This document shows positions 1 to 64,000 of a stretch of DNA of 64,000 bases, one piece after another. Each line of letters opens with the position of its first letter. Positions within the stretch are counted from its first letter, which is position 1. Origin of the DNA: Schmidtea nova (taxonomy: Eukaryota); assembly GCA_044892505.1 (NCBI GenBank), contig CM097884.1, forward strand, positions 160,828,001 through 160,892,000. Direction: 5' to 3'. The notes below the pieces were generated by a model. That model did not search any database. It was given only the letters and a program-made list of their open reading frames with translations, and had not been told where the DNA came from. The position numbers and the translations under genes were made by a program.

Positions 1-57
1 TCGAACCCGGGCCACCTGGGTGAGAGCCAGGAATCCTAACCGCTAGACCATCAGGGA
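1..57 (-). tRNA. trnE-CTC: tRNA-Glu(CTC), cut by window edge
   Basis: First 57 nt of the array tRNA. Confidence 0.9.
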
Positions 58-352
58 ATGATATATGTTTCCAATCTCTAGTTAAAGGTTTTCGAATTTC
101 GAAATTTACTTTTCCTCGACAAAATCAAACAACGCATGGCAAATGTTTGCCATTTTCAATCAAATGACAATCTCTTTCACAAATCTCATAGAATTTTGAT
201 TTTGTAAAATTATTAATAATTTTTTTTCAAATATTGGTAACGACCTTGGAACGTTTATATTAATCCAATTTGTTGAATTTGATTTTGAGTAGAGCAAATT
301 AGTTTCGACAAATTTACAACGTTTACAATCTTATCATGATGATAAGAAAGTG

Positions 353-359
353 AAAAAAA
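353..359 (-). terminator. RNA Pol III terminator T7 (representative; present 2 nt after each tRNA; T9 in three element-adjacent units)
   Basis: Minus strand reads ...TCAGGGAA-TA-TTTTTTT. Confidence 0.85.
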
Positions 360-361
360 TA

Positions 362-433
362 TTCCCTGACCGGGAGTCGAACCCGGGCCACCTGGGTGAG
401 AGCCAGGAATCCTAACCGCTAGACCATCAGGGA
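362..433 (-). tRNA. trnE-CTC: tRNA-Glu(CTC)
   Basis: Revcomp TCCCTGATGGTCTAGCGGTTAGGATTCCTGGCTCTCACCCAGGTGGCCCGGGTTCGACTCCCGGTCAGGGAA: acceptor TCCCTGA/TCAGGGA, anticodon stem CCTGG/CCAGG with loop CTCTCAC, GTTCGA B-box, no CCA. Confidence 0.97.
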
Positions 434-737
434 TCGATATATGTTTCCAATCTCTAGTTAAAGGTTTTCGAATTTCGAAATTTACTTTTCCTCGACAAAA
501 TCAAACAACGCATGGCAAATGTTTGCCATTTTCAATCAAATGACAATCTCTTTCACAAATCTCATAGAATTTTGATTTTGTAAAATTATTAATAATTTTT
601 TTTCAAATAATGGTAACGACCTTGGAACGTTTATATTAATCCAATTTGTTGAATTTGATTTTGAGTAGAGCAAATTAGTTTCGACAAATTTACAACGTTT
701 ACAATCTTATCATGATGATAAGAAAGTGAAAAAAATA

Positions 738-809
738 TTCCCTGACCGGGAGTCGAACCCGGGCCACCTGGGTGAGAGCCAGGAATCCTAACCGCTAGAC
801 CATCAGGGA
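738..809 (-). tRNA. trnE-CTC: tRNA-Glu(CTC)
   Basis: Same sequence as 362-433. Confidence 0.96.
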
Positions 810-1113
810 TCGATATATGTTTCCAATCTCTAGTTAAAGGTTTTCGAATTTCGAAATTTACTTTTCCTCGACAAAATCAAACAACGCATGGCAAATGTTT
901 GCCATTTTCAATCAAATGACAATCTCTTTCACAAATCTCATAGAATTTTGATTTTGTAAAATTATTAATAATTTTTTTTCAAATATTGGTAACGACCTTG
1001 GAACGTTTATATTAATCCAATTTGTTGAATTTGATTTTGAGTAGAGCAAATTAGTTTCGACAAATTTACAACGTTTACAATCTTATCATGATGATAAGAA
1101 AGTGAAAAAAATA

Positions 1114-1185
1114 TTCCCTGACCGGGAGTCGAACCCGGGCCACCTGGGTGAGAGCCAGGAATCCTAACCGCTAGACCATCAGGGA
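1114..1185 (-). tRNA. trnE-CTC: tRNA-Glu(CTC)
   Basis: Same as 362-433. Confidence 0.96.
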
Positions 1186-1489
1186 TCGATATATGTTTCC
1201 AATCTCTAGTTAAAGGTTTTCGAATTTCGAAATTTACTTTTCCTCGACAAAATCAAACAACGCATGGCAAATGTTTGCCATTTTCAATCAAATGACAATC
1301 TCTTTCACAAATCTCATAGAATTTTGATTTTGTAAAATTATTAATAATTTTTTTTCAAATAATGGTAACGACCTTGGAACGTTTATATTAATCCAATTTG
1401 TTGAATTTGATTTTGAGTAGAGCAAATTAGTTTCGACAAATTTACAACGTTTACAATCTTATCATGATGATAAGAAAGTGAAAAAAATA

Positions 1490-1561
1490 TTCCCTGACCG
1501 GGAGTCGAACCCGGGCCACCTGGGTGAGAGCCAGGAATCCTAACCGCTAGACCATCAGGGA
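1490..1561 (-). tRNA. trnE-CTC: tRNA-Glu(CTC)
   Basis: Same as 362-433. Confidence 0.96.
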
Positions 1562-1865
1562 TCGATATATGTTTCCAATCTCTAGTTAAAGGTTTTCGAA
1601 TTTCGAAATTTACTTTTCCTCGACAAAATCAAACAACGCATGGCAAATGTTTGCCATTTTCAATCAAATGACAATCTATTTCACAAATCTCATAGAATTT
1701 TGATTTTGTAAAATTATTAATAATTTTTTTTCAAATAATGGTAACGACCTTGGAACGTTTATATTAATCCAATTTGTTGAATTTGATTTTGAGTAGAGCA
1801 AATTAGTTTCGACAAATTTACAACGTTTACAATCTTATCATGATGATAAGAAAGTGAAAAAAATA

Positions 1866-1937
1866 TTCCCTGACCGGGAGTCGAACCCGGGCCACCTGGG
1901 TGAGAGCCAGGAATCCTAACCGCTAGACCATCAGGGA
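1866..1937 (-). tRNA. trnE-CTC: tRNA-Glu(CTC)
   Basis: Same as 362-433. Confidence 0.96.
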
Positions 1938-2241
1938 TCGATATATGTTTCCAATCTCTAGTTAAAGGTTTTCGAATTTCGAAATTTACTTTTCCTCGAC
2001 AAAATCAAACAACGCATGGCAAATGTTTGCCATTTTCAATCAAATGACAATCTCTTTCACAAATCTCATAGAATTTTGATTTTGTAAAATTATTAATAAT
2101 TTTTTTTCAAATAATGGTAACGACCTTGGAACGTTTATATTAATCCAATTTGTTGAATTTGATTTTGAGTAGAGCAAATTAGTTTCGACAAATTTACAAC
2201 GTTTACAATCTTATCATGATGATAAGAAAGTGAAAAAAATA

Positions 2242-2313
2242 TTCCCTGACCGGGAGTCGAACCCGGGCCACCTGGGTGAGAGCCAGGAATCCTAACCGCT
2301 AGACCATCAGGGA
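2242..2313 (-). tRNA. trnE-CTC: tRNA-Glu(CTC)
   Basis: Same as 362-433. Confidence 0.96.
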
Positions 2314-2617
2314 TCGATATATGTTTCCAATCTCTAGTTAAAGGTTTTCGAATTTCGAAATTTACTTTTCCTCGACAAAATCAAACAACGCATGGCAAAT
2401 GTTTGCCATTTTCAATCAAATGACAATCTCTTTCACAAATCTCATAGAATTTTGATTTTGTAAAATTATTAATAATTTTTTTTCAAATATTGGTAACGAC
2501 CTTGGAACGTTTATATTAATCCAATTTGTTGAATTTGATTTTGAGTAGAGCAAATTAGTTTCGACAAATTTACAACGTTTACAATCTTATCATGATGATA
2601 AGAAAGTGAAAAAAATA

Positions 2618-2689
2618 TTCCCTGACCGGGAGTCGAACCCGGGCCACCTGGGTGAGAGCCAGGAATCCTAACCGCTAGACCATCAGGGA
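2618..2689 (-). tRNA. trnE-CTC: tRNA-Glu(CTC)
   Basis: Same as 362-433. Confidence 0.96.
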
Positions 2690-2993
2690 TCGATATATGT
2701 TTCCAATCTCTAGTTAAAGGTTTTCGAATTTCGAAATTTACTTTTCCTCGACAAAATCAAACAACGCATGGCAAATGTTTGCCATTTTCAATCAAATGAC
2801 AATCTCTTTCACAAATCTCATAGAATTTTGATTTTGTAAAATTATTAATAATTTTTTTTCAAATAATGGTAACGACCTTGGAACGTTTATATTAATCCAA
2901 TTTGTTGAATTTGATTTTGAGTAGAGCAAATTAGTTTCGACAAATTTACAACGTTTACAATCTTATCATGATGATAAGAAAGTGAAAAAAATA

Positions 2994-3046
2994 TTCCCTG
3001 ACCGGGAGTCGAACCCGGGCCACCTGGGTGAGAGCCAGGAATCCTA
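2994..3046 (-). pseudogene. tRNA-Glu disrupted by element copy 1 (nt 20-72 remain)
   Basis: Plus strand ...aggaatccta|gtaaacg instead of ...aggaatccta|accgctag. Confidence 0.95.
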
Positions 3047-3577
3047 GTAAACGTTTATTAATTATAATAAATTTTTCAAATTTACAATGGGACAATGCTC
3101 TACATGGAGCATGCCTTTCATGAAAGATACAGCAAATAAAGAGACAGAATTTCAATGATAGTTAAAATCAAATGTGAGAAAATAAGGTCTCAATAAATGT
3201 TGCTTTTCATAAATGTTCCCTGGCGATGATTTGAAATATTTCATCGGACTGTTTTTCCGGCTTTGCGACATCCTTCAGCCTATCTTTTCATGTCATGATC
3301 ACAGTCTTTTTGTTTTCTGAGGAATCCGCAGCAATAAAACTTCTTCACGAGTCAAGGTGTCTAGAGACATTGAGTTTACAGACGCTAGAATTGGTTCTAC
3401 TAAATAAATATACAAATATACATATATACATATATAAATCCTCGGACTCGGGCGGAAATAAATCTAAAATAAATTTTATCTACAAATTAAAAAAAAAGGT
3501 TTATACTATATACATTAAAATGGCAATTCTCCGCACAACGAGTGTCTGCATTTTGATCGTGGCATTCATTACAAATC

Positions 3578-6500
3578 TCACAAGTCTCTAAGATAACCAG
3601 TCGTATGAAAATGCCACCTATTGGCTGAGTGTTTGATATTACTTATCGCACACTGTTTCAAAAGAGGATCGATTTTCTTCAAAGGTATTCCAACCTTTAA
3701 AAGAACATCGAAAGTCAAAGGTGGAATTGATCCTAGAGAACCAATGATACAAGTGAGTAGTTCTACCTTGTAATCAGGTTTCGCGATTTGAATTGCCTTT
3801 CTTAACGATTCGTATTTTAACAGGTTTTCTTTATTTACCTGCTCAAAACTCGAAAGACAATCAATCGGACATTTCATGTCTACCATGAGAATTCTTTTCC
3901 TATTTACGTCGGTGATGATGAGGTCAACTCGCTCTTTAGAGTATGGAACCAACGAACAAGTTTGATCGATAACGACAATAAGATTCGGATCTGTCAGTTG
4001 ATCTGTTATCAATTTCAAGCAATCATTGTGTCTTTTTGTTGCAAGTGTTTGATGAACTTTACATGATTGCAAAACATGTGCCATTGTTTCCTCCTCAGAG
4101 TGGCAGCGACGACAAAGTCTTTCTTTTACATTTCGATAAGGTTTAGCTAGAAATGACAATGTATTCGTGCGAGCACGATGGATGAAATTCCAAGAGAATT
4201 CTGACAGATCACTTCGAAAGATTGCTTTATTGATCTTAGGCGAAAGAGTGATTGCTGATGCGATCAAATTACTTTTATTACTACTTTGCCATTTGGAAAG
4301 ATAAGAATCAAAAAGCGTATCATGCAAGATCTTAGAAATAGAATTCCGAAAATCGGGAGTTGCGATCAATGTACCTCGCTCTTTTGTTGTAATATGAAGC
4401 ACAGGTTCATTATTTAGGGTTTGAAAGGATATTCTAATGGCATGAATTTTATTCAGGAATTCTACAGATGTTCGCGCTCTCCGAAAACGTGTTTTCTTTC
4501 CATGATGGATGCGCTTGCATTCAATGCCATTTAACCAATCAAAGCTATCCTGAAGAGTTGGATGCTGAATTCCAAGTCGAGAACTAGTGACAAATTTCAA
4601 AGAGTCTGTATTGATCTTTTTTGCATAATTGCAAATGGAAGTAAAAAGTCGAAAAAAGTGCACTATGGTTTGGACATGATATTCGTCAAGCAGGTCAACA
4701 CAAGAAGCTCCACCATTTTCCGTGGAGTTGTAAAAATATGAAATCTCTGAATTTTCAGGAAGATTCATCATTTTTCTCAAATGACTTCTTAATTTACTTG
4801 TGTTGTTACCAGTGACATTGCTATTTCCATAAGGGATTGCCAAAGTACTTGTTTTTATTTCCCTCGTTCTAAAAGGAAAGATGAGGCGTGAATGTAGAAA
4901 AATCTTGTAAGCTTTGAGTTTTTGCCAGCCTAACAAGTCAGAGTTTGCAAGTTTTTTGGCGTCAGATATTACCTTATTTAGGATATCATAAGGGCTTTGA
5001 TCAATATCTTCTCCAACTGGGACACCAAGATACTGATAGAACTCGCGAGATAGTAATTTCTTGATTTTGATATTTTCAATAGAAATTTCACTATCTATGT
5101 GGACCTTAGGAAGTTGAATGTATCCACATTTTTCTGGTCGATATACAAAACCTATTTGTGCAGCAGTGTCAACAGCTATATCAGTGATTCGTTGCAAGTC
5201 ACTGACATTTTTTGATATTAAAGCAATGTCGTCTGCGTATGCAAGAATTTGTAACGGAGATGTGCCAATCATGAATGGTTCTACTGTCGATCGGCTGACA
5301 GCTTCAAGTACCGGATTAATCGCAATGGCGAATAAAATCATTGAAATTGGGCATCCTTGTTTCACCCCTTGTCTAATAGCTATGTTTGAAGTGAGAACTG
5401 GTCCGCAACTGTACATAGAAGATGTGTCGGAATAAAGTAGTTGCAATATCGTAGTGAACTCATCACATACGCCAATATATCGAAGGACAGACCACATGTA
5501 TTCATGAGGGACACTACCAAATGCGTCTTTAATGTCAAGCCATGCAATCGATATTGGACAATCTTTACTATATTTAGAGTGTTCCAAAGCAGCTGTCAGT
5601 ATGGAATTGTGTTCAACACAGCCATCGTGTTCTGAACCTCCCTTTTGTCCAATGTGTAGAATGTTGTTCAAATCTACCCAAGTAGTAAGACGTCTAGCCA
5701 ATATCGAAGCAAAAACCTTATAAATCACTGACAATAAGGCAATCGGCCTCCAAGATGACACATTATCGTATTTGTCATTCTTGTCAGGTTTCGGAATCAA
5801 AAGAGTCCTGAAAGATTTCCAATCATTTGGAACGATTTTATCGGTTATTATTCGGTTAAAAAGAAATGCAAGGAGATCCCCATCGGGATCCAAAAGACGC
5901 AAATCTCTATATTGAATACCATCAGAACCAGGAGATGTGTTGTCAGCTTTTTTAAGCTCAAACAATACCTCGACTGGCAATATTCGATCGAGTTTCAAAG
6001 GCTTTTGTGATTTTTTACAGAATTGAAGGACAGAATTCCAGCATTTGGATATAGGTAATGCGTGACTATAATATTTAATAATGTCTTCAATTGAAGGCCT
6101 TACATTTATTTTAAAATTATCAATGATTTTACTGACGGCTCTTTTCATTTCCGTCATAAATAGAGAAATAATTTGAGTTTTATTTAATTTTGAGTTATCT
6201 CTCTTATTTTTCCCTAAATAAAGTTTAAAAGTTGATTTCTTACGATCAGGAAATTCTTTGATAATTATGTCAATGATCTCATTGACAGTTGAAAATTTAA
6301 TTGCTATTAAAAGGTCTTTGATTTTAATTTTGCGTTGAATTAAATTTAATTTAACTAGTTCCTTTTCATTCCCTTTTGGTATTATTTTAGTGTTAATTTT
6401 ATTTGTTTTATTGGCAACTGGAACTAAGGAACTAATAACATTTCCAATATCGCGCAGGTTGATGTTTTCAAGGGATATGTCACAAGCATAATGTTTGATA

Positions 6501-8158
6501 AATGCGCATATAAGTATTTTACAGAGAAGACCTGAACCTCGCACATCATGTGGACAAATACCGTTTGTCAATGCACGACCAGGGGTTTCTCGTAATTCAT
6601 TAATTTTTTCAATGATGGTTTTACTCATTGAGAGATAATTAATACCGGATAAAAGAGTTGTTGGATTCAAAATATAATGTGCATCGGTATTGTAATCTAT
6701 TATTAATAAGTTTTCCCTTGATTTTTGGGGGGTTATAACTGAAAAAATGACTTGTGCTTTAACAAGACATTCATAATTTAGAAATGTACTGATGTATTGG
6801 GTACAATCATCGAGGATCGCCGTTGACATTGTTGCGTTTAACAAGATAAAGGTCGGTGATAATTTTAGATTGTTAAAATAAGTTGTTAGAATTTGATCGT
6901 CAAGCTTCCCATTTATTGTGTCTAAGTTTAAACAGATTTCATTTACATGTTTTAGTTTCAATGATTTTAGTGATTTTGTAGTATCTTCAAGATTGGCAAT
7001 GTTATTAAAAATTAACTTTTCTAATAAAGTAATGAAATATGATGCCATTATGATTGGTTCAACGGAAAATATTGGTGAGAAACTGATCTCGTGATCAATG
7101 GTAAAGTTAATCTTTCTCTGAAGGAAAAATTGATTCAAATAATCGGTCATATTTTCTCCTATACCGATTAATCTTTCTTTTACAGTTTGAAAGCCTGTAG
7201 TAAAAATGTGACTTTTTCCGAGTTGAACAGAGAACAGAAATAAGCACCAAGAGTTGTTATTTGGAATAATACTTATTACATGTTCAATGTATTGAAATTG
7301 TTTGAAAGTCACGTTTTCAATAATGAAAGCATTATTTTGCGCAACTATATTTGACGTTAATTCGGGAGAGAGAACCATTATATTAGTGTAGGTTGAAAAC
7401 CATTTATCAATCAATGTTGATATGCATGGGTTTTCGTTATATAGCATGATGTTATTTGCTTTGCTTTTATATCTAACTGCTTTCTTGAAGTTGATCAAGT
7501 TCATAAAGTTTGACTTTGGCGGACCACCTCCAATTGTTTTTGATGTAATAGTGGTACAGTTAGCATTATTATTGAAAACATCTTCCCTTATACTATTTAC
7601 AAAATTATCAGGAAAGTATTCCCAAACTTGACTAATTATCAATGCGTAAGCGCAGACAAAAGGCCCACAATCAAAGTCGTTATTTTGATATTCAAGTTTA
7701 ATATGGGGATTATATGTTACCGCCGCTTTAAGTTTAAACAATTTATTTAAAGCCATATTTATTTTAAGGGCGCTTGTTTTGTTGATAAATTTATTTTTAT
7801 TTTCAAGAATTGGATCAATGTAGTACGAAAGTAAGGATGATTTACAGTACACGAACAAGATCCAATGTGCGTTTGATATATTTAATGGGCAAAGTATTAT
7901 TTGTGCGTTAAACACTGTTTCTGGCAAGGAAATTATATTTTCCTCAAGATTTGCAAGTAAAATGCTAACAATATAACATTTAATGCAAGCATACATTTGG
8001 CTACTGATATGACGCTCAAGATAAAAGTCAATGTCATCATCAGTGAACCAGGCCTTTGGATCACGCACGGAATTTAAATTATTTACAGTTTTATTACTTG
8101 TGCTGTCTGCATCAGTCTCTTTTGAGATTGGGGCAGATATTAGGACTGATGCAGGCAC
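3578..8158 (-). CDS. ORF2: Ulp1/C48-like cysteine protease (+2 degenerate copies), reverse transcriptase, CCHC knuckle, restriction-like endonuclease (1526 aa; first codon is GTG, frame open to 8164)
   Basis: WFTDDDIDFY..H98W..D115P..Q158..DC164G; RT motifs WRPIALL, LDIKDAF, KQGCPIS, YADD (5228-5239), YLGV; CRRC-x8-H-x4-C; RHN; RVD-x14-DMK; KY; IIGSLG. Confidence 0.95.
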   Translation of the reverse strand: MPASVLISAPISKETDADSTSNKTVNNLNSVRDPKAWFTDDDIDFYLERHISSQMYACIKCYIVSILLANLEENIISLPETVFNAQIILCPLNISNAHWILFVYCKSSLLSYYIDPILENKNKFINKTSALKINMALNKLFKLKAAVTYNPHIKLEYQNNDFDCGPFVCAYALIISQVWEYFPDNFVNSIREDVFNNNANCTTITSKTIGGGPPKSNFMNLINFKKAVRYKSKANNIMLYNENPCISTLIDKWFSTYTNIMVLSPELTSNIVAQNNAFIIENVTFKQFQYIEHVISIIPNNNSWCLFLFSVQLGKSHIFTTGFQTVKERLIGIGENMTDYLNQFFLQRKINFTIDHEISFSPIFSVEPIIMASYFITLLEKLIFNNIANLEDTTKSLKSLKLKHVNEICLNLDTINGKLDDQILTTYFNNLKLSPTFILLNATMSTAILDDCTQYISTFLNYECLVKAQVIFSVITPQKSRENLLIIDYNTDAHYILNPTTLLSGINYLSMSKTIIEKINELRETPGRALTNGICPHDVRGSGLLCKILICAFIKHYACDISLENINLRDIGNVISSLVPVANKTNKINTKIIPKGNEKELVKLNLIQRKIKIKDLLIAIKFSTVNEIIDIIIKEFPDRKKSTFKLYLGKNKRDNSKLNKTQIISLFMTEMKRAVSKIIDNFKINVRPSIEDIIKYYSHALPISKCWNSVLQFCKKSQKPLKLDRILPVEVLFELKKADNTSPGSDGIQYRDLRLLDPDGDLLAFLFNRIITDKIVPNDWKSFRTLLIPKPDKNDKYDNVSSWRPIALLSVIYKVFASILARRLTTWVDLNNILHIGQKGGSEHDGCVEHNSILTAALEHSKYSKDCPISIAWLDIKDAFGSVPHEYMWSVLRYIGVCDEFTTILQLLYSDTSSMYSCGPVLTSNIAIRQGVKQGCPISMILFAIAINPVLEAVSRSTVEPFMIGTSPLQILAYADDIALISKNVSDLQRITDIAVDTAAQIGFVYRPEKCGYIQLPKVHIDSEISIENIKIKKLLSREFYQYLGVPVGEDIDQSPYDILNKVISDAKKLANSDLLGWQKLKAYKIFLHSRLIFPFRTREIKTSTLAIPYGNSNVTGNNTSKLRSHLRKMMNLPENSEISYFYNSTENGGASCVDLLDEYHVQTIVHFFRLFTSICNYAKKINTDSLKFVTSSRLGIQHPTLQDSFDWLNGIECKRIHHGKKTRFRRARTSVEFLNKIHAIRISFQTLNNEPVLHITTKERGTLIATPDFRNSISKILHDTLFDSYLSKWQSSNKSNLIASAITLSPKINKAIFRSDLSEFSWNFIHRARTNTLSFLAKPYRNVKERLCRRCHSEEETMAHVLQSCKVHQTLATKRHNDCLKLITDQLTDPNLIVVIDQTCSLVPYSKERVDLIITDVNRKRILMVDMKCPIDCLSSFEQVNKENLLKYESLRKAIQIAKPDYKVELLTCIIGSLGSIPPLTFDVLLKVGIPLKKIDPLLKQCAISNIKHSANRWHFHTTGYLRDL

Positions 8159-8167
8159 ACACCTTCA
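8099..8167 (-). promoter_or_regulatory. Putative UGA readthrough cassette (in-frame stop + downstream stem-loop), copy 1
   Basis: mRNA: UGA AGGUGUGUGC [CUGCAUCAGUC]-26 nt-[GACUGAUGCAG]; arms 8144-8154 and 8107-8117. Confidence 0.6.
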
Positions 8168-10909
8168 TTTATTTTTTTGTGTTACGCGCTTCGGTCTTTT
8201 AATAGTTTTGCGATGAATATTAATTATTTCCTCATTTGACGTAGCTGGACCTAAATCAATGTCAGTGGGAAGCAAGCGCTTAAGACTTTCTCTGTCTTTG
8301 TCTGATGTCAATAGAATGTTATCATCTATGTTAGGGGAAGGAGATATTTCTACAGATTCTTCATTAGAATCAACGACATTCTCAACAGTTTTCACACTAT
8401 CAATTGTTGTATCGACATTTTCAGCAATCGTCTCAGAATTTACATGTGGTAAAACATATTCAAGTAGTCTCGAAATGTGTACGCTCATACTAGGTGTACA
8501 AATTTTCCTACAATATTGAGGAACACGGAAACGTCTGTTGCCATTTAAGAAATATCTCTTATCTCTTATTACAAAAAACACGAGTCTCTTTGCTCTTAAA
8601 ATCTCATCATCGGTTAGTTCAGATTCAAAATCATTGATCTTACTAGATATTATATTAAGCGCCTTGATTTGATCCGACTTATTTGGAAGAGACTTATCTA
8701 CAAACTCTAAGAAAGCATTTAACTCAGAAATAGTTTTGGGAGAGATTATGTTATGGATCTTGTCAATCTCTTGAGACAAATTAACCTGCTTTAGTTTCAG
8801 AAGTCTTTCCTGACAACTAGTTTTATAATAAGAACTACTGAGATTCTCGATCATTTCTGGGCCCCATATCTCAATCGTGTCAATGTCCAATGAGTACGAG
8901 TTTTCAATATCTGTTATGGAATGCATTAAAAAGCAATTCCTAAGATAGTTTTGAACGTATATATCAAAACTCGGCTTAATAATTAATTTTAGGGAATCCC
9001 TTAATTTTAAATAATTTAGGTAAAAAATTATGTCAACCAGTTTTTGAGATGAAGTTGGTTGATCAAGAAGAGAACTAAACACATTGTCATCCTCTGACAT
9101 CTGAACAAAGTTCAGTAGCCCTAAATTAAACATGATATCGGAGGCACCATCTTCGTGCACAGCGACTGAATTTTCACTATAAATTTTAATAAATTTGCCC
9201 CCTGTAAATGAAATCTGTTCAGGGAATTTATTTTCAGATTTTAATTTTTCTATTAAATTATTTAATGCGTGAGGATTAGCATATGTGTTTTCAATAAAAC
9301 ACAATTCCTCAATTTCTGGGTGTGATTTAAATAAATTTTGTAATTGCAACCTTGACAATTCAGATGCAGTTTGAGTTGAGAAAATTTCATCTGAATCGCA
9401 AGTGCTAAGAATATCGAGCATTACAAAATCTCCGTCTAGATATTTAATCTGTGATTTTATTAAAAAGTCAGGGAGCTCTTTTCGCTGTTTTAATTCGCGA
9501 AGAATATTATTAATTTGTATTTCCCTGGACTTTAAATTACTAATAGACACAGTGCCGGCCAGTTTCGACGAAAGGGAACAAAGAAAACGCTTAATAATTG
9601 AAGAAGCCGGGACAAATTTCGTATTTGTATTGTTGGCCTTCAAAATGTTTGATCCAATCAAAAACGTCTTTGTAGAGGATTTTAAAATATTATTATTTAA
9701 AGGGACAACTTTATCAGGCACCAAATTCTGAAAAACACAGATATTATGATTTCTATAAAAGAAACCTTCAAACCCAGCGATGCTTAGTGGATTTTCCTCT
9801 TTTATAATAATTAAAAGGTCATTGTTAATTAAATCAAATTTGTTGCTTGATTCTTTTAATTTCAAAAGTTTGTGAAATTTGGGAAATAATCTAAGAAAAG
9901 AATTTTTCTCCTTTTTTGTTAATATACGCGGTAAAATATTTTCAAAAATTTCTTTTTTTAATTTAAGATGAGAATTTTTATTTTTATTATTATTTCTGAA
10001 ATTAGAATTTGATTTCATTTTCAAACTTTCCAATTTGAAATTTCGTTTATTTTGAAAGTTCTTATCAGTATTAAAATTATTTTTAGATTTAATTTCCTGA
10101 TCATTTGATTTTAAATTAGAAATGTTATTTGCAGTTGAAATTTCGAAATTTTCAAAATTTCGATTGTTTAAATTATCCAATTTAATCGCAGGTAAATTAA
10201 TATTTTCAAAAACAGGTTTAATAATTTTCTTTTTATTTTCATTATTATTATTAATAGTTATATTATAATTTTCCAGCCAATTTCCATCGATTGCATAGCT
10301 TTCAGGAGTAGATCCATCATCTAGTAGAAGGATCTTTTCAAAATTATTATTTTTATTAAAAAATAAATTTTTGTTATTTAAAGTACTTTTTACATTATTA
10401 TTATTATCTTTATAATCACTTAAATTTTGACTATTCGGCTTTTCTAGTTGAATTGTTCGTTCGTTTTTAGTCTGTGTAGAATTATTTCTGTAAATTGTCG
10501 ACTTATTTAATAAAATTTTATGACATGAATAGCAAAGATTGCCTGCACTTTTGTCATTTTTATTTACATTCAAAGAGTTGTCATACAATTCGCTATTTTT
10601 ATCTAAATTAGGAATTATTCTAAAATTTTCAATATTAGATTTACAATTAAAAGTAGATAAATTAGCATATAAATTACCACGACCAAAACCGGACACACCA
10701 TTGTCAGAATTACCATTGTGAAAATTACAATTATAATTTAAATTATCATTTAGATTTTTCGAACCAAAATTAGATATAGGTTTATTTACAAAATCTTGGT
10801 TCGAAACTTCCAAAAATTTAACAATATAATCTAACTTACAGTTATTAGAATAAATCATCCTTTCAAGCTCTGACAAATTCGCCCCAAATGGCACAAAATT
10901 ATCCTGCAT
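8165..10909 (-). CDS. ORF1 of retrotransposon, 914 aa, unknown function, Asn-rich N-terminal half
   Basis: ATG at 10909, TGA at 8165-8167; intact in all four complete copies; basic C-terminus HRKTIKRPKRVTQKNK. Confidence 0.85.
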   Translation of the reverse strand: MQDNFVPFGANLSELERMIYSNNCKLDYIVKFLEVSNQDFVNKPISNFGSKNLNDNLNYNCNFHNGNSDNGVSGFGRGNLYANLSTFNCKSNIENFRIIPNLDKNSELYDNSLNVNKNDKSAGNLCYSCHKILLNKSTIYRNNSTQTKNERTIQLEKPNSQNLSDYKDNNNNVKSTLNNKNLFFNKNNNFEKILLLDDGSTPESYAIDGNWLENYNITINNNNENKKKIIKPVFENINLPAIKLDNLNNRNFENFEISTANNISNLKSNDQEIKSKNNFNTDKNFQNKRNFKLESLKMKSNSNFRNNNKNKNSHLKLKKEIFENILPRILTKKEKNSFLRLFPKFHKLLKLKESSNKFDLINNDLLIIIKEENPLSIAGFEGFFYRNHNICVFQNLVPDKVVPLNNNILKSSTKTFLIGSNILKANNTNTKFVPASSIIKRFLCSLSSKLAGTVSISNLKSREIQINNILRELKQRKELPDFLIKSQIKYLDGDFVMLDILSTCDSDEIFSTQTASELSRLQLQNLFKSHPEIEELCFIENTYANPHALNNLIEKLKSENKFPEQISFTGGKFIKIYSENSVAVHEDGASDIMFNLGLLNFVQMSEDDNVFSSLLDQPTSSQKLVDIIFYLNYLKLRDSLKLIIKPSFDIYVQNYLRNCFLMHSITDIENSYSLDIDTIEIWGPEMIENLSSSYYKTSCQERLLKLKQVNLSQEIDKIHNIISPKTISELNAFLEFVDKSLPNKSDQIKALNIISSKINDFESELTDDEILRAKRLVFFVIRDKRYFLNGNRRFRVPQYCRKICTPSMSVHISRLLEYVLPHVNSETIAENVDTTIDSVKTVENVVDSNEESVEISPSPNIDDNILLTSDKDRESLKRLLPTDIDLGPATSNEEIINIHRKTIKRPKRVTQKNK

Positions 10910-11270
10910 TAATATTTTAAAAAATTTATTAACCTTTTCAATATCTTTCTTATAAATTTATTATAATGAGTTATTTAAACAAATTTATATTAAAGGTTTT
11001 CAAATTTCGAAATTTACTTTTCCTCGACAAAATCAAACAACGCATGGCAAATGTTTGCCATTTTCAATCAAATGACAATCTCTTTCACAAATCTCATAGA
11101 ATTTTGATTTTGTAAAATTATTAATAATTTTTTTTCAAATAATGGTAACGACCTTGGAACGTTTATATTAATCCAATTTGTTGAATTTGATTTTGAGTAG
11201 AGCAAATTAGTTTCGACAAATTTACAACGTTTACAATCTTATCATGATGATAAGATTGTAAAAAAAAATA

Positions 11271-11342
11271 TTCCCTGACCGGGAGTCGAACCCGGGCCAC
11301 CTGGGTGAGAGCCAGGAATCCTAACCGCTAGACCATCAGGGA
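11271..11342 (-). tRNA. trnE-CTC: tRNA-Glu(CTC), variant T9 terminator
   Basis: Same as 362-433. Confidence 0.96.
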
Positions 11343-11646
11343 TCGATATATGTTTCCAATCTCTAGTTAAAGGTTTTCGAATTTCGAAATTTACTTTTCC
11401 TCGACAAAATCAAACAACGCATGGCAAATGTTTGCCATTTTCAATCAAATGATAATCTCTTTCACAAATCTCATAGAATTTTGATTTTGTAAAATTATTA
11501 ATAATTTTTTTTCAAATAATGGTAACGACCTTGGAACGTTTATATTAATCCAATTTGTTGAATTTGATTTTGAGTAGAGCAAATTAGTTTCGACAAATTT
11601 ACAACGTTTACAATCTTATCATGATGATAAGAAAGTGAAAAAAATA

Positions 11647-11718
11647 TTCCCTGACCGGGAGACAAACCCGGGCCACCTGGGTGAGAGCCAGGAATCCTAA
11701 CCGCTAGACCATCAGGGA
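11647..11718 (-). pseudogene. tRNA-Glu with mutated T-loop/B-box
   Basis: GGTTCGAC changed to GGTTTGTC (11662, 11664; C56T, A58T). Confidence 0.75.
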
Positions 11719-12022
11719 TCGATATATGTTTCCAATCTCTAGTTAAAGGTTTTCGAATTTCGAAATTTACTTTTCCTCGACAAAATCAAACAACGCATGG
11801 CAAATGTTTGCCATTTTCAATCAAATGACAATCTCTTTCACAAATCTCATAGAATTTTAATTTTGTAAAATTATTAATAATTTTTTTTCAAATAATGGTA
11901 ACGACCTTGGAACGTTTATATTAATCCAATTTGTTGAATTTGATTTTGAGTAGAGCAAATTAGTTTCGACAAATTTACAACGTTTACAATCTTATCATGA
12001 TGATAAGAAAGTGAAAAAAATA

Positions 12023-12094
12023 TTCCCTGACCGGGAGTCGAACCCGGGCCACCTGGGTGAGAGCCAGGAATCCTAACCGCTAGACCATCAGGGA
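12023..12094 (-). tRNA. trnE-CTC: tRNA-Glu(CTC)
   Basis: Same as 362-433. Confidence 0.96.
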
Positions 12095-12398
12095 TCGATA
12101 TATGTTTCCAATCTCTAGTTAAAGGTTTTCGAATTTCGAAATTTACTTTTCCTCGACAAAATCAAACAACGCATGGCAAATGTTTGCCATTTTCAATCAA
12201 ATGACAATCTCTTTCACAAATCTCATAGAATTTTGATTTTGTAAAATTATTAATAATTTTTTTTCAAATAATGGTAACGACCTTGGAACGTTTATATTAA
12301 TCCAATTTGTTGAATTTGATTTTGAGTAGAGCAAATTAGTTTCGACAAATTTACAACGTTTACAATCTTATCATGATGATAAGAAAGTGAAAAAAATA

Positions 12399-12470
12399 TT
12401 CCCTGACCGGGAGTCGAACCCGGGCCACCTGGGTGAGAGCCAGGAATCCTAACCGCTAGACCATCAGGGA
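12399..12470 (-). tRNA. trnE-CTC: tRNA-Glu(CTC)
   Basis: Same as 362-433. Confidence 0.96.
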
Positions 12471-12774
12471 TCGATATATGTTTCCAATCTCTAGTTAAAG
12501 GTTTTCGAATTTCGAAATTTACTTTTCCTCGACAAAATCAAACAACGCATGGCAAATGTTTGCCATTTTCAATCAAATGACAATCTCTTTCACAATTCTC
12601 ATAGAATTTTGATTTTGTAAAATTATTAATAATTTTTTTTCAAATAATGGTAACGACCTTGGAACGTTTATATTAATCCAATTTGTTGAATTTGATTTTG
12701 AGTAGAGCAAATTAGTTTCGACAAATTTACAACGTTTACAATCTTATCATGATGATAAGAAAGTGAAAAAAATA

Positions 12775-12846
12775 TTCCCTGACCGGGAGTCGAACCCGGG
12801 CCACCTGGGTGAGAGCCAGGAATCCTAACCGCTAGACCATCAGGGA
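12775..12846 (-). tRNA. trnE-CTC: tRNA-Glu(CTC)
   Basis: Same as 362-433. Confidence 0.96.
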
Positions 12847-13150
12847 TCGATATATGTTTCCAATCTCTAGTTAAAGGTTTTCGAATTTCGAAATTTACTT
12901 TTCCTCGACAAAATCAAACAACGCATGGCAAATGTTTGCCATTTTCAATCAAATGACAATCTCTTTCACAAATCTCATAGAATTTTGATTTTGTAAAATT
13001 ATTAATAATTTTTTTTCAAATAATGGTAACGACCTTGGAACGTTTATATTAATCCAATTTGTTGAATTTGATTTTGAGTAGAGCAAATTAGTTTCGACAA
13101 ATTTACAACGTTTACAATCTTATCATGATGATAAGAAAGTGAAAAAAATA

Positions 13151-13222
13151 TTCCCTGACCGGGAGTCGAACCCGGGCCACCTGGGTGAGAGCCAGGAATC
13201 CTAACCGCTAGACCATCAGGGA
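13151..13222 (-). tRNA. trnE-CTC: tRNA-Glu(CTC)
   Basis: Same as 362-433. Confidence 0.96.
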
Positions 13223-13526
13223 TCGATATATGTTTCCAATCTCTAGTTAAAGGTTTTCGAATTTCGAAATTTACTTTTCCTCGACAAAATCAAACAACGC
13301 ATGGCAAATGTTTGCCATTTTCAATCAAATGACAATCTCTTTCACAATTCTCATAGAATTTTGATTTTGTAAAATTATTAATAATTTTTTTTCAAATAAT
13401 GGTAACGACCTTGGAACGTTTATATTAATCCAATTTGTTGAATTTGATTTTGAGTAGAGCAAATTAGTTTCGACAAATTTACAACGTTTACAATCTTATC
13501 ATGATGATAAGAAAGTGAAAAAAATA

Positions 13527-13598
13527 TTCCCTGACCGGGAGTCGAACCCGGGCCACCTGGGTGAGAGCCAGGAATCCTAACCGCTAGACCATCAGGGA
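13527..13598 (-). tRNA. trnE-CTC: tRNA-Glu(CTC)
   Basis: Same as 362-433. Confidence 0.96.
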
Positions 13599-13902
13599 TC
13601 GATATATGTTTCCAATCTCTAGTTAAAGGTTTTCGAATTTCGAAATTTACTTTTCCTCGACAAAATCAAACAACGCATGGCAAATGTTTGCCATTTTCAA
13701 TCAAATGACAATCTCTTTCACAAATCTCATAGAATTTTGATTTTGTAAAATTTTTAATAATTTTTTTTCAAATAATGGTAACGACCTTGGAACGTTTATA
13801 TTAATCCAATTTGTTGAATTTGATTTTGAGTAGAGCAAATTAGTTTCGACAAATTTACAACGTTTACAATCTTATCATGATGATAAGAAAGTGAAAAAAA
13901 TA

Positions 13903-13974
13903 TTCCCTGACCGGGAGTCGAACCCGGGCCACCTGGGTGAGAGCCAGGAATCCTAACCGCTAGACCATCAGGGA
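13903..13974 (-). tRNA. trnE-CTC: tRNA-Glu(CTC)
   Basis: Same as 362-433. Confidence 0.96.
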
Positions 13975-14278
13975 TCGATATATATTTCCAATCTCTAGTT
14001 AAAGGTTTTCGAATTTCGAAATTTACTTTTCCTCGACAAAATCAAACAACGCATGGCAAATGTTTGCCATTTTCAATCAAATGACAATCTCTTTCACAAT
14101 TCTCATAGAATTTTGATTTTGTAAAATTATTAATAATTTTTTTTCAAATAATGGTAACGACCTTGGAACGTTTATATTAATCCAATTTGTTGAATTTGAT
14201 TTTGAGTAGAGCAAATTAGTTTCGACAAATTTACAACGTTTACAATCTTATCATGATGATAAGAAAGTGAAAAAAATA

Positions 14279-14350
14279 TTCCCTGACCGGGAGTCGAACC
14301 CGGGCCACCTGGGTGAGAGCCAGGAATCCTAACCGCTAGACCATCAGGGA
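14279..14350 (-). tRNA. trnE-CTC: tRNA-Glu(CTC)
   Basis: Same as 362-433. Confidence 0.96.
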
Positions 14351-14654
14351 TCGATATATATTTCCAATCTCTAGTTAAAGGTTTTCGAATTTCGAAATTT
14401 ACTTTTCCTCGACAAAATCAAACAACGCATGGCAAATGTTTGCCATTTTCAATCAAATGACAATCTCTTTCACAATTCTCATAGAATTTTGATTTTGTAA
14501 AATTATTAATAATTTTTTTTCAAATAATGGTAACGACCTTGGAACGTTTATATTAATCCAATTTGTTGAATTTGATTTTGAGTAGAGCAAATTAGTTTCG
14601 ACAAATTTACAACGTTTACAATCTTATCATGATGATAAGAAAGTGAAAAAAATA

Positions 14655-14726
14655 TTCCCTGACCGGGAGTCGAACCCGGGCCACCTGGGTGAGAGCCAGG
14701 AATCCTAACCGCTAGACCATCAGGGA
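14655..14726 (-). tRNA. trnE-CTC: tRNA-Glu(CTC)
   Basis: Same as 362-433. Confidence 0.96.
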
Positions 14727-15030
14727 TCGATATATGTTTCCAATCTCTAGTTAAAGGTTTTCGAATTTCGAAATTTACTTTTCCTCGACAAAATCAAACA
14801 ACGCATGGCAAATGTTTGCCATTTTCAATCAAATGACAATCTCTTTCACAATTCTCATAGAATTTTGATTTTGTAAAATTATTAATAATTTTTTTTCAAA
14901 TATTGGTAACGACCTTGGAACGTTTATATTAATCCAATTTGTTGAATTTGATTTTGAGTAGAGCAAATTAGTTTCGACAAATTTACAACGTTTACAATCT
15001 TATCATGATGATAAGAAAGTGAAAAAAATA

Positions 15031-15102
15031 TTCCCTGACCGGGAGTCGAACCCGGGCCACCTGGGTGAGAGCCAGGAATCCTAACCGCTAGACCATCAGG
15101 GA
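15031..15102 (-). tRNA. trnE-CTC: tRNA-Glu(CTC)
   Basis: Same as 362-433. Confidence 0.96.
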
Positions 15103-15406
15103 TCGATATATGTTTCCAATCTCTAGTTAAAGGTTTTCGAATTTCGAAATTTACTTTTCCTCGACAAAATCAAACAACGCATGGCAAATGTTTGCCATTT
15201 TCAATCAAATGACAATCTCTTTCACAAATCTCATAGAATTTTGATTTTGTAAAATTATTAATAATTTTTTTTCAAATATTGGTAACGACCTTGGAACGTT
15301 TATATTAATCCAATTTGTTGAATTTGATTTTGAGTAGAGCAAATTAGTTTCGACAAATTTACAACGTTTACAATCTTATCATGATGATAAGAAAGTGAAA
15401 AAAATA

Positions 15407-15478
15407 TTCCCTGACCGGGAGTCGAACCCGGGCCACCTGGGTGAGAGCCAGGAATCCTAACCGCTAGACCATCAGGGA
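15407..15478 (-). tRNA. trnE-CTC: tRNA-Glu(CTC)
   Basis: Same as 362-433. Confidence 0.96.
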
Positions 15479-15782
15479 TCGATATATGTTTCCAATCTCT
15501 AGTTAAAGGTTTTCGAATTTCGAAATTTACTTTTCCTCGACAAAATCAAACAACGCATGGCAAATGTTTGCCATTTTCAATCAAATGACAATCTCTTTCA
15601 CAATTCTCATAGAATTTTGATTTTGTAAAATTATTAATAATTTTTTTTCAAATAATGGTAACGACCTTGGAACGTTTATATTAATCCAATTTGTTGAATT
15701 TGATTTTGAGTAGAGCAAATTAGTTTCGACAAATTTACAACGTTTACAATCTTATCATGATGATAAGAAAGTGAAAAAAATA

Positions 15783-15854
15783 TTCCCTGACCGGGAGTCG
15801 AACCCGGGCCACCTGGGTGAGAGCCAGGAATCCTAACCGCTAGACCATCAGGGA
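15783..15854 (-). tRNA. trnE-CTC: tRNA-Glu(CTC)
   Basis: Same as 362-433. Confidence 0.96.
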
Positions 15855-16158
15855 TCGATATATGTTTCCAATCTCTAGTTAAAGGTTTTCGAATTTCGAA
15901 ATTTACTTTTCCTCGACAAAATCAAACAACGCATGGCAAATGTTTGCCATTTTCAATCAAATGACAATCTCTTTCACAAATCTCATAGAATTTTGATTTT
16001 GTAAAATTATTAATAATTTTTTTTCAAATAATGGTAACGACCTTGGAACGTTTATATTAATCCAATTTGTTGAATTTGATTTTGAGTAGAGCAAATTAGT
16101 TTCGACAAATTTACAACGTTTACAATCTTATCATGATGATAAGAAAGTGAAAAAAATA

Positions 16159-16230
16159 TTCCCTGACCGGGAGTCGAACCCGGGCCACCTGGGTGAGAGC
16201 CAGGAATCCTAACCGCTAGACCATCAGGGA
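16159..16230 (-). tRNA. trnE-CTC: tRNA-Glu(CTC)
   Basis: Same as 362-433. Confidence 0.96.
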
Positions 16231-16534
16231 TCGATATATGTTTCCAATCTCTAGTTAAAGGTTTTCGAATTTCGAAATTTACTTTTCCTCGACAAAATCA
16301 AACAACGCATGGCAAATGTTTGCCATTTTCAATCAAATGACAATCTATTTCACAAATCTCATAGAATTTTGATTTTGTAAAATTATTAATAATTTTTTTT
16401 CAAATAATGGTAACGACCTTGGAACGTTTATATTAATCCAATTTGTTGAATTTGATTTTGAGTAGAGCAAATTAGTTTCGACAAATTTACAACGTTTACA
16501 ATCTTATCATGATGATAAGAAAGTGAAAAAAATA

Positions 16535-16606
16535 TTCCCTGACCGGGAGTCGAACCCGGGCCACCTGGGTGAGAGCCAGGAATCCTAACCGCTAGACCAT
16601 CAGGGA
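16535..16606 (-). tRNA. trnE-CTC: tRNA-Glu(CTC)
   Basis: Same as 362-433. Confidence 0.96.
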
Positions 16607-16910
16607 TCGATATATGTTTCCAATCTCTAGTTAAAGGTTTTCGAATTTCGAAATTTACTTTTCCTCGACAAAATCAAACAACGCATGGCAAATGTTTGCC
16701 ATTTTCAATCAAATGACAATCTCTTTCACAAATCTCATAGAATTTTGATTTTGTAAAATTATTAATAATTTTTTTTCAAATAATGGTAACGACCTTGGAA
16801 CGTTTATATTAATCCAATTTGTTGAATTTGATTTTGAGTAGAGCAAATTAGTTTCGACAAATTTACAACGTTTACAATCTTATCATGATGATAAGAAAGT
16901 GAAAAAAATA

Positions 16911-16982
16911 TTCCCTGACCGGGAGTCGAACCCGGGCCACCTGGGTGAGAGCCAGGAATCCTAACCGCTAGACCATCAGGGA
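16911..16982 (-). tRNA. trnE-CTC: tRNA-Glu(CTC)
   Basis: Same as 362-433. Confidence 0.96.
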
Positions 16983-17286
16983 TCGATATATGTTTCCAAT
17001 CTCTAGTTAAAGGTTTTCGAATTTCGAAATTTACTTTTCCTCGACAAAATCAAACAACGCATGGCAAATGTTTGCCATTTTCAATCAAATGACAATCTCT
17101 TTCACAATTCTCATAGAATTTTGATTTTGTAAAATTATTAATAATTTTTTTTCAAATATTGGTAACGACCTTGGAACGTTTATATTAATCCAATTTGTTG
17201 AATTTGATTTTGAGTAGAGCAAATTAGTTTCGACAAATTTACAACGTTTACAATCTTATCATGATGATAAGAAAGTGAAAAAAATA

Positions 17287-17358
17287 TTCCCTGACCGGGA
17301 GTCGAACCCGGGCCACCTGGGTGAGAGCCAGGAATCCTAACCGCTAGACCATCAGGGA
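17287..17358 (-). tRNA. trnE-CTC: tRNA-Glu(CTC)
   Basis: Same as 362-433. Confidence 0.96.
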
Positions 17359-17662
17359 TCGATATATGTTTCCAATCTCTAGTTAAAGGTTTTCGAATTT
17401 CGAAATTTACTTTTCCTCGACAAAATCAAACAACGCATGGCAAATGTTTGCCATTTTCAATCAAATGACAATCTCTTTCACAAATCTCATAGAATTTTGA
17501 TTTTGTAAAATTATTAATAATTTTTTTTCAAATAATGGTAACGACCTTGGAACGTTTATATTAATCCAATTTGTTGAATTTGATTTTGAGTAGAGCAAAT
17601 TAGTTTCGACAAATTTACAACGTTTACAATCTTATCATGATGATAAGAAAGTGAAAAAAATA

Positions 17663-17734
17663 TTCCCTGACCGGGAGTCGAACCCGGGCCACCTGGGTGA
17701 GAGCCAGGAATCCTAACCGCTAGACCATCAGGGA
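17663..17734 (-). tRNA. trnE-CTC: tRNA-Glu(CTC)
   Basis: Same as 362-433. Confidence 0.96.
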
Positions 17735-18038
17735 TCGATATATGTTTCCAATCTCTAGTTAAAGGTTTTCGAATTTCGAAATTTACTTTTCCTCGACAAA
17801 ATCAAACAACGCATGGCAAATGTTTGCCATTTTCAATCAAATGACAATCTCTTTCACAAATCTCATAGAATTTTGATTTTGTAAAATTATTAATAATTTT
17901 TTTTCAAATAATGGTAACGACCTTGGAACGTTTATATTAATCCAATTTGTTGAATTTGATTTTGAGTAGAGCAAATTAGTTTCGACAAATTTACAACGTT
18001 TACAATCTTATCATGATGATAAGAAAGTGAAAAAAATA

Positions 18039-18110
18039 TTCCCTGACCGGGAGTCGAACCCGGGCCACCTGGGTGAGAGCCAGGAATCCTAACCGCTAGA
18101 CCATCAGGGA
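18039..18110 (-). tRNA. trnE-CTC: tRNA-Glu(CTC)
   Basis: Same as 362-433. Confidence 0.96.
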
Positions 18111-18414
18111 TCGATATATGTTTCCAATCTCTAGTTAAAGGTTTTCGAATTTCGAAATTTACTTTTCCTCGACAAAATCAAACAACGCATGGCAAATGTT
18201 TGCCATTTTCAATCAAATGACAATCTCTTTCACAAATCTCATAGAATTTTGATTTTGTAAAATTATTAATAATTTTTTTTCAAATATTGGTAACGACCTT
18301 GGAACGTTTATATTAATCCAATTTGTTGAATTTGATTTTGAGTAGAGCAAATTAGTTTCGACAAATTTACAACGTTTACAATCTTATCATGATGATAAGA
18401 AAGTGAAAAAAATA

Positions 18415-18486
18415 TTCCCTGACCGGGAGTCGAACCCGGGCCACCTGGGTGAGAGCCAGGAATCCTAACCGCTAGACCATCAGGGA
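18415..18486 (-). tRNA. trnE-CTC: tRNA-Glu(CTC)
   Basis: Same as 362-433. Confidence 0.96.
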
Positions 18487-18790
18487 TCGATATATGTTTC
18501 CAATCTCTAGTTAAAGGTTTTCGAATTTCGAAATTTACTTTTCCTCGACAAAATCAAACAACGCATGGCAAATGTTTGCCATTTTCAATCAAATGACAAT
18601 CTCTTTCACAAATCTCATAGAATTTTGATTTTGTAAAATTTTTAATAATTTTTTTTCAAATAATGGTAACGACCTTGGAACGTTTATATTAATCCAATTT
18701 GTTGAATTTGATTTTGAGTAGAGCAAATTAGTTTCGACAAATTTACAACGTTTACAATCTTATCATGATGATAAGAAAGTGAAAAAAATA

Positions 18791-18843
18791 TTCCCTGACC
18801 GGGAGTCGAACCCGGGCCACTTGGGTGAGAGCCAGGAATCCAA
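18791..18843 (-). pseudogene. tRNA-Glu (variant allele) disrupted by element copy 2
   Basis: nt 20-72 remain; substitutions at 18821 and 18842 shared with gene 43254-43325. Confidence 0.95.
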
Positions 18844-19374
18844 GTAAACGTTTATTAATTATAATAAATTTTCCAAATTTACAATGGGACAATGCTCTAC
18901 ATGGAGCATGCCTTTCATGAAAGATACAGCAAATAAAGAGACAGAATTTCAATGATAGTTAAAATCAAATGTGAGAAAATAAGGTCTCAATAAATGTTGC
19001 TTTTCATAAATGTTCCCTGGCGATGATTTGAAATATTTCATCGGACTGTTTTTCCGGCTTTGCGGCATCCTTCAGCCTATCTTTTCATGTCATGATCACA
19101 GTCTTTTTGTTTTCTGAGGAATCCGCAGCAATAAAACTTCTTCACGAGTCAAGGTGTCTAGAGACATTGAGTTTACAGACGCTAGAATTGGTTCTACTAA
19201 ATAAATATACAAATATACATATATACATATATAAATCCTCGGACTCGGGCGGAAATAAATCTAAAATAAATTTTATCTACAAATTAAAAAAAAAGGTTTA
19301 TACTATATACATTAAAATGGCAATTCTCCGCACAACGAGTGTCCGCATTTTGATCGTGGCATTCATTACAAATC

Positions 19375-22300
19375 TCACAAGTCTCTAAGATAACCAGTCG
19401 TATGAAAATGCCACCTATTGGCTGAGTGTTTGATATTACTTATCGCACACTGTTTCAAAAGAGGATCGATTTTCTTCAAAGGTATTCCAACCTTTAAAAG
19501 AACATCGAAAGTCAAAGGTGGAATTGATCCTAGAGAACCAATGATACAAGTGAGTAGTTCTACCTTGTAATCAGGTTTCGCGATTTGAATTGCCTTTCTT
19601 AACGATTCGTATTTTAACAGGTTTTCTTTATTTACCTGCTCAAAACTCGAAAGACAATCAATCGGACATTTCATGTCTACCATGAGAATTCTTTTCCTAT
19701 TTACGTCGGTGATGATGAGGTCAACTCGCTCTTTAGAGTATGGAACCAACGAACAAGTTTGATCGATAACGACAATAAGATTCGGATCTGTCAGTTGATC
19801 TGTTATCAATTTCAAACAATCATTGTGTCTTTTTGTTGCAAGTGTTTGATGAACTTTACATGATTGCAAAACATGTGCCATTGTTTCCTCCTCAGAGTGG
19901 CAGCGACGACAAAGTCTTTCTTTTACATTTCGATAAGGTTTAGCTAGAAATGACAATGTATTCGTGCGAGCACGATGGATGAAATTCCAAGAGAATTCTG
20001 ACAGATCACTTCGAAAGATTGCTTTATTGATCTTAGGCGAAAGAGTGATTGCTGATGCGATCAAATTACTTTTATTACTACTTTGCCATTTGGAAAGATA
20101 AGAATCAAAAAGCGTATCATGCAAGATCTTAGAAATAGAATTCCGAAAATCGGGAGTTGCGATCAATGTACCTCGCTCTTTTGTTGTAATATGAAGCACA
20201 GGTTCATTATTTAGGGTTTGAAAGGATATCCTAATGGCATGAATTTTATTCAGGAATTCTACAGATGTTCGCGCTCTCCGAAAACGTGTTTTCTTTCCAT
20301 GATGGATGCGCTTGCATTCAATGCCATTTAACCAATCAAAGCTATCCTGAAGAGTTGGATGCTGAATTCCAAGTCGAGAACTAGTGACAAATTTCAAAGA
20401 GTCTGTATTGATCTTTTTTGCATAATTGCAAATGGAAGTAAAAAGTCGAAAAAAGTGCACTATGGTTTGGACATGATATTCGTCAAGCAGGTCAACACAA
20501 GAAGCTCCACCATTTTCCGTGGAGTTGTAAAAATATGAAATCTCTGAATTTTCAGGAAGATTCATCATTTTTCTCAAATGACTTCTCAATTTACTTGTGT
20601 TGTTACCAGTGACATTGCTATTTCCATAAGGGATTGCCAAAGTACTTGTTTTTATTTCCCTCGTTCTAAAAGGAAAGATGAGGCGTGAATGTAGAAAAAT
20701 CTTGTAAGCTTTGAGTTTTTGCCAGCCTAACAAGTCAGAGTTTGCAAGTTTTTTGGCGTCAGATATTACCTTATTTAGGATATCATAAGGGCTTTGATCA
20801 ATATCTTCTCCAACTGGGACACCAAGATACTGATAGAACTCGCGAGATAGCAATTTCTTGATTTTGATATTTTCAATAGAAATTTCACTATCTATGTGGA
20901 CCTTAGGAAGTTGAATGTATCCACATTTTTCTGGTCGATATACAAAACCTATTTGTGCAGCAGTGTCAACAGCTATATCAGTGATTCGTTGCAAGTCACT
21001 GACATTTTTTGATATTAAAGCAATGTCGTCTGCGTATGCAAGAATTTGTAACGGAGATGTGCCAATCATGAATGGTTCTACTGTCGATCGGCTGACAGCT
21101 TCAAGTACCGGATTAATCGCAATGGCGAATAAAATCATTGAAATTGGGCATCCTTGTTTCACCCCTTGTCTAATAGCTATGTTTGAAGTGAGAACTGGTC
21201 CGCAACTGTACATAGAAGATGTGTCGGAATAAAGTAGTTGCAATATCGTAGTGAACTCATCACATACGCCAATATATCGAAGGACAGACCACATGTATTC
21301 ATGAGGGACACTACCAAATGCGTCTTTAATGTCAAGCCATGCAATCGATATTGGACAATCTTTACTATATTTAGAGTGTTCCAAAGCAGCTGTCAGTATG
21401 GAATTGTGTTCAACACAGCCATCGTGTTCTGAACCTCCCTTTTGTCCAATGTGTAGAATGTTGTTCAAATCTACCCAAGTAGTAAGACGTCTAGCCAATA
21501 TCGAAGCAAAAACCTTATAAATCACTGACAATAAGGCAATCGGCCTCCAAGATGACACATTATCGTATTTGTCATTCTTGTCAGGTTTCGGAATCAAAAG
21601 AGTCCTGAAAGATTTCCAATCATTTGGAACGATTTTATCGGTTATTATTCGGTTAAAAAGAAATGCAAGGAGATCCCCATCGGGATCCAAAAGACGCAAA
21701 TCTCTATATTGAATACCATCAGAACCAGGAGATGTGTTGTCAGCTTTTTTAAGCTCAAACAATACCTCGACTGGCAATATTCGATCGAGTTTCAAAGGCT
21801 TTTGTGATTTTTTACAGAATTGAAGGACAGAATTCCAGCATTTGGATATAGGTAATGCGTGACTATAATATTTAATAATGTCTTCAATTGAAGGCCTTAC
21901 ATTTATTTTAAAATTATCAATGATTTTACTGACGGCTCTTTTCATTTCCGTCATAAATAGAGAAATAATTTGAGTTTTATTTAATTTTGAGTTATCTCTC
22001 TTATTTTTCCCTAAATAAAGTTTAAAAGTTGATTTCTTACGATCAGGAAATTCTTTGATAATTATGTCAATGATCTCATTGACAGTTGAAAATTTAATTG
22101 CTATTAAAAGGTCTTTGATTTTAATTTTGCGTTGAATTAAATTTAATTTAACTAGTTCCTTTTCATTCCCTTTTGGTATTATTTTAGTGTTAATTTTATT
22201 TGTTTTATTGGCAACTGGAACTAAGGAACTAATAACATTTCCAATATCGCGCAGGTTGATGTTTTCAAGGGATATGTCACAAGCATAATGTTTGATAAAT

Positions 22301-23955
22301 GCGCATATAAGTATTTTACAGAGAAGACCTGAACCTCGCACATCATGTGGACAAATACCGTTTGTCAATGCACGACCAGGGGTTTCTCGTAATTCATTAA
22401 TTTTTTCAATGATGGTTTTACTCATTGAGAGATAATTAATACCGGATAAAAGAGTTGTTGGATTCAAAATATAATGTGCATCGGTATTGTAATCTATTAT
22501 TAATAAGTTTTCCCTTGATTTTTGGGGGGTTATAACTGAAAAAATGACTTGTGCTTTAACAAGACATTCATAATTTAGAAATGTACTGATGTATTGGGTA
22601 CAATCATCGAGGATCGCCGTTGACATTGTTGCGTTTAACAAGATAAAGGTCGGTGATAATTTTAGATTGTTAAAATAAGTTGTTAGAATTTGATCGTCAA
22701 GCTTCCCATTTATTGTGTCTAAGTTTAAACAGATTTCATTTACATGTTTTAGTTTCAATGATTTTAGTGATTTTGTAGTATCTTCAAGATTGGCAATGTT
22801 ATTAAAAATTAACTTTTCTAATAAAGTAATGAAATATGATGCCATTATGATTGGTTCAACGGAAAATATTGGTGAGAAACTGATCTCGTGATCAATGATA
22901 AAGTTAATCTTTCTCTGAAGGAAAAATTGATTCAAATAATCGGTCATATTTTCTCCTATACCGATTAATCTTTCTTTTACAGTTTGAAAGCCTGTAGTAA
23001 AAATGTGACTTTTTCCGAGTTGAACAGAGAACAGAAATAAGCACCAAGAGTTGTTATTTGGAATAATACTTATTACATGTTCAATGTATTGAAATTGTTT
23101 GAAAGTCACGTTTTCAATAATGAAAGCATTATTTTGCGCAACTATATTTGACGTTAATTCGGGAGAGAGAACCATTATATTAGTGTAGGTTGAAAACCAT
23201 TTATCAATCAATGTTGATATGCATGGGTTTTCGTTATATAGCATGATGTTATTTGCTTTGCTTTTATATCTAACTGCTTTCTTGAAGTTGATCAAGTTCA
23301 TAAAGTTTGACTTTGGCGGACCACCTCCAATTGTTTTTGATGTAATAGTGGTACAGTTAGCATTATTATTGAAAACATCTTCCCTTATACTATTTACAAA
23401 ATTATCAGGAAAGTATTCCCAAACTTGACTAATTATCAATGCGTAAGCGCAGACAAAAGGCCCACAATCAAAGTCGTTATTTTGATATTCAAGTTTAATA
23501 TGGGGATTATATGTTACCGCCGCTTTAAGTTTAAACAATTTATTTAAAGCCATATTTATTTTAAGGGCGCTTGTTTTGTTGATAAATTTATTTTTATTTT
23601 CAAGAATTGGATCAATGTAGTACGAAAGTAAGGATGATTTACAGTACACGAACAAGATCCAATGTGCGTTTGATATATTTAATGGGCAAAGTATTATTTG
23701 TGCGTTAAACACTGTTTCTGGCAAGGAAATTATATTTTCCTCAAGATTTGCAAGTAAAATGCTAACAATATAACATTTAATGCAAGCATACATTTGGCTA
23801 CTGATATGACGCTCAAGATAAAAGTCAATGTCATCATCAGTGAACCAGGCCTTTGGATCACGCACGGAATTTAAATTATTTACAGTTTTATTACTTGTGC
23901 TGTCTGCATCAGTCTCTTTTGAGATTGGGGCAGATATTAGGACTGATGCAGGCAC
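19375..23955 (-). CDS. ORF2 (Ulp1-like/RT/CCHC/RLE), copy 2, 1526 aa
   Basis: Near-identical to copy 1, all motifs intact. Confidence 0.95.
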   Translation of the reverse strand: MPASVLISAPISKETDADSTSNKTVNNLNSVRDPKAWFTDDDIDFYLERHISSQMYACIKCYIVSILLANLEENIISLPETVFNAQIILCPLNISNAHWILFVYCKSSLLSYYIDPILENKNKFINKTSALKINMALNKLFKLKAAVTYNPHIKLEYQNNDFDCGPFVCAYALIISQVWEYFPDNFVNSIREDVFNNNANCTTITSKTIGGGPPKSNFMNLINFKKAVRYKSKANNIMLYNENPCISTLIDKWFSTYTNIMVLSPELTSNIVAQNNAFIIENVTFKQFQYIEHVISIIPNNNSWCLFLFSVQLGKSHIFTTGFQTVKERLIGIGENMTDYLNQFFLQRKINFIIDHEISFSPIFSVEPIIMASYFITLLEKLIFNNIANLEDTTKSLKSLKLKHVNEICLNLDTINGKLDDQILTTYFNNLKLSPTFILLNATMSTAILDDCTQYISTFLNYECLVKAQVIFSVITPQKSRENLLIIDYNTDAHYILNPTTLLSGINYLSMSKTIIEKINELRETPGRALTNGICPHDVRGSGLLCKILICAFIKHYACDISLENINLRDIGNVISSLVPVANKTNKINTKIIPKGNEKELVKLNLIQRKIKIKDLLIAIKFSTVNEIIDIIIKEFPDRKKSTFKLYLGKNKRDNSKLNKTQIISLFMTEMKRAVSKIIDNFKINVRPSIEDIIKYYSHALPISKCWNSVLQFCKKSQKPLKLDRILPVEVLFELKKADNTSPGSDGIQYRDLRLLDPDGDLLAFLFNRIITDKIVPNDWKSFRTLLIPKPDKNDKYDNVSSWRPIALLSVIYKVFASILARRLTTWVDLNNILHIGQKGGSEHDGCVEHNSILTAALEHSKYSKDCPISIAWLDIKDAFGSVPHEYMWSVLRYIGVCDEFTTILQLLYSDTSSMYSCGPVLTSNIAIRQGVKQGCPISMILFAIAINPVLEAVSRSTVEPFMIGTSPLQILAYADDIALISKNVSDLQRITDIAVDTAAQIGFVYRPEKCGYIQLPKVHIDSEISIENIKIKKLLSREFYQYLGVPVGEDIDQSPYDILNKVISDAKKLANSDLLGWQKLKAYKIFLHSRLIFPFRTREIKTSTLAIPYGNSNVTGNNTSKLRSHLRKMMNLPENSEISYFYNSTENGGASCVDLLDEYHVQTIVHFFRLFTSICNYAKKINTDSLKFVTSSRLGIQHPTLQDSFDWLNGIECKRIHHGKKTRFRRARTSVEFLNKIHAIRISFQTLNNEPVLHITTKERGTLIATPDFRNSISKILHDTLFDSYLSKWQSSNKSNLIASAITLSPKINKAIFRSDLSEFSWNFIHRARTNTLSFLAKPYRNVKERLCRRCHSEEETMAHVLQSCKVHQTLATKRHNDCLKLITDQLTDPNLIVVIDQTCSLVPYSKERVDLIITDVNRKRILMVDMKCPIDCLSSFEQVNKENLLKYESLRKAIQIAKPDYKVELLTCIIGSLGSIPPLTFDVLLKVGIPLKKIDPLLKQCAISNIKHSANRWHFHTTGYLRDL

Positions 23956-23964
23956 ACACCTTCA
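23896..23964 (-). promoter_or_regulatory. Putative UGA readthrough cassette, copy 2
   Basis: Same in-frame TGA and 11-bp stem as copy 1. Confidence 0.6.
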
Positions 23965-26721
23965 TTTATTTTTTTGTGTTACGCGCTTCGGTCTTTTAAT
24001 AGTTTTGCGATGAATATTAATTATTTCCTCATTTGACGTAGCTGGACCTAAATCAATGTCAGTGGGAAGCAAGCGCTTAAGACTTTCTCTGTCTTTGTCT
24101 GATGTCAATAGAATGTTATCATCTATGTTAGGGGAAGGAGATATTTCTACAGATTCTTCATTAGAATCAACGACATTCTCAACAGTTTTCACACTATCAA
24201 TTGTTGTATCGACATTTTCAGCAATCGTCTCAGAATTTACATGTGGTAAAACATATTCAAGTAGTCTCGAAATGTGTACGCTCATACTAGGTGTACAAAT
24301 TTTCCTACAATATTGAGGAACACGGAAACGTCTGTTGCCATTTAAGAAATATCTCTTATCTCTTATTACAAAAAACACGAGTCTCTTTGCTCTTAAAATC
24401 TCATCATCGGTTAGTTCAGATTCAAAATCATTGATCTTACTAGATATTATATTAAGCGCCTTGATTTGATCCGACTTATTTGGAAGAGACTTATCTACAA
24501 ACTCTAAGAAAGCATTTAACTCAGAAATAGTTTTGGGAGAGATTATGTTATGGATCTTGTCAATCTCTTGAGACAAATTAACCTGCTTTAGTTTCAGAAG
24601 TCTTTCCTGACAACTAGTTTTATAATAAGAACTACTGAGATTCTCGATCATTTCTGGGCCCCATATCTCAATCGTGTCAATGTCCAATGAGTACGAGTTT
24701 TCAATATCTGTTATGGAATGCATTAAAAAGCAATTCCTAAGATAGTTTTGAACGTATATATCAAAACTCGGCTTAATAATTAATTTTAGGGAATCCCTTA
24801 ATTTTAAATAATTTAGGTAAAAAATTATGTCAACCAGTTTTTGAGATGAAGTTGGTTGATCAAGAAGAGAACTAAACACATTGTCATCCTCTGACATCTG
24901 AACAAAGTTCAGTAGCCCTAAATTAAACATGATATCGGAGGCACCATCTTCGTGCACAGCGACTGAATTTTCACTATAAATTTTAATAAATTTGCCCCCT
25001 GTAAATGAAATCTGTTCAGGGAATTTATTTTCAGATTTTAATTTTTCTATTAAATTATTTAATGCGTGAGGATTAGCATATGTGTTTTCAATAAAACACA
25101 ATTCCTCAATTTCTGGGTGTGATTTAAATAAATTTTGTAATTGCAACCTTGACAATTCAGATGCAGTTTGAGTTGAGAAAATTTCATCTGAATCGCAAGT
25201 GCTAAGAATATCGAGCATTACAAAATCTCCGTCTAGATATTTAATCTGTGATTTTATTAAAAAGTCAGGGAGCTCTTTTCGCTGTTTTAATTCGCGAAGA
25301 ATATTATTAATTTGTATTTCCCTGGACTTTAAATTACTAATAGACACAGTGCCGGCCAGTTTCGACGAAAGGGAACAAAGAAAACGCTTAATAATTGAAG
25401 AAGCCGGGACAAATTTCGTATTTGTATTGTTGGCCTTCAAAATGTTTGATCCAATCAAAAACGTCTTTGTAGAGGATTTTAAAATATTATTATTTAAAGG
25501 GACAACTTTATCAGGCACCAAATTCTGAAAAACACAGATATTATGATTTCTATAAAAGAAACCTTCAAACCCAGCGATGCTTAGTGGATTTTCCTCTTTT
25601 ATAATAATTAAAAGGTCATTGTTAATTAAATCAAATTTGTTGCTTGATTCTTTTAATTTCAAAAGTTTGTGAAATTTGGGAAATAATCTAAGAAAAGAAT
25701 TTTTCTCCTTTTTTGTTAATATACGCGGTAAAATATTTTCAAAAATTTCTTTTTTTAATTTAAGATGAGAATTTTTATTTTTATTATTATTTCTGAAATT
25801 AGAATTTGATTTCATTTTCAAACTTTCCAATTTGAAATTTCGTTTATTTTGAAAGTTCTTATCAGTATTAAAATTATTTTTAGATTTAATTTCCTGATCA
25901 TTTGATTTTAAATTAGAAATGTTATTTGCAGTTGAAATTTCGAAATTTTCAAAATTTCGATTGTTTAAATTATCCAATTTAATCGCAGGTAAATTAATAT
26001 TTTCAAAAACAGGTTTAATAATTTTCTTTTTATTTTCATTATTATTATTAATAGTTATATTATAATTTTCCAGCCAATTTCCATCGATTGCATAGCTTTC
26101 AGGAGTAGATCCATCATCTAGTAGAAGGATCTTTTCAAAATTATTATTTTTATTAAAAAATAAATTTTTGTTATTTAGATTTTTGTTATTTAAAGTACTT
26201 TTTACATTATTATTATTATCTTTATAATCACTTAAATTTTGACTATTCGGCTTTTCTAGTTGAATTGTTCGTTCATTTTTAGTCTGTGTAGAATTATTTC
26301 TGTAAATTGTCGACTTATTTAATAAAATTTTATGACATGAATAGCAAAGATTGCCTGCACTTTTGTCATTTTTATTTACATTCAAAGAGTTGTCATACAA
26401 TTCGCTATTTTTATCTAAATTAGGAATTATTCTAAAATTTTCAATATTAGATTTACAATTAAAAGTAGATAAATTAGCATATAAATTACCACGACCAAAA
26501 CCGGACACACCATTGTCAGAATAACCATTGTGAAAATTACAATTATAATTTAAATTATCATTTAGATTTTTCGAACCAAAATTAGATATAGGTTTATTTA
26601 CAAAATCTTGGTTCGAAACTTCCAAAAATTTAACAATATAATCTAACTTACAGTTATTAGAATAAATCATCCTTTCAAGCTCTGACAAATTCGCCCCAAA
26701 TGGCACAAAATTATCCTGCAT
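23962..26721 (-). CDS. ORF1, copy 2, 919 aa
   Basis: As copy 1 with extra NNKNL repeat. Confidence 0.85.
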   Translation of the reverse strand: MQDNFVPFGANLSELERMIYSNNCKLDYIVKFLEVSNQDFVNKPISNFGSKNLNDNLNYNCNFHNGYSDNGVSGFGRGNLYANLSTFNCKSNIENFRIIPNLDKNSELYDNSLNVNKNDKSAGNLCYSCHKILLNKSTIYRNNSTQTKNERTIQLEKPNSQNLSDYKDNNNNVKSTLNNKNLNNKNLFFNKNNNFEKILLLDDGSTPESYAIDGNWLENYNITINNNNENKKKIIKPVFENINLPAIKLDNLNNRNFENFEISTANNISNLKSNDQEIKSKNNFNTDKNFQNKRNFKLESLKMKSNSNFRNNNKNKNSHLKLKKEIFENILPRILTKKEKNSFLRLFPKFHKLLKLKESSNKFDLINNDLLIIIKEENPLSIAGFEGFFYRNHNICVFQNLVPDKVVPLNNNILKSSTKTFLIGSNILKANNTNTKFVPASSIIKRFLCSLSSKLAGTVSISNLKSREIQINNILRELKQRKELPDFLIKSQIKYLDGDFVMLDILSTCDSDEIFSTQTASELSRLQLQNLFKSHPEIEELCFIENTYANPHALNNLIEKLKSENKFPEQISFTGGKFIKIYSENSVAVHEDGASDIMFNLGLLNFVQMSEDDNVFSSLLDQPTSSQKLVDIIFYLNYLKLRDSLKLIIKPSFDIYVQNYLRNCFLMHSITDIENSYSLDIDTIEIWGPEMIENLSSSYYKTSCQERLLKLKQVNLSQEIDKIHNIISPKTISELNAFLEFVDKSLPNKSDQIKALNIISSKINDFESELTDDEILRAKRLVFFVIRDKRYFLNGNRRFRVPQYCRKICTPSMSVHISRLLEYVLPHVNSETIAENVDTTIDSVKTVENVVDSNEESVEISPSPNIDDNILLTSDKDRESLKRLLPTDIDLGPATSNEEIINIHRKTIKRPKRVTQKNK

Positions 26722-27081
26722 TAATATTTTAAAAAATTTATTTACCTTTTCAATATCTTTCTTATAAATTTATTATAATGAGTTATTTAAACAAATTTAT
26801 ATTAAAGGTTTTCAAATTTCGAAATTTACTTTTCCTCGACAAAATCAAACAACGCATGGCAAATGTTTGCCATTTTCAATCAAATGACAATCTCTTTCAC
26901 AAATCTCATAGAATTTTGATTTTGTAAAATTATTAATAATTTTTTTTCAAATAATGGTAACGACCTTGGAACGTTTATATTAATCCAATTTGTTGAATTT
27001 GATTTTGAGTAGAGCAAATTAGTTTCGACAAATTTACAACGTTTACAATCTTATCATGATGATAAGAAAGTGAAAAAAATA

Positions 27082-27153
27082 TTCCCTGACCGGGAGTCGA
27101 ACCCGGGCCACCTGGGTGAGAGCCAGGAATCCTAACCGCTAGACCATCAGGGA
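27082..27153 (-). tRNA. trnE-CTC: tRNA-Glu(CTC)
   Basis: Same as 362-433. Confidence 0.96.
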
Positions 27154-27457
27154 TCGATATATGTTTCCAATCTCTAGTTAAAGGTTTTCGAATTTCGAAA
27201 TTTACTTTTCCTCGACAAAATCAAACAACGCATGGCAAATGTTTGCCATTTTCAATCAAATGACAATCTCTTTCACAATTCTCATAGAATTTTGATTTTG
27301 TAAAATTATTAATAATTTTTTTTCAAATAATGGTAACGACCTTGGAACGTTTATATTAATCCAATTTGTTGAATTTGATTTTGAGTAGAGCAAATTAGTT
27401 TCGACAAATTTACAACGTTTACAATCTTATCATGATGATAAGAAAGTGAAAAAAATA

Positions 27458-27529
27458 TTCCCTGACCGGGAGTCGAACCCGGGCCACCTGGGTGAGAGCC
27501 AGGAATCCTAACCGCTAGACCATCAGGGA
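27458..27529 (-). tRNA. trnE-CTC: tRNA-Glu(CTC)
   Basis: Same as 362-433. Confidence 0.96.
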
Positions 27530-27831
27530 TCGATATGTTTCCAATCTCTAGTTAAAGGTTTTCGAATTTCGAAATTTACTTTTCCTCGACAAAATCAAAC
27601 AACGCATGGCAAATGTTTGCCATTTTCAATCAAATGACAATCTCTTTCACAAATCTCATAGAATTTTGATTTTGTAAAATTATTAATAATTTTTTTTCAA
27701 ATATTGGTAACGACCTTGGAACGTTTATATTAATCCAATTTGTTGAATTTGATTTTGAGTAGAGCAAATTAGTTTCGACAAATTTACAACGTTTACAATC
27801 TTATCATGATGATAAGAAAGTGAAAAAAATA

Positions 27832-27903
27832 TTCCCTGACCGGGAGTCGAACCCGGGCCACCTGGGTGAGAGCCAGGAATCCTAACCGCTAGACCATCAG
27901 GGA
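27832..27903 (-). tRNA. trnE-CTC: tRNA-Glu(CTC)
   Basis: Same as 362-433. Confidence 0.96.
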
Positions 27904-28207
27904 TCGATATATGTTTCCAATCTCTAGTTAAAGGTTTTCGAATTTCGAAATTTACTTTTCCTCGACAAAATCAAACAACGCATGGCAAATGTTTGCCATT
28001 TTCAATCAAATGACAATCTCTTTCACAAATCTCATAGAATTTTGATTTTGTAAAATTATTAATAATTTTTTTTCAAATAATGGTAACGACCTTGGAACGT
28101 TTATATTAATCCAATTTGTTGAATTTGATTTTGAGTAGAGCAAATTAGTTTCGACAAATTTACAACGTTTACAATCTTATCATGATGATAAGAAAGTGAA
28201 AAAAATA

Positions 28208-28279
28208 TTCCCTGACCGGGAGTCGAACCCGGGCCACCTGGGTGAGAGCCAGGAATCCTAACCGCTAGACCATCAGGGA
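28208..28279 (-). tRNA. trnE-CTC: tRNA-Glu(CTC)
   Basis: Same as 362-433. Confidence 0.96.
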
Positions 28280-28583
28280 TCGATATATGTTTCCAATCTC
28301 TAGTTAAAGGTTTTCGAATTTCGAAATTTACTTTTCCTCGACAAAATCAAACAACGCATGGCAAATGTTTGCCATTTTCAATCAAATGACAATCTCTTTC
28401 ACAAATCTCATAGAATTTTGATTTTGTAAAATTATTAATAATTTTTTTTCAAATATTGGTAACGACCTTGGAACGTTTATATTAATCCAATTTGTTGAAT
28501 TTGATTTTGAGTAGAGCAAATTAGTTTCGACAAATTTACAACGTTTACAATCTTATCATGATGATAAGAAAGTGAAAAAAATA

Positions 28584-28655
28584 TTCCCTGACCGGGAGTC
28601 GAACCCGGGCCACCTGGGTGAGAGCCAGGAATCCTAACCGCTAGACCATCAGGGA
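28584..28655 (-). tRNA. trnE-CTC: tRNA-Glu(CTC)
   Basis: Same as 362-433. Confidence 0.96.
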
Positions 28656-28959
28656 TCGATATATGTTTCCAATCTCTAGTTAAAGGTTTTCGAATTTCGA
28701 AATTTACTTTTCCTCGACAAAATCAAACAACGCATGGCAAATGTTTGCCATTTTCAATCAAATGACAATCTCTTTCACAAATCTCATAGAATTTTGATTT
28801 TGTAAAATTATTAATAATTTTTTTTCAAATAATGGTAACGACCTTGGAACGTTTATATTAATCCAATTTGTTGAATTTGATTTTGAGTAGAGCAAATTAG
28901 TTTCGACAAATTTACAACGTTTACAATCTTATCATGATGATAAGAAAGTGAAAAAAATA

Positions 28960-29031
28960 TTCCCTGACCGGGAGTCGAACCCGGGCCACCTGGGTGAGAG
29001 CCAGGAATCCTAACCGCTAGACCATCAGGGA
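28960..29031 (-). tRNA. trnE-CTC: tRNA-Glu(CTC)
   Basis: Same as 362-433. Confidence 0.96.
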
Positions 29032-29335
29032 TCGATATATGTTTCCAATCTCTAGTTAAAGGTTTTCGAATTTCGAAATTTACTTTTCCTCGACAAAATC
29101 AAACAACGCATGGCAAATGTTTGCCATTTTCAATCAAATGACAATCTCTTTCACAAATCTCATAGAATTTTGATTTTGTAAAATTATTAATAATTTTTTT
29201 TCAAATAATGGTAACGACCTTGGAACGTTTATATTAATCCAATTTGTTGAATTTGATTTTGAGTAGAGCAAATTAGTTTCGACAAATTTACAACGTTTAC
29301 AATCTTATCATGATGATAAGAAAGTGAAAAAAATA

Positions 29336-29407
29336 TTCCCTGACCGGGAGTCGAACCCGGGCCACCTGGGTGAGAGCCAGGAATCCTAACCGCTAGACCA
29401 TCAGGGA
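29336..29407 (-). tRNA. trnE-CTC: tRNA-Glu(CTC)
   Basis: Same as 362-433. Confidence 0.96.
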
Positions 29408-29711
29408 TCGATATATGTTTCCAATCTCTAGTTAAAGGTTTTCGAATTTCGAAATTTACTTTTCCTCGACAAAATCAAACAACGCATGGCAAATGTTTGC
29501 CATTTTCAATCAAATGACAATCTCTTTCACAAATCTCATAGAATTTTGATTTTGTAAAATTATTAATAATTTTTTTTCAAATAATGGTAACGACCTTGGA
29601 ACGTTTATATTAATCCAATTTGTTGAATTTGATTTTGAGTAGAGCAAATTAGTTTCGACAAATTTACAACGTTTACAATCTTATCATGATGATAAGAAAG
29701 TGAAAAAAATA

Positions 29712-29783
29712 TTCCCTGACCGGGAGTCGAACCCGGGCCACCTGGGTGAGAGCCAGGAATCCTAACCGCTAGACCATCAGGGA
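29712..29783 (-). tRNA. trnE-CTC: tRNA-Glu(CTC)
   Basis: Same as 362-433. Confidence 0.96.
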
Positions 29784-30087
29784 TCGATATATGTTTCCAA
29801 TCTCTAGTTAAAGGTTTTCGAATTTCGAAATTTACTTTTCCTCGACAAAATCAAACAACGCATGGCAAATGTTTGCCATTTTCAATCAAATGACAATCTC
29901 TTTCACAATTCTCATAGAATTTTGATTTTGTAAAATTATTAATAATTTTTTTTCAAATATTGGTAACGACCTTGGAACGTTTATATTAATCCAATTTGTT
30001 GAATTTGATTTTGAGTAGAGCAAATTAGTTTCGACAAATTTACAACGTTTACAATCTTATCATGATGATAAGAAAGTGAAAAAAATA

Positions 30088-30159
30088 TTCCCTGACCGGG
30101 AGTCGAACCCGGGCCACCTGGGTGAGAGCCAGGAATCCTAACCGCTAGACCATCAGGGA
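30088..30159 (-). tRNA. trnE-CTC: tRNA-Glu(CTC)
   Basis: Same as 362-433. Confidence 0.96.
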
Positions 30160-30463
30160 TCGATATATGTTTCCAATCTCTAGTTAAAGGTTTTCGAATT
30201 TCGAAATTTACTTTTCCTCGACAAAATCAAACAACGCATGGCAAATGTTTGCCATTTTCAATCAAATGACAATCTCTTTCACAAATCTCATAGAATTTTG
30301 ATTTTGTAAAATTATTAATAATTTTTTTTCAAATAATGGTAACGACCTTGGAACGTTTATATTAATCCAATTTGTTGAATTTGATTTTGAGTAGAGCAAA
30401 TTAGTTTCGACAAATTTACAACGTTTACAATCTTATCATGATGATAAGAAAGTGAAAAAAATA

Positions 30464-30535
30464 TTCCCTGACCGGGAGTCGAACCCGGGCCACCTGGGTG
30501 AGAGCCAGGAATCCTAACCGCTAGACCATCAGGGA
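30464..30535 (-). tRNA. trnE-CTC: tRNA-Glu(CTC)
   Basis: Same as 362-433. Confidence 0.96.
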
Positions 30536-30839
30536 TCGATATATGTTTCCAATCTCTAGTTAAAGGTTTTCGAATTTCGAAATTTACTTTTCCTCGACAA
30601 AATCAAACAACGCATGGCAAATGTTTGCCATTTTCAATCAAATGACAATCTCTTTCACAAATCTCATAGAATTTTGATTTTGTAAAATTATTAATAATTT
30701 TTTTTCAAATAATGGTAACGACCTTGGAACGTTTATATTAATCCAATTTGTTGAATTTGATTTTGAGTAGAGCAAATTAGTTTCGACAAATTTACAACGT
30801 TTACAATCTTATCATGATGATAAGAAAGTGAAAAAAATA

Positions 30840-30911
30840 TTCCCTGACCGGGAGTCGAACCCGGGCCACCTGGGTGAGAGCCAGGAATCCTAACCGCTAG
30901 ACCATCAGGGA
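30840..30911 (-). tRNA. trnE-CTC: tRNA-Glu(CTC)
   Basis: Same as 362-433. Confidence 0.96.
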
Positions 30912-31215
30912 TCGATATATGTTTCCAATCTCTAGTTAAAGGTTTTCGAATTTCGAAATTTACTTTTCCTCGACAAAATCAAACAACGCATGGCAAATGT
31001 TTGCCATTTTCAATCAAATGACAATCTCTTTCACAATTCTCATAGAATTTTGATTTTGTAAAATTATTAATAATTTTTTTTCAAATAATGGTAACGACCT
31101 TGGAACGTTTATATTAATCCAATTTGTTGAATTTGATTTTGAGTAGAGCAAATTAGTTTCGACAAATTTACAACGTTTACAATCTTATCATGATGATAAG
31201 AAAGTGAAAAAAATA

Positions 31216-31287
31216 TTCCCTGACCGGGAGTCGAACCCGGGCCACCTGGGTGAGAGCCAGGAATCCTAACCGCTAGACCATCAGGGA
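31216..31287 (-). tRNA. trnE-CTC: tRNA-Glu(CTC)
   Basis: Same as 362-433. Confidence 0.96.
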
Positions 31288-31591
31288 TCGATATATGTTT
31301 CCAATCTCTAGTTAAAGGTTTTCGAATTTCGAAATTTACTTTTCCTCGACAAAATCAAACAACGCATGGCAAATGTTTGCCATTTTCAATCAAATGACAA
31401 TCTCTTTCACAAATCTCATAGAATTTTGATTTTGTAAAATTATTAATAATTTTTTTTCAAATATTGGTAACGACCTTGGAACGTTTATATTAATCCAATT
31501 TGTTGAATTTGATTTTGAGTAGAGCAAATTAGTTTCGACAAATTTACAACGTTTACAATCTTATCATGATGATAAGAAAGTGAAAAAAATA

Positions 31592-31663
31592 TTCCCTGAC
31601 CGGGAGTCGAACCCGGGCCACCTGGGTGAGAGCCAGGAATCCTAACCGCTAGACCATCAGGGA
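31592..31663 (-). tRNA. trnE-CTC: tRNA-Glu(CTC)
   Basis: Same as 362-433. Confidence 0.96.
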
Positions 31664-31967
31664 TCGATATATGTTTCCAATCTCTAGTTAAAGGTTTTCG
31701 AATTTCGAAATTTACTTTTCCTCGACAAAATCAAACAACGCATGGCAAATGTTTGCCATTTTCAATCAAATGACAATCTCTTTCACAAATCTCATAGAAT
31801 TTTGATTTTGTAAAATTATTAATAATTTTTTTTCAAATAATGGTAACGACCTTGGAACGTTTATATTAATCCAATTTGTTGAATTTGATTTTGAGTAGAG
31901 CAAATTAGTTTCGACAAATTTACAACGTTTACAATCTTATCATGATGATAAGAAAGTGAAAAAAATA

Positions 31968-32039
31968 TTCCCTGACCGGGAGTCGAACCCGGGCCACCTG
32001 GGTGAGAGCCAGGAATCCTAACCGCTAGACCATCAGGGA
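31968..32039 (-). tRNA. trnE-CTC: tRNA-Glu(CTC)
   Basis: Same as 362-433. Confidence 0.96.
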
Positions 32040-32343
32040 TCGATATATGTTTCCAATCTCTAGTTAAAGGTTTTCGAATTTCGAAATTTACTTTTCCTCG
32101 ACAAAATCAAACAACGCATGGCAAATGTTTGCCATTTTCAATCAAATGACAATCTCTTTCACAATTCTCATAGAATTTTGATTTTGTAAAATTATTAATA
32201 ATTTTTTTTCAAATAATGGTAACGACCTTGGAACGTTTATATTAATCCAATTTGTTGAATTTGATTTTGAGTAGAGCAAATTTGTTTCGACAAATTTACA
32301 ACGTTTACAATCTTATCATGATGATAAGAAAGTGAAAAAAATA

Positions 32344-32396
32344 TTCCCTGACCGGGAGTCGAACCCGGGCCACCTGGGTGAGAGCCAGGAATCCTA
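32344..32396 (-). pseudogene. tRNA-Glu disrupted by element copy 3
   Basis: aggaatccta|gtaaacg junction. Confidence 0.95.
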
Positions 32397-32927
32397 GTAA
32401 ACGTTTATTAATTATAATAAATTTTTCAAATTTACAATGGGACAATGCTCTACATGGAGCATGCCTTTCATGAAAGATACAGCAAATAAAGAGACAGAAT
32501 TTCAATGATAGTTAAAATCAAATGTGAGAAAATAAGGTCTCAATAAATGTTGCTTTTCATAAATGTTCCCTGGCGATGATTTGAAATATTTCATCGGACT
32601 GTTTTTCCGGCTTTGCGGCATCCTTCAGCCTATCTTTTCATGTCATGATAACAGTCTTTTTGTTTTCTGAGGAATCCGCAGCAATAAAACTTCTTCACGA
32701 GTCAAGGTGTCTAGAGACATTGAGTTTACAGACGCTAGAATTGGTTCTACTAAATAAATATACAAATATACATATATACATATATAAATCCTCGGACTCG
32801 GGCGGAAATAAATCTAAAATAAATTTTATCTACAAATTAAAAAAAAAGGTTTATACTATATACATTAAAATGGCAATTCTCCGCACAACGAGTGTCTGCA
32901 TTTTGATCGTGGCATTCATTACAAATC

Positions 32928-35900
32928 TCACAAGTCTCTAAGATAACCAGTCGTATGAAAATGCCACCTATTGGCTGAGTGTTTGATATTACTTATCGCA
33001 CACTGTTTCAAAAGAGGATCGATTTTCTTCAAAGGTATTCCAACCTTTAAAAGAACATCGAAAGTCAAAGGTGGAATTGATCCTAGAGAACCAATGATAC
33101 AAGTGAGTAGTTCTACCTTGTAATCAGGTTTCGCGATTTGAATTGCCTTTCTTAACGATTCGTATTTTAACAGGTTTTCTTTATTTACCTGCTCAAAACT
33201 CGAAAGACAATCAATCGGACATTTCATGTCTACCATGAGAATTCTTTTCCTATTTACGTCGGTGATGATGAAGTCAACTCGCTCTTTAGAGTATGGAACC
33301 AACGAACAAGTTTGATCGATAACGACAATAAGATTCGGATCTGTCAGTTGATCTGTTATCAATTTCAAACAATCATTGTGTCTTTTTGTTGCAAGTGTTT
33401 GATGAACTTTACATGATTGCAAAACATGTGCCATTGTTTCCTCCTCAGAGTGGCAGCGACGACAAAGTCTTTCTTTTACATTTCGATAAGGTTTAGCTAG
33501 AAATGACAATGTATTCGTGCGAGCACGATGGATGAAATTCCAAGAGAATTCTGACAGATCACTTCGAAAGATTGCTTTATTGATCTTAGGCGAAAGAGTG
33601 ATTGCTGATGCGATCAAATTACTTTTATTACTACTTTGCCATTTGGAAAGATAAGAATCAAAAAGCGTATCATGCAAGATCTTAGAAATAGAATTCCGAA
33701 AATCGGGAGTTGCGATCAATGTACCTCGCTCTTTTGTTGTAATATGAAGCACAGGTTCATTATTTAGGGTTTGAAAGGATATCCTAATGGCATGAATTTT
33801 ATTCAGGAATTCTACAGATGTTCGCGCTCTCCGAAAACGTGTTTTCTTTCCATGATGGATGCGCTTGCATTCAATGCCATTTAACCAATCAAAGCTATCC
33901 TGAAGAGTTGGATGCTGAATTCCAAGTCGAGAACTAGTGACAAATTTCAAAGAGTCTGTATTGATCTTTTTTGCATAATTGCAAATGGAAGTAAAAAGTC
34001 GAAAAAAGTGCACTATGGTTTGGACATGATATTCGTCAAGCAGGTCAACACAAGAAGCTCCACCATTTTCCGTGGAGTTGTAAAAATATGAAATCTCTGA
34101 ATTTTCAGGAAGATTCATCATTTTTCTCAAATGACTTCTCAATTTACTTGTGTTGTTACCAGTGACATTGCTATTTCCATAAGGGATTGCCAAAGTACTT
34201 GTTTTTATTTCCCTCGTTCTAAAAGGAAAGATGAGGCGTGAATGTAGAAAAATCTTGTAAGCTTTGAGTTTTTGCCAGCCTAACAAGTCAGAGTTTGCAA
34301 GTTTTTTGGCGTCAGATATTACCTTATTTAGGATATCATAAGGGCTTTGATCAATATCTTCTCCAACTGGGACACCAAGATACTGATAGAACTCGCGAGA
34401 TAGCAATTTCTTGATTTTGATATTTTCAATAGAAATTTCACTATCTATGTGGACCTTAGGAAGTTGAATGTATCCACATTTTTCTGGTCGATATACAAAA
34501 CCTATTTGTGCAGCAGTGTCAACAGCTATATCAGTGATTCGTTGCAAGTCACTGACATTTTTTGATATTAAAGCAATGTCGTCTGCGTATGCAAGAATTT
34601 GTAACGGAGATGTGCCAATCATGAATGGTTCTACTGTCGATCGGCTGACAGCTTCAAGTACCGGATTAATCGCAATGGCGAATAAAATCATTGAAATTGG
34701 GCATCCTTGTTTCACCCCTTGTCTAATAGCTATGTTTGAAGTGAGAACTGGTCCGCAACTGTACATAGAAGATGTGTCGGAATAAAGTAGTTGCAATATC
34801 GTAGTAAACTCATCACATACGCCAATATATCGAAGGACAGACCACATGTATTCATGAGGGACACTACCAAATGCGTCTTTAATGTCAAGCCATGCAATCG
34901 ATATTGGACAATCTTTACTATATTTAGAGTGTTCCAAAGCAGCTGTCAGTATGGAATTGTGTTCAACACAGCCATCGTGTTCTGAACCTCCCTTTTGTCC
35001 AATGTGTAGAATGTTGTTCAAATCTACCCAAGTAGTAAGACGTCTAGCCAATATCGAAGCAAAAACCTTATAAATCACTGACAATAAGGCAATCGGCCTC
35101 CAAGATGACACATTATCGTATTTGTCATTCTTGTCAGGTTTCGGAATCAAAAGAGTCCTGAAAGATTTCCAATCATTTGGAACGATTTTATCGGTTATTA
35201 TTCGGTTAAAAAGAAATGCAAGGAGATCCCCATCGGGATCCAAAAGACGCAAATCTCTATATTGAATACCATCAGAACCAGGAGATGTGTTGTCAGCTTT
35301 TTTTAAGCTCAAACAATACCTCGACTGGCAATATTCGATCGAGTTTCAAAGGCTTTTGTGATTTTTTACAGAATTGAAGGACAGAATTCCAGCATTTGGA
35401 TATAGGTAATGCGTGACTATAATATTTAATAATGTCTTCAATTGAAGGCCTTACATTTATTTTAAAATTATCAATGATTTTACTGACGGCTCTTTTCATT
35501 TCCGTCATAAATAGAGAAATAATTTGAGTTTTATTTAATTTTGAGTTATCTCTCTTATTTTTCCCTAAATAAAGTTTAAAAGTTGATTTCTTACGATCAG
35601 GAAATTCTTTGATAATTATGTCAATGATCTCATTGACAGTTGAAAATTTAATTGCTATTAAAAGGTCTTTGATTTTAATTTTGCGTTGAATTAAATTTAA
35701 TTTAACTAGTTCCTTTTCATTCCCTTTTGGTATTATTTTAGTGTTAATTTTATTTGTTTTATTGGCAACTGGAACTAAGGAACTAATAACATTTCCAATA
35801 TCGCGCAGGTTGATGTTTTCAAGGGATATGTCACAAGCATAATGTTTGATAAATGCGCATATAAGTATTTTACAGAGAAGACCTGAACCTCGCACATCAT

Positions 35901-37509
35901 GTGGACAAATACCGTTTGTCAATGCACGACCAGGGGTTTCTCGTAATTCATTAATTTTTTCAATGATGGTTTTACTCATTGAGAGATAATTAATACCGGA
36001 TAAAAGAGTTGTTGGATTCAAAATATAATGTGCATCGGTATTGTAATCTATTATTAATAAGTTTTCCCTTGATTTTTGGGGGGTTATAACTGAAAAAATG
36101 ACTTGTGCTTTAACAAGACATTCATAATTTAGAAATGTACTGATGTATTGGGTACAATCATCGAGGATCGCCGTTGACATTGTTGCGTTTAACAAGATAA
36201 AGGTCGGTGATAATTTTAGATTGTTAAAATAAGTTGTTAGAATTTGATCGTCAAGCTTCCCATTTATTGTGTCTAAGTTTAAACAGATTTCATTTACATG
36301 TTTTAGTTTCAATGATTTTAGTGATTTTGTAGTATCTTCAAGATTGGCAATGTTATTAAAAATTAACTTTTCTAATAAAGTAATGAAATATGATGCCATT
36401 ATGATTGGTTCAACGGAAAATATTGGTGAGAAACTGATCTCGTGATCAATGGTAAAGTTAATCTTTCTCTGAAGGAAAAATTGATTCAAATAATCGGTCA
36501 TATTTTCTCCTATACCGATTAATCTTTCTTTTACAGTTTGAAAGCCTGTAGTAAAAATGTGACTTTTTCCGAGTTGAACAGAGAACAGAAATAAGCACCA
36601 AGAGTTGTTATTTGGAATAATACTTATTACATGTTCAATGTATTGAAATTGTTTGAAAGTCACGTTTTCAATAATGAAAGCATTATTTTGCGCAACTATA
36701 TTTGACGTTAATTCGGGAGAGAGAACCATTATATTAGTGTAGGTTGAAAACCATTTATCAATCAATGTTGATATGCATGGGTTTTCGTTATATAGCATGA
36801 TGTTATTTGCTTTGCTTTTATATCTAACTGCTTTCTTGAAGTTGATCAAGTTCATAAAGTTTGACTTTGGCGGACCACCTCCAATTGTTTTTGATGTAAT
36901 AGTGGTACAGTTAGCATTATTATTGAAAACATCTTCCCTTATACTATTTACAAAATTATCAGGAAAGTATTCCCAAACTTGACTAATTATCAATGCGTAA
37001 GCGCAGACAAAAGGCCCACAATCAAAGTCGTTATTTTGATATTCAAGTTTAATATGGGGATTATATGTTACCGCCGCTTTAAGTTTAAACAATTTATTTA
37101 AAGCCATATTTATTTTAAGGGCGCTTGTTTTGTTGATAAATTTATTTTTATTTTCAAGAATTGGATCAATGTAGTACGAAAGTAAGGATGATTTACAGTA
37201 CACGAACAAGATCCAATGTGCGTTTGATATATTTAATGGGCAAAGTATTATTTGTGCGTTAAACACTGTTTCTGGCAAGGAAATTATATTTTCCTCAAGA
37301 TTTGCAAGTAAAATGCTAACAATATAACATTTAATGCAAGCATACATTTGGCTACTGATATGACGCTCAAGATAAAAGTCAATGTCATCATCAGTGAACC
37401 AGGCCTTTGGATCACGCACTGAATTTAAATTATTTACAGTTTTATTACTTGTGCTGTCTGCATCAGTCTCTTTTGAGATTGGGGCAGATATTAAGACTGA
37501 TGCAGGCAC
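32928..37509 (-). pseudogene. ORF2, copy 3, split by +1 frameshift just before the RT
   Basis: T7 instead of T6 at 35298-35304 gives ORFs 35293-37509 and 32928-35312; may be a homopolymer sequencing error. Confidence 0.75.
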
Positions 37510-37518
37510 ACACCTTCA
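37450..37518 (-). promoter_or_regulatory. Putative UGA readthrough cassette, copy 3
   Basis: In-frame TGA; a synonymous change extends the stem to 12 bp. Confidence 0.6.
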
Positions 37519-40260
37519 TTTATTTTTTTGTGTTACGCGCTTCGGTCTTTTAATAGTTTTGCGATGAATATTAATTATTTCCTCATTTGACGTAGCTGGA
37601 CCTAAATCAATGTCAGTGGGAAGCAAGCGCTTAAGACTTTCTCTGTCTTTGTCTGATGTCAATAGAATGTTATCATCTATGTTAGGGGAAGGAGATATTT
37701 CTACAGATTCTTCATTAGAATCAACGACATTCTCAACAGTTTTCACACTATCAATTGTTGTATCGACATTTTCAGCAATCGTCTCAGAATTTACATGTGG
37801 TAAAACATATTCAAGTAGTCTCGAGATGTGTACGCTCATACTAGGTGAACAAATTTTCCTACAATATTGAGGAACACGGAAACGTCTGTTGCCATTTAAG
37901 AAATATCTCTTATCTCTTACTACAAAAAACACGAGTCTCTTTGCTCTTAAAATCTCATCATCAGTTAGTTCAGATTCAAAATCATTGATCTTACTAGATA
38001 TTATATTAAGCGCCTTGATTTGATCCGACTTATTTGGAAGAGACTTATCTACAAACTCTAAGAAAGCATTTAACTCAGAAATAGTTTTGGGAGAGATTAT
38101 GTTATGGATCTTGTCAATCTCTTGAGACAAATTAACCTGCTTTAGTTTCAGAAGTCTTTCCTGACAACTAGTTTTATAATAAGAACTACTGAGATTCTCG
38201 ATCATTTCTGGGCCCCATATCTCAATCGTGTCAATGTCCAATGAGTACGAGTTTTCAATATCTGTTATGGAATGCATTAAAAAGCAATTCCTAAGATAGT
38301 TTTGAACGTATATATCAAAACTCGGCTTAATAATTAATTTTAGGGAATCCCTTAATTTTAAATAATTTAGGTAAAAAATTATGTCAACCAGTTTTTGAGA
38401 TGAAGTTGGTTGATCAAGAAGAGAACTAAACACATTGTCATCCTCTGACATCTGAACAAAGTTCAGTAGCCCTAAATTAAACATGATATCGGAGGCACCA
38501 TCTTCGTGCACAGCGACTGAATTTTCACTATAAATTTTAATAAATTTGCCCCCTGTAAATGAAATCTGTTCAGGGAATTTATTTTCAGATTTTAATTTTT
38601 CTATTAAATTATTTAATGCGTGAGGATTAGCATATGTGTTTTCAATAAAACACAATTCCTCAATTTCTGGGTGTGATTTAAATAAATTTTGTAATTGCAA
38701 CCTTGACAATTCAGATGCAGTTTGAGTTGAGAAAATTTCATCTGAATCGCAAGTGCTAAGAATATCGAGCATTACAAAATCTCCGTCTAGATATTTAATC
38801 TGTGATTTTATTAAAAAGTCAGGGAGCTCTTTTCGCTGTTTTAATTCGCGAAGAATATTATTAATTTGTATTTCCCTGGACTTTAAATTACTAATAGACA
38901 CAGTGCCGGCCAGTTTCGACGAAAGGGAACAAAGAAAACGCTTAATAATTGAAGAAGCCGGGACAAATTTCGTATTTGTATTGTTGGCCTTCAAAATGTT
39001 TGATCCAATCAAAAACGTCTTTGTAGAGGATTTTAAAATATTATTATTTAAAGGGACAACTTTATCAGGCACCAAATTCTGAAAAACACAGATATTATGA
39101 TTTCTATAAAAGAAACCTTCAAACCCAGCGATGCTTAGTGGATTTTCCTCTTTTATAATAATTAAAAGGTCATTGTTAATTAAATCAAATTTGTTGCTTG
39201 ATTCTTTTAATTTCAAAAGTTTGTGAAATTTGGGAAATAATCTAAGAAAAGAATTTTTCTCCTTTTTTGTTAATATACGCGGTAAAATATTTTCAAAAAT
39301 TTCTTTTTTTAATTTAAGATGAGAATTTTTATTTTTATTATTATTTCTGAAATTAGAATTTGATTTCATTTTCAAACTTTCCAATTTGAAATTTCGTTTA
39401 TTTTGAAAGTTCTTATCAGTATTAAAATTATTTTTAGATTTAATTTCCTGATCATTTGATTTTAAATTAGAAATGTTATTTGCAGTTGAAATTTCGAAAT
39501 TTTCAAAATTTCGATTGTTTAAATTATCCAATTTAATCGCAGGTAAATTAATATTTTCAAAAACAGGTTTAATAATTTTCTTTTTATTTTCATTATTATT
39601 ATTAATAGTTATATTATAATTTTCCAGCCAATTTCCATCGATTGCATAGCTTTCAGGAGTAGATCCATCATCTAGTAGAAGGATCTTTTCAAAATTATTA
39701 TTTTTATTAAAAAATAAATTTTTGTTATTTAAAGTACTTTTTACATTATTATTATTATCTTTATAATCACTTAAATTTTGACTATTCGGCTTTTCTAGTT
39801 GAATTGTTCGTTCGTTTTTAGTCTGTGTAGAATTATTTCTGTAAATTGTCGACTTATTTAATAAAATTTTATGACATGAATAGCAAAGATTGCCTGCACT
39901 TTTGTCATTTTTATTTACATTCAAAGAGTTGTCATACAATTCGCTATTTTTATCTAAATTAGGAATTATTCTAAAATTTTCAATATTAGATTTACAATTA
40001 AAAGTAGATAAATTAGCATATAAATTACCACGACCAAAACCGGACACACCATTGTCAGAATTACCATTGTGAAAATTACAATTATAATTTAAATTATCAT
40101 TTAGATTTTTCGAACCAAAATTAGATATAGGTTTATTTACAAAATCTTGGTTCGAAACTTCCAAAAATTTAACAATATAATCTAACTTACAGTTATTAGA
40201 ATAAATCATCCTTTCAAGCTCTGACAAATTCGCCCCAAATGGCACAAAATTATCCTGCAT
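37516..40260 (-). CDS. ORF1, copy 3, 914 aa
   Basis: Intact, near-identical to copy 1. Confidence 0.85.
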   Translation of the reverse strand: MQDNFVPFGANLSELERMIYSNNCKLDYIVKFLEVSNQDFVNKPISNFGSKNLNDNLNYNCNFHNGNSDNGVSGFGRGNLYANLSTFNCKSNIENFRIIPNLDKNSELYDNSLNVNKNDKSAGNLCYSCHKILLNKSTIYRNNSTQTKNERTIQLEKPNSQNLSDYKDNNNNVKSTLNNKNLFFNKNNNFEKILLLDDGSTPESYAIDGNWLENYNITINNNNENKKKIIKPVFENINLPAIKLDNLNNRNFENFEISTANNISNLKSNDQEIKSKNNFNTDKNFQNKRNFKLESLKMKSNSNFRNNNKNKNSHLKLKKEIFENILPRILTKKEKNSFLRLFPKFHKLLKLKESSNKFDLINNDLLIIIKEENPLSIAGFEGFFYRNHNICVFQNLVPDKVVPLNNNILKSSTKTFLIGSNILKANNTNTKFVPASSIIKRFLCSLSSKLAGTVSISNLKSREIQINNILRELKQRKELPDFLIKSQIKYLDGDFVMLDILSTCDSDEIFSTQTASELSRLQLQNLFKSHPEIEELCFIENTYANPHALNNLIEKLKSENKFPEQISFTGGKFIKIYSENSVAVHEDGASDIMFNLGLLNFVQMSEDDNVFSSLLDQPTSSQKLVDIIFYLNYLKLRDSLKLIIKPSFDIYVQNYLRNCFLMHSITDIENSYSLDIDTIEIWGPEMIENLSSSYYKTSCQERLLKLKQVNLSQEIDKIHNIISPKTISELNAFLEFVDKSLPNKSDQIKALNIISSKINDFESELTDDEILRAKRLVFFVVRDKRYFLNGNRRFRVPQYCRKICSPSMSVHISRLLEYVLPHVNSETIAENVDTTIDSVKTVENVVDSNEESVEISPSPNIDDNILLTSDKDRESLKRLLPTDIDLGPATSNEEIINIHRKTIKRPKRVTQKNK

Positions 40261-40621
40261 TAATATTTTAAAAAATTTATTAACCTTTTCAATATCTTTC
40301 TTATAAATTTATTATAATGAGTTATTTAAACAAATTTATATTAAAGGTTTTCAAATTTCGAAATTTACTTTTCCTCGACAAAATCAAACAACGCATGGCA
40401 AATGTTTGCCATTTTCAATCAAATGACAATCTCTTTCACAAATCTCATAGAATTTTGATTTTGTAAAATTATTAATAATTTTTTTTCAAATAATGGTAAC
40501 GACCTTGGAACGTTTATATTAATCCAATTTGTTGAATTTGATTTTGAGTAGAGCAAATTAGTTTCGACAAATTTACAACGTTTACAATCTTATCATGATG
40601 ATAAGATTGTAAAAAAAAATA

Positions 40622-40693
40622 TTCCCTGACCGGGAGTCGAACCCGGGCCACCTGGGTGAGAGCCAGGAATCCTAACCGCTAGACCATCAGGGA
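40622..40693 (-). tRNA. trnE-CTC: tRNA-Glu(CTC), variant T9 terminator
   Basis: Same as 362-433. Confidence 0.96.
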
Positions 40694-40997
40694 TCGATAT
40701 ATGTTTCCAATCTCTAGTTAAAGGTTTTCGAATTTCGAAATTTACTTTTCCTCGACAAAATCAAACAACGCATGGCAAATGTTTGCCATTTTCAATCAAA
40801 TGACAATCTCTTTCACAAATCTCATAGAATTTTGATTTTGTAAAATTTTTAATAATTTTTTTTCAAATAATGGTAACGACCTTGGAACGTTTATATTAAT
40901 CCAATTTGTTGAATTTGATTTTGAGTAGAGCAAATTAGTTTCGACAAATTTACAACGTTTACAATCTTATCATGATGATAAGAAAGTGAAAAAAATA

Positions 40998-41069
40998 TTC
41001 CCTGACCGGGAGTCGAACCCGGGCCACCTGGGTGAGAGCCAGGAATCCTAACCGCTAGACCATCAGGGA
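40998..41069 (-). tRNA. trnE-CTC: tRNA-Glu(CTC)
   Basis: Same as 362-433. Confidence 0.96.
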
Positions 41070-41373
41070 TCGATATATATTTCCAATCTCTAGTTAAAGG
41101 TTTTCGAATTTCGAAATTTACTTTTCCTCGACAAAATCAAACAACGCATGGCAAATGTTTGCCATTTTCAATCAAATGACAATCTCTTTCACAATTCTCA
41201 TAGAATTTTGATTTTGTAAAATTATTAATAATTTTTTTTCAAATATTGGTAACGACCTTGGAACGTTTATATTAATCCAATTTGTTGAATTTGATTTTGA
41301 GTAGAGCAAATTAGTTTCGACAAATTTACAACGTTTACAATCTTATCATGATGATAAGAAAGTGAAAAAAATA

Positions 41374-41445
41374 TTCCCTGACCGGGAGTCGAACCCGGGC
41401 CACCTGGGTGAGAGCCAGGAATCCTAACCGCTAGACCATCAGGGA
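41374..41445 (-). tRNA. trnE-CTC: tRNA-Glu(CTC)
   Basis: Same as 362-433. Confidence 0.96.
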
Positions 41446-41749
41446 TCGATATATGTTTCCAATCTCTAGTTAAAGGTTTTCGAATTTCGAAATTTACTTT
41501 TCCTCGACAAAATCAAACAACGCATGGCAAATGTTTGCCATTTTCAATCAAATGACAATCTCTTTCACAAATCTCATAGAATTTTGATTTTGTAAAATTA
41601 TTAATAATTTTTTTTCAAATAATGGTAACGACCTTGGAACGTTTATATTAATCCAATTTGTTGAATTTGATTTTGAGTAGAGCAAATTAGTTTCGACAAA
41701 TTTACAACGTTTACAATCTTATCATGATGATAAGAAAGTGAAAAAAATA

Positions 41750-41821
41750 TTCCCTGACCGGGAGTCGAACCCGGGCCACCTGGGTGAGAGCCAGGAATCC
41801 TAACCGCTAGACCATCAGGGA
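41750..41821 (-). tRNA. trnE-CTC: tRNA-Glu(CTC)
   Basis: Same as 362-433. Confidence 0.96.
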
Positions 41822-42125
41822 TCGATATATGTTTCCAATCTCTAGTTAAAGGTTTTCGAATTTCGAAATTTACTTTTCCTCGACAAAATCAAACAACGCA
41901 TGGCAAATGTTTGCCATTTTCAATCAAATGACAATCTCTTTCACAAATCTCATAGAATTTTGATTTTGTAAAATTATTAATAATTTTTTTTCAAATAATG
42001 GTAACGACCTTGGAACGTTTATATTAATCCAATTTGTTGAATTTGATTTTGAGTAGAGCAAATTAGTTTCGACAAATTTACAACGTTTACAATCTTATCA
42101 TGATGATAAGAAAGTGAAAAAAATA

Positions 42126-42197
42126 TTCCCTGACCGGGAGTCGAACCCGGGCCACCTGGGTGAGAGCCAGGAATCCTAACCGCTAGACCATCAGGGA
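42126..42197 (-). tRNA. trnE-CTC: tRNA-Glu(CTC)
   Basis: Same as 362-433. Confidence 0.96.
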
Positions 42198-42501
42198 TCG
42201 ATATATGTTTCCAATCTCTAGTTAAAGGTTTTCGAATTTCGAAATTTACTTTTCCTCGACAAAATCAAACAACGCATGGCAAATGTTTGCCATTTTCAAT
42301 CAAATGACAATCTCTTTCACAAATCTCATAGAATTTTGATTTTGTAAAATTTTTAATAATTTTTTTTCAAATAATGGTAACGACCTTGGAACGTTTATAT
42401 TAATCCAATTTGTTGAATTTGATTTTGAGTAGAGCAAATTAGTTTCGACAAATTTACAACGTTTACAATCTTATCATGATGATAAGAAAGTGAAAAAAAT
42501 A

Positions 42502-42573
42502 TTCCCTGACCGGGAGTCGAACCCGGGCCACCTGGGTGAGAGCCAGGAATCCTAACCGCTAGACCATCAGGGA
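42502..42573 (-). tRNA. trnE-CTC: tRNA-Glu(CTC)
   Basis: Same as 362-433. Confidence 0.96.
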
Positions 42574-42877
42574 TCGATATATATTTCCAATCTCTAGTTA
42601 AAGGTTTTCGAATTTCGAAATTTACTTTTCCTCGACAAAATCAAACAACGCATGGCAAATGTTTGCCATTTTCAATCAAATGACAATCTCTTTCACAAAT
42701 CTCATAGAATTTTGATTTTGTAAAATTATTAATAATTTTTTTTCAAATATTGGTAACGACCTTGGAACGTTTATATTAATCCAATTTGTTGAATTTGATT
42801 TTGAGTAGAGCAAATTAGTTTCGACAAATTTACAACGTTTACAATCTTATCATGATGATAAGAAAGTGAAAAAAATA

Positions 42878-42949
42878 TTCCCTGACCGGGAGTCGAACCC
42901 GGGCCACCTGGGTGAGAGCCAGGAATCCTAACCGCTAGACCATCAGGGA
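42878..42949 (-). tRNA. trnE-CTC: tRNA-Glu(CTC)
   Basis: Same as 362-433. Confidence 0.96.
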
Positions 42950-43253
42950 TCGATATATGTTTCCAATCTCTAGTTAAAGGTTTTCGAATTTCGAAATTTA
43001 CTTTTCCTCGACAAAATCAAACAACGCATGGCAAATGTTTGCCATTTTCAATCAAATGACAATCTCTTTCACAAATCTCATAGAATTTTGATTTTGTAAA
43101 ATTTTTAATAATTTTTTTTCAAATAATGGTAACGACCTTGGAACGTTTATATTAATCCAATTTGTTGAATTTGATTTTGAGTAGAGCAAATTAGTTTCGA
43201 CAAATTTACAACGTTTACAATCTTATCATGATGATAAGAAAGTGAAAAAAATA

Positions 43254-43325
43254 TTCCCTGACCGGGAGTCGAACCCGGGCCACTTGGGTGAGAGCCAGGA
43301 ATCCAAACCGCTAGACCATCAGGGA
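43254..43325 (-). pseudogene. Variant tRNA-Glu (A21T, G42A), probably impaired
   Basis: 43305 t>a changes conserved A21; 43284 c>t creates a C28-A42 mismatch in the anticodon stem. Confidence 0.65.
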
Positions 43326-43629
43326 TCGATATATATTTCCAATCTCTAGTTAAAGGTTTTCGAATTTCGAAATTTACTTTTCCTCGACAAAATCAAACAA
43401 CGCATGGCAAATGTTTGCCATTTTCAATCAAATGACAATCTCTTTCACAATTCTCATAGAATTTTGATTTTGTAAAATTATTAATAATTTTTTTTCAAAT
43501 AATGGTAACGACCTTGGAACGTTTATATTAATCCAATTTGTTGAATTTGATTTTGAGTAGAGCAAATTAGTTTCGACAAATTTACAACGTTTACAATCTT
43601 ATCATGATGATAAGAAAGTGAAAAAAATA

Positions 43630-43701
43630 TTCCCTGACCGGGAGTCGAACCCGGGCCACCTGGGTGAGAGCCAGGAATCCTAACCGCTAGACCATCAGGG
43701 A
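43630..43701 (-). tRNA. trnE-CTC: tRNA-Glu(CTC)
   Basis: Same as 362-433. Confidence 0.96.
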
Positions 43702-44005
43702 TCGATATATGTTTCCAATCTCTAGTTAAAGGTTTTCGAATTTCGAAATTTACTTTTCCTCGACAAAATCAAACAACGCATGGCAAATGTTTGCCATTTT
43801 CAATCAAATGACAATCTCTTTCACAATTCTCATAGAATTTTGATTTTGTAAAATTATTAATAATTTTTTTTCAAATAATGGTAACGACCTTGGAACGTTT
43901 ATATTAATCCAATTTGTTGAATTTGATTTTGAGTAGAGCAAATTAGTTTCGACAAATTTACAACGTTTACAATCTTATCATGATGATAAGAAAGTGAAAA
44001 AAATA

Positions 44006-44077
44006 TTCCCTGACCGGGAGTCGAACCCGGGCCACCTGGGTGAGAGCCAGGAATCCTAACCGCTAGACCATCAGGGA
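44006..44077 (-). tRNA. trnE-CTC: tRNA-Glu(CTC)
   Basis: Same as 362-433. Confidence 0.96.
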
Positions 44078-44381
44078 TCGATATATGTTTCCAATCTCTA
44101 GTTAAAGGTTTTCGAATTTCGAAATTTACTTTTCCTCGACAAAATCAAACAACGCATGGCAAATGTTTGCCATTTTCAATCAAATGACAATCTCTTTCAC
44201 AAATCTCATAGAATTTTGATTTTGTAAAATTATTAATAATTTTTTTTCAAATATTGGTAACGACCTTGGAACGTTTATATTAATCCAATTTGTTGAATTT
44301 GATTTTGAGTAGAGCAAATTAGTTTCGACAAATTTACAACGTTTACAATCTTATCATGATGATAAGAAAGTGAAAAAAATA

Positions 44382-44453
44382 TTCCCTGACCGGGAGTCGA
44401 ACCCGGGCCACCTGGGTGAGAGCCAGGAATCCTAACCGCTAGACCATCAGGGA
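44382..44453 (-). tRNA. trnE-CTC: tRNA-Glu(CTC)
   Basis: Same as 362-433. Confidence 0.96.
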
Positions 44454-44757
44454 TCGATATATGTTTCCAATCTCTAGTTAAAGGTTTTCGAATTTCGAAA
44501 TTTACTTTTCCTCGACAAAATCAAACAACGCATGGCAAATGTTTGCCATTTTCAATCAAATGACAATCTCTTTCACAATTCTCATAGAATTTTGATTTTG
44601 TAAAATTATTAATAATTTTTTTTCAAATAATGGTAACGACCTTGGAACGTTTATATTAATCCAATTTGTTGAATTTGATTTTGAGTAGAGCAAATTAGTT
44701 TCGACAAATTTACAACGTTTACAATCTTATCATGATGATAAGAAAGTGAAAAAAATA

Positions 44758-44829
44758 TTCCCTGACCGGGAGTCGAACCCGGGCCACCTGGGTGAGAGCC
44801 AGGAATCCTAACCGCTAGACCATCAGGGA
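44758..44829 (-). tRNA. trnE-CTC: tRNA-Glu(CTC)
   Basis: Same as 362-433. Confidence 0.96.
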
Positions 44830-45133
44830 TCGATATATGTTTCCAATCTCTAGTTAAAGGTTTTCGAATTTCGAAATTTACTTTTCCTCGACAAAATCAA
44901 ACAACGCATGGCAAATGTTTGCCATTTTCAATCAAATGACAATCTCTTTCACAAATCTCATAGAATTTTGATTTTGTAAAATTATTAATAATTTTTTTTC
45001 AAATAATGGTAACGACCTTGGAACGTTTATATTAATCCAATTTGTTGAATTTGATTTTGAGTAGAGCAAATTAGTTTCGACAAATTTACAACGTTTACAA
45101 TCTTATCATGATGATAAGAAAGTGAAAAAAATA

Positions 45134-45205
45134 TTCCCTGACCGGGAGTCGAACCCGGGCCACCTGGGTGAGAGCCAGGAATCCTAACCGCTAGACCATC
45201 AGGGA
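45134..45205 (-). tRNA. trnE-CTC: tRNA-Glu(CTC)
   Basis: Same as 362-433. Confidence 0.96.
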
Positions 45206-45509
45206 TCGATATATGTTTCCAATCTCTAGTTAAAGGTTTTCGAATTTCGAAATTTACTTTTCCTCGACAAAATCAAACAACGCATGGCAAATGTTTGCCA
45301 TTTTCAATCAAATGACAATCTCTTTCACAAATCTCATAGAATTTTGATTTTGTAAAATTATTAATAATTTTTTTTCAAATAATGGTAACGACCTTGGAAC
45401 GTTTATATTAATCCAATTTGTTGAATTTGATTTTGAGTAGAGCAAATTAGTTTCGACAAATTTACAACGTTTACAATCTTATCATGATGATAAGAAAGTG
45501 AAAAAAATA

Positions 45510-45581
45510 TTCCCTGACCGGGAGTCGAACCCGGGCCACCTGGGTGAGAGCCAGGAATCCTAACCGCTAGACCATCAGGGA
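45510..45581 (-). tRNA. trnE-CTC: tRNA-Glu(CTC)
   Basis: Same as 362-433. Confidence 0.96.
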
Positions 45582-45885
45582 TCGATATATGTTTCCAATC
45601 TCTAGTTAAAGGTTTTCGAATTTCGAAATTTACTTTTCCTCGACAAAATCAAACAACGCATGGCAAATGTTTGCCATTTTCAATCAAATGACAATCTCTT
45701 TCACAATTCTCATAGAATTTTGATTTTGTAAAATTATTAATAATTTTTTTTCAAATAATGGTAACGACCTTGGAACGTTTATATTAATCCAATTTGTTGA
45801 ATTTGATTTTGAGTAGAGCAAATTTGTTTCGACAAATTTACAACGTTTACAATCTTATCATGATGATAAGAAAGTGAAAAAAATA

Positions 45886-45957
45886 TTCCCTGACCGGGAG
45901 TCGAACCCGGGCCACCTGGGTGAGAGCCAGGAATCCTAACCGCTAGACCATCAGGGA
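45886..45957 (-). tRNA. trnE-CTC: tRNA-Glu(CTC)
   Basis: Same as 362-433. Confidence 0.96.
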
Positions 45958-46261
45958 TCGATATATGTTTCCAATCTCTAGTTAAAGGTTTTCGAATTTC
46001 GAAATTTACTTTTCCTCGACAAAATCAAACAACGCATGGCAAATGTTTGCCATTTTCAATCAAATGACAATCTCTTTCACAAATCTCATAGAATTTTGAT
46101 TTTGTAAAATTATTAATAATTTTTTTTCAAATAATGGTAACGACCTTGGAACGTTTATATTAATCCAATTTGTTGAATTTGATTTTGAGTAGAGCAAATT
46201 AGTTTCGACAAATTTACAACGTTTACAATCTTATCATGATGATAAGAAAGTGAAAAAAATA

Positions 46262-46333
46262 TTCCCTGACCGGGAGTCGAACCCGGGCCACCTGGGTGAG
46301 AGCCAGGAATCCTAACCGCTAGACCATCAGGGA
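46262..46333 (-). tRNA. trnE-CTC: tRNA-Glu(CTC)
   Basis: Same as 362-433. Confidence 0.96.
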
Positions 46334-46637
46334 TCGATATATGTTTCCAATCTCTAGTTAAAGGTTTTCGAATTTCGAAATTTACTTTTCCTCGACAAAA
46401 TCAAACAACGCATGGCAAATGTTTGCCATTTTCAATCAAATGACAATCTCTTTCACAATTCTCATAGAATTTTGATTTTGTAAAATTATTAATAATTTTT
46501 TTTCAAATAATGGTAACGACCTTGGAACGTTTATATTAATCCAATTTGTTGAATTTGATTTTGAGTAGAGCAAATTTGTTTCGACAAATTTACAACGTTT
46601 ACAATCTTATCATGATGATAAGAAAGTGAAAAAAATA

Positions 46638-46709
46638 TTCCCTGACCGGGAGTCGAACCCGGGCCACCTGGGTGAGAGCCAGGAATCCTAACCGCTAGAC
46701 CATCAGGGA
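46638..46709 (-). tRNA. trnE-CTC: tRNA-Glu(CTC)
   Basis: Same as 362-433. Confidence 0.96.
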
Positions 46710-47013
46710 TCGATATATGTTTCCAATCTCTAGTTAAAGGTTTTCGAATTTCGAAATTTACTTTTCCTCGACAAAATCAAACAACGCATGGCAAATGTTT
46801 GCCATTTTCAATCAAATGACAATCTCTTTCACAATTCTCATAGAATTTTGATTTTGTAAAATTATTAATAATTTTTTTTCAAATAATGGTAACGACCTTG
46901 GAACGTTTATATTAATCCAATTTGTTGAATTTGATTTTGAGTAGAGCAAATTAGTTTCGACAAATTTACAACGTTTACAATCTTATCATGATGATAAGAA
47001 AGTGAAAAAAATA

Positions 47014-47085
47014 TTCCCTGACCGGGAGTCGAACCCGGGCCACCTGGGTGAGAGCCAGGAATCCTAACCGCTAGACCATCAGGGA
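47014..47085 (-). tRNA. trnE-CTC: tRNA-Glu(CTC)
   Basis: Same as 362-433. Confidence 0.96.
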
Positions 47086-47389
47086 TCGATATATGTTTCC
47101 AATCTCTAGTTAAAGGTTTTCGAATTTCGAAATTTACTTTTCCTCGACAAAATCAAACAACGCATGGCAAATGTTTGCCATTTTCAATCAAATGACAATC
47201 TCTTTCACAATTCTCATAGAATTTTGATTTTGTAAAATTATTAATAATTTTTTTTCAAATAATGGTAACGACCTTGGAACGTTTATATTAATCCAATTTG
47301 TTGAATTTGATTTTGAGTAGAGCAAATTAGTTTCGACAAATTTACAACGTTTACAATCTTATCATGATGATAAGAAAGTGAAAAAAATA

Positions 47390-47461
47390 TTCCCTGACCG
47401 GGAGTCGAACCCGGGCCACCTGGGTGAGAGCCAGGAATCCTAACCGCTAGACCATCAGGGA
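47390..47461 (-). tRNA. trnE-CTC: tRNA-Glu(CTC)
   Basis: Same as 362-433. Confidence 0.96.
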
Positions 47462-47765
47462 TCGATATATGTTTCCAATCTCTAGTTAAAGGTTTTCGAA
47501 TTTCGAAATTTACTTTTCCTCGACAAAATCAAACAACGCATGGCAAATGTTTGCCATTTTCAATCAAATGACAATCTCTTTCACAAATCTCATAGAATTT
47601 TGATTTTGTAAAATTATTAATAATTTTTTTTCAAATAATGGTAACGACCTTGGAACGTTTATATTAATCCAATTTGTTGAATTTGATTTTGAGTAGAGCA
47701 AATTAGTTTCGACAAATTTACAACGTTTACAATCTTATCATGATGATAAGAAAGTGAAAAAAATA

Positions 47766-47837
47766 TTCCCTGACCGGGAGTCGAACCCGGGCCACCTGGG
47801 TGAGAGCCAGGAATCCTAACCGCTAGACCATCAGGGA
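47766..47837 (-). tRNA. trnE-CTC: tRNA-Glu(CTC)
   Basis: Same as 362-433. Confidence 0.96.
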
Positions 47838-48141
47838 TCGATATATGTTTCCAATCTCTAGTTAAAGGTTTTCGAATTTCGAAATTTACTTTTCCTCGAC
47901 AAAATCAAACAACGCATGGCAAATGTTTGCCATTTTCAATCAAATGACAATCTCTTTCACAATTCTCATAGAATTTTGATTTTGTAAAATTATTAATAAT
48001 TTTTTTTCAAATAATGGTAACGACCTTGGAACGTTTATATTAATCCAATTTGTTGAATTTGATTTTGAGTAGAGCAAATTAGTTTCGACAAATTTACAAC
48101 GTTTACAATCTTATCATGATGATAAGAAAGTGAAAAAAATA

Positions 48142-48213
48142 TTCCCTGACCGGGAGTCGAACCCGGGCCACCTGGGTGAGAGCCAGGAATCCTAACCGCT
48201 AGACCATCAGGGA
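48142..48213 (-). tRNA. trnE-CTC: tRNA-Glu(CTC)
   Basis: Same as 362-433. Confidence 0.96.
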
Positions 48214-48517
48214 TCGATATATGTTTCCAATCTCTAGTTAAAGGTTTTCGAATTTCGAAATTTACTTTTCCTCGACAAAATCAAACAACGCATGGCAAAT
48301 GTTTGCCATTTTCAATCAAATGACAATCTCTTTCACAAATCTCATAGAATTTTGATTTTGTAAAATTATTAATAATTTTTTTTCAAATAATGGTAACGAC
48401 CTTGGAACGTTTATATTAATCCAATTTGTTGAATTTGATTTTGAGTAGAGCAAATTAGTTTCGACAAATTTACAACGTTTACAATCTTATCATGATGATA
48501 AGAAAGTGAAAAAAATA

Positions 48518-48589
48518 TTCCCTGACCGGGAGTCGAACCCGGGCCACCTGGGTGAGAGCCAGGAATCCTAACCGCTAGACCATCAGGGA
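48518..48589 (-). tRNA. trnE-CTC: tRNA-Glu(CTC)
   Basis: Same as 362-433. Confidence 0.96.
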
Positions 48590-48893
48590 TCGATATATGT
48601 TTCCAATCTCTAGTTAAAGGTTTTCGAATTTCGAAATTTACTTTTCCTCGACAAAATCAAACAACGCATGGCAAATGTTTGCCATTTTCAATCAAATGAC
48701 AATCTCTTTCACAAATCTCATAGAATTTTGATTTTGTAAAATTATTAATAATTTTTTTTCAAATAATGGTAACGACCTTGGAACGTTTATATTAATCCAA
48801 TTTGTTGAATTTGATTTTGAGTAGAGCAAATTAGTTTCGACAAATTTACAACGTTTACAATCTTATCATGATGATAAGAAAGTGAAAAAAATA

Positions 48894-48965
48894 TTCCCTG
48901 ACCGGGAGTCGAACCCGGGCCACCTGGGTGAGAGCCAGGAATCCTAACCGCTAGACCATCAGGGA
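48894..48965 (-). tRNA. trnE-CTC: tRNA-Glu(CTC)
   Basis: Same as 362-433. Confidence 0.96.
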
Positions 48966-49269
48966 TCGATATATGTTTCCAATCTCTAGTTAAAGGTTTT
49001 CGAATTTCGAAATTTACTTTTCCTCGACAAAATCAAACAACGCATGGCAAATGTTTGCCATTTTCAATCAAATGACAATCTCTTTCACAAATCTCATAGA
49101 ATTTTGATTTTGTAAAATTATTAATAATTTTTTTTCAAATAATGGTAACGACCTTGGAACGTTTATATTAATCCAATTTGTTGAATTTGATTTTGAGTAG
49201 AGCAAATTAGTTTCGACAAATTTACAACGTTTACAATCTTATCATGATGATAAGAAAGTGAAAAAAATA

Positions 49270-49341
49270 TTCCCTGACCGGGAGTCGAACCCGGGCCACC
49301 TGGGTGAGAGCCAGGAATCCTAACCGCTAGACCATCAGGGA
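49270..49341 (-). tRNA. trnE-CTC: tRNA-Glu(CTC)
   Basis: Same as 362-433. Confidence 0.96.
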
Positions 49342-49645
49342 TCGATATATGTTTCCAATCTCTAGTTAAAGGTTTTCGAATTTCGAAATTTACTTTTCCT
49401 CGACAAAATCAAACAACGCATGGCAAATGTTTGCCATTTTCAATCAAATGACAATCTCTTTCACAAATCTCATAGAATTTTGATTTTGTAAAATTATTAA
49501 TAATTTTTTTTCAAATAATGGTAACGACCTTGGAACGTTTATATTAATCCAATTTGTTGAATTTGATTTTGAGTAGAGCAAATTAGTTTCGACAAATTTA
49601 CAACGTTTACAATCTTATCATGATGATAAGAAAGTGAAAAAAATA

Positions 49646-49698
49646 TTCCCTGACCGGGAGTCGAACCCGGGCCACCTGGGTGAGAGCCAGGAATCCTA
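49646..49698 (-). pseudogene. tRNA-Glu disrupted by element copy 4
   Basis: aggaatccta|gtaaacg junction. Confidence 0.95.
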
Positions 49699-50232
49699 GT
49701 AAACGTTTATTAATTATAATAAATTTTTCAAATTTACAATGGGACAATGCTCTACATGGAGCATGCCTTTCATGAAAGATACAGCAAATAAAGAGACAGA
49801 ATTTCAATGATAGTTAAAATCAAATGTGAGAAAATAAGGTCTCAATAAATGTTGCTTTTCATAAATGTTCCCTGGCGATGATTTGAAATATTTCATCGGA
49901 CTGTTTTTCCGGCTTTGCGACATCCTTCAGCCTATCTTTTCATGTCATGATCACAGTCTTTTTGTTTTCTGAGGAATCCGCAGCAATAAAACTTCTTCAC
50001 GAGTCAAGGTGTCTAGAGACATTGAGTTTACAGACGCTAGAATTGGTTCTACTAAATAAATATACAAATATACATATATACATATATAAATCCTCGGACT
50101 CGGGCGGAAAAAATCTAAAATAAATTTTTTCTACAAATTAAAAAAAAAAAAAGGTTTATACTATATACATTAAAATGGCAATTCTCCGCACAACGAGTGT
50201 CTCCATTTTGATCGTGGCATTCATTACAAATC

Positions 50233-53200
50233 TCACAAGTCTCTAAGATAACCAGTCGTATGAAAATGCCACCTATTGGCTGAGTGTTTGATATTACTTA
50301 TCGCACACTGTTTCAAAAGAGGATCGATTTTCTTCAAAGGTATTCCAACCTTTAAAAGAACATCGAAAGTCAAAGATGGAATTGATCCTAGAGAACCAAT
50401 GATACAAGTGAGTAGTTCTACCTTGTAATCAGGTTTCGCGATTTGAATTGCCTTTCTTAACGATTCGTATTTTAACAGGTTTTCTTTATTTACCTGCTCA
50501 AAACTCGAAAGACAATCAATCGGACATTTCATGTCTACCATGAGAATTCTTTTCCTATTTACGTCGGTGATGATGAGGTCAACTCGCTCTTTAGAGTATG
50601 GAACCAACGAACAAGTTTGATCGATAACGACAATAAGATTCGGATCTGTCAGTTGATCTGTTATCAATTTCAAGCAATCATTGTGTCTTTTTGTTGCAAG
50701 TGTTTGATGAACTTTACATGATTGCAAAACATGTGCCATTGTTTCCTCCTCAGAGTGGCAGCGACGACAAAGTCTTTCTTTTACATTTCGAAAAGGTTTA
50801 GCTAGAAATGACAATGTATTCGTGCGAGCACGATGGATGAAATTCCAAGAGAATTCTGACAGATCACTTCGAAAGATTGCTTTATTGATCTTAGGCGAAA
50901 GAGTGATTGCTGATGCGATCAAATTACTTTTATTACTACTTTGCCATTTGGAAAGATAAGAATCAAAAAGCGTATCATGCAAGATCTTAGAAATAGAATT
51001 CCGAAAATCGGGAGTTGCGATCAATGTACCTCGCTCTTTTGTTGTAATATGAAGCACAGGTTCATTATTTAGGGTTTGAAAGGATATCCTAATGGCATGA
51101 ATTTTATTCAGGAATTCTACAGATGTTCGCGCTCTCCGAAAACGTGTTTTCTTTCCATGATGGATGCGCTTGCATTCAATGCCATTTAACCAATCAAAGC
51201 TATCCTGAAGAGTTGGATGCTGAATTCCAAGTCGAGAACTAGTGACAAATTTCAAAGAGTCTGTATTGATCTTTTTTGCATAATTGCAAATGGAAGTAAA
51301 AAGTCGAAAAAAGTGCACTATGGTTTGGACATGATATTCGTCAAGCAGGTCAACACAAGAAGCTCCACCATTTTCCGTGGAGTTGTAAAAATATGAAATC
51401 TCTGAATTTTCAGGAAGATTCATCATTTTTCTCAAATGACTTCTCAATTTACTTGTGTTGTTACCAGTGACATTGCTATTTCCATAAGGGATTGCCAAAG
51501 TACTTGTTTTTATTTCCCTCGTTCTAAAAGGAAAGATGAGGCGTGAATGTAGAAAAATCTTGTAAGCTTTGAGTTTTTGCCAGCCTAACAAGTCAGAGTT
51601 TGCAAGTTTTTTGGCGTCAGATATTACCTTATTTAGGATATCATAAGGGCTTTGATCAATATCTTCTCCAACTGGGACACCAAGATACTGATAGAACTCG
51701 CGAGATAGCAATTTCTTGATTTTGATATTTTCAATAGAAATTTCACTATCTATGTGGACCTTAGGAAGTTGAATGTATCCACATTTTTCTGGTCGATATA
51801 CAAAACCTATTTGTGCAGCAGTGTCAACAGCTATATCAGTGATTCGTTGCAAGTCACTGACATTTTTTGATATTAAAGCAATGTCGTCTGCGTATGCAAG
51901 AATTTGTAACGGAGATGTGCCAATCATGAATGGTTCTACTGTCGATCGGCTGACAGCTTCAAGTACCGGATTAATCGCAATGGCGAATAAAATCATTGAA
52001 ATTGGGCATCCTTGTTTCACCCCTTGTCTAATAGCTATGTTTGAAGTGAGAACTGGTCCGCAACTGTACATAGAAGATGTGTCGGAATAAAGTAGTTGCA
52101 ATATCGTAGTGAACTCATCACATACGCCAATATATCGAAGGACAGACCACATGTATTCATGAGGGACACTACCAAATGCGTCTTTAATGTCAAGCCATGC
52201 AATCGATATTGGACAATCTTTACTATATTTAGAGTGTTCCAAAGCAGCTGTCAGTATGGAATTGTGTTCAACACAGCCATCGTGTTCTGAACCTCCCTTT
52301 TGTCCAATGTGTAGAATGTTGTTCAAATCTACCCAAGTAGTAAGACGTCTAGCCAATATCGAAGCAAAAACCTTATAAATCACTGACAATAAGGCAATCG
52401 GCCTCCAAGATGACACATTATCGTATTTGTCATTCTTGTCAGGTTTCGGAATCAAAAGAGTCCTGAAAGATTTCCAATCATTTGGAACGATTTTATCGGT
52501 TATTATTCGGTTAAAAAGAAATGCAAGGAGATCCCCATCGGGATCCAAAAGACGCAAATCTCTATATTGAATACCATCAGAACCAGGAGATGTGTTGTCA
52601 GCTTTTTTAAGCTCAAACAATACCTCGACTGGCAATATTCGATCGAGTTTCAAAGGCTTTTGTGATTTTTTACAGAATTGAAGGACAGAATTCCAGCATT
52701 TGGATATAGGTAATGCGTGACTATAATATTTAATAATGTCTTCAATTGAAGGCCTTACATTTATTTTAAAATTATCAATGATTTTACTGACGGCTCTTTT
52801 CATTTCCGTCATAAATAGAGAAATAATTTGAGTTTTATTTAATTTTGAGTTATCTCTCTTATTTTTCCCTAAATAAAGTTTAAAAGTTGATTTCTTACGA
52901 TCAGGAAATTCTTTGATAATTATGTCAATGATCTCATTGACAGTTGAAAATTTAATTGCTATTAAAAGGTCTTTGATTTTAATTTTGCGTTGAATTAAAT
53001 TTAATTTAACTAGTTCCTTTTCATTCCCTTTTGGTATTATTTTAGTGTTAATTTTATTTGTTTTATTGGCAACTGGAACTAAGGAACTAATAACATTTCC
53101 AATATCGCGCAGGTTGATGTTTTCAAGGGATATGTCACAAGCATAATGTTTGATAAATGCGCATATAAGTATTTTACAGAGAAGACCTGAACCTCGCACA

Positions 53201-54813
53201 TCATGTGGACAAATACCGTTTGTCAATGCACGACCAGGGGTTTCTCGTAATTCATTAATTTTTTCAATGATGGTTTTACTCATTGAGAGATAATTAATAC
53301 CTGATAAAAGAGTTGTTGGATTCAAAATATAATGTGCATCGGTATTATAATCTATTATTAATAAGTTTTCCCTTGATTTTTGGGGGGTTATAACTGAAAA
53401 AATGACTTGTGCTTTAACAAGACATTCATAATTTAGAAATGTACTGATGTATTGGGTACAATCATCGAGGATCGCCGTTGACATTGTTGCGTTTAACAAG
53501 ATAAAGGTCGGTGATAATTTTAGATTGTTAAAATAAGTTGTTAGAATTTGATCGTCAAGCTTCCCATTTATTGTGTCTAAGTTTAAACAGATTTCATTTA
53601 CATGTTTTAATTTCAATGATTTTAGTGATTTTGTAGTATCTTCAAGATTGGCAATGTTATTAAAAATTAACTTTTCTAATAAAGTAATGAAATATGATGC
53701 CATTATGATTGGTTCAACGGAAAATATTGGTGAGAAACTGATCTCGTGATCAATGATAAAGTTAATCTTTCTCTGAAGGAAAAATTGATTCAAATAATCG
53801 GTCATATTTTCTCCTATACCGATTAATCTTTCTTTTACAGTTTGAAAGCCTGTAGTAAAAATGTGACTTTTTCCGAGTTGAACAGAGAACAGAAATAAGC
53901 ACCAAGAGTTGTTATTTGGAATAATACTTATTACATGTTCAATGTATTGAAATTGTTTGAAAGTCACGTTTTCAATAATGAAAGCATTATTTTGCGCAAC
54001 TATATTTGACGTTAATTCGGGAGAGAGAACCATTATATTAGTGTAGGTTGAAAACCATTTATCAATCAATGTTGATATGCATGGGTTTTCGTTATATAGC
54101 ATGATGTTATTTGTTTTGCTTTTATATCTAACTGCTTTCTTGAAGTTGATCAAGTTCATAAAGTTTGACTTTGGCGGACCACCTCCAATTGTTTTTGATG
54201 TAATAGTGGTACAGTTAGCATTATTATTGAAAACATCTTCCCTTATACTATTTACAAAATTATCAGGAAAGTATTCCCAAACTTGACTAATTATCAATGC
54301 GTAAGCGCAGACAAAAGGCCCACAATCAAAGTCGTTATTTTGATATTCAAGTTTAATATGGGGATTATATGTTACCGCCGCTTTAAGTTTAAACAATTTA
54401 TTTAAAGCCATATTTATTTTAAGGGCGCTTGTTTTGTTGATAAATTTATTTTTATTTTCAAGAATTGGATCAATGTAGTACGAAAGTAAGGATGATTTAC
54501 AGTACACGAACAAGATCCAATGTGCGTTTGATATATTTAATGGGCAAAGTATTATTTGTGCGTTAAACACTGTTTCTGGCAAGGAAATTATATTTTCCTC
54601 AAGATTTGCAAGTAAAATGCTAACAATATAACATTTAATGCAAGCATACATTTGGCTACTGATATGACGCTCAAGATAAAAGTCAATGTCATCATCAGTG
54701 AACCAGGCCTTTGGATCACGCACGGAATTTAAATTATTTACAGTTTTATTACTTGTGCTGTCTGCATCAGTCTCTTTTGAGATTGGGGCAGATATTAACA
54801 CTGATGCAGGCAC
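50233..54813 (-). CDS. ORF2 (Ulp1-like/RT/CCHC/RLE), copy 4, 1526 aa
   Basis: All motifs intact; private changes A234T, Y1341F, P1480S. Confidence 0.95.
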   Translation of the reverse strand: MPASVLISAPISKETDADSTSNKTVNNLNSVRDPKAWFTDDDIDFYLERHISSQMYACIKCYIVSILLANLEENIISLPETVFNAQIILCPLNISNAHWILFVYCKSSLLSYYIDPILENKNKFINKTSALKINMALNKLFKLKAAVTYNPHIKLEYQNNDFDCGPFVCAYALIISQVWEYFPDNFVNSIREDVFNNNANCTTITSKTIGGGPPKSNFMNLINFKKAVRYKSKTNNIMLYNENPCISTLIDKWFSTYTNIMVLSPELTSNIVAQNNAFIIENVTFKQFQYIEHVISIIPNNNSWCLFLFSVQLGKSHIFTTGFQTVKERLIGIGENMTDYLNQFFLQRKINFIIDHEISFSPIFSVEPIIMASYFITLLEKLIFNNIANLEDTTKSLKSLKLKHVNEICLNLDTINGKLDDQILTTYFNNLKLSPTFILLNATMSTAILDDCTQYISTFLNYECLVKAQVIFSVITPQKSRENLLIIDYNTDAHYILNPTTLLSGINYLSMSKTIIEKINELRETPGRALTNGICPHDVRGSGLLCKILICAFIKHYACDISLENINLRDIGNVISSLVPVANKTNKINTKIIPKGNEKELVKLNLIQRKIKIKDLLIAIKFSTVNEIIDIIIKEFPDRKKSTFKLYLGKNKRDNSKLNKTQIISLFMTEMKRAVSKIIDNFKINVRPSIEDIIKYYSHALPISKCWNSVLQFCKKSQKPLKLDRILPVEVLFELKKADNTSPGSDGIQYRDLRLLDPDGDLLAFLFNRIITDKIVPNDWKSFRTLLIPKPDKNDKYDNVSSWRPIALLSVIYKVFASILARRLTTWVDLNNILHIGQKGGSEHDGCVEHNSILTAALEHSKYSKDCPISIAWLDIKDAFGSVPHEYMWSVLRYIGVCDEFTTILQLLYSDTSSMYSCGPVLTSNIAIRQGVKQGCPISMILFAIAINPVLEAVSRSTVEPFMIGTSPLQILAYADDIALISKNVSDLQRITDIAVDTAAQIGFVYRPEKCGYIQLPKVHIDSEISIENIKIKKLLSREFYQYLGVPVGEDIDQSPYDILNKVISDAKKLANSDLLGWQKLKAYKIFLHSRLIFPFRTREIKTSTLAIPYGNSNVTGNNTSKLRSHLRKMMNLPENSEISYFYNSTENGGASCVDLLDEYHVQTIVHFFRLFTSICNYAKKINTDSLKFVTSSRLGIQHPTLQDSFDWLNGIECKRIHHGKKTRFRRARTSVEFLNKIHAIRISFQTLNNEPVLHITTKERGTLIATPDFRNSISKILHDTLFDSYLSKWQSSNKSNLIASAITLSPKINKAIFRSDLSEFSWNFIHRARTNTLSFLAKPFRNVKERLCRRCHSEEETMAHVLQSCKVHQTLATKRHNDCLKLITDQLTDPNLIVVIDQTCSLVPYSKERVDLIITDVNRKRILMVDMKCPIDCLSSFEQVNKENLLKYESLRKAIQIAKPDYKVELLTCIIGSLGSIPSLTFDVLLKVGIPLKKIDPLLKQCAISNIKHSANRWHFHTTGYLRDL

Positions 54814-54822
54814 ACACCTTCA
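54754..54822 (-). promoter_or_regulatory. Putative UGA readthrough cassette, copy 4
   Basis: In-frame TGA; stem core 10 bp in this copy. Confidence 0.55.
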
Positions 54823-57579
54823 TTTATTTTTTTGTGTTACGCGCTTCGGTCTTTTAATAGTTTTGCGATGAATATTAATTATTTCCTCATTTGACGTAGC
54901 TGGACCTAAATCAATGTCAGTGGGAAGCAAGCGCTTAAGACTTTCTCTGTCTTTGTCTGATGTCAATAGAATGTTATCATCTATGTTAGGGGAAGGAGAT
55001 ATTTCTACAGATTCTTCATTAGAATCAACGACATTCTCAACAGTTTTCACACTATCAATTGTTGTATCGACATTTTCAGCAATCGTCTCAGAATTTACAT
55101 GTGGTAAAACATATTCAAGTAGTCTCGAGATGTGTACGCTCATACTAGGTGAACAAATTTTCCTACAATATTGAGGAACACGGAAACGTCTGTTGCCATT
55201 TAAGAAATATCTCTTATCTCTTACTACAAAAAACACGAGTCTCTTTGCTCTTAAAATCTCATCATCAGTTAGTTCAGATTCAAAATCATTGATCTTACTA
55301 GATATTATATTAAGCGCCTTGATTTGATCCGACTTATTTGGAAGAGACTTATCTACAAACTCTAAGAAAGCATTTAACTCAGAAATAGTTTTGGGAGAGA
55401 TTATGTTATGGATCTTGTCAATCTCTTGAGACAAATTAACCTGCTTTAGTTTCAGAAGTCTTTCCTGACAACTAGTTTTATAATAAGAACTACTGAGATT
55501 CTCGATCATTTCTGGGCCCCATATCTCAATCGTGTCAATGTCCAATGAGTACGAGTTTTCAATATCTGTTATGGAATGCATTAAAAAGCAATTCCTAAGA
55601 TAGTTTTGAACGTATATATCAAAACTCGGCTTAATAATTAATTTTAGGGAATCCCTTAATTTTAAATAATTTAGGTAAAAAATTATGTCAACCAGTTTTT
55701 GAGATGAAGTTGGTTGATCAAGAAGAGAACTAAACACATTGTCATCCTCTGACATCTGAACAAAGTTCAGTAGCCCTAAATTAAATATGATATCGGAGGC
55801 ACCATCTTCGTGCACAGCGACTGAATTTTCACTATAAATTTTAATAAATTTGCCCCCTGTAAATGAAATCTGTTCAGGGAATTTATTTTCAGATTTTAAT
55901 TTTTCTATTAAATTATTTAATGCGTGAGGATTAGCATATGTGTTTTCAATAAAACACAATTCCTCAATTTCTGGGTGTGATTTAAATAAATTTTGTAATT
56001 GCAACCTTGACAATTCAGATGCAGTTTGAGTTGAGAAAATTTCATCTGAATCGCAAGTGCTAAGAATATCGAGCATTACAAAATCTCCGTCTAGATATTT
56101 AATCTGTGATTTTATTAAAAAGTCAGGGAGCTCTTTTCGCTGTTTTAATTCGCGAAGAATATTATTAATTTGTATTTCCCTGGACTTTAAATTACTAATA
56201 GACACAGTGCCGGCCAGTTTCGACGAAAGGGAACAAAGAAAACGCTTAATAATTGAAGAAGCCGGGACAAATTTTGTATTTGTATTGTTGGCCTTCAAAA
56301 TGTTTGATCCAATCAAAAACGTCTTTGTAGAGGATTTTAAAATATTATTATTTAAAGGGACAACTTTATCAGGCACCAAATTCTGAAAAACACAGATATT
56401 ATGATTTCTATAAAAGAAACCTTCAAACCCAGCGATGCTTAGTGGATTTTCCTCTTTTATAATAATTAAAAGGTCATTGTTAATTAAATCAAATTTGTTG
56501 CTTGATTCTTTTAATTTCAAAAGTTTGTGAAATTTGGGAAATAATCTAAGAAAAGAATTTTTCTCCTTTTTTGTTAATATACGCGGTAAAATATTTTCAA
56601 AAATTTCTTTTTTTAATTTAAGATGAGAATTTTTATTTTTATTATTATTTCTGAAATTAGAATTTGATTTCATTTTCAAACTTTCCAATTTGAAATTTCG
56701 TTTATTTTGAAAGTTCTTATCAGTATTAAAATTATTTTTAGATTTAATTTCCTGATCATTTGATTTTAAATTAGAAATGTTATTTGCAGTTGAAATTTCG
56801 AAATTTTCAAAATTTCGATTGTTTAAATTATCCAATTTAATCGCAGGTAAATTAATATTTTCAAAAACAGGTTTAATAATTTTCTTTTTATTTTCATTAT
56901 TATTATTAATAGTTATATTATAATTTTCCAGCCAATTTCCATCGATTGCATAGCTTTCAGGAGTAGATCCATCATCTAGTAGAAGGATCTTTTCAAAATT
57001 ATTATTTTTATTAAAAAATAAATTTTTGTTATTTAGATTTTTGTTATTTAAAGTACTTTTTACATTATTATTATTATCTTTATAATCACTTAAATTTTGA
57101 CTATTCGGCTTTTCTAGTTGAATTGTTCGTTCGTTTTTAGTCTGTGTAGAATTATTTCTGTAAATTGTCGACTTATTTAATAAAATTTTATGACATGAAT
57201 AGCAAAGATTGCCTGCACTTTTGTCATTTTTATTTACATTCAAAGAGTTGTCATACAATTCGCTATTTTTATCTAAATTAGGAATTATTCTAAAATTTTC
57301 AATATTAGATTTACAATTAAAAGTAGATAAATTAGCATATAAATTACCACGACCAAAACCGGACACACCATTGTCAGAATTACCATTGTGAAAATTACAA
57401 TTATAATTTAAATTATCATTTAGATTTTTCGAACCAAAATTAGATATAGGTTTATTTACAAAATCTTGGTTCGAAACTTCCAAAAATTTAACAATATAAT
57501 CTAACTTACAGTTATTAGAATAAATCATCCTTTCAAGCTCTGACAAATTCGCCCCAAATGGCACAAAATTATCCTGCAT
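54820..57579 (-). CDS. ORF1, copy 4, 919 aa
   Basis: Intact; extra NNKNL repeat. Confidence 0.85.
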   Translation of the reverse strand: MQDNFVPFGANLSELERMIYSNNCKLDYIVKFLEVSNQDFVNKPISNFGSKNLNDNLNYNCNFHNGNSDNGVSGFGRGNLYANLSTFNCKSNIENFRIIPNLDKNSELYDNSLNVNKNDKSAGNLCYSCHKILLNKSTIYRNNSTQTKNERTIQLEKPNSQNLSDYKDNNNNVKSTLNNKNLNNKNLFFNKNNNFEKILLLDDGSTPESYAIDGNWLENYNITINNNNENKKKIIKPVFENINLPAIKLDNLNNRNFENFEISTANNISNLKSNDQEIKSKNNFNTDKNFQNKRNFKLESLKMKSNSNFRNNNKNKNSHLKLKKEIFENILPRILTKKEKNSFLRLFPKFHKLLKLKESSNKFDLINNDLLIIIKEENPLSIAGFEGFFYRNHNICVFQNLVPDKVVPLNNNILKSSTKTFLIGSNILKANNTNTKFVPASSIIKRFLCSLSSKLAGTVSISNLKSREIQINNILRELKQRKELPDFLIKSQIKYLDGDFVMLDILSTCDSDEIFSTQTASELSRLQLQNLFKSHPEIEELCFIENTYANPHALNNLIEKLKSENKFPEQISFTGGKFIKIYSENSVAVHEDGASDIIFNLGLLNFVQMSEDDNVFSSLLDQPTSSQKLVDIIFYLNYLKLRDSLKLIIKPSFDIYVQNYLRNCFLMHSITDIENSYSLDIDTIEIWGPEMIENLSSSYYKTSCQERLLKLKQVNLSQEIDKIHNIISPKTISELNAFLEFVDKSLPNKSDQIKALNIISSKINDFESELTDDEILRAKRLVFFVVRDKRYFLNGNRRFRVPQYCRKICSPSMSVHISRLLEYVLPHVNSETIAENVDTTIDSVKTVENVVDSNEESVEISPSPNIDDNILLTSDKDRESLKRLLPTDIDLGPATSNEEIINIHRKTIKRPKRVTQKNK

Positions 57580-57940
57580 TAATATTTTAAAAAATTTATT
57601 AACCTTTTCAATATCTTTCTTATAAATTTATTATAATGAGTTATTTAAACAAATTTATATTAAAGGTTTTCAAATTTCGAAATTTACTTTTCCTCGACAA
57701 AATCAAACAACGCATGGCAAATGTTTGCCATTTTCAATCAAATGACAATCTCTTTCACAAATCTCATAGAATTTTGATTTTGTAAAATTATTAATAATTT
57801 TTTTTCAAATAATGGTAACGACCTTGGAACGTTTATATTAATCCAATTTGTTGAATTTGATTTTGAGTAGAGCAAATTAGTTTCGACAAATTTACAACGT
57901 TTACAATCTTATCATGATGATAAGATTGTAAAAAAAAATA

Positions 57941-58012
57941 TTCCCTGACCGGGAGTCGAACCCGGGCCACCTGGGTGAGAGCCAGGAATCCTAACCGCTA
58001 GACCATCAGGGA
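57941..58012 (-). tRNA. trnE-CTC: tRNA-Glu(CTC), variant T9 terminator
   Basis: Same as 362-433. Confidence 0.96.
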
Positions 58013-58316
58013 TCGATATATGTTTCCAATCTCTAGTTAAAGGTTTTCGAATTTCGAAATTTACTTTTCCTCGACAAAATCAAACAACGCATGGCAAATG
58101 TTTGCCATTTTCAATCAAATGACAATCTCTTTCACAAATCTCATAGAATTTTGATTTTGTAAAATTATTAATAATTTTTTTTCAAATAATGGTAACGACC
58201 TTGGAACGTTTATATTAATCCAATTTGTTGAATTTGATTTTGAGTAGAGCAAATTAGTTTCGACAAATTTACAACGTTTACAATCTTATCATGATGATAA
58301 GAAAGTGAAAAAAATA

Positions 58317-58388
58317 TTCCCTGACCGGGAGTCGAACCCGGGCCACCTGGGTGAGAGCCAGGAATCCTAACCGCTAGACCATCAGGGA
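58317..58388 (-). tRNA. trnE-CTC: tRNA-Glu(CTC)
   Basis: Same as 362-433. Confidence 0.96.
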
Positions 58389-58692
58389 TCGATATATGTT
58401 TCCAATCTCTAGTTAAAGGTTTTCGAATTTCGAAATTTACTTTTCCTCGACAAAATCAAACAACGCATGGCAAATGTTTGCCATTTTCAATCAAATGACA
58501 ATCTCTTTCACAAATCTCATAGAATTTTGATTTTGTAAAATTATTAATAATTTTTTTTCAAATAATGGTAACGACCTTGGAACGTTTATATTAATCCAAT
58601 TTGTTGAATTTGATTTTGAGTAGAGCAAATTAGTTTCGACAAATTTACAACGTTTACAATCTTATCATGATGATAAGAAAGTGAAAAAAATA

Positions 58693-58764
58693 TTCCCTGA
58701 CCGGGAGTCGAACCCGGGCCACCTGGGTGAGAGCCAGGAATCCTAACCGCTAGACCATCAGGGA
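58693..58764 (-). tRNA. trnE-CTC: tRNA-Glu(CTC)
   Basis: Same as 362-433. Confidence 0.96.
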
Positions 58765-59068
58765 TCGATATATGTTTCCAATCTCTAGTTAAAGGTTTTC
58801 GAATTTCGAAATTTACTTTTCCTCGACAAAATCAAACAACGCATGGCAAATGTTTGCCATTTTCAATCAAATGACAATCTCTTTCACAAATCTCATAGAA
58901 TTTTGATTTTGTAAAATTATTAATAATTTTTTTTCAAATAATGGTAACGACCTTGGAACGTTTATATTAATCCAATTTGTTGAATTTGATTTTGAGTAGA
59001 GCAAATTTGTTTCGACAAATTTACAACGTTTACAATCTTATCATGATGATAAGAAAGTGAAAAAAATA

Positions 59069-59121
59069 TTCCCTGACCGGGAGTCGAACCCGGGCCACCT
59101 GGGTGAGAGCCAGGAATCCTA
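59069..59121 (-). pseudogene. tRNA-Glu disrupted by element copy 5
   Basis: aggaatccta|gtaaacg junction. Confidence 0.95.
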
Positions 59122-62100
59122 GTAAACGTTTATTAATTATAATAAATTTTCCAAATTTACAATGGGACAATGCTCTACATGGAGCATGCCTTTCATGAAA
59201 GATACAGCAAATAAAGAGACAGAATTTCAATGATAGTTAAAATCAAATGTGAGAAAATAAGGTCTCAATAAATGTTGCTTTTCATAAATGTTCCCTGGCG
59301 ATGATTTGAAATATTTCATCGGACTGTTTTTCCGGCTTTGCGGCATCCTTCAGCCTATCTTTTCATGTCATGATCACAGTCTTTTTGTTTTCTGAGGAAT
59401 CCGCAGCAATAAAACTTCTTCACGAGTCAAGGTGTCTAGAGACATTGAGTTTACAGACGCTAGAATTGGTTCTACTAAATAAATATACAAATATACATAT
59501 ATACATATATAAATCCTCGGACTCGGGCGGAAATAAATCTAAAATAAATTTTATCTACAAATTAAAAAAAAAGGTTTATACTATATACATTAAAATGGCA
59601 ATTCTCCGCACAACGAGTGTCTGCATTTTGATCGTGGCATTCATTACAAATCTCACAAGTCTCTAAGATAACCAGTCGTATGAAAATGCCACCTATTGGC
59701 TGAGTGTTTGATATTACTTATCGCACACTGTTTCAAAAGAGGATCGATTTTCTTCAAAGGTATTCCAACCTTTAAAAGAACATCGAAAGTCAAAGGTGGA
59801 ATTGATCCTAGAGAACCAATGATACAAGTGAGTAGTTCTACCTTGTAATCAGGTTTCGCGATTTGAATTGCCTTTCTTAACGATTCGTATTTTAACAGGT
59901 TTTCTTTATTTACCTGCTCAAAACTCGAAAGACAATCAATCGGACATTTCATGTCTACCATGAGAATTCTTTTCCTATTTACGTCGGTGATGATGAGGTC
60001 AACTCGCTCTTTAGAGTATGGAACCAACGAACAAGTTTGATCGATAACGACAATAAGATTCGGATCTGTCAGTTGATCTGTTATCAATTTCAAACAATCA
60101 TTGTGTCTTTTTGTTGCAAGTGTTTGATGAACTTTACATGATTGCAAAACATGTGCCATTGTTTCCTCCTCAGAGTGGCAGCGACGACAAAGTCTTTCTT
60201 TTACATTTCGATAAGGTTTAGCTAGAAATGACAATGTATTCGTGCGAGCACGATGGATGAAATTCCAAGAGAATTCTGACAGATCACTTCGAAAGATTGC
60301 TTTATTGATCTTAGGCGAAAGAGTGATTGCTGATGCGATCAAATTACTTTTATTACTACTTTGCCATTTGGAAAGATAAGAATCAAAAAGCGTATCATGC
60401 AAGATCTTAGAAATAGAATTCCGAAAATCGGGAGTTGCGATCAATGTACCTCGCTCTTTTGTTGTAATATGAAGCACAGGTTCATTATTTAGGGTTTGAA
60501 AGGATATCCTAATGGCATGAATTTTATTCAGGAATTCTACAGATGTTCGCGCTCTCCGAAAACGTGTTTTCTTTCCATGATGGATGCGCTTGCATTCAAT
60601 GCCATTTAACCAATCAAAGCTATCCTGAAGAGTTGGATGCTGAATTCCAAGTCGAGAACTAGTGACAAATTTCAAAGAGTCTGTATTGATCTTTTTTGCA
60701 TAATTGCAAATGGAAGTAAAAAGTCGAAAAAAGTGCACTATGGTTTGGACATGATATTCGTCAAGCAGGTCAACACAAGAAGCTCCACCATTTTCCGTGG
60801 AGTTGTAAAAATATGAAATCTCTGAATTTTCAGGAAGATTCATCATTTTTCTCAAATGACTTCTCAATTTACTTGTGTTGTTACCAGTGACATTGCTATT
60901 TCCATAAGGGATTGCCAAAGTACTTGTTTTTATTTCCCTCGTTCTAAAAGGAAAGATGAGGCGTGAATGTAGAAAAATCTTGTAAGCTTTGAGTTTTTGC
61001 CAGCCTAACAAGTCAGAGTTTGCAAGTTTTTTGGCGTCAGATATTACCTTATTTAGGATATCATAAGGGCTTTGATCAATATCTTCTCCAACTGGGACAC
61101 CAAGATACTGATAGAACTCGCGAGATAGCAATTTCTTGATTTTGATATTTTCAATAGAAATTTCACTATCTATGTGGACCTTAGGAAGTTGAATGTATCC
61201 ACATTTTTCTGGTCGATATACAAAACCTATTTGTGCAGCAGTGTCAACAGCTATATCAGTGATTCGTTGCAAGTCACTGACATTTTTTGATATTAAAGCA
61301 ATGTCGTCTGCGTATGCAAGAATTTGTAACGGAGATGTGCCAATCATGAATGGTTCTACTGTCGATCGGCTGACAGCTTCAAGTACCGGATTAATCGCAA
61401 TGGCGAATAAAATCATTGAAATTGGGCATCCTTGTTTCACCCCTTGTCTAATAGCTATGTTTGAAGTGAGAACTGGTCCGCAACTGTACATAGAAGATGT
61501 GTCGGAATAAAGTAGTTGCAATATCGTAGTGAACTCATCACATACGCCAATATATCGAAGGACAGACCACATGTATTCATGAGGGACACTACCAAATGCG
61601 TCTTTAATGTCAAGCCATGCAATCGATATTGGACAATCTTTACTATATTTAGAGTGTTCCAAAGCAGCTGTCAGTATGGAATTGTGTTCAACACAGCCAT
61701 CGTGTTCTGAACCTCCCTTTTGTCCAATGTGTAGAATGTTGTTCAAATCTACCCAAGTAGTAAGACGTCTAGCCAGTATCGAAGCAAAAACCTTATAAAT
61801 CACTGACAATAAGGCAATCGGCCTCCAAGATGACACATTATCGTATTTGTCATTCTTGTCAGGTTTCGGAATCAAAAGAGTCCTGAAAGATTTCCAATCA
61901 TTTGGAACGATTTTATCGGTTATTATTCGGTTAAAAAGAAATGCAAGGAGATCCCCATCGGGATCCAAAAGACGCAAATCTCTATATTGAATACCATCAG
62001 AACCAGGAGATGTGTTGTCAGCTTTTTTAAGCTCAAACAATACCTCGACTGGCAATATTCGATCGAGTTTCAAAGGCTTTTGTGATTTTTTACAGAATTG

Positions 62101-64000
62101 AAGGACAGAATTCCAGCATTTGGATATAGGTAATGCGTGACTATAATATTTAATAATGTCTTCAATTGAAGGCCTTACATTTATTTTAAAATTATCAATG
62201 ATTTTACTGACGGCTCTTTTCATTTCCGTCATAAATAGAGAAATAATTTGAGTTTTATTTAATTTTGAGTTATCTCTCTTATTTTTCCCTAAATAAAGTT
62301 TAAAAGTTGATTTCTTACGATCAGGAAATTCTTTGATAATTATGTCAATGATCTCATTGACAGTTGAAAATTTAATTGCTATTAAAAGGTCTTTGATTTT
62401 AATTTTGCGTTGAATTAAATTTAATTTAACTAGTTCCTTTTCATTCCCTTTTGGTATTATTTTAGTGTTAATTTTATTTGTTTTATTGGCAACTGGAACT
62501 AAGGAACTAATAACATTTCCAATATCGCGCAGGTTGATGTTTTCAAGGGATATGTCACAAGCATAATGTTTGATAAATGCGCATATAAGTATTTTACAGA
62601 GAAGACCTGAACCTCGCACATCATGTGGACAAATACCGTTTGTCAATGCACGACCAGGGGTTTCTCGTAATTCATTAATTTTTTCAATGATGGTTTTACT
62701 CATTGAGAGATAATTAATACCGGATAAAAGAGTTGTTGGATTCAAAATATAATGTGCATCGGTATTGTAATCTATTATTAATAAGTTTTCCCTTGATTTT
62801 TGGGGGGTTATAACTGAAAAAATGACTTGTGCTTTAACAAGACATTCATAATTTAGAAATGTACTGATGTATTGGGTACAATCATCGAGGATCGCCGTTG
62901 ACATTGTTGCGTTTAACAAGATAAAGGTCGGTGATAATTTTAGATTGTTAAAATAAGTTGTTAGAATTTGATCGTCAAGCTTCCCATTTATTGTGTCTAA
63001 GTTTAAACAGATTTCATTTACATGTTTTAGTTTCAATGATTTTAGTGATTTTGTAGTATCTTCAAGATTGGCAATGTTATTAAAAATTAACTTTTCTAAT
63101 AAAGTAATGAAATATGATGCCATTATGATTGGTTCAACGGAAAATATTGGTGAGAAACTGATCTCGTGATCAATGATAAAGTTAATCTTTCTCTGAAGGA
63201 AAAATTGATTCAAATAATCGGTCATATTTTCTCCTATACCGATTAATCTTTCTTTTACAGTTTGAAAGCCTGTAGTAAAAATGTGACTTTTTCCGAGTTG
63301 AACAGAGAACAGAAATAAGCACCAAGAGTTGTTATTTGGAATAATACTTATTACATGTTCAATGTATTGAAATTGTTTGAAAGTCACGTTTTCAATAATG
63401 AAAGCATTATTTTGCGCAACTATATTTGACGTTAATTCGGGAGAGAGAACCATTATATTAGTGTAGGTTGAAAACCATTTATCAATCAATGTTGATATGC
63501 ATGGGTTTTCGTTATATAGCATGATGTTATTTGCTTTGCTTTTATATCTAACTGCTTTCTTGAAGTTGATCAAGTTCATAAAGTTTGACTTTGGCGGACC
63601 ACCTCCAATTGTTTTTGATGTAATAGTGGTACAGTTAGCATTATTATTGAAAACATCTTCCCTTATACTATTTACAAAATTATCAGGAAAGTATTCCCAA
63701 ACTTGACTAATTATCAATGCGTAAGCGCAGACAAAAGGCCCACAATCAAAGTCGTTATTTTGATATTCAAGTTTTATATGGGGATTATATGTTACCGCCG
63801 CTTTAAGTTTAAACAATTTGTTTAAAGCCATATTTATTTTAAGGGCGCTCGTTTTGTTGATAAATTTATTTTTATTTTCAAGAATTGGATCAATGTAGTA
63901 CGAAAGTAAGGATGATTTACAGTACACGAACAAGATCCAATGTGCGTTTGATATATTTAATGGGCAAAGTATTATTTGCGCGTTAAACACCGTTTCTGGA
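59122..64000 (-). mobile_element. tRNA-Glu-targeting RLE retrotransposon, copy 5 (5' part outside window)
   Basis: Same 3' junction and 3' UTR; ORF2 runs to the window edge. Confidence 0.95.
59653..64000 (-). CDS. ORF2, copy 5, N-terminus cut by window edge
   Basis: Matches residues about 79-1526 of copy 1, intact. Confidence 0.93.
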   Translation of the reverse strand, partial: PETVFNAQIILCPLNISNAHWILFVYCKSSLLSYYIDPILENKNKFINKTSALKINMALNKLFKLKAAVTYNPHIKLEYQNNDFDCGPFVCAYALIISQVWEYFPDNFVNSIREDVFNNNANCTTITSKTIGGGPPKSNFMNLINFKKAVRYKSKANNIMLYNENPCISTLIDKWFSTYTNIMVLSPELTSNIVAQNNAFIIENVTFKQFQYIEHVISIIPNNNSWCLFLFSVQLGKSHIFTTGFQTVKERLIGIGENMTDYLNQFFLQRKINFIIDHEISFSPIFSVEPIIMASYFITLLEKLIFNNIANLEDTTKSLKSLKLKHVNEICLNLDTINGKLDDQILTTYFNNLKLSPTFILLNATMSTAILDDCTQYISTFLNYECLVKAQVIFSVITPQKSRENLLIIDYNTDAHYILNPTTLLSGINYLSMSKTIIEKINELRETPGRALTNGICPHDVRGSGLLCKILICAFIKHYACDISLENINLRDIGNVISSLVPVANKTNKINTKIIPKGNEKELVKLNLIQRKIKIKDLLIAIKFSTVNEIIDIIIKEFPDRKKSTFKLYLGKNKRDNSKLNKTQIISLFMTEMKRAVSKIIDNFKINVRPSIEDIIKYYSHALPISKCWNSVLQFCKKSQKPLKLDRILPVEVLFELKKADNTSPGSDGIQYRDLRLLDPDGDLLAFLFNRIITDKIVPNDWKSFRTLLIPKPDKNDKYDNVSSWRPIALLSVIYKVFASILARRLTTWVDLNNILHIGQKGGSEHDGCVEHNSILTAALEHSKYSKDCPISIAWLDIKDAFGSVPHEYMWSVLRYIGVCDEFTTILQLLYSDTSSMYSCGPVLTSNIAIRQGVKQGCPISMILFAIAINPVLEAVSRSTVEPFMIGTSPLQILAYADDIALISKNVSDLQRITDIAVDTAAQIGFVYRPEKCGYIQLPKVHIDSEISIENIKIKKLLSREFYQYLGVPVGEDIDQSPYDILNKVISDAKKLANSDLLGWQKLKAYKIFLHSRLIFPFRTREIKTSTLAIPYGNSNVTGNNTSKLRSHLRKMMNLPENSEISYFYNSTENGGASCVDLLDEYHVQTIVHFFRLFTSICNYAKKINTDSLKFVTSSRLGIQHPTLQDSFDWLNGIECKRIHHGKKTRFRRARTSVEFLNKIHAIRISFQTLNNEPVLHITTKERGTLIATPDFRNSISKILHDTLFDSYLSKWQSSNKSNLIASAITLSPKINKAIFRSDLSEFSWNFIHRARTNTLSFLAKPYRNVKERLCRRCHSEEETMAHVLQSCKVHQTLATKRHNDCLKLITDQLTDPNLIVVIDQTCSLVPYSKERVDLIITDVNRKRILMVDMKCPIDCLSSFEQVNKENLLKYESLRKAIQIAKPDYKVELLTCIIGSLGSIPPLTFDVLLKVGIPLKKIDPLLKQCAISNIKHSANRWHFHTTGYLRDL

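What the first reader, a model, noticed from the sequence alone, without database searches (positions are those of the whole stretch)
1..64000. Retrotransposon that lives inside a tRNA-Glu(CTC) tandem array and inserts at one fixed base of the tRNA
Seen: five copies, all in tRNA sense orientation, all joined at their 3' end to tRNA nt 20 (element ...AAACGTTTAC|TAGGATTCC, copy 2 |TTGGATTCC; junctions 3046/7, 18843/4, 32396/7, 49698/9, 59121/2). This splits the D-loop/A-box and kills the gene, with 20, 14, 24 and 3 full-length genes between copies. Established: RLE non-LTR elements (R2 in 28S rDNA, NeSL-1 in the SL1 leader, R5 in planarian 28S, Utopia in U2 snRNA) are site-specific for multicopy RNA genes, and NeSL-type elements carry a Ulp1 domain. 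Inference: this is an R2/rDNA-like niche built on a satellite-like tRNA array. From memory only, tRNA-targeting NeSL-group families exist in Repbase (planarian LIN_SM series, Ciona YURE), so the family may be partly known.
Basis: partly seen in the sequence, partly recalled or inferred. Interest (0 to 1): 0.85.

Follow-up and report, generated by a model that had tools for sequence, protein, structure and literature searches.

The report
tRNA-Glu gene-specific retrotransposon in tRNA array
A young, apparently still active jumping gene of the R2/NeSL type sits five times in a tandem array of tRNA-Glu genes, always cutting the gene at the same base; tRNA-gene-specific relatives were reported in planarians in 2015, so this is a very clean new example, not a new kind of element.

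Summary
The window holds 68 intact tRNA-Glu(CTC) genes in a 376-bp tandem repeat. Five ~7.95-kb insertions, 99.6-99.8% identical, lie in tRNA sense, each joined at its 3' end to tRNA nt 20.

The element has no LTRs. ORF1 (914-919 aa, no known fold) is followed by one in-frame TGA, then ORF2 (1526 aa): three Ulp1-like folds (only the first keeps the catalytic residues), reverse transcriptase, a CCHC finger and a restriction-like endonuclease.

Independent insertion, not passive array duplication, is supported:
- Differences between copies in ORF2 are 17 synonymous to 6 nonsynonymous (p=1e-7).
- The 3' flanks carry four array haplotypes.
- A 30%-identical relative from a metagenome ends in the D-loop of a tRNA-Phe gene.

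All four full copies lack the same 43 nt of target and share private variants in the upstream spacer. This suggests the RNA carries an upstream spacer leader that guides 5' joining, as in some R2 elements.

Kojima & Jurka (2015) already reported tRNA-Glu-, tRNA-Arg- and tRNA-Pro-specific NeSL-related families. The tail they show for the tRNA-Glu family matches this element at 21 of 23 bases. Verdict: new member of a known kind.

The parts
1..3046 (-). tRNA-Glu(CTC) array block 1. It holds 7 intact genes, one gene cut by the window start, and at 2994-3046 the remnant (nt 20-72) of the gene hit by copy 1.
3047..10989 (-). Element copy 1, full length (7943 bp), both ORFs open.
3047..3577 (-). 3' UTR of copy 1 (531 nt). 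It ends ...AATAAACGTTTAC with no poly(A) tail. The last 23 bases but one match the tail shown for the planarian tRNA-Glu family at 21 of 23.
   Evidence: The fold is no more stable than shuffles.
3578..8164 (-). ORF2 of copy 1 (1526 aa counted from the GTG at 8158). It has no ATG before the protease domain and is in frame with ORF1.
3680..4132 (-). CCHC zinc knuckle plus restriction-like endonuclease (ORF2 aa 1343-1493).
   Evidence: Aligned to the RLE of solved R2 proteins 9nl2 and 9nl3, with the D..D.K residues kept.
4700..6166 (-). Reverse transcriptase with flanking fingers/thumb region (ORF2 aa 665-1153; YADD motif present).
6479..6898 (-). Ulp1-like fold 3 (ORF2 aa ~421-560). The catalytic Cys is lost.
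7004..7426 (-). Ulp1-like fold 2 (ORF2 aa ~245-385), degenerate.
7559..8050 (-). Ulp1/C48 protease domain 1 (ORF2 aa ~37-200). The His, Asp and Q..DCG motifs are invariant in relatives.
8099..8161 (-). Hairpin with an 11-bp stem starting 13 nt after the ORF1 stop codon. Candidate read-through stimulator.
   Evidence: z = -3.9; 1 of 200 shuffles as stable
8165..10909 (-). ORF1 of copy 1 (914 aa, stop TGA at 8165-8167). The N-terminal third is Asn-rich and low in complexity. The rest is a family-specific protein with no known fold.
10910..10989 (-). Unique 5' leader of copy 1 (80 nt). A TATAAAT motif lies at the junction with the array.
10990..11261 (-). Spacer segment upstream of copy 1. It carries the variants found only next to elements (unit position 340 C>T, and a palindrome-perfecting change after the T-run). 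Proposed co-mobilised leader.
10990..18843 (-). Array block 2: 20 intact genes, plus at 18791-18843 the remnant of the gene hit by copy 2 (a variant unit haplotype).
18844..26801 (-). Element copy 2, full length (7958 bp). ORF1 is at 23962-26721 (919 aa) and ORF2 at 19375-23955; both are open.
26802..32396 (-). Array block 3: 14 intact genes, plus the remnant at 32344-32396. The unit next to copy 2 carries only the 340 C>T variant.
32397..40340 (-). Element copy 3, full length (7944 bp). ORF1 (37516-40260) is open.
32928..37509 (-). ORF2 of copy 3. It is broken by one frameshift; no other break was seen.
40341..49698 (-). Array block 4: 24 intact genes, plus the remnant at 49646-49698. It includes an intact variant unit at 43254-43325 with the same haplotype as the 3' flank of copy 2.
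49699..57659 (-). Element copy 4, full length (7961 bp). ORF1 is at 54820-57579 (919 aa) and ORF2 at 50233-54813; both are open.
57660..59121 (-). Array block 5: 3 intact genes, plus the remnant at 59069-59121.
59122..64000 (-). Element copy 5, the 3' 4879 bp, cut by the window end. ORF2 is open as far as it can be read.

Best explanation
This is a recently active, sequence-specific non-LTR retrotransposon of the restriction-like-endonuclease (RLE) type. It belongs to a lineage related to NeSL and to the planarian R5/LIN elements. Its chosen target is the D-loop of tRNA-Glu(CTC) genes in a tandem array.

Shown here:
- The domain content: RT, a CCHC finger and an RLE, with a Ulp1 protease upstream.
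- A fixed 3' junction between tRNA nt 19 and 20, always in tRNA sense orientation.
- The interrupted gene is dead: nt 1-19 are missing, and with them most of the D-arm region, where the internal promoter's A box lies (established tRNA biology).
- The copies are near-identical and differ mostly at synonymous sites.

Inferred mechanism:
1. ORF1 and ORF2 are translated as one polyprotein by reading through a conserved in-frame TGA. A hairpin just downstream probably helps.
2. The first Ulp1 domain cuts the polyprotein.
3. ORF2 binds the 3' UTR of its own RNA.
4. The RLE nicks the antisense strand of the tRNA gene opposite nt 19/20.
5. The freed 3' OH primes reverse transcription exactly at the last base of the element. 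Hence there is no poly(A) tail and no copied flank.
6. The RNA begins in the array spacer upstream of the element. The new cDNA therefore ends in spacer sequence and anneals to the spacer upstream of the target gene.
7. This gives every insertion the same 5' junction, the same 43-nt target loss and the same private spacer variants. It parallels R2 elements whose RNA keeps upstream 28S sequence.
8. The multicopy array absorbs the damage: 5 of about 74 units are hit in this window.
For: Anatomy:
- RVT_1 (E=2e-26) and Peptidase_C48 domains in ORF2.
- RT and CCHC+RLE align to solved R2 proteins 9nl2, 9nl3 and 9dou (E down to 4e-45).
- No LTR or TIR.
- The Ulp1 fold is confirmed by an AlphaFold model and Foldseek (NEDP1, SENP, Ulp1; E~1e-5).

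Site:
- Five of five 3' junctions at nt 19/20 in one orientation.
- No 5' tRNA halves are left in the window.

Independent, selected copies:
- ORF2 differences are 17 synonymous to 6 nonsynonymous, against 21% synonymous expected (binomial p=1e-7).
- Most variants are singletons.
- The 3' flanks carry four ordinary array haplotypes. Copy 2's flank also occurs as an intact unit at 43254-43325.
- Spacing is irregular: 20, 14, 24 and 3 units.

Family-level targeting:
- L004, 30% identical in ORF2, sits in the same 100%-bootstrap clade.
- It ends ...TTATTATC followed directly by a tRNA-Phe(GAA) gene from D-loop nt ~18 to its T-run, in the same orientation.
- Literature: LIN25_SM, LIN15_SM and NeSL-1_TV are tRNA-gene-specific (PMC4640811).
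- The tail in that paper's S6 Fig hits the ends of all five copies at 21 of 23 bases and nowhere else (0.01 matches expected).

Read-through:
- A single TGA lies between two ORFs in one frame.
- The protease domain begins before the first ATG of ORF2.
- Eleven relatives at 33-51% full-length identity start at the same residue just after a stop.
- L004 also has ORF1-TGA-ORF2 in one frame.
- The hairpin after the TGA has z=-3.9.

Leader:
- Unit position 340 C>T occurs in 4 of 4 element-adjacent upstream units and in 0 of 73 other units.
- A palindrome-perfecting variant 272 nt upstream of the junction occurs in 3 of 4 and in 0 of 73.
- The 3' flanks show no such linkage.
- The R2 precedent for uniform 5' junctions through retained upstream target sequence is PMC3774820.
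Against: - Only one window of one genome was seen, so a genome-wide census of flanks was not possible.
- The identical 5' junction, the shared upstream variants and the absence of 5'-truncated copies are also what DNA-level duplication within the array would give.
- The start of the transcript is unknown, and no promoter or ribozyme was found (Rfam E<=1 scan).
- Read-through is inferred from sequence alone. The hairpin is absent in the distant relative L004.
- Covariation in the hairpin could not be tested because the relatives' DNA was out of reach.
- The 3' UTR shows no exceptional folding (z=0.23).
- L004 is a single copy, so its tRNA-Phe junction could in principle be chance.
- Clade naming rests on architecture, target and a 23-nt tail, not on a phylogeny with named NeSL, R5 or LIN sequences.
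Confidence: 0.8

Rival explanations
1. There was one old insertion. It was then multiplied inside the array by unequal crossing-over, segmental duplication or gene conversion. The five copies would then say nothing about present-day site specificity.
For: - The 5' junction and the 43-nt target loss are identical in all four full copies.
- Private spacer variants are shared upstream of the copies.
- All copies are full length.
- The mosaic of unit variants shows that the array recombines.
- A few variant patterns between copies conflict with one another, which hints at exchange between copies.
Against: - Copy differences in ORF2 are strongly biased to synonymous sites (17 to 6, p=1e-7). Neutral decay of passive duplicates would not produce this.
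- Sharing is one-sided. The upstream flank is private to elements, while the 3' flanks, starting one base from the junction, carry four ordinary array haplotypes.
- Spacing is irregular, with no higher-order repeat.
- A distant relative and published families also sit in tRNA genes.
- Some contribution of recombination to copy number is not excluded.
Confidence: 0.12
2. Targeting comes from tethering to the RNA polymerase III transcription complex or to tRNA-gene chromatin, as with Ty3, TRE5-A or DGLT-A. It would not come from a sequence-specific endonuclease.
For: - The targets are Pol III genes.
- The insertion site lies at the end of the D-arm region, where the A box sits.
- No recognisable zinc-finger or Myb DNA-binding domain is found in ORF2.
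Against: - The junction is at one exact phosphodiester inside the gene in 5 of 5 copies. Pol III-tethered elements instead insert at a distance outside the gene (e.g. TRE5-A upstream of tRNA genes; abstract of PMC5391098).
- An apparently intact RLE with its catalytic residues is present.
- Relatives hit different tRNAs at family-specific positions.
Confidence: 0.04
3. The pattern is an assembly artefact: a repeat-rich region was mis-joined so that one element appears several times.
For: Tandem arrays with near-identical 8-kb inserts are hard to assemble.
Against: - Each copy has its own private substitutions and indels.
- Each copy has its own flanking unit haplotypes.
- The window contains no N.
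Confidence: 0.02

Closest known systems
LIN25_SM (Schmidtea mediterranea; Repbase; Kojima & Jurka 2015, PMC4640811)
   Same: - It is reported as tRNA-Glu-gene-specific and as part of the R5/LIN lineage of the NeSL clade.
- Its 3' tail in S6 Fig matches the last bases of this element at 21 of 23.
   Different: - The one tRNA-flanked copy shown there joins tRNA-Glu(TTC) near nt 5. Three other copies shown have unrelated flanks.
- Here the target is tRNA-Glu(CTC) at nt 19/20, in 5 of 5 copies, inside a tandem array.
- Protein or full-length identity could not be measured because Repbase is not available.
LIN15_SM (tRNA-Arg genes) and NeSL-1_TV (tRNA-Pro genes)
   Same: They are RLE elements of the NeSL-related group that insert inside tRNA genes at family-specific positions.
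   Different: They use other tRNAs and other positions within the gene. Their array context and coding structure are not described in the paper.
R2 (28S rDNA)
   Same: - The RT-CCHC-RLE core is the best match among solved structures.
- The niche is a tandem multicopy RNA gene.
- The 3' junction is exact and has no poly(A) tail.
- The uniform 5' junction can be explained by upstream target sequence kept on the RNA (PMC3774820).
   Different: - This element has two ORFs joined by a stop codon, where R2 has one ORF.
- It has Ulp1-like domains where R2 has N-terminal zinc-finger and Myb domains.
- No HDV-like ribozyme was found.
- A Pol III gene array cannot supply a long co-transcript.
- In the NJ tree it lies apart from Myb-bearing R2-like proteins.
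NeSL-1 (nematode spliced-leader genes)
   Same: - A Ulp1-like cysteine protease lies upstream of RT, with the RLE downstream.
- The target is a small multicopy RNA gene (PMC4640811).
- Caenorhabditis proteins with C48+RT architecture are among the named relatives.
   Different: - Identity is about 25-27% in RT-RLE.
- They form a separate branch in the NJ tree.
- Here the protease fold is triplicated, and ORF1 is set off by a stop codon.
Other tRNA-gene-specific mobile elements: Dada DNA transposons (PMC3706591, PMC8869645) and the APE-type element Dewa in tRNA arrays of zebrafish (Kojima & Fujiwara 2004, cited from memory and from the reference list of PMC4640811)
   Same: They use the same survival strategy of living inside multicopy small RNA genes.
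   Different: Their enzymes are unrelated: a DDE transposase or an AP-like endonuclease. No such domain is present here.

Membership tests
Non-LTR retrotransposons with a restriction-like endonuclease (R2, R4, NeSL, CRE, HERO) | Reverse transcriptase of the non-LTR type with the YADD motif | tested here: met
   RVT_1 E=2e-26. The best solved relatives are R2 and then L1 ORF2 proteins.
Non-LTR retrotransposons with a restriction-like endonuclease (R2, R4, NeSL, CRE, HERO) | CCHC finger plus PD-(D/E)xK endonuclease C-terminal to the RT; no AP endonuclease | tested here: met
   ORF2 aa 1343-1493 align to the RLE of 9nl2 and 9nl3 with the catalytic residues kept. No PF03372 hit.
Non-LTR retrotransposons with a restriction-like endonuclease (R2, R4, NeSL, CRE, HERO) | No terminal repeats | tested here: met
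   No LTR or TIR in copy 1.
NeSL clade (sensu Kojima & Jurka 2015, including R5/LIN and Utopia) | RT phylogeny groups it with NeSL-1, R5, LIN or Utopia reference sequences | not testable with these tools
   - No Repbase sequences are available.
- An NJ tree with database proteins puts it in a 100%-supported unnamed clade.
- That clade's link to Caenorhabditis C48+RT proteins is unresolved.
NeSL clade (sensu Kojima & Jurka 2015, including R5/LIN and Utopia) | Ulp1-like cysteine protease upstream of the RT (present in NeSL-1 and Utopia-1_TSP, but not in all members) | tested here: met
NeSL clade (sensu Kojima & Jurka 2015, including R5/LIN and Utopia) | Target-specific insertion into a multicopy small RNA gene | tested here: met
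   Five of five junctions at tRNA-Glu nt 19/20. Independence of the copies is supported.
LIN25_SM family | Sequence identity to the Repbase entry | tested here: inconclusive
   Only the 23-nt tail printed in the paper could be compared. It matches at 21 of 23, at the ends of all copies and nowhere else.
LIN25_SM family | Same target gene and position | tested here: not met
   The published junction is tRNA-Glu(TTC) near nt 5. Here it is tRNA-Glu(CTC) at nt 19/20.
R2 clade proper | Single ORF with N-terminal zinc-finger/Myb domains, a 28S rDNA target and a 5' HDV-like ribozyme | tested here: not met
   There are two ORFs, no ZF or Myb domain, a tRNA target and no ribozyme hit.
Pol III-complex-directed retrotransposons (Ty3, TRE5/TRE3, DGLT-A) | Insertion outside the tRNA gene at a set distance; no sequence-specific endonuclease | tested here: not met
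   Insertion is inside the gene at one base, and an RLE is present.

The most novel reading that the evidence does not exclude
The element may combine three features not described together for RLE retrotransposons.
- It may carry at least 270 nt of the host array's own spacer as its 5' leader. It would use that leader for homology-guided 5' joining, and possibly for transcription. That would be a ribozyme-free counterpart of the R2 trick and an answer to how such an element is expressed inside a Pol III gene array.
- It may make ORF1-ORF2 by programmed TGA read-through, with a triplicated Ulp1 module to process the product.
- It would belong to a wider, so far unnamed clade that targets the D-loops of different tRNA genes (Glu here, Phe in L004).
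Probability: 0.35. Interest if true: 0.6.

Novelty: new member of a known kind. Interest (0 to 1): 0.45.

Why it matters
- Site-specific RLE retrotransposons are the model for how a mobile element can live harmlessly in a multicopy gene. R2 in rDNA is almost the only case studied in depth.
- tRNA-gene-specific relatives have so far been documented by one sentence and one supplementary figure.
- This window gives a complete natural picture of such a system. It shows the array, about 7% of units occupied, intact young copies, exact junctions on both sides, evidence of selection on the enzyme and the coding strategy.
- It poses clear descriptive questions: where the transcript starts in a Pol III array, whether a stop codon is read through, and what the extra Ulp1-like folds and ORF1 do.
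- It also shows that a whole clade of unnamed relatives exists in environmental assemblies.

Tried and rejected
Negative or uninformative results:
- HDV-like or any other ribozyme or RNA family at the element ends: nothing beyond tRNA at E<=1.
- Special folding of the 3' UTR: not above shuffles.
- ORF1 identity: no Pfam hit, no PDB sequence hit, no word-based homologs and no significant similarity to ORF1 of L004. A full HMMER scan found 12 homologs. The AlphaFold model (pLDDT 77) has no PDB fold match. ORF1 stays unassigned.
- Relatives in IMG/VR: none.
- Relatives in prokaryotic genomes: only remote RTs in three MAG contigs.
- Other JGI loci (L005-L039) lack 3' ends or are too distant, and none has a tRNA.
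- Host identity: not settled. The Hydractinia paper reports tRNA tandem arrays in hydroids, but its supplements gave no match. The tail similarity points to a flatworm.

Tools or sources that were not available:
The contigs of the close relatives P0001-P0011 and other genomic copies could therefore not be read.
- The NeSL-1 paper (PMC1460889) is not held.

Full report
**Observation**

The window is a tandem array of a 376-bp unit. Each unit has a 72-nt tRNA-Glu(CTC) gene on the - strand, followed three bases later by a T-run. There are 68 intact genes plus one cut by the window start.

Read on the - strand, each ends ...AAACGTTTAC and is followed by tRNA nt 20-72. The gene counts between copies (20, 14, 24, 3) are right. 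The four complete copies are 7943-7961 bp, and the fifth is cut by the window end. Pairwise identity is 99.64-99.82%. The window has no N.

**Anatomy**

The element has no terminal repeats and no poly(A) tail. From 5' to 3' on the - strand (copy 1 coordinates) it contains:
- An 80-nt unique leader.
- ORF1, 914 aa (919 aa in copies 2 and 4 because of an in-frame 15-nt tandem duplication).
- A single TGA.
- ORF2, 1526 aa, in the same frame.
- A 531-nt 3' UTR.

ORF2 carries a Peptidase_C48/Ulp1 domain, RVT_1 and a weak zf-RVT match. Against solved structures the best matches are R2 proteins (9nl2, 9nl3, 9dou; E down to 4e-45). One aligned block covers the RT. A second covers the CCHC finger and the restriction-like endonuclease, with its acidic and lysine residues in place.

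An AlphaFold model of ORF2 aa 1-700 (pLDDT 72) shows the same helix/three-strand/helix pattern three times, at about aa 37-200, 245-385 and 421-560. Further support for three Ulp1-like folds:
- Foldseek returns NEDP1, SENP and Ulp1 proteases.
- Profile comparison links the three segments (E = 1.6e-4, 1e-3 and 8e-6).
- Only the first keeps the His, Asp and Q..DCG residues, which are invariant in relatives.
- In relative P0013 the Pfam-detectable protease sits at the third position instead.

ORF1 has no Pfam, PDB-sequence or PDB-fold match. Only 12 homologs were found among 1.8 billion representatives.

State of the copies: both ORFs are open in copies 1, 2 and 4. ORF2 of copy 5 is open as far as the window goes. 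ORF2 of copy 3 has one frameshift and no other break. The places are not repeated here.

**The stop codon**

Several facts argue that ORF1 and ORF2 are translated together:
- The Ulp1 domain begins before the first ATG of ORF2.
- Eleven relatives (33-51% identical over the full ORF2; 40-59% over RT-RLE) all begin at the same residue, immediately after a stop.
- The distant relative L004 also has ORF1-TGA-ORF2 in one frame, and its similarity to ORF2 begins right after the stop.
- Thirteen nt after the TGA an 11-bp-stem hairpin begins (z = -3.9; 1 of 200 shuffles as stable).
- The two arms of that hairpin encode the only conserved residues in an otherwise variable stretch of the relatives.

I infer programmed read-through giving an ORF1-ORF2 polyprotein that the protease then cuts. 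This is inference. Reinitiation or non-AUG initiation are alternatives.

**Junctions and independence of the copies**

The 5' junction is the same in all four full copies. The array stops 24 nt before the tRNA start, so 43 nt of target are gone. That alone would fit one insertion multiplied by unequal crossing-over. Four observations argue otherwise.

- *Selection.* Among the differences between copies, ORF2 has 17 synonymous and 6 nonsynonymous changes, where 21% synonymous is expected (p = 1e-7). ORF1 has 4 and 4. Passive duplicates decaying in place would not show this. Copies drawn from a replicating lineage under selection would.
- *One-sided flank sharing.* The partial units just 3' of the five copies carry four haplotypes, and all four occur elsewhere in the array. 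Copy 2's haplotype (A21T, G42A, spacer 222A) is also found as an intact unit at 43254-43325. In contrast, the units just 5' of the copies carry variants found nowhere else. Unit position 340 C>T occurs in 4 of 4 against 0 of 73 (about 7e-7 by exact test, my arithmetic). A multi-base change that perfects a palindrome just after the upstream tRNA's T-run occurs in 3 of 4 against 0 of 73. The second unit upstream differs in all four.
- *Spacing.* It is irregular, and variants are mostly private to one copy.
- *Family behaviour.* L004 (JGI contig Ga0209893_1000189) falls in the same 100%-bootstrap clade in an NJ tree of RT-RLE. It ends ...TTATTATC joined directly to a tRNA gene fragment running from D-loop nt ~18 to the 3' end and T-run, in the same orientation. 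Its anticodon loop reads GAA, i.e. Phe.

**Mechanism**

The fixed 3' junction without a tail or copied flank is what target-primed reverse transcription gives when the protein positions the RNA's 3' end. This is established for R2. The nick must lie in the antisense strand opposite nt 19/20.

The one-sided linkage of upstream spacer variants is best explained if the RNA starts in the spacer upstream of the element. It would start at least 272 nt upstream in the lineage of copies 1, 3 and 4. The cDNA would then end in spacer sequence and pair with the spacer upstream of the new target. The exchange point would be invisible, and further downstream in copy 2. The 43-nt loss would be inherited with the leader.

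Eickbush et al. (PMC3774820) proposed the same logic for R2 elements whose RNA keeps up to 36 nt of upstream 28S sequence and whose 5' junctions are uniform. No ribozyme was found here, and a Pol III array cannot supply an 8-kb co-transcript. The promoter therefore remains unknown. A fixed second-strand cut 43 nt upstream could explain the uniform loss, but not the linked variants.

**Comparison with what is known**

Kojima & Jurka 2015 (PMC4640811) state the following:
- NeSL-1_TV is tRNA-Pro-specific.
- The planarian LIN15_SM is tRNA-Arg-specific and LIN25_SM is tRNA-Glu-specific.
- R5/LIN forms a lineage (96% bootstrap) within their NeSL clade, in which target specificity has diversified.
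- NeSL-1 and Utopia-1_TSP carry an N-terminal Ulp1-like protease.

Their S6 Fig shows one copy joined to tRNA-Glu(TTC) near nt 5 and three copies with other flanks. A 23-nt piece of that tail finds the ends of all five copies here with 2 mismatches, and nothing else in the window (0.01 matches expected).

The element is therefore most likely a relative of LIN25_SM, with a different isoacceptor and a different cut position. The host is likely, but not shown to be, a flatworm. The window is 33% G+C.

Named database relatives are only 25-31% identical. They include Caenorhabditis proteins with C48+RT architecture, and scorpion, Plectus, rotifer and sponge proteins. A phylogeny with named NeSL, R5 or LIN references could not be made.

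**Verdict**

Novelty is that of a new, unusually well-preserved member of a known kind. Three leads appear undescribed, judging by my reading of one paper and by literature searches that found only that paper naming LIN25_SM or LIN15_SM:
- the co-mobilised spacer leader;
- the conserved TGA with its hairpin;
- the triple Ulp1-like module.

Other genomic copies and the contigs of close relatives were not seen.
- Copies were compared as they stand, and scripts printed only counts.
- The hhalign result files left in /scratch contain consensus lines the tool writes by itself. They were neither printed nor used.
- The output necessarily shows the two ORF pieces of copy 3. They are not repeated in notes or report.

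Noticed in passing
window ~11240-11270, ~40590-40620 and ~57910-57940 (- strand): The array unit just upstream of copies 1, 3 and 4 has a multi-base variant after the tRNA's T-run. It turns an imperfect palindrome into a perfect 15-bp-stem hairpin. It looks like one quasi-palindrome correction event. It is absent upstream of copy 2 and from all other units.
   Followed up: partly
window 8099-8161 (- strand), and the same place in the other copies: A strong hairpin starts 13 nt after the ORF1 TGA. Its arms coincide with the only conserved residues at the start of ORF2 in relatives. It is not present in the distant relative L004.
   Followed up: partly
window 26164-26192 and 57022-57050: An in-frame 15-nt tandem duplication in ORF1 of copies 2 and 4 gives 919 instead of 914 aa. 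This grouping of copies conflicts with the grouping by the upstream palindrome variant.
   Followed up: partly
window 43254-43325, 11647-11718, and near 27530: Variant array units:
- A tRNA with A21T and G42A, the same haplotype as the 3' flank of copy 2.
- A tRNA with two T-loop changes and a lower Rfam score (55.1 against 61.6 bits).
- One 374-bp unit.
   Followed up: partly
window 9920-10909 (- strand): The first ~330 aa of ORF1 are Asn-rich and low in complexity. They are not conserved in the ORF1 homologs, which align from about aa 210-420 onward.
   Followed up: no
window 5118-5435 (+), 9402-9731 (+), and the same places in the other copies: Antisense ORFs of 105 and 109 aa occur in every copy. 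They are probably chance in AT-rich sequence.
   Followed up: no
L004:6400-6560: The 3' UTR of the tRNA-Phe-associated relative contains a tandem repeat of about 65 nt. Its ORF1 ends in C2H2-like motifs, and its ORF2 has only one, degenerate Ulp1-like domain.
   Followed up: partly
P0001-P0019, P0073-P0081 (protein hits): A sizeable set of unnamed relatives (30-59% identical in RT-RLE), many with RT+C48, exists only on short contigs of ENA metagenome and Logan assemblies. Their hosts and targets are unknown.
   Followed up: partly

What the first reader, a model, noticed from the sequence alone, without database searches (positions are those of the whole stretch)
6425..8056. Apparent triplicated Ulp1/SENP-like domain: one active protease followed by two pseudo-proteases
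Seen in ORF2 residues about 35-578. Domain 1 (7574-8056): WFTDDDIDFY / NAQIILCPLNISNAHWILFVY / SYYIDP / YQNNDFDCGPFVCAYA, with H98, D115, Q158, C164 intact. Domain 2 (about 6974-7432): ISTLIDKWF / IEHVISIIPNNNSWCLFLF (His replaced by Ser before the Trp) / SHIFT, no recognisable Cys motif. Domain 3 (about 6425-6916): KLDDQILTTYF / KAQVIFSVIT..SRENLLII / HYILNP / GLLCKILICAF, echoing the domain 1 motifs but lacking His. Spacing is about 190-200 aa per unit. Established: NeSL-type elements are described with a single C48 protease domain. Inference: tandem duplication with loss of catalysis in two copies, retained for SUMO/ubiquitin-like binding or as scaffolds (e.g. docking on SUMOylated Pol III or silencing factors). 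The alignment is by eye.
Basis: partly seen in the sequence, partly recalled or inferred. Interest (0 to 1): 0.8.

Follow-up and report, generated by a model that had tools for sequence, protein, structure and literature searches.

The report
Triplicated Ulp1-fold domain in a retrotransposon
A jumping gene that targets tRNA-Glu genes (host most likely a planarian) begins its enzyme protein with one intact SUMO-protease-like domain followed by two degenerate copies of the same fold that lack a full set of catalytic residues, an arrangement I found described nowhere for this kind of element.

Summary
ORF2 (window 3578-8158, minus strand) belongs to a 7.9-kb NeSL/LIN25-like non-LTR retrotransposon. 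Five copies sit in a tandem tRNA-Glu(CTC) array. ORF2 starts with three consecutive Ulp1/SENP-fold domains.

- **D1 (aa 34-195):** passes Pfam Peptidase_C48. It aligns to SENP1/2 with His98, Asp115, Gln158, Cys164 and both Gly-Gly-clamp tryptophans in place.
- **D2 (aa 246-398) and D3 (aa 403-576):** invisible to BLASTP, Pfam and PDB sequence searches. Family profiles built from 16 relatives nevertheless align D1, D2 and D3 in register. hhalign scores are 32-45, against at most 20.5 for column-shuffled profiles and at most 19.2 for other segments of the same proteins.
- **Structure:** template-free AlphaFold models of D2 and D3 alone have pLDDT 86 and 90. All 50 listed Foldseek PDB hits for each are clan CE-type proteases, with Ulp1 at TM 0.70.
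- **Catalytic residues:** no family member keeps a full triad in D2 or D3.

The duplication and the loss of catalytic residues are supported. What the dead copies do is untested.

Three added findings bear on mechanism. ORF1 and ORF2 share one frame, split by a single TGA. That TGA is followed by a covarying stem-loop. A family-conserved Gly-Gly-Gly follows D1. Together these suggest a gag-pro-pol-like polyprotein cut by D1.

The parts
3047..10989 (-). One full copy (7,943 bp) of a two-ORF NeSL/LIN25-like non-LTR retrotransposon inserted in a tRNA-Glu(CTC) array unit
   Evidence: The 3' junction lies inside the tRNA body and the 5' junction about 25 bp upstream of the tRNA, so about 45 bp of target is missing. 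The same junctions recur at 5 and 4 places in the window.
8165..10909 (-). ORF1 (914 aa), Asn-rich, with no significant Pfam match (best E 0.0053, below the gathering cut-off). It ends in TGA at 8167-8165.
8100..8167 (-). In-frame TGA between ORF1 and ORF2 plus a downstream extended stem-loop: a candidate stop-codon readthrough signal
   Evidence: ORF1 and ORF2 are in one frame, split by a single TGA, in all 7 elements compared. RNAalifold predicts 17 pairs, 6 of them with compensatory changes.
3578..8158 (-). ORF2 (1526 aa): D1-D2-D3, then reverse transcriptase, then C-terminal zinc motif and restriction-like endonuclease
7574..8059 (-). D1, aa 34-195: Ulp1/SENP-type cysteine protease domain with His98, Asp115, Gln158, Cys164, Trp36 and Trp99
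   Evidence: Pfam PF02902 at 33.1 bits against a cut-off of 20.7. The family profile matches SENP1 at E 2.6e-10 over the whole domain, with the catalytic and clamp residues aligned. Cys and Gln are invariant; His and Asp are kept in every member that covers them.
7523..7531 (-). Gly210-Gly211-Gly212 directly after D1: candidate self-cleavage site
   Evidence: Conserved as GGG (GSG or GNG in three members) in every member that covers it. It is followed by a linker of variable length.
6965..7423 (-). D2, aa 246-398: Ulp1-fold pseudo-protease. Ser303 sits in the His column and Thr320 in the Asp column; there is no Cys.
   Evidence: AF2 pLDDT 85.7, pTM 0.83. Foldseek PDB top hits are Den1/SENP8 at E 1.2e-5 and Ulp1 at TMq 0.70. 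hhalign to D1 and D3.
6431..6952 (-). D3, aa 403-576: Ulp1-fold pseudo-protease. Arg481 sits in the His column, Asn498 in the Asp column and Cys546 at the nucleophile position. The loop His537-Asp-x-Arg-Gly-Ser542-Gly is conserved.
   Evidence: AF2 pLDDT 89.9, pTM 0.87. Foldseek PDB top hit is Ulp1 at E 1e-5, TMq 0.70-0.71, 175-181 of 184 residues. The viral library also gives Ulp1-like proteases first. hhalign.
5021..5797 (-). Reverse transcriptase domain, aa 788-1046
   Evidence: Pfam RVT_1, E 1.9e-26
3581..4207 (-). C-terminal zinc motif and restriction-like endonuclease region, aa 1318-1526
   Evidence: zf-RVT at E 0.0015, below its cut-off. Invariant C1349, C1352, H1361, C1366 and R1410, D1412, D1427, K1429 in the family alignment.
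22228..23856 (-). D1-D3 of copy B (ORF2 19375-23955)
   Evidence: Five nucleotide differences from copy A across ORF2
35782..37410 (-). D1-D3 of copy C. Its ORF2 is split by one extra base near 35304, downstream of D3.
53086..54714 (-). D1-D3 of copy D (ORF2 50233-54813)
   Evidence: Twelve nucleotide differences from copy A
62506..64000 (-). D3, D2 and part of D1 of copy E. The window end cuts off its first 77 codons.

Best explanation
ORF2 of this tRNA-Glu-specific NeSL/LIN25-like retrotransposon carries three tandem domains of the Ulp1/SENP (clan CE) fold. They most likely arose by internal duplication.

Shown: D1 has every residue an active SENP-type cysteine protease needs. D2 and D3 keep the fold but not a complete catalytic set in any of the 17 family members (16 relatives plus this element), so they are pseudo-proteases that were fixed before the family diversified.

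Inferred mechanism: ORF1 and ORF2 are translated as one polyprotein by readthrough of a single TGA, helped by a conserved downstream stem-loop. D1 is the first domain after the stop. It acts as the processing protease and cuts after the conserved Gly-Gly-Gly that follows it, and possibly elsewhere, much as the protease does in a retroviral gag-pro-pol.

D2 and D3 then form the new N-terminus of the RT-endonuclease protein. They most likely serve as non-catalytic protein-binding or regulatory modules: docking of a partner protein or peptide, or control of D1. This is the way the dead domain works in other active-plus-dead tandem enzymes.
For: Fold and homology:
- D1 matches Pfam C48 and SENP1/2 with catalytic and clamp residues aligned.
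- D1/D2/D3 profiles align in register far above shuffled and same-protein controls.
- AF2 models built from D2-only and D3-only alignments are confident. All 50 listed PDB hits for each are clan CE-type proteases (Ulp1/SENP/Den1, bacterial CE effectors, poxvirus I7L-type core proteases). The viral library agrees.

Catalytic status: residue tables across the family.

Selection: D2 and D3 stay open and alignable with few gaps in elements only 18-46% identical, while the D1-D2 linker varies freely.

Polyprotein:
- ORF1-TGA-ORF2 are in one frame in 7 of 7 elements. Most have no AUG ahead of D1.
- The stem-loop has 6 covarying pairs.
- The GGG after D1 is the only conserved Gly-Gly that lies in a linker.

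D2 and D3 are neutral to acidic, which argues for protein binding rather than nucleic-acid binding.
Against: - No biochemical data exist for any step.
- The models are predictions from shallow alignments (11 and 14 sequences). I could not superpose D1, D2 and D3 directly because no coordinates are returned.
- The cleavage site is inferred only from conservation and from the known Gly-Gly specificity of Ulp1-type enzymes.
- D2 is absent from two relatives (P0009, P0008), so it is not essential to the family.
- D3 has lost both clamp tryptophans, so it probably does not hold a Gly-Gly tail the canonical way.
- D3 of most relatives keeps His plus Asn plus Ser, so residual or altered catalysis is not excluded.
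- Termination-reinitiation rather than readthrough could also express ORF2.
Confidence: 0.75

Rival explanations
1. D2 and D3 are unrelated alpha/beta domains. The resemblance to D1 is chance, composition bias or an artefact of structure prediction.
For: There is no BLASTP, Pfam or PDB sequence-level signal. Sequence identity to Ulp1-type structures is only 8-17%. The genome is AT-rich and the proteins share a skewed composition.
Against: Two independent lines agree. Profile-profile scores are about 10 sd above column-shuffled, reversed and same-protein controls, with the catalytic strands in register. Models made from alignments that contain no D1 sequence retrieve only clan CE-type proteases, at TM up to 0.71 over nearly the whole domain. 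The order of secondary-structure elements is the same in D2 and D3.
Confidence: 0.04
2. D3, and perhaps D2, is still an enzyme that uses a non-canonical set of residues. An example is the His-Asn-Ser set found in most relatives, or the conserved His537/Ser542 loop. The protein would then carry two or three different hydrolase activities.
For: In D3 the most conserved positions lie at the old active-site region: Asn498-Pro499, His537, Ser542. Eight of 14 members keep the catalytic-column His and 8 of 11 have Ser at the nucleophile position. Cys/Ser nucleophile swaps occur in other protease clans (own knowledge).
Against: No member has a complete canonical triad. The residue in the His column varies (His, Arg, Leu, Tyr, Asn, and Lys or Gly depending on the alignment) and this active-looking element has Arg there. 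Cys-to-Ser mutants of SENPs are inactive substrate traps; they are deposited as such in PDB entries 2g4d and 5aek, listed. The D2 triad columns are unconserved.
Confidence: 0.08
3. D2 and D3 are functionless relics of a duplication, carried along because they lie inside an essential ORF.
For: D2 is absent from P0009 and P0008 without loss of the rest of the ORF. The N-terminal third of ORF2 is much less conserved than the RT and endonuclease parts.
Against: Family members down to 18-27% identity keep both domains open, with few gaps, with conserved core and cleft positions. They are coherent enough for AF2 to fold at pLDDT 86-90. A neutral spacer would have decayed or shrunk, as the D1-D2 linker visibly does. 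D3 is present in every member that covers the region.
Confidence: 0.1

Closest known systems
[quoted passage not shown]
   Same: Site-specific non-LTR element of the restriction-like-endonuclease type that targets a multicopy small-RNA gene. It has a Ulp1-like protease N-terminal to the RT (PMC4640811).
   Different: Those are described with one protease domain and N-terminal zinc fingers. This family has three Ulp1-fold domains, two of them dead. It has no zinc finger ahead of the RT in ORF2, and a separate ORF1 joined in frame through a TGA. I could not fetch the NeSL-1 sequence to test it for hidden extra copies.
LIN25_SM of the planarian Schmidtea mediterranea (Repbase family; tRNA-Glu-specific per Kojima and Jurka 2015)
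   Same: Same target, a tRNA-Glu gene. The 3' tail is very similar (an AT-rich stretch ending ...aataaacgtt...) and is joined to a near-identical tRNA-Glu body (supplement S6).
   Different: The window's array is tRNA-Glu(CTC), while the published junctions are labelled tRNA-Glu-TTC, and the junction position within the tRNA differs. No protein description of LIN25_SM was available to me, so identity of the family is not shown.
Ulp1/SENP/Den1 deSUMOylating and deNEDDylating proteases (MEROPS C48, clan CE)
   Same: D1 shares sequence, the catalytic His-Asp-Cys, the oxyanion Gln and both Trp clamps. D2 and D3 share the fold.
   Different: Cellular enzymes have one catalytic domain. D2 and D3 fail the sequence model and lack a full triad.
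Tandem active-plus-dead enzyme domains: receptor tyrosine phosphatases D1/D2 and JAK kinases JH1/JH2 (own knowledge, analogy only)
   Same: An active domain is followed in the same chain by duplicated copies that keep the fold but not the chemistry. In those systems the dead copy regulates the active one or docks partners.
   Different: Unrelated folds and biology. No regulatory interaction has been shown here.
Gammaretroviral gag-UAG-pro-pol expression, e.g. murine leukaemia virus (own knowledge, analogy only)
   Same: A single in-frame stop with an RNA structure a few nucleotides downstream. The protease is the first domain after the stop, followed by the RT.
   Different: The protease here is a clan CE cysteine enzyme, not an aspartic one. 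The element is a non-LTR retrotransposon. Readthrough is inferred, not measured.

Membership tests
Peptidase_C48 (Pfam PF02902) / MEROPS C48 | Sequence match to the family model above the curated cut-off | tested here: met
   D1 only: 33.1 bits against a cut-off of 20.7. The profile matches SENP1 at E 2.6e-10.
Peptidase_C48 (Pfam PF02902) / MEROPS C48 | The same sequence match, for D2 and D3 | tested here: not met
   No C48 hit at E<=10 for the window's D2 or D3 or for any of the 11 and 14 family members. The profiles find no PDB sequence.
Clan CE (Ulp1/adenain-like fold) | Three-dimensional fold superposable on Ulp1/SENP | tested here: met
   On predicted models only. D3 matches Ulp1 at TMq 0.70-0.71, E 1e-5. 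D2 matches Den1 at E 1.2e-5 and Ulp1 at TMq 0.70. All 50 listed hits for each are clan CE-type proteases.
Clan CE (Ulp1/adenain-like fold) | Catalytic His, Asp (or Asn/Glu) and Cys in that order, plus the oxyanion Gln | tested here: met
   D1: His98, Asp115, Gln158, Cys164. Cys and Gln are invariant; His and Asp are kept in every member covering them. All align to the SENP1/2 residues.
Clan CE (Ulp1/adenain-like fold) | The same catalytic set in D2 and D3 | tested here: not met
   D2: Ser303, Thr320, no Cys; the columns are unconserved. D3: Arg481, Asn498, Cys546 in the window; mostly His, Asn, Ser in relatives. No member is complete.
Clan CE (Ulp1/adenain-like fold) | Cleavage after Gly-Gly of a ubiquitin-like protein or polyprotein | not testable with these tools
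   Only the conserved GGG after D1 hints at a substrate.
NeSL-clade site-specific non-LTR retrotransposon | Reverse transcriptase followed by a C-terminal Cys/His motif and a PD-(D/E)XK restriction-like endonuclease | tested here: met
   RVT_1 at E 1.9e-26. zf-RVT is weak (E 0.0015, below its cut-off). Invariant C1349, C1352, H1361, C1366 and R1410, D1412, D1427, K1429 are read from the alignment. No endonuclease model was matched, so that part rests on motifs.
NeSL-clade site-specific non-LTR retrotransposon | Insertion at one fixed site of a multicopy RNA gene | tested here: met
   Five identical 3' junctions inside tRNA-Glu and four identical 5' junctions. Caveat: amplification of an already-inserted unit by unequal crossing-over would look the same.
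NeSL-clade site-specific non-LTR retrotransposon | RT phylogeny places it in the NeSL/Utopia/LIN group | not tested
   No reference NeSL, R5, Utopia or LIN sequences were available. The link rests on the LIN25_SM 3' tail and target.

The most novel reading that the evidence does not exclude
The two dead Ulp1-fold domains are natural 'substrate traps'. D3 in particular has Cys replaced by Ser in most relatives and a conserved cleft loop. They would hold a ubiquitin-like modifier or a modified host protein at Pol III-transcribed genes. In that case they, rather than zinc fingers, would guide this element to tRNA-Glu genes, which would be a new way for a retrotransposon to choose its target.
Probability: 0.1. 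Interest if true: 0.8.

Novelty: new variant of a known kind. Interest (0 to 1): 0.5.

Why it matters
Ulp1-like proteases in NeSL-type retrotransposons have been known since those elements were described, but their role is unproven. Here the protease fold is present three times and two copies are dead in all 17 family members examined (16 relatives plus this element). The live copy sits right after a conserved leaky-looking stop codon and right before a conserved Gly-Gly-Gly.

That gives a concrete, testable picture of a non-LTR element that uses a gag-pro-pol-like polyprotein strategy. It also gives a compact natural example of pseudo-enzyme domains kept next to their active parent. The five near-identical copies, four with an unbroken ORF2 in the part the window shows, suggest the family is or recently was active, so experiments are feasible.

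The family is very small in public data: about 16 relatives among 1.8 billion representative proteins.

Tried and rejected
- **BLASTP of D1 against the rest, and D2 against D3:** nothing significant.
- **Pfam on D2 and D3,** for the window and for every family member: no C48 match.
- **D2 and D3 profiles against PDB sequences:** no hit at E<=10.
- **Word-seeded protein searches:** with aa 200-620, no hit. With the D2+D3 alignment, only P0007 again. The exhaustive phmmer search was therefore needed and gave the 14 relatives. A full-length profile added P0015 and P0016.
- **JGI metagenome scan:** two alignments were too divergent for pattern design. The third ran and found no relative.
- **Order of duplication, and whether D2 was lost or never gained in P0009 and P0008:** RT/endonuclease trees with and without an outgroup were unresolved, so I cannot tell. 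hhalign scores (D2-D3 highest) only hint that D2 and D3 are the closer pair.
- **Idea that D2/D3 replace the N-terminal zinc fingers as DNA-binding modules:** not supported by charge, since pI is mostly 5-7.
- **Zinc fingers in ORF1:** a CxxC...CxxC motif exists near the ORF1 end in four relatives but not in this element.
- **Other processing sites:** no Gly-Gly at the ORF1-ORF2 junction. The only other conserved Gly-Gly pairs lie inside the RT and thumb regions.
- **Literature searches** for tandem or inactive Ulp1-like domains in transposons, and for readthrough in non-LTR elements: nothing relevant.
- **Trichomonas as host:** considered because of NeSL-1_TV and the similar GC content, but the LIN25_SM tail and tRNA match point to a planarian.

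Full report
**Setting**

The window is a tandem array of tRNA-Glu(CTC) genes on the minus strand, one gene per 376-bp unit. Five copies of one element interrupt it, also on the minus strand.

- Copy A spans 3047-10989.
- Its 3' end abuts the tRNA body. Its 5' end lies about 25 bp upstream of the tRNA start, so roughly 45 bp of target is missing.
- The same 3' junction occurs five times and the same 5' junction four times.
- Copies differ by 5-12 nucleotides over the 4.6-kb ORF2.
- Copy C carries one extra base near 35304, downstream of the region of interest. Copy E is cut by the window end.
- The window contains no N and nothing that looks human.

The element's AT-rich 3' tail and the adjoining tRNA-Glu body closely resemble the junctions published for LIN25_SM of the planarian Schmidtea mediterranea. 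That family is a NeSL relative reported as tRNA-Glu-specific (PMC4640811). The host is therefore most likely a planarian. This is an inference from one supplementary figure.

**The protein**

ORF2 (3578-8158, 1526 aa) carries:
- Pfam Peptidase_C48 at aa 78-176 (33.1 bits, cut-off 20.7);
- RVT_1 at aa 788-1046;
- a weak zf-RVT match at aa 1318-1370;
- invariant Cys/His and R-D...D-x-K motifs of a restriction-like endonuclease further on, read from the family alignment.

**Checking the observation**

At single-sequence level the proposed repeats are not detectable:
- BLASTP between the segments gives nothing.
- Pfam finds nothing in aa 196-603.
- A word-seeded homologue search with aa 200-620 was empty.

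I therefore used the exhaustive phmmer search with aa 200-620. It returned 14 relatives, five of them nearly full length. A full-length profile search added two more. Relatives are 18-46% identical to the window in these domains and come from metagenome and SRA assemblies.

**Profile evidence**

I cut the family alignment into D1, D2 and D3.

| Pair | hhalign result | Columns aligned |
|---|---|---|
| D1-D3 | probability 81%, E 1.1e-5 | 143 |
| D1-D2 | probability 70%, E 4.2e-5 | 64 |
| D2-D3 | probability 90%, E 1.5e-6 | 101 |

All three alignments are in register on the strand / His-Trp strand / Asp strand core.

- Scores among the three domains were 36-45 with the first alignments. They were 32-41 with the enlarged ones.
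- One hundred column-shuffled versions of each target gave mean about 12, sd 2.4, maximum 20.5. Reversed profiles gave 12-16.
- Thirty-nine comparisons with other 175-residue segments of the same proteins gave mean 12.7, maximum 19.2.

**Structural evidence**

AlphaFold2 was run without templates on alignments that contain only D3 sequences or only D2 sequences.

| Domain | Sequences | pLDDT | pTM |
|---|---|---|---|
| D3 | 14 | 89.9 | 0.87 |
| D2 | 11 | 85.7 | 0.83 |

- The two models have the same order of helices and strands.
- For D3, Foldseek against the PDB lists 50 hits, all clan CE-type proteases. Ulp1 is first (E 1e-5, TM 0.70-0.71, 175-181 of 184 residues aligned), followed by SENP2, SENP5, SENP1, Den1, XopD and others.
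- For D2 the picture is the same. Den1/SENP8 is first (E 1.2e-5) and Ulp1 reaches TM 0.70.
- The viral structure library gives phaeovirus and giant-virus Ulp1-like proteases first for D3.

**Catalytic status**

- **D1.** The D1 profile aligns to SENP1 over the whole catalytic domain. Trp36, His98-Trp99, Asp115, Gln158 and Cys164 face the corresponding SENP1 residues. Cys164 and Gln158 are invariant; His98 and Asp115 are kept in every member that covers them.
- **D2.**
  - The His column holds Ser, Ile, Met, Gln, Arg, Asp, Glu or Phe.
  - The Asp column holds Thr, Glu, Asp, Asn or Ser.
  - There is no Cys at the helix start.
  - The Trp next to the His column survives in six of ten members.
- **D3.**
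  - The His column is His in 8 of 14 members but Arg481 here.
  - The Asp column is Asn in 12 of 14.
  - The position that hhalign and the model's helix start equate with the catalytic Cys is Ser in 8 of 11 relatives and Cys546 here.
  - Both clamp tryptophans are gone.
- **Conservation in D3.** The best-conserved D3 positions are Asn498-Pro499, His537 and Ser542 in a loop before that helix. The old cleft region is what selection has kept. I have no tested explanation for this.
- No member has a full triad in D2 or D3, so the losses predate the family's diversification.
- P0009 and P0008 lack D2 altogether and join D1 directly to D3. RT trees were too poorly resolved to say whether that is loss or the ancestral state.

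**How it probably works**

Three further observations bear on the role of the live domain.

1. **One reading frame.** ORF1 (8165-10909) and ORF2 are in the same frame, separated by a single TGA and two codons. This holds in the window and in all six related contigs examined. In most of them no AUG precedes D1.
2. **A covarying stem-loop.** An extended stem-loop starts six to seven nucleotides after the TGA. RNAalifold predicts 17 pairs, six with compensatory changes. For example, the 9-base arms of the window differ at matching positions in L004 and L006. This is the layout of known readthrough signals (own knowledge).
3. **A conserved Gly-Gly-Gly.** D1 is followed in every member by Gly-Gly-Gly or a close variant, then by a linker of variable length. 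It is the only conserved Gly-Gly that lies between domains. Ulp1-type enzymes cut after Gly-Gly (established knowledge of family C48).

I therefore propose that a readthrough polyprotein is processed by D1 at this site. That would leave D2-D3 at the N-terminus of the RT-endonuclease. This step is inferred, not shown.

For D2 and D3 I commit to a non-catalytic binding or regulatory role.
- They are kept open and foldable across deep divergence, while the neighbouring linker decays.
- They are not basic, which speaks against nucleic-acid binding.
- ORF2 has no zinc finger ahead of the RT.
- Canonical grasping of a Gly-Gly tail by D3 is unlikely because the clamp residues are lost.

**Comparison with what is known**

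Ulp1-like proteases at the N-terminus of NeSL elements and Utopia-1_TSP are published as single domains (PMC4640811). tRNA-Glu targeting by a planarian LIN family is also published.

I found no report of tandem or inactive Ulp1-fold copies in any transposon, nor of readthrough in this clade. The library searched is incomplete, and Repbase entries were not available.

- D1 is a member of C48 by sequence, residues and alignment.
- D2 and D3 are members of the clan CE fold by predicted structure only. They fail the sequence model and the catalytic-residue criterion, so they are best called Ulp1-fold pseudo-protease domains.
- I rate the finding a new variant of a known kind, of moderate interest.

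**Limits**

- The models rest on shallow alignments.
- No coordinates were returned, so D1, D2 and D3 could not be superposed on each other.
- The organism is inferred.
- Every functional statement beyond fold and residue content is inference.

Noticed in passing
window 8100-8167 (- strand); L001 1959-2040, L002 511-590, L003 1980-2060, L004 1822-1915, L006 368-440: ORF1 and ORF2 are in one frame, split by a single TGA. An extended stem-loop follows 6-7 nt later, with 17 predicted pairs of which 6 covary. Most elements have no AUG ahead of the protease domain. This looks like programmed stop-codon readthrough giving an ORF1-ORF2 polyprotein.
   Followed up: partly
window 7523-7531 (- strand), ORF2 aa 210-212: Gly-Gly-Gly directly after the active protease domain. 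It is conserved (GGG, GSG or GNG) in every relative that covers it and is followed by a linker of variable length: a candidate self-cleavage site.
   Followed up: partly
window 1-64000: The whole window is a tandem array of 376-bp units, each with one tRNA-Glu(CTC) gene on the minus strand. There are 69 tRNA matches, the one at the window start cut by the window edge. Runs of 3 to 24 units separate the element copies. Two units carry diverged tRNAs (11647-11718 and 43254-43325, lower Rfam scores), and the unit starting at 27458 is 374 bp, 2 bp shorter.
   Followed up: partly
window 3035-3059, 18832-18856, 32385-32409, 49687-49711, 59110-59134 and 10977-11001, 26789-26813, 40328-40352, 57647-57671: All copies share the same 3' junction (inside the tRNA body) and the same 5' junction (about 25 bp upstream of the tRNA), with about 45 bp of target missing. 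Either the insertion is strictly site-specific, or an inserted unit spread by unequal crossing-over. The two were not distinguished.
   Followed up: partly
window 3047-3100 (- strand): The element's AT-rich 3' tail and the flanking tRNA-Glu are very similar to the published LIN25_SM junctions of Schmidtea mediterranea (PMC4640811, S6 Fig). This points to a planarian host and a LIN25-like family.
   Followed up: partly
window about 35304 (copy C, ORF2 32928-37509): Copy C has one extra base that splits ORF2 into two ORFs between D3 and the RT. Its three protease-fold domains are intact.
   Followed up: yes
L001 about 1700-1800, L002 about 300-400, L004 about 1600-1700, L005 about 800-900 (ORF1 C-termini); window 8168-8400: Four relatives have a CxxC-(17-19 residues)-CxxC zinc-ribbon-like motif near the end of ORF1. 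The window element and L003 lack it.
   Followed up: no
P0009 (L004 1909-5943) and the P0008 fragment: Two family members lack D2 entirely, with D1 joined straight to D3. The middle pseudo-protease is therefore a separable module. Whether this reflects loss or late gain is unresolved.
   Followed up: partly
window 8165-10909 (- strand): ORF1 (914 aa) is very Asn-rich in its first half and has no significant Pfam match. Only its C-terminal about 350 residues align with relatives.
   Followed up: no

Follow-up and report, generated by a model that had tools for sequence, protein, structure and literature searches.

A conserved in-frame UGA followed by a stem-loop as a probable readthrough site in an R2-group retrotransposon of a Schmidtea nova tRNA-Glu array

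The window analyzed here, a 64,000-nt stretch of Schmidtea nova contig CM097884.1, is a tRNA-Glu array bearing near-identical copies of a 7.9-kb R2-group non-LTR retrotransposon:

3047..10989, minus strand: copy 1, full-length R2-group non-LTR retrotransposon, LIN25-like, 7943 bp, delimited by junctions, ORFs and domains
18844..26801, minus strand: copy 2, both ORFs open, TGA at 23964-23962
32397..40340, minus strand: copy 3, ORF2 frameshifted, TGA at 37518-37516
49699..57659, minus strand: copy 4, one stem pair broken, TGA at 54822-54820
59122..64000, minus strand: copy 5, cut by the window end before its junction
10990..18841 (also 1-3046, 26802-32396, 40341-49698 and 57660-59121), minus strand: tRNA-Glu(CTC) tandem array, 376-bp unit
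2994..3046, minus strand: 3´ part of the interrupted tRNA-Glu(CTC) gene, nt 20 onward

Insertion is site-specific and into a multicopy gene, with all five 3´ junctions at one tRNA-Glu position and the 5´ junctions alike in 4/4 copies. At the 5´ junction, 43 bp of the target are missing, tRNA nt 1-19 included. The initial annotation had pointed to four complete copies that keep the TGA and at least 10 bp of a downstream helix. Both are indeed kept in all four, but copy 3 carries a 1-nt insertion in ORF2 and is thus full-length yet not intact. Since the copies are ~99.6% identical to one another, their agreement on TGA and stem carries no weight. Copy 1, which we describe in the remainder of the text, is organized as follows:

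8168..10909, minus strand: ORF1, 914 aa from the first ATG (10909), last codon an invariant AAA (Lys)
8165..8167, minus strand: in-frame UGA, proposed readthrough site, context AAA-UGA-AGG
8156..8158, minus strand: GTG at codon +3, first bases of the stem and candidate start if ORF2 were reached by reinitiation
8099..8159, minus strand: 3´ stem-loop by folding, with outer helix 8159-8155/8103-8099, a 3-nt bulge and inner helix 8154-8142/8119-8107
3578..8164, minus strand: ORF2, 1528 codons, AUG-free until codon 57
7565..8050, minus strand: Ulp1/SENP-like cysteine protease (Pfam Peptidase_C48, E 1.5e-6; PDB Ulp1 1euv, E 9e-9, profile positions 29-179)
7520..7534, minus strand: conserved di/tri-Gly motif directly after the protease, putative self-cleavage site
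6395..7483, minus strand: two more degenerate Ulp1-like repeats (residues ~228-405 and 406-590), catalytic His replaced
5021..5797, minus strand: reverse transcriptase (Pfam RVT_1, E 1.9e-26), YADD at 5239-5228
3866..4207, minus strand: CCHC knuckle and restriction-like endonuclease motif (zf-RVT, E 0.0015, below the Pfam cut-off)
3047..3577, minus strand: 3´ UTR, ending in AATAAA plus 7 nt, with a tail like that of LIN25_SM

The layout proposed initially proved accurate. ORF1 (stop-to-stop span 8165-10957) and ORF2 are contiguous in one frame of the minus strand with TGA 8167-8165 as sole separator, and the recomputed fusion is 2443 residues long. The GTG lies at 8158-8156, the base at +4 of the UGA is A rather than C, and no in-frame ATG occurs before codon 57 past the stop (residue 55 counted from the GTG), beyond the WFTDDDIDFY motif (codon 39).

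The element is a site-specific R2-group (RLE) non-LTR retrotransposon. The best PDB matches of its reverse transcriptase are R2 proteins (E 9e-81, for 9nl2, to 5e-38), ahead of L1 ORF2p (8e-25), and no APE endonuclease family was among the Pfam matches. Residues C1351, C1354, H1363, C1368, R1412, D1414, D1429 and K1431 are invariant (CCHC plus R-x-D...D-x-K), the last four marking what we take, from the R2-group motif, to be the RLE. A Ulp1-like protease precedes the reverse transcriptase, as in the NeSL clade; its Trp39 motif, His100, Asp117, Gln160 and Cys166 are all invariant in 16 sequences. The three Ulp1-like repeats are related by hhalign (E 1.2e-4, 6.1e-5 and 2.5e-5; RT controls 0.14 and 0.27). 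Because the two ORFs are in frame and CCHH fingers occur only in a sister clade, we did not file the element as a canonical single-ORF R2/NeSL element. It is most like the planarian R5/LIN lineage, sharing a LIN25-like target gene and 3´ tail; the quick-search RT trees (SH-aLRT only) include unnamed relatives only, and no named R5/LIN protein was among the database matches. Viral contigs held no relatives, and contigs of prokaryote genomes held ten distant RT loci, none of the element's lineage. ORF1 has only a sub-threshold Pfam match, and an AlphaFold model of its last 601 residues (pLDDT 69.8) gave no Foldseek match at E 0.001 in a whole-model search, its best VIA Z being 6.9, to a small helical bundle.

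The initial suggestion that the UGA is read through, for which four near-identical copies and one hairpin are weak grounds alone, gains its support from diverged families. Ten type I families in this genome, with ORF1 31-69% and ORF2 52-80% identical, all have AAA-TGA in frame. Over 14 families, every junction stop is TGA, whereas the true ORF2 end is TAA in 11, TGA in two and TAG in one, a contrast that favors readthrough. This count leaves out duplicates (L032, L041, L044, L046, L048, L049, L051, L052, L054, L056, L058, L061, L062, L070, L076 and L079) and truncated or decayed copies (L033, L035-L040, L042, L045, L059 and L069), in which the junction, wherever visible, is likewise an in-frame TGA. 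The TGA is also kept in all 30 retrieved copies of the window family, these being the top-scoring of at least 150 matches, so that rare TGA variants are uncounted. Among the rows listed for contigs from four runs of one study, 8165-8167 is unchanged, and one low-depth joint, 7700-8100, in 1/4 runs retains the stop; these contigs, which have transposase-adapter ends, are not evidence on expression, editing or splicing. In other samples, C-terminal Lys occurs in only three of the eight ORF1 relatives that seem to reach the C-terminus. A set of 29 ORF1 homologs, of up to 960 aa, includes no natural single-ORF fusion of ORF1 and ORF2.

Folding reproduces the 11-bp helix 8154-8144/8117-8107 with its extension, as initially described (-23.8 kcal/mol, z -4.0, 0/200 shuffles as stable). 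A perfect stem of at least 11 bp starting within 15 nt is found at only 10 of 2420 coding-region codon positions, at two sites. The outer helix begins after a spacer of 5-6 nt from the stop, the inner one after 10 nt. Across the ten families, 10/18 pairs are invariant and 88.9% of cells are paired. The covariation that the initial annotation had proposed to look for did not appear, as no pair in the ten families shows a two-sided compensatory change and the paired cells do not exceed a shuffle control (186/500); the stem thus rests on invariance and folding energy. Synonymous change is lowest precisely here: of 1949 nine-codon windows, the 21 with the least change all begin between codons -4 and +19, covering the stop and both stem arms. 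Their observed/expected ratios are 0.15-0.36, against a mean of 1.01 (sd 0.16), and they form two peaks of synonymous conservation. Away from the junction, a single codon is kept for an invariant residue in just 4/56 K/E/Q columns and 1/110 V/P/A/T/G columns. Stop and stem are therefore under strong nucleotide-level constraint in 10/10 families. Structure-stimulated readthrough is characterized by a conserved stem that follows the stop at a distance of 7-12 nt and by peaks of synonymous conservation, and the junction has this form. The C at +4 of UGA-CUA and UGA-CGG sites is lacking, the base being A, G or U in all ten type I families.

Such a structure could instead assist termination-reinitiation at the GUG six nt past the stop, as in SART1, where reinitiation requires structure 3´ of the stop-start site (PMC5972666; PMC3708506), and ORF2p would then be a separate 1526-aa protein. 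The GTG is invariant in 10/10 families and 5/6 database relatives are called from this position, although, as they are known as proteins, an ATG there is possible. The invariance of the GTG is, however, accounted for by its place in the stem, where it forms the first paired triplet. A pyrimidine at -3 and a C at +4 make, by the Kozak rule, a poor context for a near-cognate start, and these are found in nine and ten of the ten families, respectively. Reinitiation at the GUG moreover leaves the fixed AAA-TGA unexplained, and the type II and III families described below lack any shared start. We consider it unlikely.

Initiation of ORF2 at a downstream AUG, by L1-like reinitiation or internal initiation, with the stem serving, for example, RNA binding or packaging, is less probable still. 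In 4/10 type I families the first in-frame ATG comes after the Trp motif but before the catalytic His, and in another 4/10 it comes only after that His. An AUG upstream of the protease motif, which was initially held to speak against readthrough, is present in the other two (L043 and L047, one codon before the Trp motif) and would suit a downstream start, yet both keep stop and stem. Overall, the position of the first AUG scatters from codon 37 to 258 and its use would remove the catalytic His in 4/10 type I and 3/6 type II families, though the triad is invariant. The ORF2 frame has no AUG that overlaps or adjoins the stop, as the SART1 type would have it; the AUG that overlaps the stop in AAAUGA opens a -1 frame of just 15-24 codons, which ends at varying places. 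We also rejected a restart at this AUGA followed by a +1 shift, for the mini-frame ends at differing codons.

The strongest arguments for readthrough come from sister lineages, ~30% identical to the window element in ORF2, and not from the window junction itself. A junction scan of 30 loci left six without a junction match. In type II, comprising six families overall, TGA-CTA is in frame in 8/8 loci examined, and one family, on a long separate branch, comes from another sample (metagenome locus L080). The type II UGA falls in the alignment column that holds the motif Trp of the protease, with the zinc fingers on one side and the protease on the other; no start codon is common to the families, and no clear stem was found within 90 nt. 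In the two type III families, UGA-CGA or UGA-CAA with a stem is found ~165 codons upstream of the Trp column, and one of them (L160-165/174) has TGG at the Trp column in six loci and its own UGA-CGA and stem ~170 codons upstream. Type III copies are decayed upstream, with 71-312 open codons. The two CCHH fingers are at the C-terminus of ORF1 in type II and at the N-terminus of ORF2 in type III, which indicates that the stop moved within one continuous protein. Type II thus has the C at +4 (CUA), and type III comes near to such sites (CGA/CAA). Relatives are also present in other tRNA arrays, 5S genes and 28S genes. Separately, unrelated APE-type LINEs (L099, L104, L114, L103, L178 and L180) have UAG-CAA, UGA-CGG and UAG-G junctions.

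The Trp column raises the question of whether the stop is removed at the RNA level, by splicing or by A-to-I editing that would turn UGA into a Trp codon, and the type I duplex does adjoin the stop. RNAs that make reverse transcriptase are, by cis preference, those copied back. Copies with TGG or without the junction would hence be expected to accumulate, yet TGA stands in 30/30 copies (the best of at least 150 matches), and we regard removal of the stop as about as improbable as a downstream AUG. The junction stop is TGA in 14/14 families, and selenocysteine insertion, with the stem as redefinition element, could be read from this, stems 3´ of Sec codons being known (PMC3159437). We think it the least probable of the explanations considered: the element has 11 Rfam matches with E up to 10, none of them to a SECIS family, a rough scan for SECIS gave none in the window family and two unconserved matches in 14 3´ UTRs, and the stop falls in a linker or the Trp column, never at Cys. 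A nuclear code with UGA as Trp was rejected, as ORF2 itself ends at TGA in two of the 14 families, the others ending at TAA (11) or TAG (1).

On comparative sequence grounds, the junction is best explained by programmed readthrough of the UGA to give an ORF1-ORF2 polyprotein, an explanation that we believe is very probably correct. In this model, ribosomes would initiate at the ORF1 AUG and most would terminate at UGA 8167, yielding ORF1p. A minority would decode the UGA by a near-cognate tRNA, with help from the adenines before the stop and the stem after it, and produce a 2443-aa ORF1-protease-RT-endonuclease polyprotein. The outcome would be a high ratio of ORF1p to RT, as with Gag and Gag-Pol. 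The inserted residue may be Trp, a weaker proposal. The protease that the element encodes may cut at the conserved di-Gly and release the RT part, a tentative proposal suggested by the GG that follows the protease in 10/10 families and 5/6 database relatives. More broadly, it is nearly an even chance that the whole R5/LIN-like lineage makes a polyprotein by UGA readthrough and trims it at the di-Gly with its own Ulp1-like protease. The site would have moved at least twice, each time with a new signal (AAA-UGA and a long stem; UGA-CUA; UGA-CGA and a short stem), and unrelated APE-type LINEs would do the same independently. We found no published report of readthrough in these elements in a search of sources other than the R5 description and Repbase.

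ORF2 synthesis in two-ORF LINEs is attributed in reviews to reinitiation (L1, SART1), StopGo 2A sequences and frameshifting. Readthrough, if true, would be a further solution, of Gag-Pol type, and would provide a role for the clade's otherwise unexplained Ulp1-like protease, and the families would form a natural series of readthrough signals on a single protein scaffold. Annotation would change as well: an ORF2 called from its first start codon is missing some of the protease and, for sister-clade members, the zinc fingers too, which matters for reconstituting the tRNA-, 5S- and 28S-targeting enzymes.

Among described elements, the closest counterpart is LIN25_SM of the R5/LIN lineage, NeSL clade, which inserts into tRNA-Glu genes in sense orientation. 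According to the accessible portion of its description (Kojima and Jurka 2015, PMC4640811), it shares with the window element the tRNA-Glu-CTC target (S6 Fig), the sense orientation and a near-identical 3´ tail. It is inserted at nt 4/5, whereas the window element lies at tRNA nt 19/20 with 43 bp lost. The spread of relatives over further tRNA arrays and over 5S and 28S genes fits the target diversification reported there for R5/LIN. The same portion says nothing on ORF layout or translation, with no instance of 'ORF1', 'two ORF' or 'stop codon'. The canonical R2/NeSL architecture is a single ORF with N-terminal zinc fingers (PMC5678591). Like the window element, NeSL-1 and Utopia-1_TSP of nematodes have a Ulp1-like cysteine protease N-terminal to RT, CCHC and RLE. 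Unlike them, the window element has a long extra ORF1 and an in-frame UGA before the protease, and its clade has two extra degenerate protease repeats and lacks a junction CCHH finger.

SART1 resembles the window element in its two ORFs and in the structure 3´ of the ORF1 stop (PMC5972666, PMC3708506). SART1 and L1, however, reinitiate at an AUG (in an overlapping UAAUG or after a 63-nt spacer), whereas here a single frame continues with no in-frame AUG near the stop. The window junction resembles the readthrough sites of alphavirus nsP3/4, the UGA sites of furoviruses and tobraviruses, and gammaretroviral gag-pol, which share the in-frame stop, adenines at -1/-2, a short spacer and a 3´ stem (PMC3159437) that is likewise visible as two synonymous-conservation peaks. 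It differs from these viral sites in its non-LTR host, its UGA-AGG and its simple stem with no pseudoknot seen, and readthrough here is predicted. Two type I families have UGA-UGG, as in sorghum chlorotic spot virus, and the UGA-CUA and UGA-CGA contexts of the sister families also recur at viral sites, UGA-CUA being the type II readthrough motif (Firth 2011, PMC3159437).

We consider it very probable, from comparison with diverged families, that the in-frame UGA (8167-8165, minus strand) between ORF1 and ORF2 of this R2-group element is read through, giving an ORF1-ORF2 polyprotein as the initial annotation had proposed. The coordinates given there for the UGA, the ORFs, the GTG codon (+3 after the UGA) and the stem were all borne out. 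The stem folds as described (-23.8 kcal/mol, z -4.0), and 10 of 2420 codon positions have a perfect 11-bp stem starting no more than 15 nt away. All four full-length copies do agree on UGA and stem, as also cited in its favor, but this carries no evidential weight because the copies are about 99.6% identical, and diverged families were therefore sought.

Searches of the animal's own genome and of fetched stretches, leaving out duplicates and decayed copies, gave ten distinct intact families with the window's junction (type I), some of them within arrays of tRNA-Glu, Gly, Met and Ala genes, others next to 5S genes or dispersed. All ten have AAA-TGA between an ORF1 of 744-925 aa and an ORF2 of 1522-1543 codons in one frame, with pairwise identities of 31-69% for ORF1 and 52-80% for ORF2. 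Of 1949 windows in their codon alignment, the 21 with the least synonymous change all begin at codons -4 to +19 (observed/expected 0.15-0.36, against a mean of 1.01 and sd of 0.16 over the 1949), and the two conservation peaks coincide with the arms of the stem. The AAA, TGA, GTG, CCT, GAG, ACT and GCA codons are identical in all ten, while away from the junction one codon is retained for invariant residues in 4 of 56 K/E/Q and 1 of 110 V/P/A/T/G columns. A check for covariation, which the initial annotation had suggested, came out negative: across the ten families none of the 18 pairs changes on both sides, and a shuffle control was not exceeded. Conservation of the stem instead takes the form of invariance, with 10 pairs constant throughout and 3 altered on a single side.

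Two features of relatives had been named as arguing against readthrough: out-of-frame ORFs, found in none of the ten, and an AUG upstream of the protease motif, found just before its Trp in two. The first in-frame ATG of type I ORF2 (codon 37-258) lies within the protease domain in four other families and beyond the catalytic His in the remaining four; ORF2 initiation at a downstream AUG would start from scattered positions and often lose that His.

In an RT tree from a quick search with SH-aLRT support, the window's clade (16 rows, support 96) and a second clade (18 rows, 99) fall within a 35-row group (98). Sister loci were scanned for junctions by pattern, with no match in 6 of 30 loci and type III copies decayed upstream. 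Six families of the second clade have TGA-CTA as the in-frame stop (type II); it aligns with the Trp of the protease motif and comes directly after two CCHH fingers. These families share no start codon after the stop, and in three of the six the first ATG lies beyond the catalytic His. One of the six, metagenome locus L080 from another sample, is on its own long branch and reads TGA-CTA-G. In another two families (type III) the stop lies some 160-170 codons farther upstream, reads GCC-TGA-CGA or GCC-TGA-CAA and is accompanied by a short stem; where type II has its stop, one of these two families (6 loci) has TGG and the other a Pro codon. Because the CCHH fingers fall in ORF2 of type III, the same finger-bearing stretch lies before the stop in type II and after it in type III, in one frame. 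A polyprotein whose leaky stop can move would be expected to show such displacement, which is difficult to account for by separate initiation. Reinitiation at the GUG, with ORF2 made separately, is a possible though improbable alternative for type I, where GTG is invariant and is the start that gene callers choose in five of six outside relatives. Pairing of the stem, however, begins with this very triplet, its context is unfavorable, and types II and III have no counterpart to it.

The stop is TGA at all 14 junctions tabulated, while ORF2 ends in TAA (11), TGA (2) or TAG (1). Were the UGA removed by RNA editing or splicing, DNA copies with the change would be expected, yet TGA is kept in 30 of 30 fetched copies (top-scoring matches only); decoding as selenocysteine is disfavored by a search for SECIS elements that found none.

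A metagenome RT locus on a long branch near the two clades (L082:495-500) shows an in-frame AAA-TGA-TGG behind 164 open codons, and a stem is predicted to follow (-26.6 kcal/mol per 100 nt), without the protease motif. A 70-aa ORF1 segment of the window's clade (window ~9731-9928, minus strand) is 41% identical to ORF1 residues 181-247 of L065, a tRNA-Lys-targeting sister family, and BLAST found no match to it in the ORF1s of L063 or L074; it is a candidate tRNA-gene targeting module or trace of recombination.

In the readthrough model, ribosomes would translate ORF1, mostly terminate at the UGA, and at times decode it with a near-cognate tRNA, stimulated by the -1/-2 adenines and 3´ stem in type I, by the following CUA in type II, and by the +4 C and short stem in type III. 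Near-cognate tRNAs decode UGA as Trp, Cys or Arg, and Trp is a plausible insertion here because the type II stop occupies a Trp column. In 10 of 10 type I families and five of six database relatives the protease is followed by a Gly-Gly motif, and most type II and III rows have a similar motif ahead of the CCHH fingers; since Ulp1-family enzymes cleave after Gly-Gly, self-processing could free the RT-endonuclease part.

The window is made up of a 376-bp tandem repeat, each unit with one minus-strand tRNA-Glu(CTC) gene, and is interrupted by five copies of the 7.94-kb element, four of them full-length and one cut. The 3´ junctions are at tRNA nt 19/20 in all five, and the same 43-bp stretch of target, which takes in tRNA nt 1-19, is absent at all four 5´ junctions.

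5´ insertion junctions of the minus-strand copies
10989/10990
26801/26802
40340/40341
57659/57660

This identical loss could reflect precise staggered cutting, or one insertion spread by array recombination. Two subtypes alternate along the array, copies 2 and 4 having a 15-bp in-frame duplication in ORF1 (26164-26192 and 57022-57050; 919 versus 914 aa); in copy 3, ORF2 (32928-37515, minus strand) carries an extra nucleotide, inserted some 2.2 kb from its start. Encoded in ORF2 are a Ulp1-like protease, an RT and, C-terminally, a CCHC/endonuclease region; among solved structures, the best matches to ORF2 are R2 proteins. Two additional degenerate Ulp1-like repeats after the active protease (6395-7483, minus strand) account for the longer ORF2 of the window's clade. 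Sequence and predicted-structure searches recognized neither family nor fold for ORF1p.

Target specificities have radiated within one genome, and cut positions inside the tRNA gene differ.

Targets of related loci
L050: 5S
L053: 5S-like antisense flank, no Rfam match
L074: 28S
L031, L034: tRNA-Gly
L055, L060: tRNA-Met
L061: tRNA-Thr
L057: tRNA-Ala
L065: tRNA-Lys

The ORF1 N-terminal peptide of L063 and L067 matches the peptide encoded by the antisense 28S sequence published at the 5´ boundary of LIN9_SM, and target-derived sequence may supply their ORF1 AUG.

Of 90 distant RT loci, an APE start could be read in 22, and seven of these have at least 285 in-frame codons before a single stop, several in UAG-CAA, UGA-CGG or UAG-G contexts. 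These APE-type loci widen the readthrough lead beyond R5/LIN-like elements.

Junctions in unrelated APE-type non-LTR elements
L099:1580-1588
L104:1358-1366
L114:1070-1075
L103:4438-4441
L178:1561-1564
L180:1370-1373

Each of the six has a long ORF1, one in-frame stop (UAG-CAA-UCA, UAG-CAA-GCA, UGA-CGG or UAG-G across the set) and an APE-RT ORF2 beginning 6-18 codons before the first APE motif, beyond which the first Met lies in most. Independent readthrough in these elements is possible on this pattern.

Our full-text search found no paper that reports readthrough for non-LTR elements, R5/LIN included. Its scope did not extend to Repbase entries or to the 2003 R5 paper, in which two ORFs are reportedly described, and an earlier remark on the in-frame stop is possible. 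For non-LTR elements, the portions available of recoding reviews (PMC5009743, PMC5972666) and of PMC3708506 name reinitiation, StopGo and frameshifting, and those of PMC1291365, PMC7650587 and PMC5678591 hold nothing further on the junction. The family itself is probably already known: in target gene and 3´ tail, the two features available for comparison, it closely matches LIN25_SM of the planarian R5/LIN lineage (PMC4640811, in part). This match suggests that the host is planarian-like. Readthrough is a known mechanism; its combination with a non-LTR element, three signal types and a moving stop appears unreported. The type I junction has its stem-arm conservation peaks in common with viral readthrough sites, for which such a paired-peak pattern is described in the available part of Firth et al. 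(PMC3159437).
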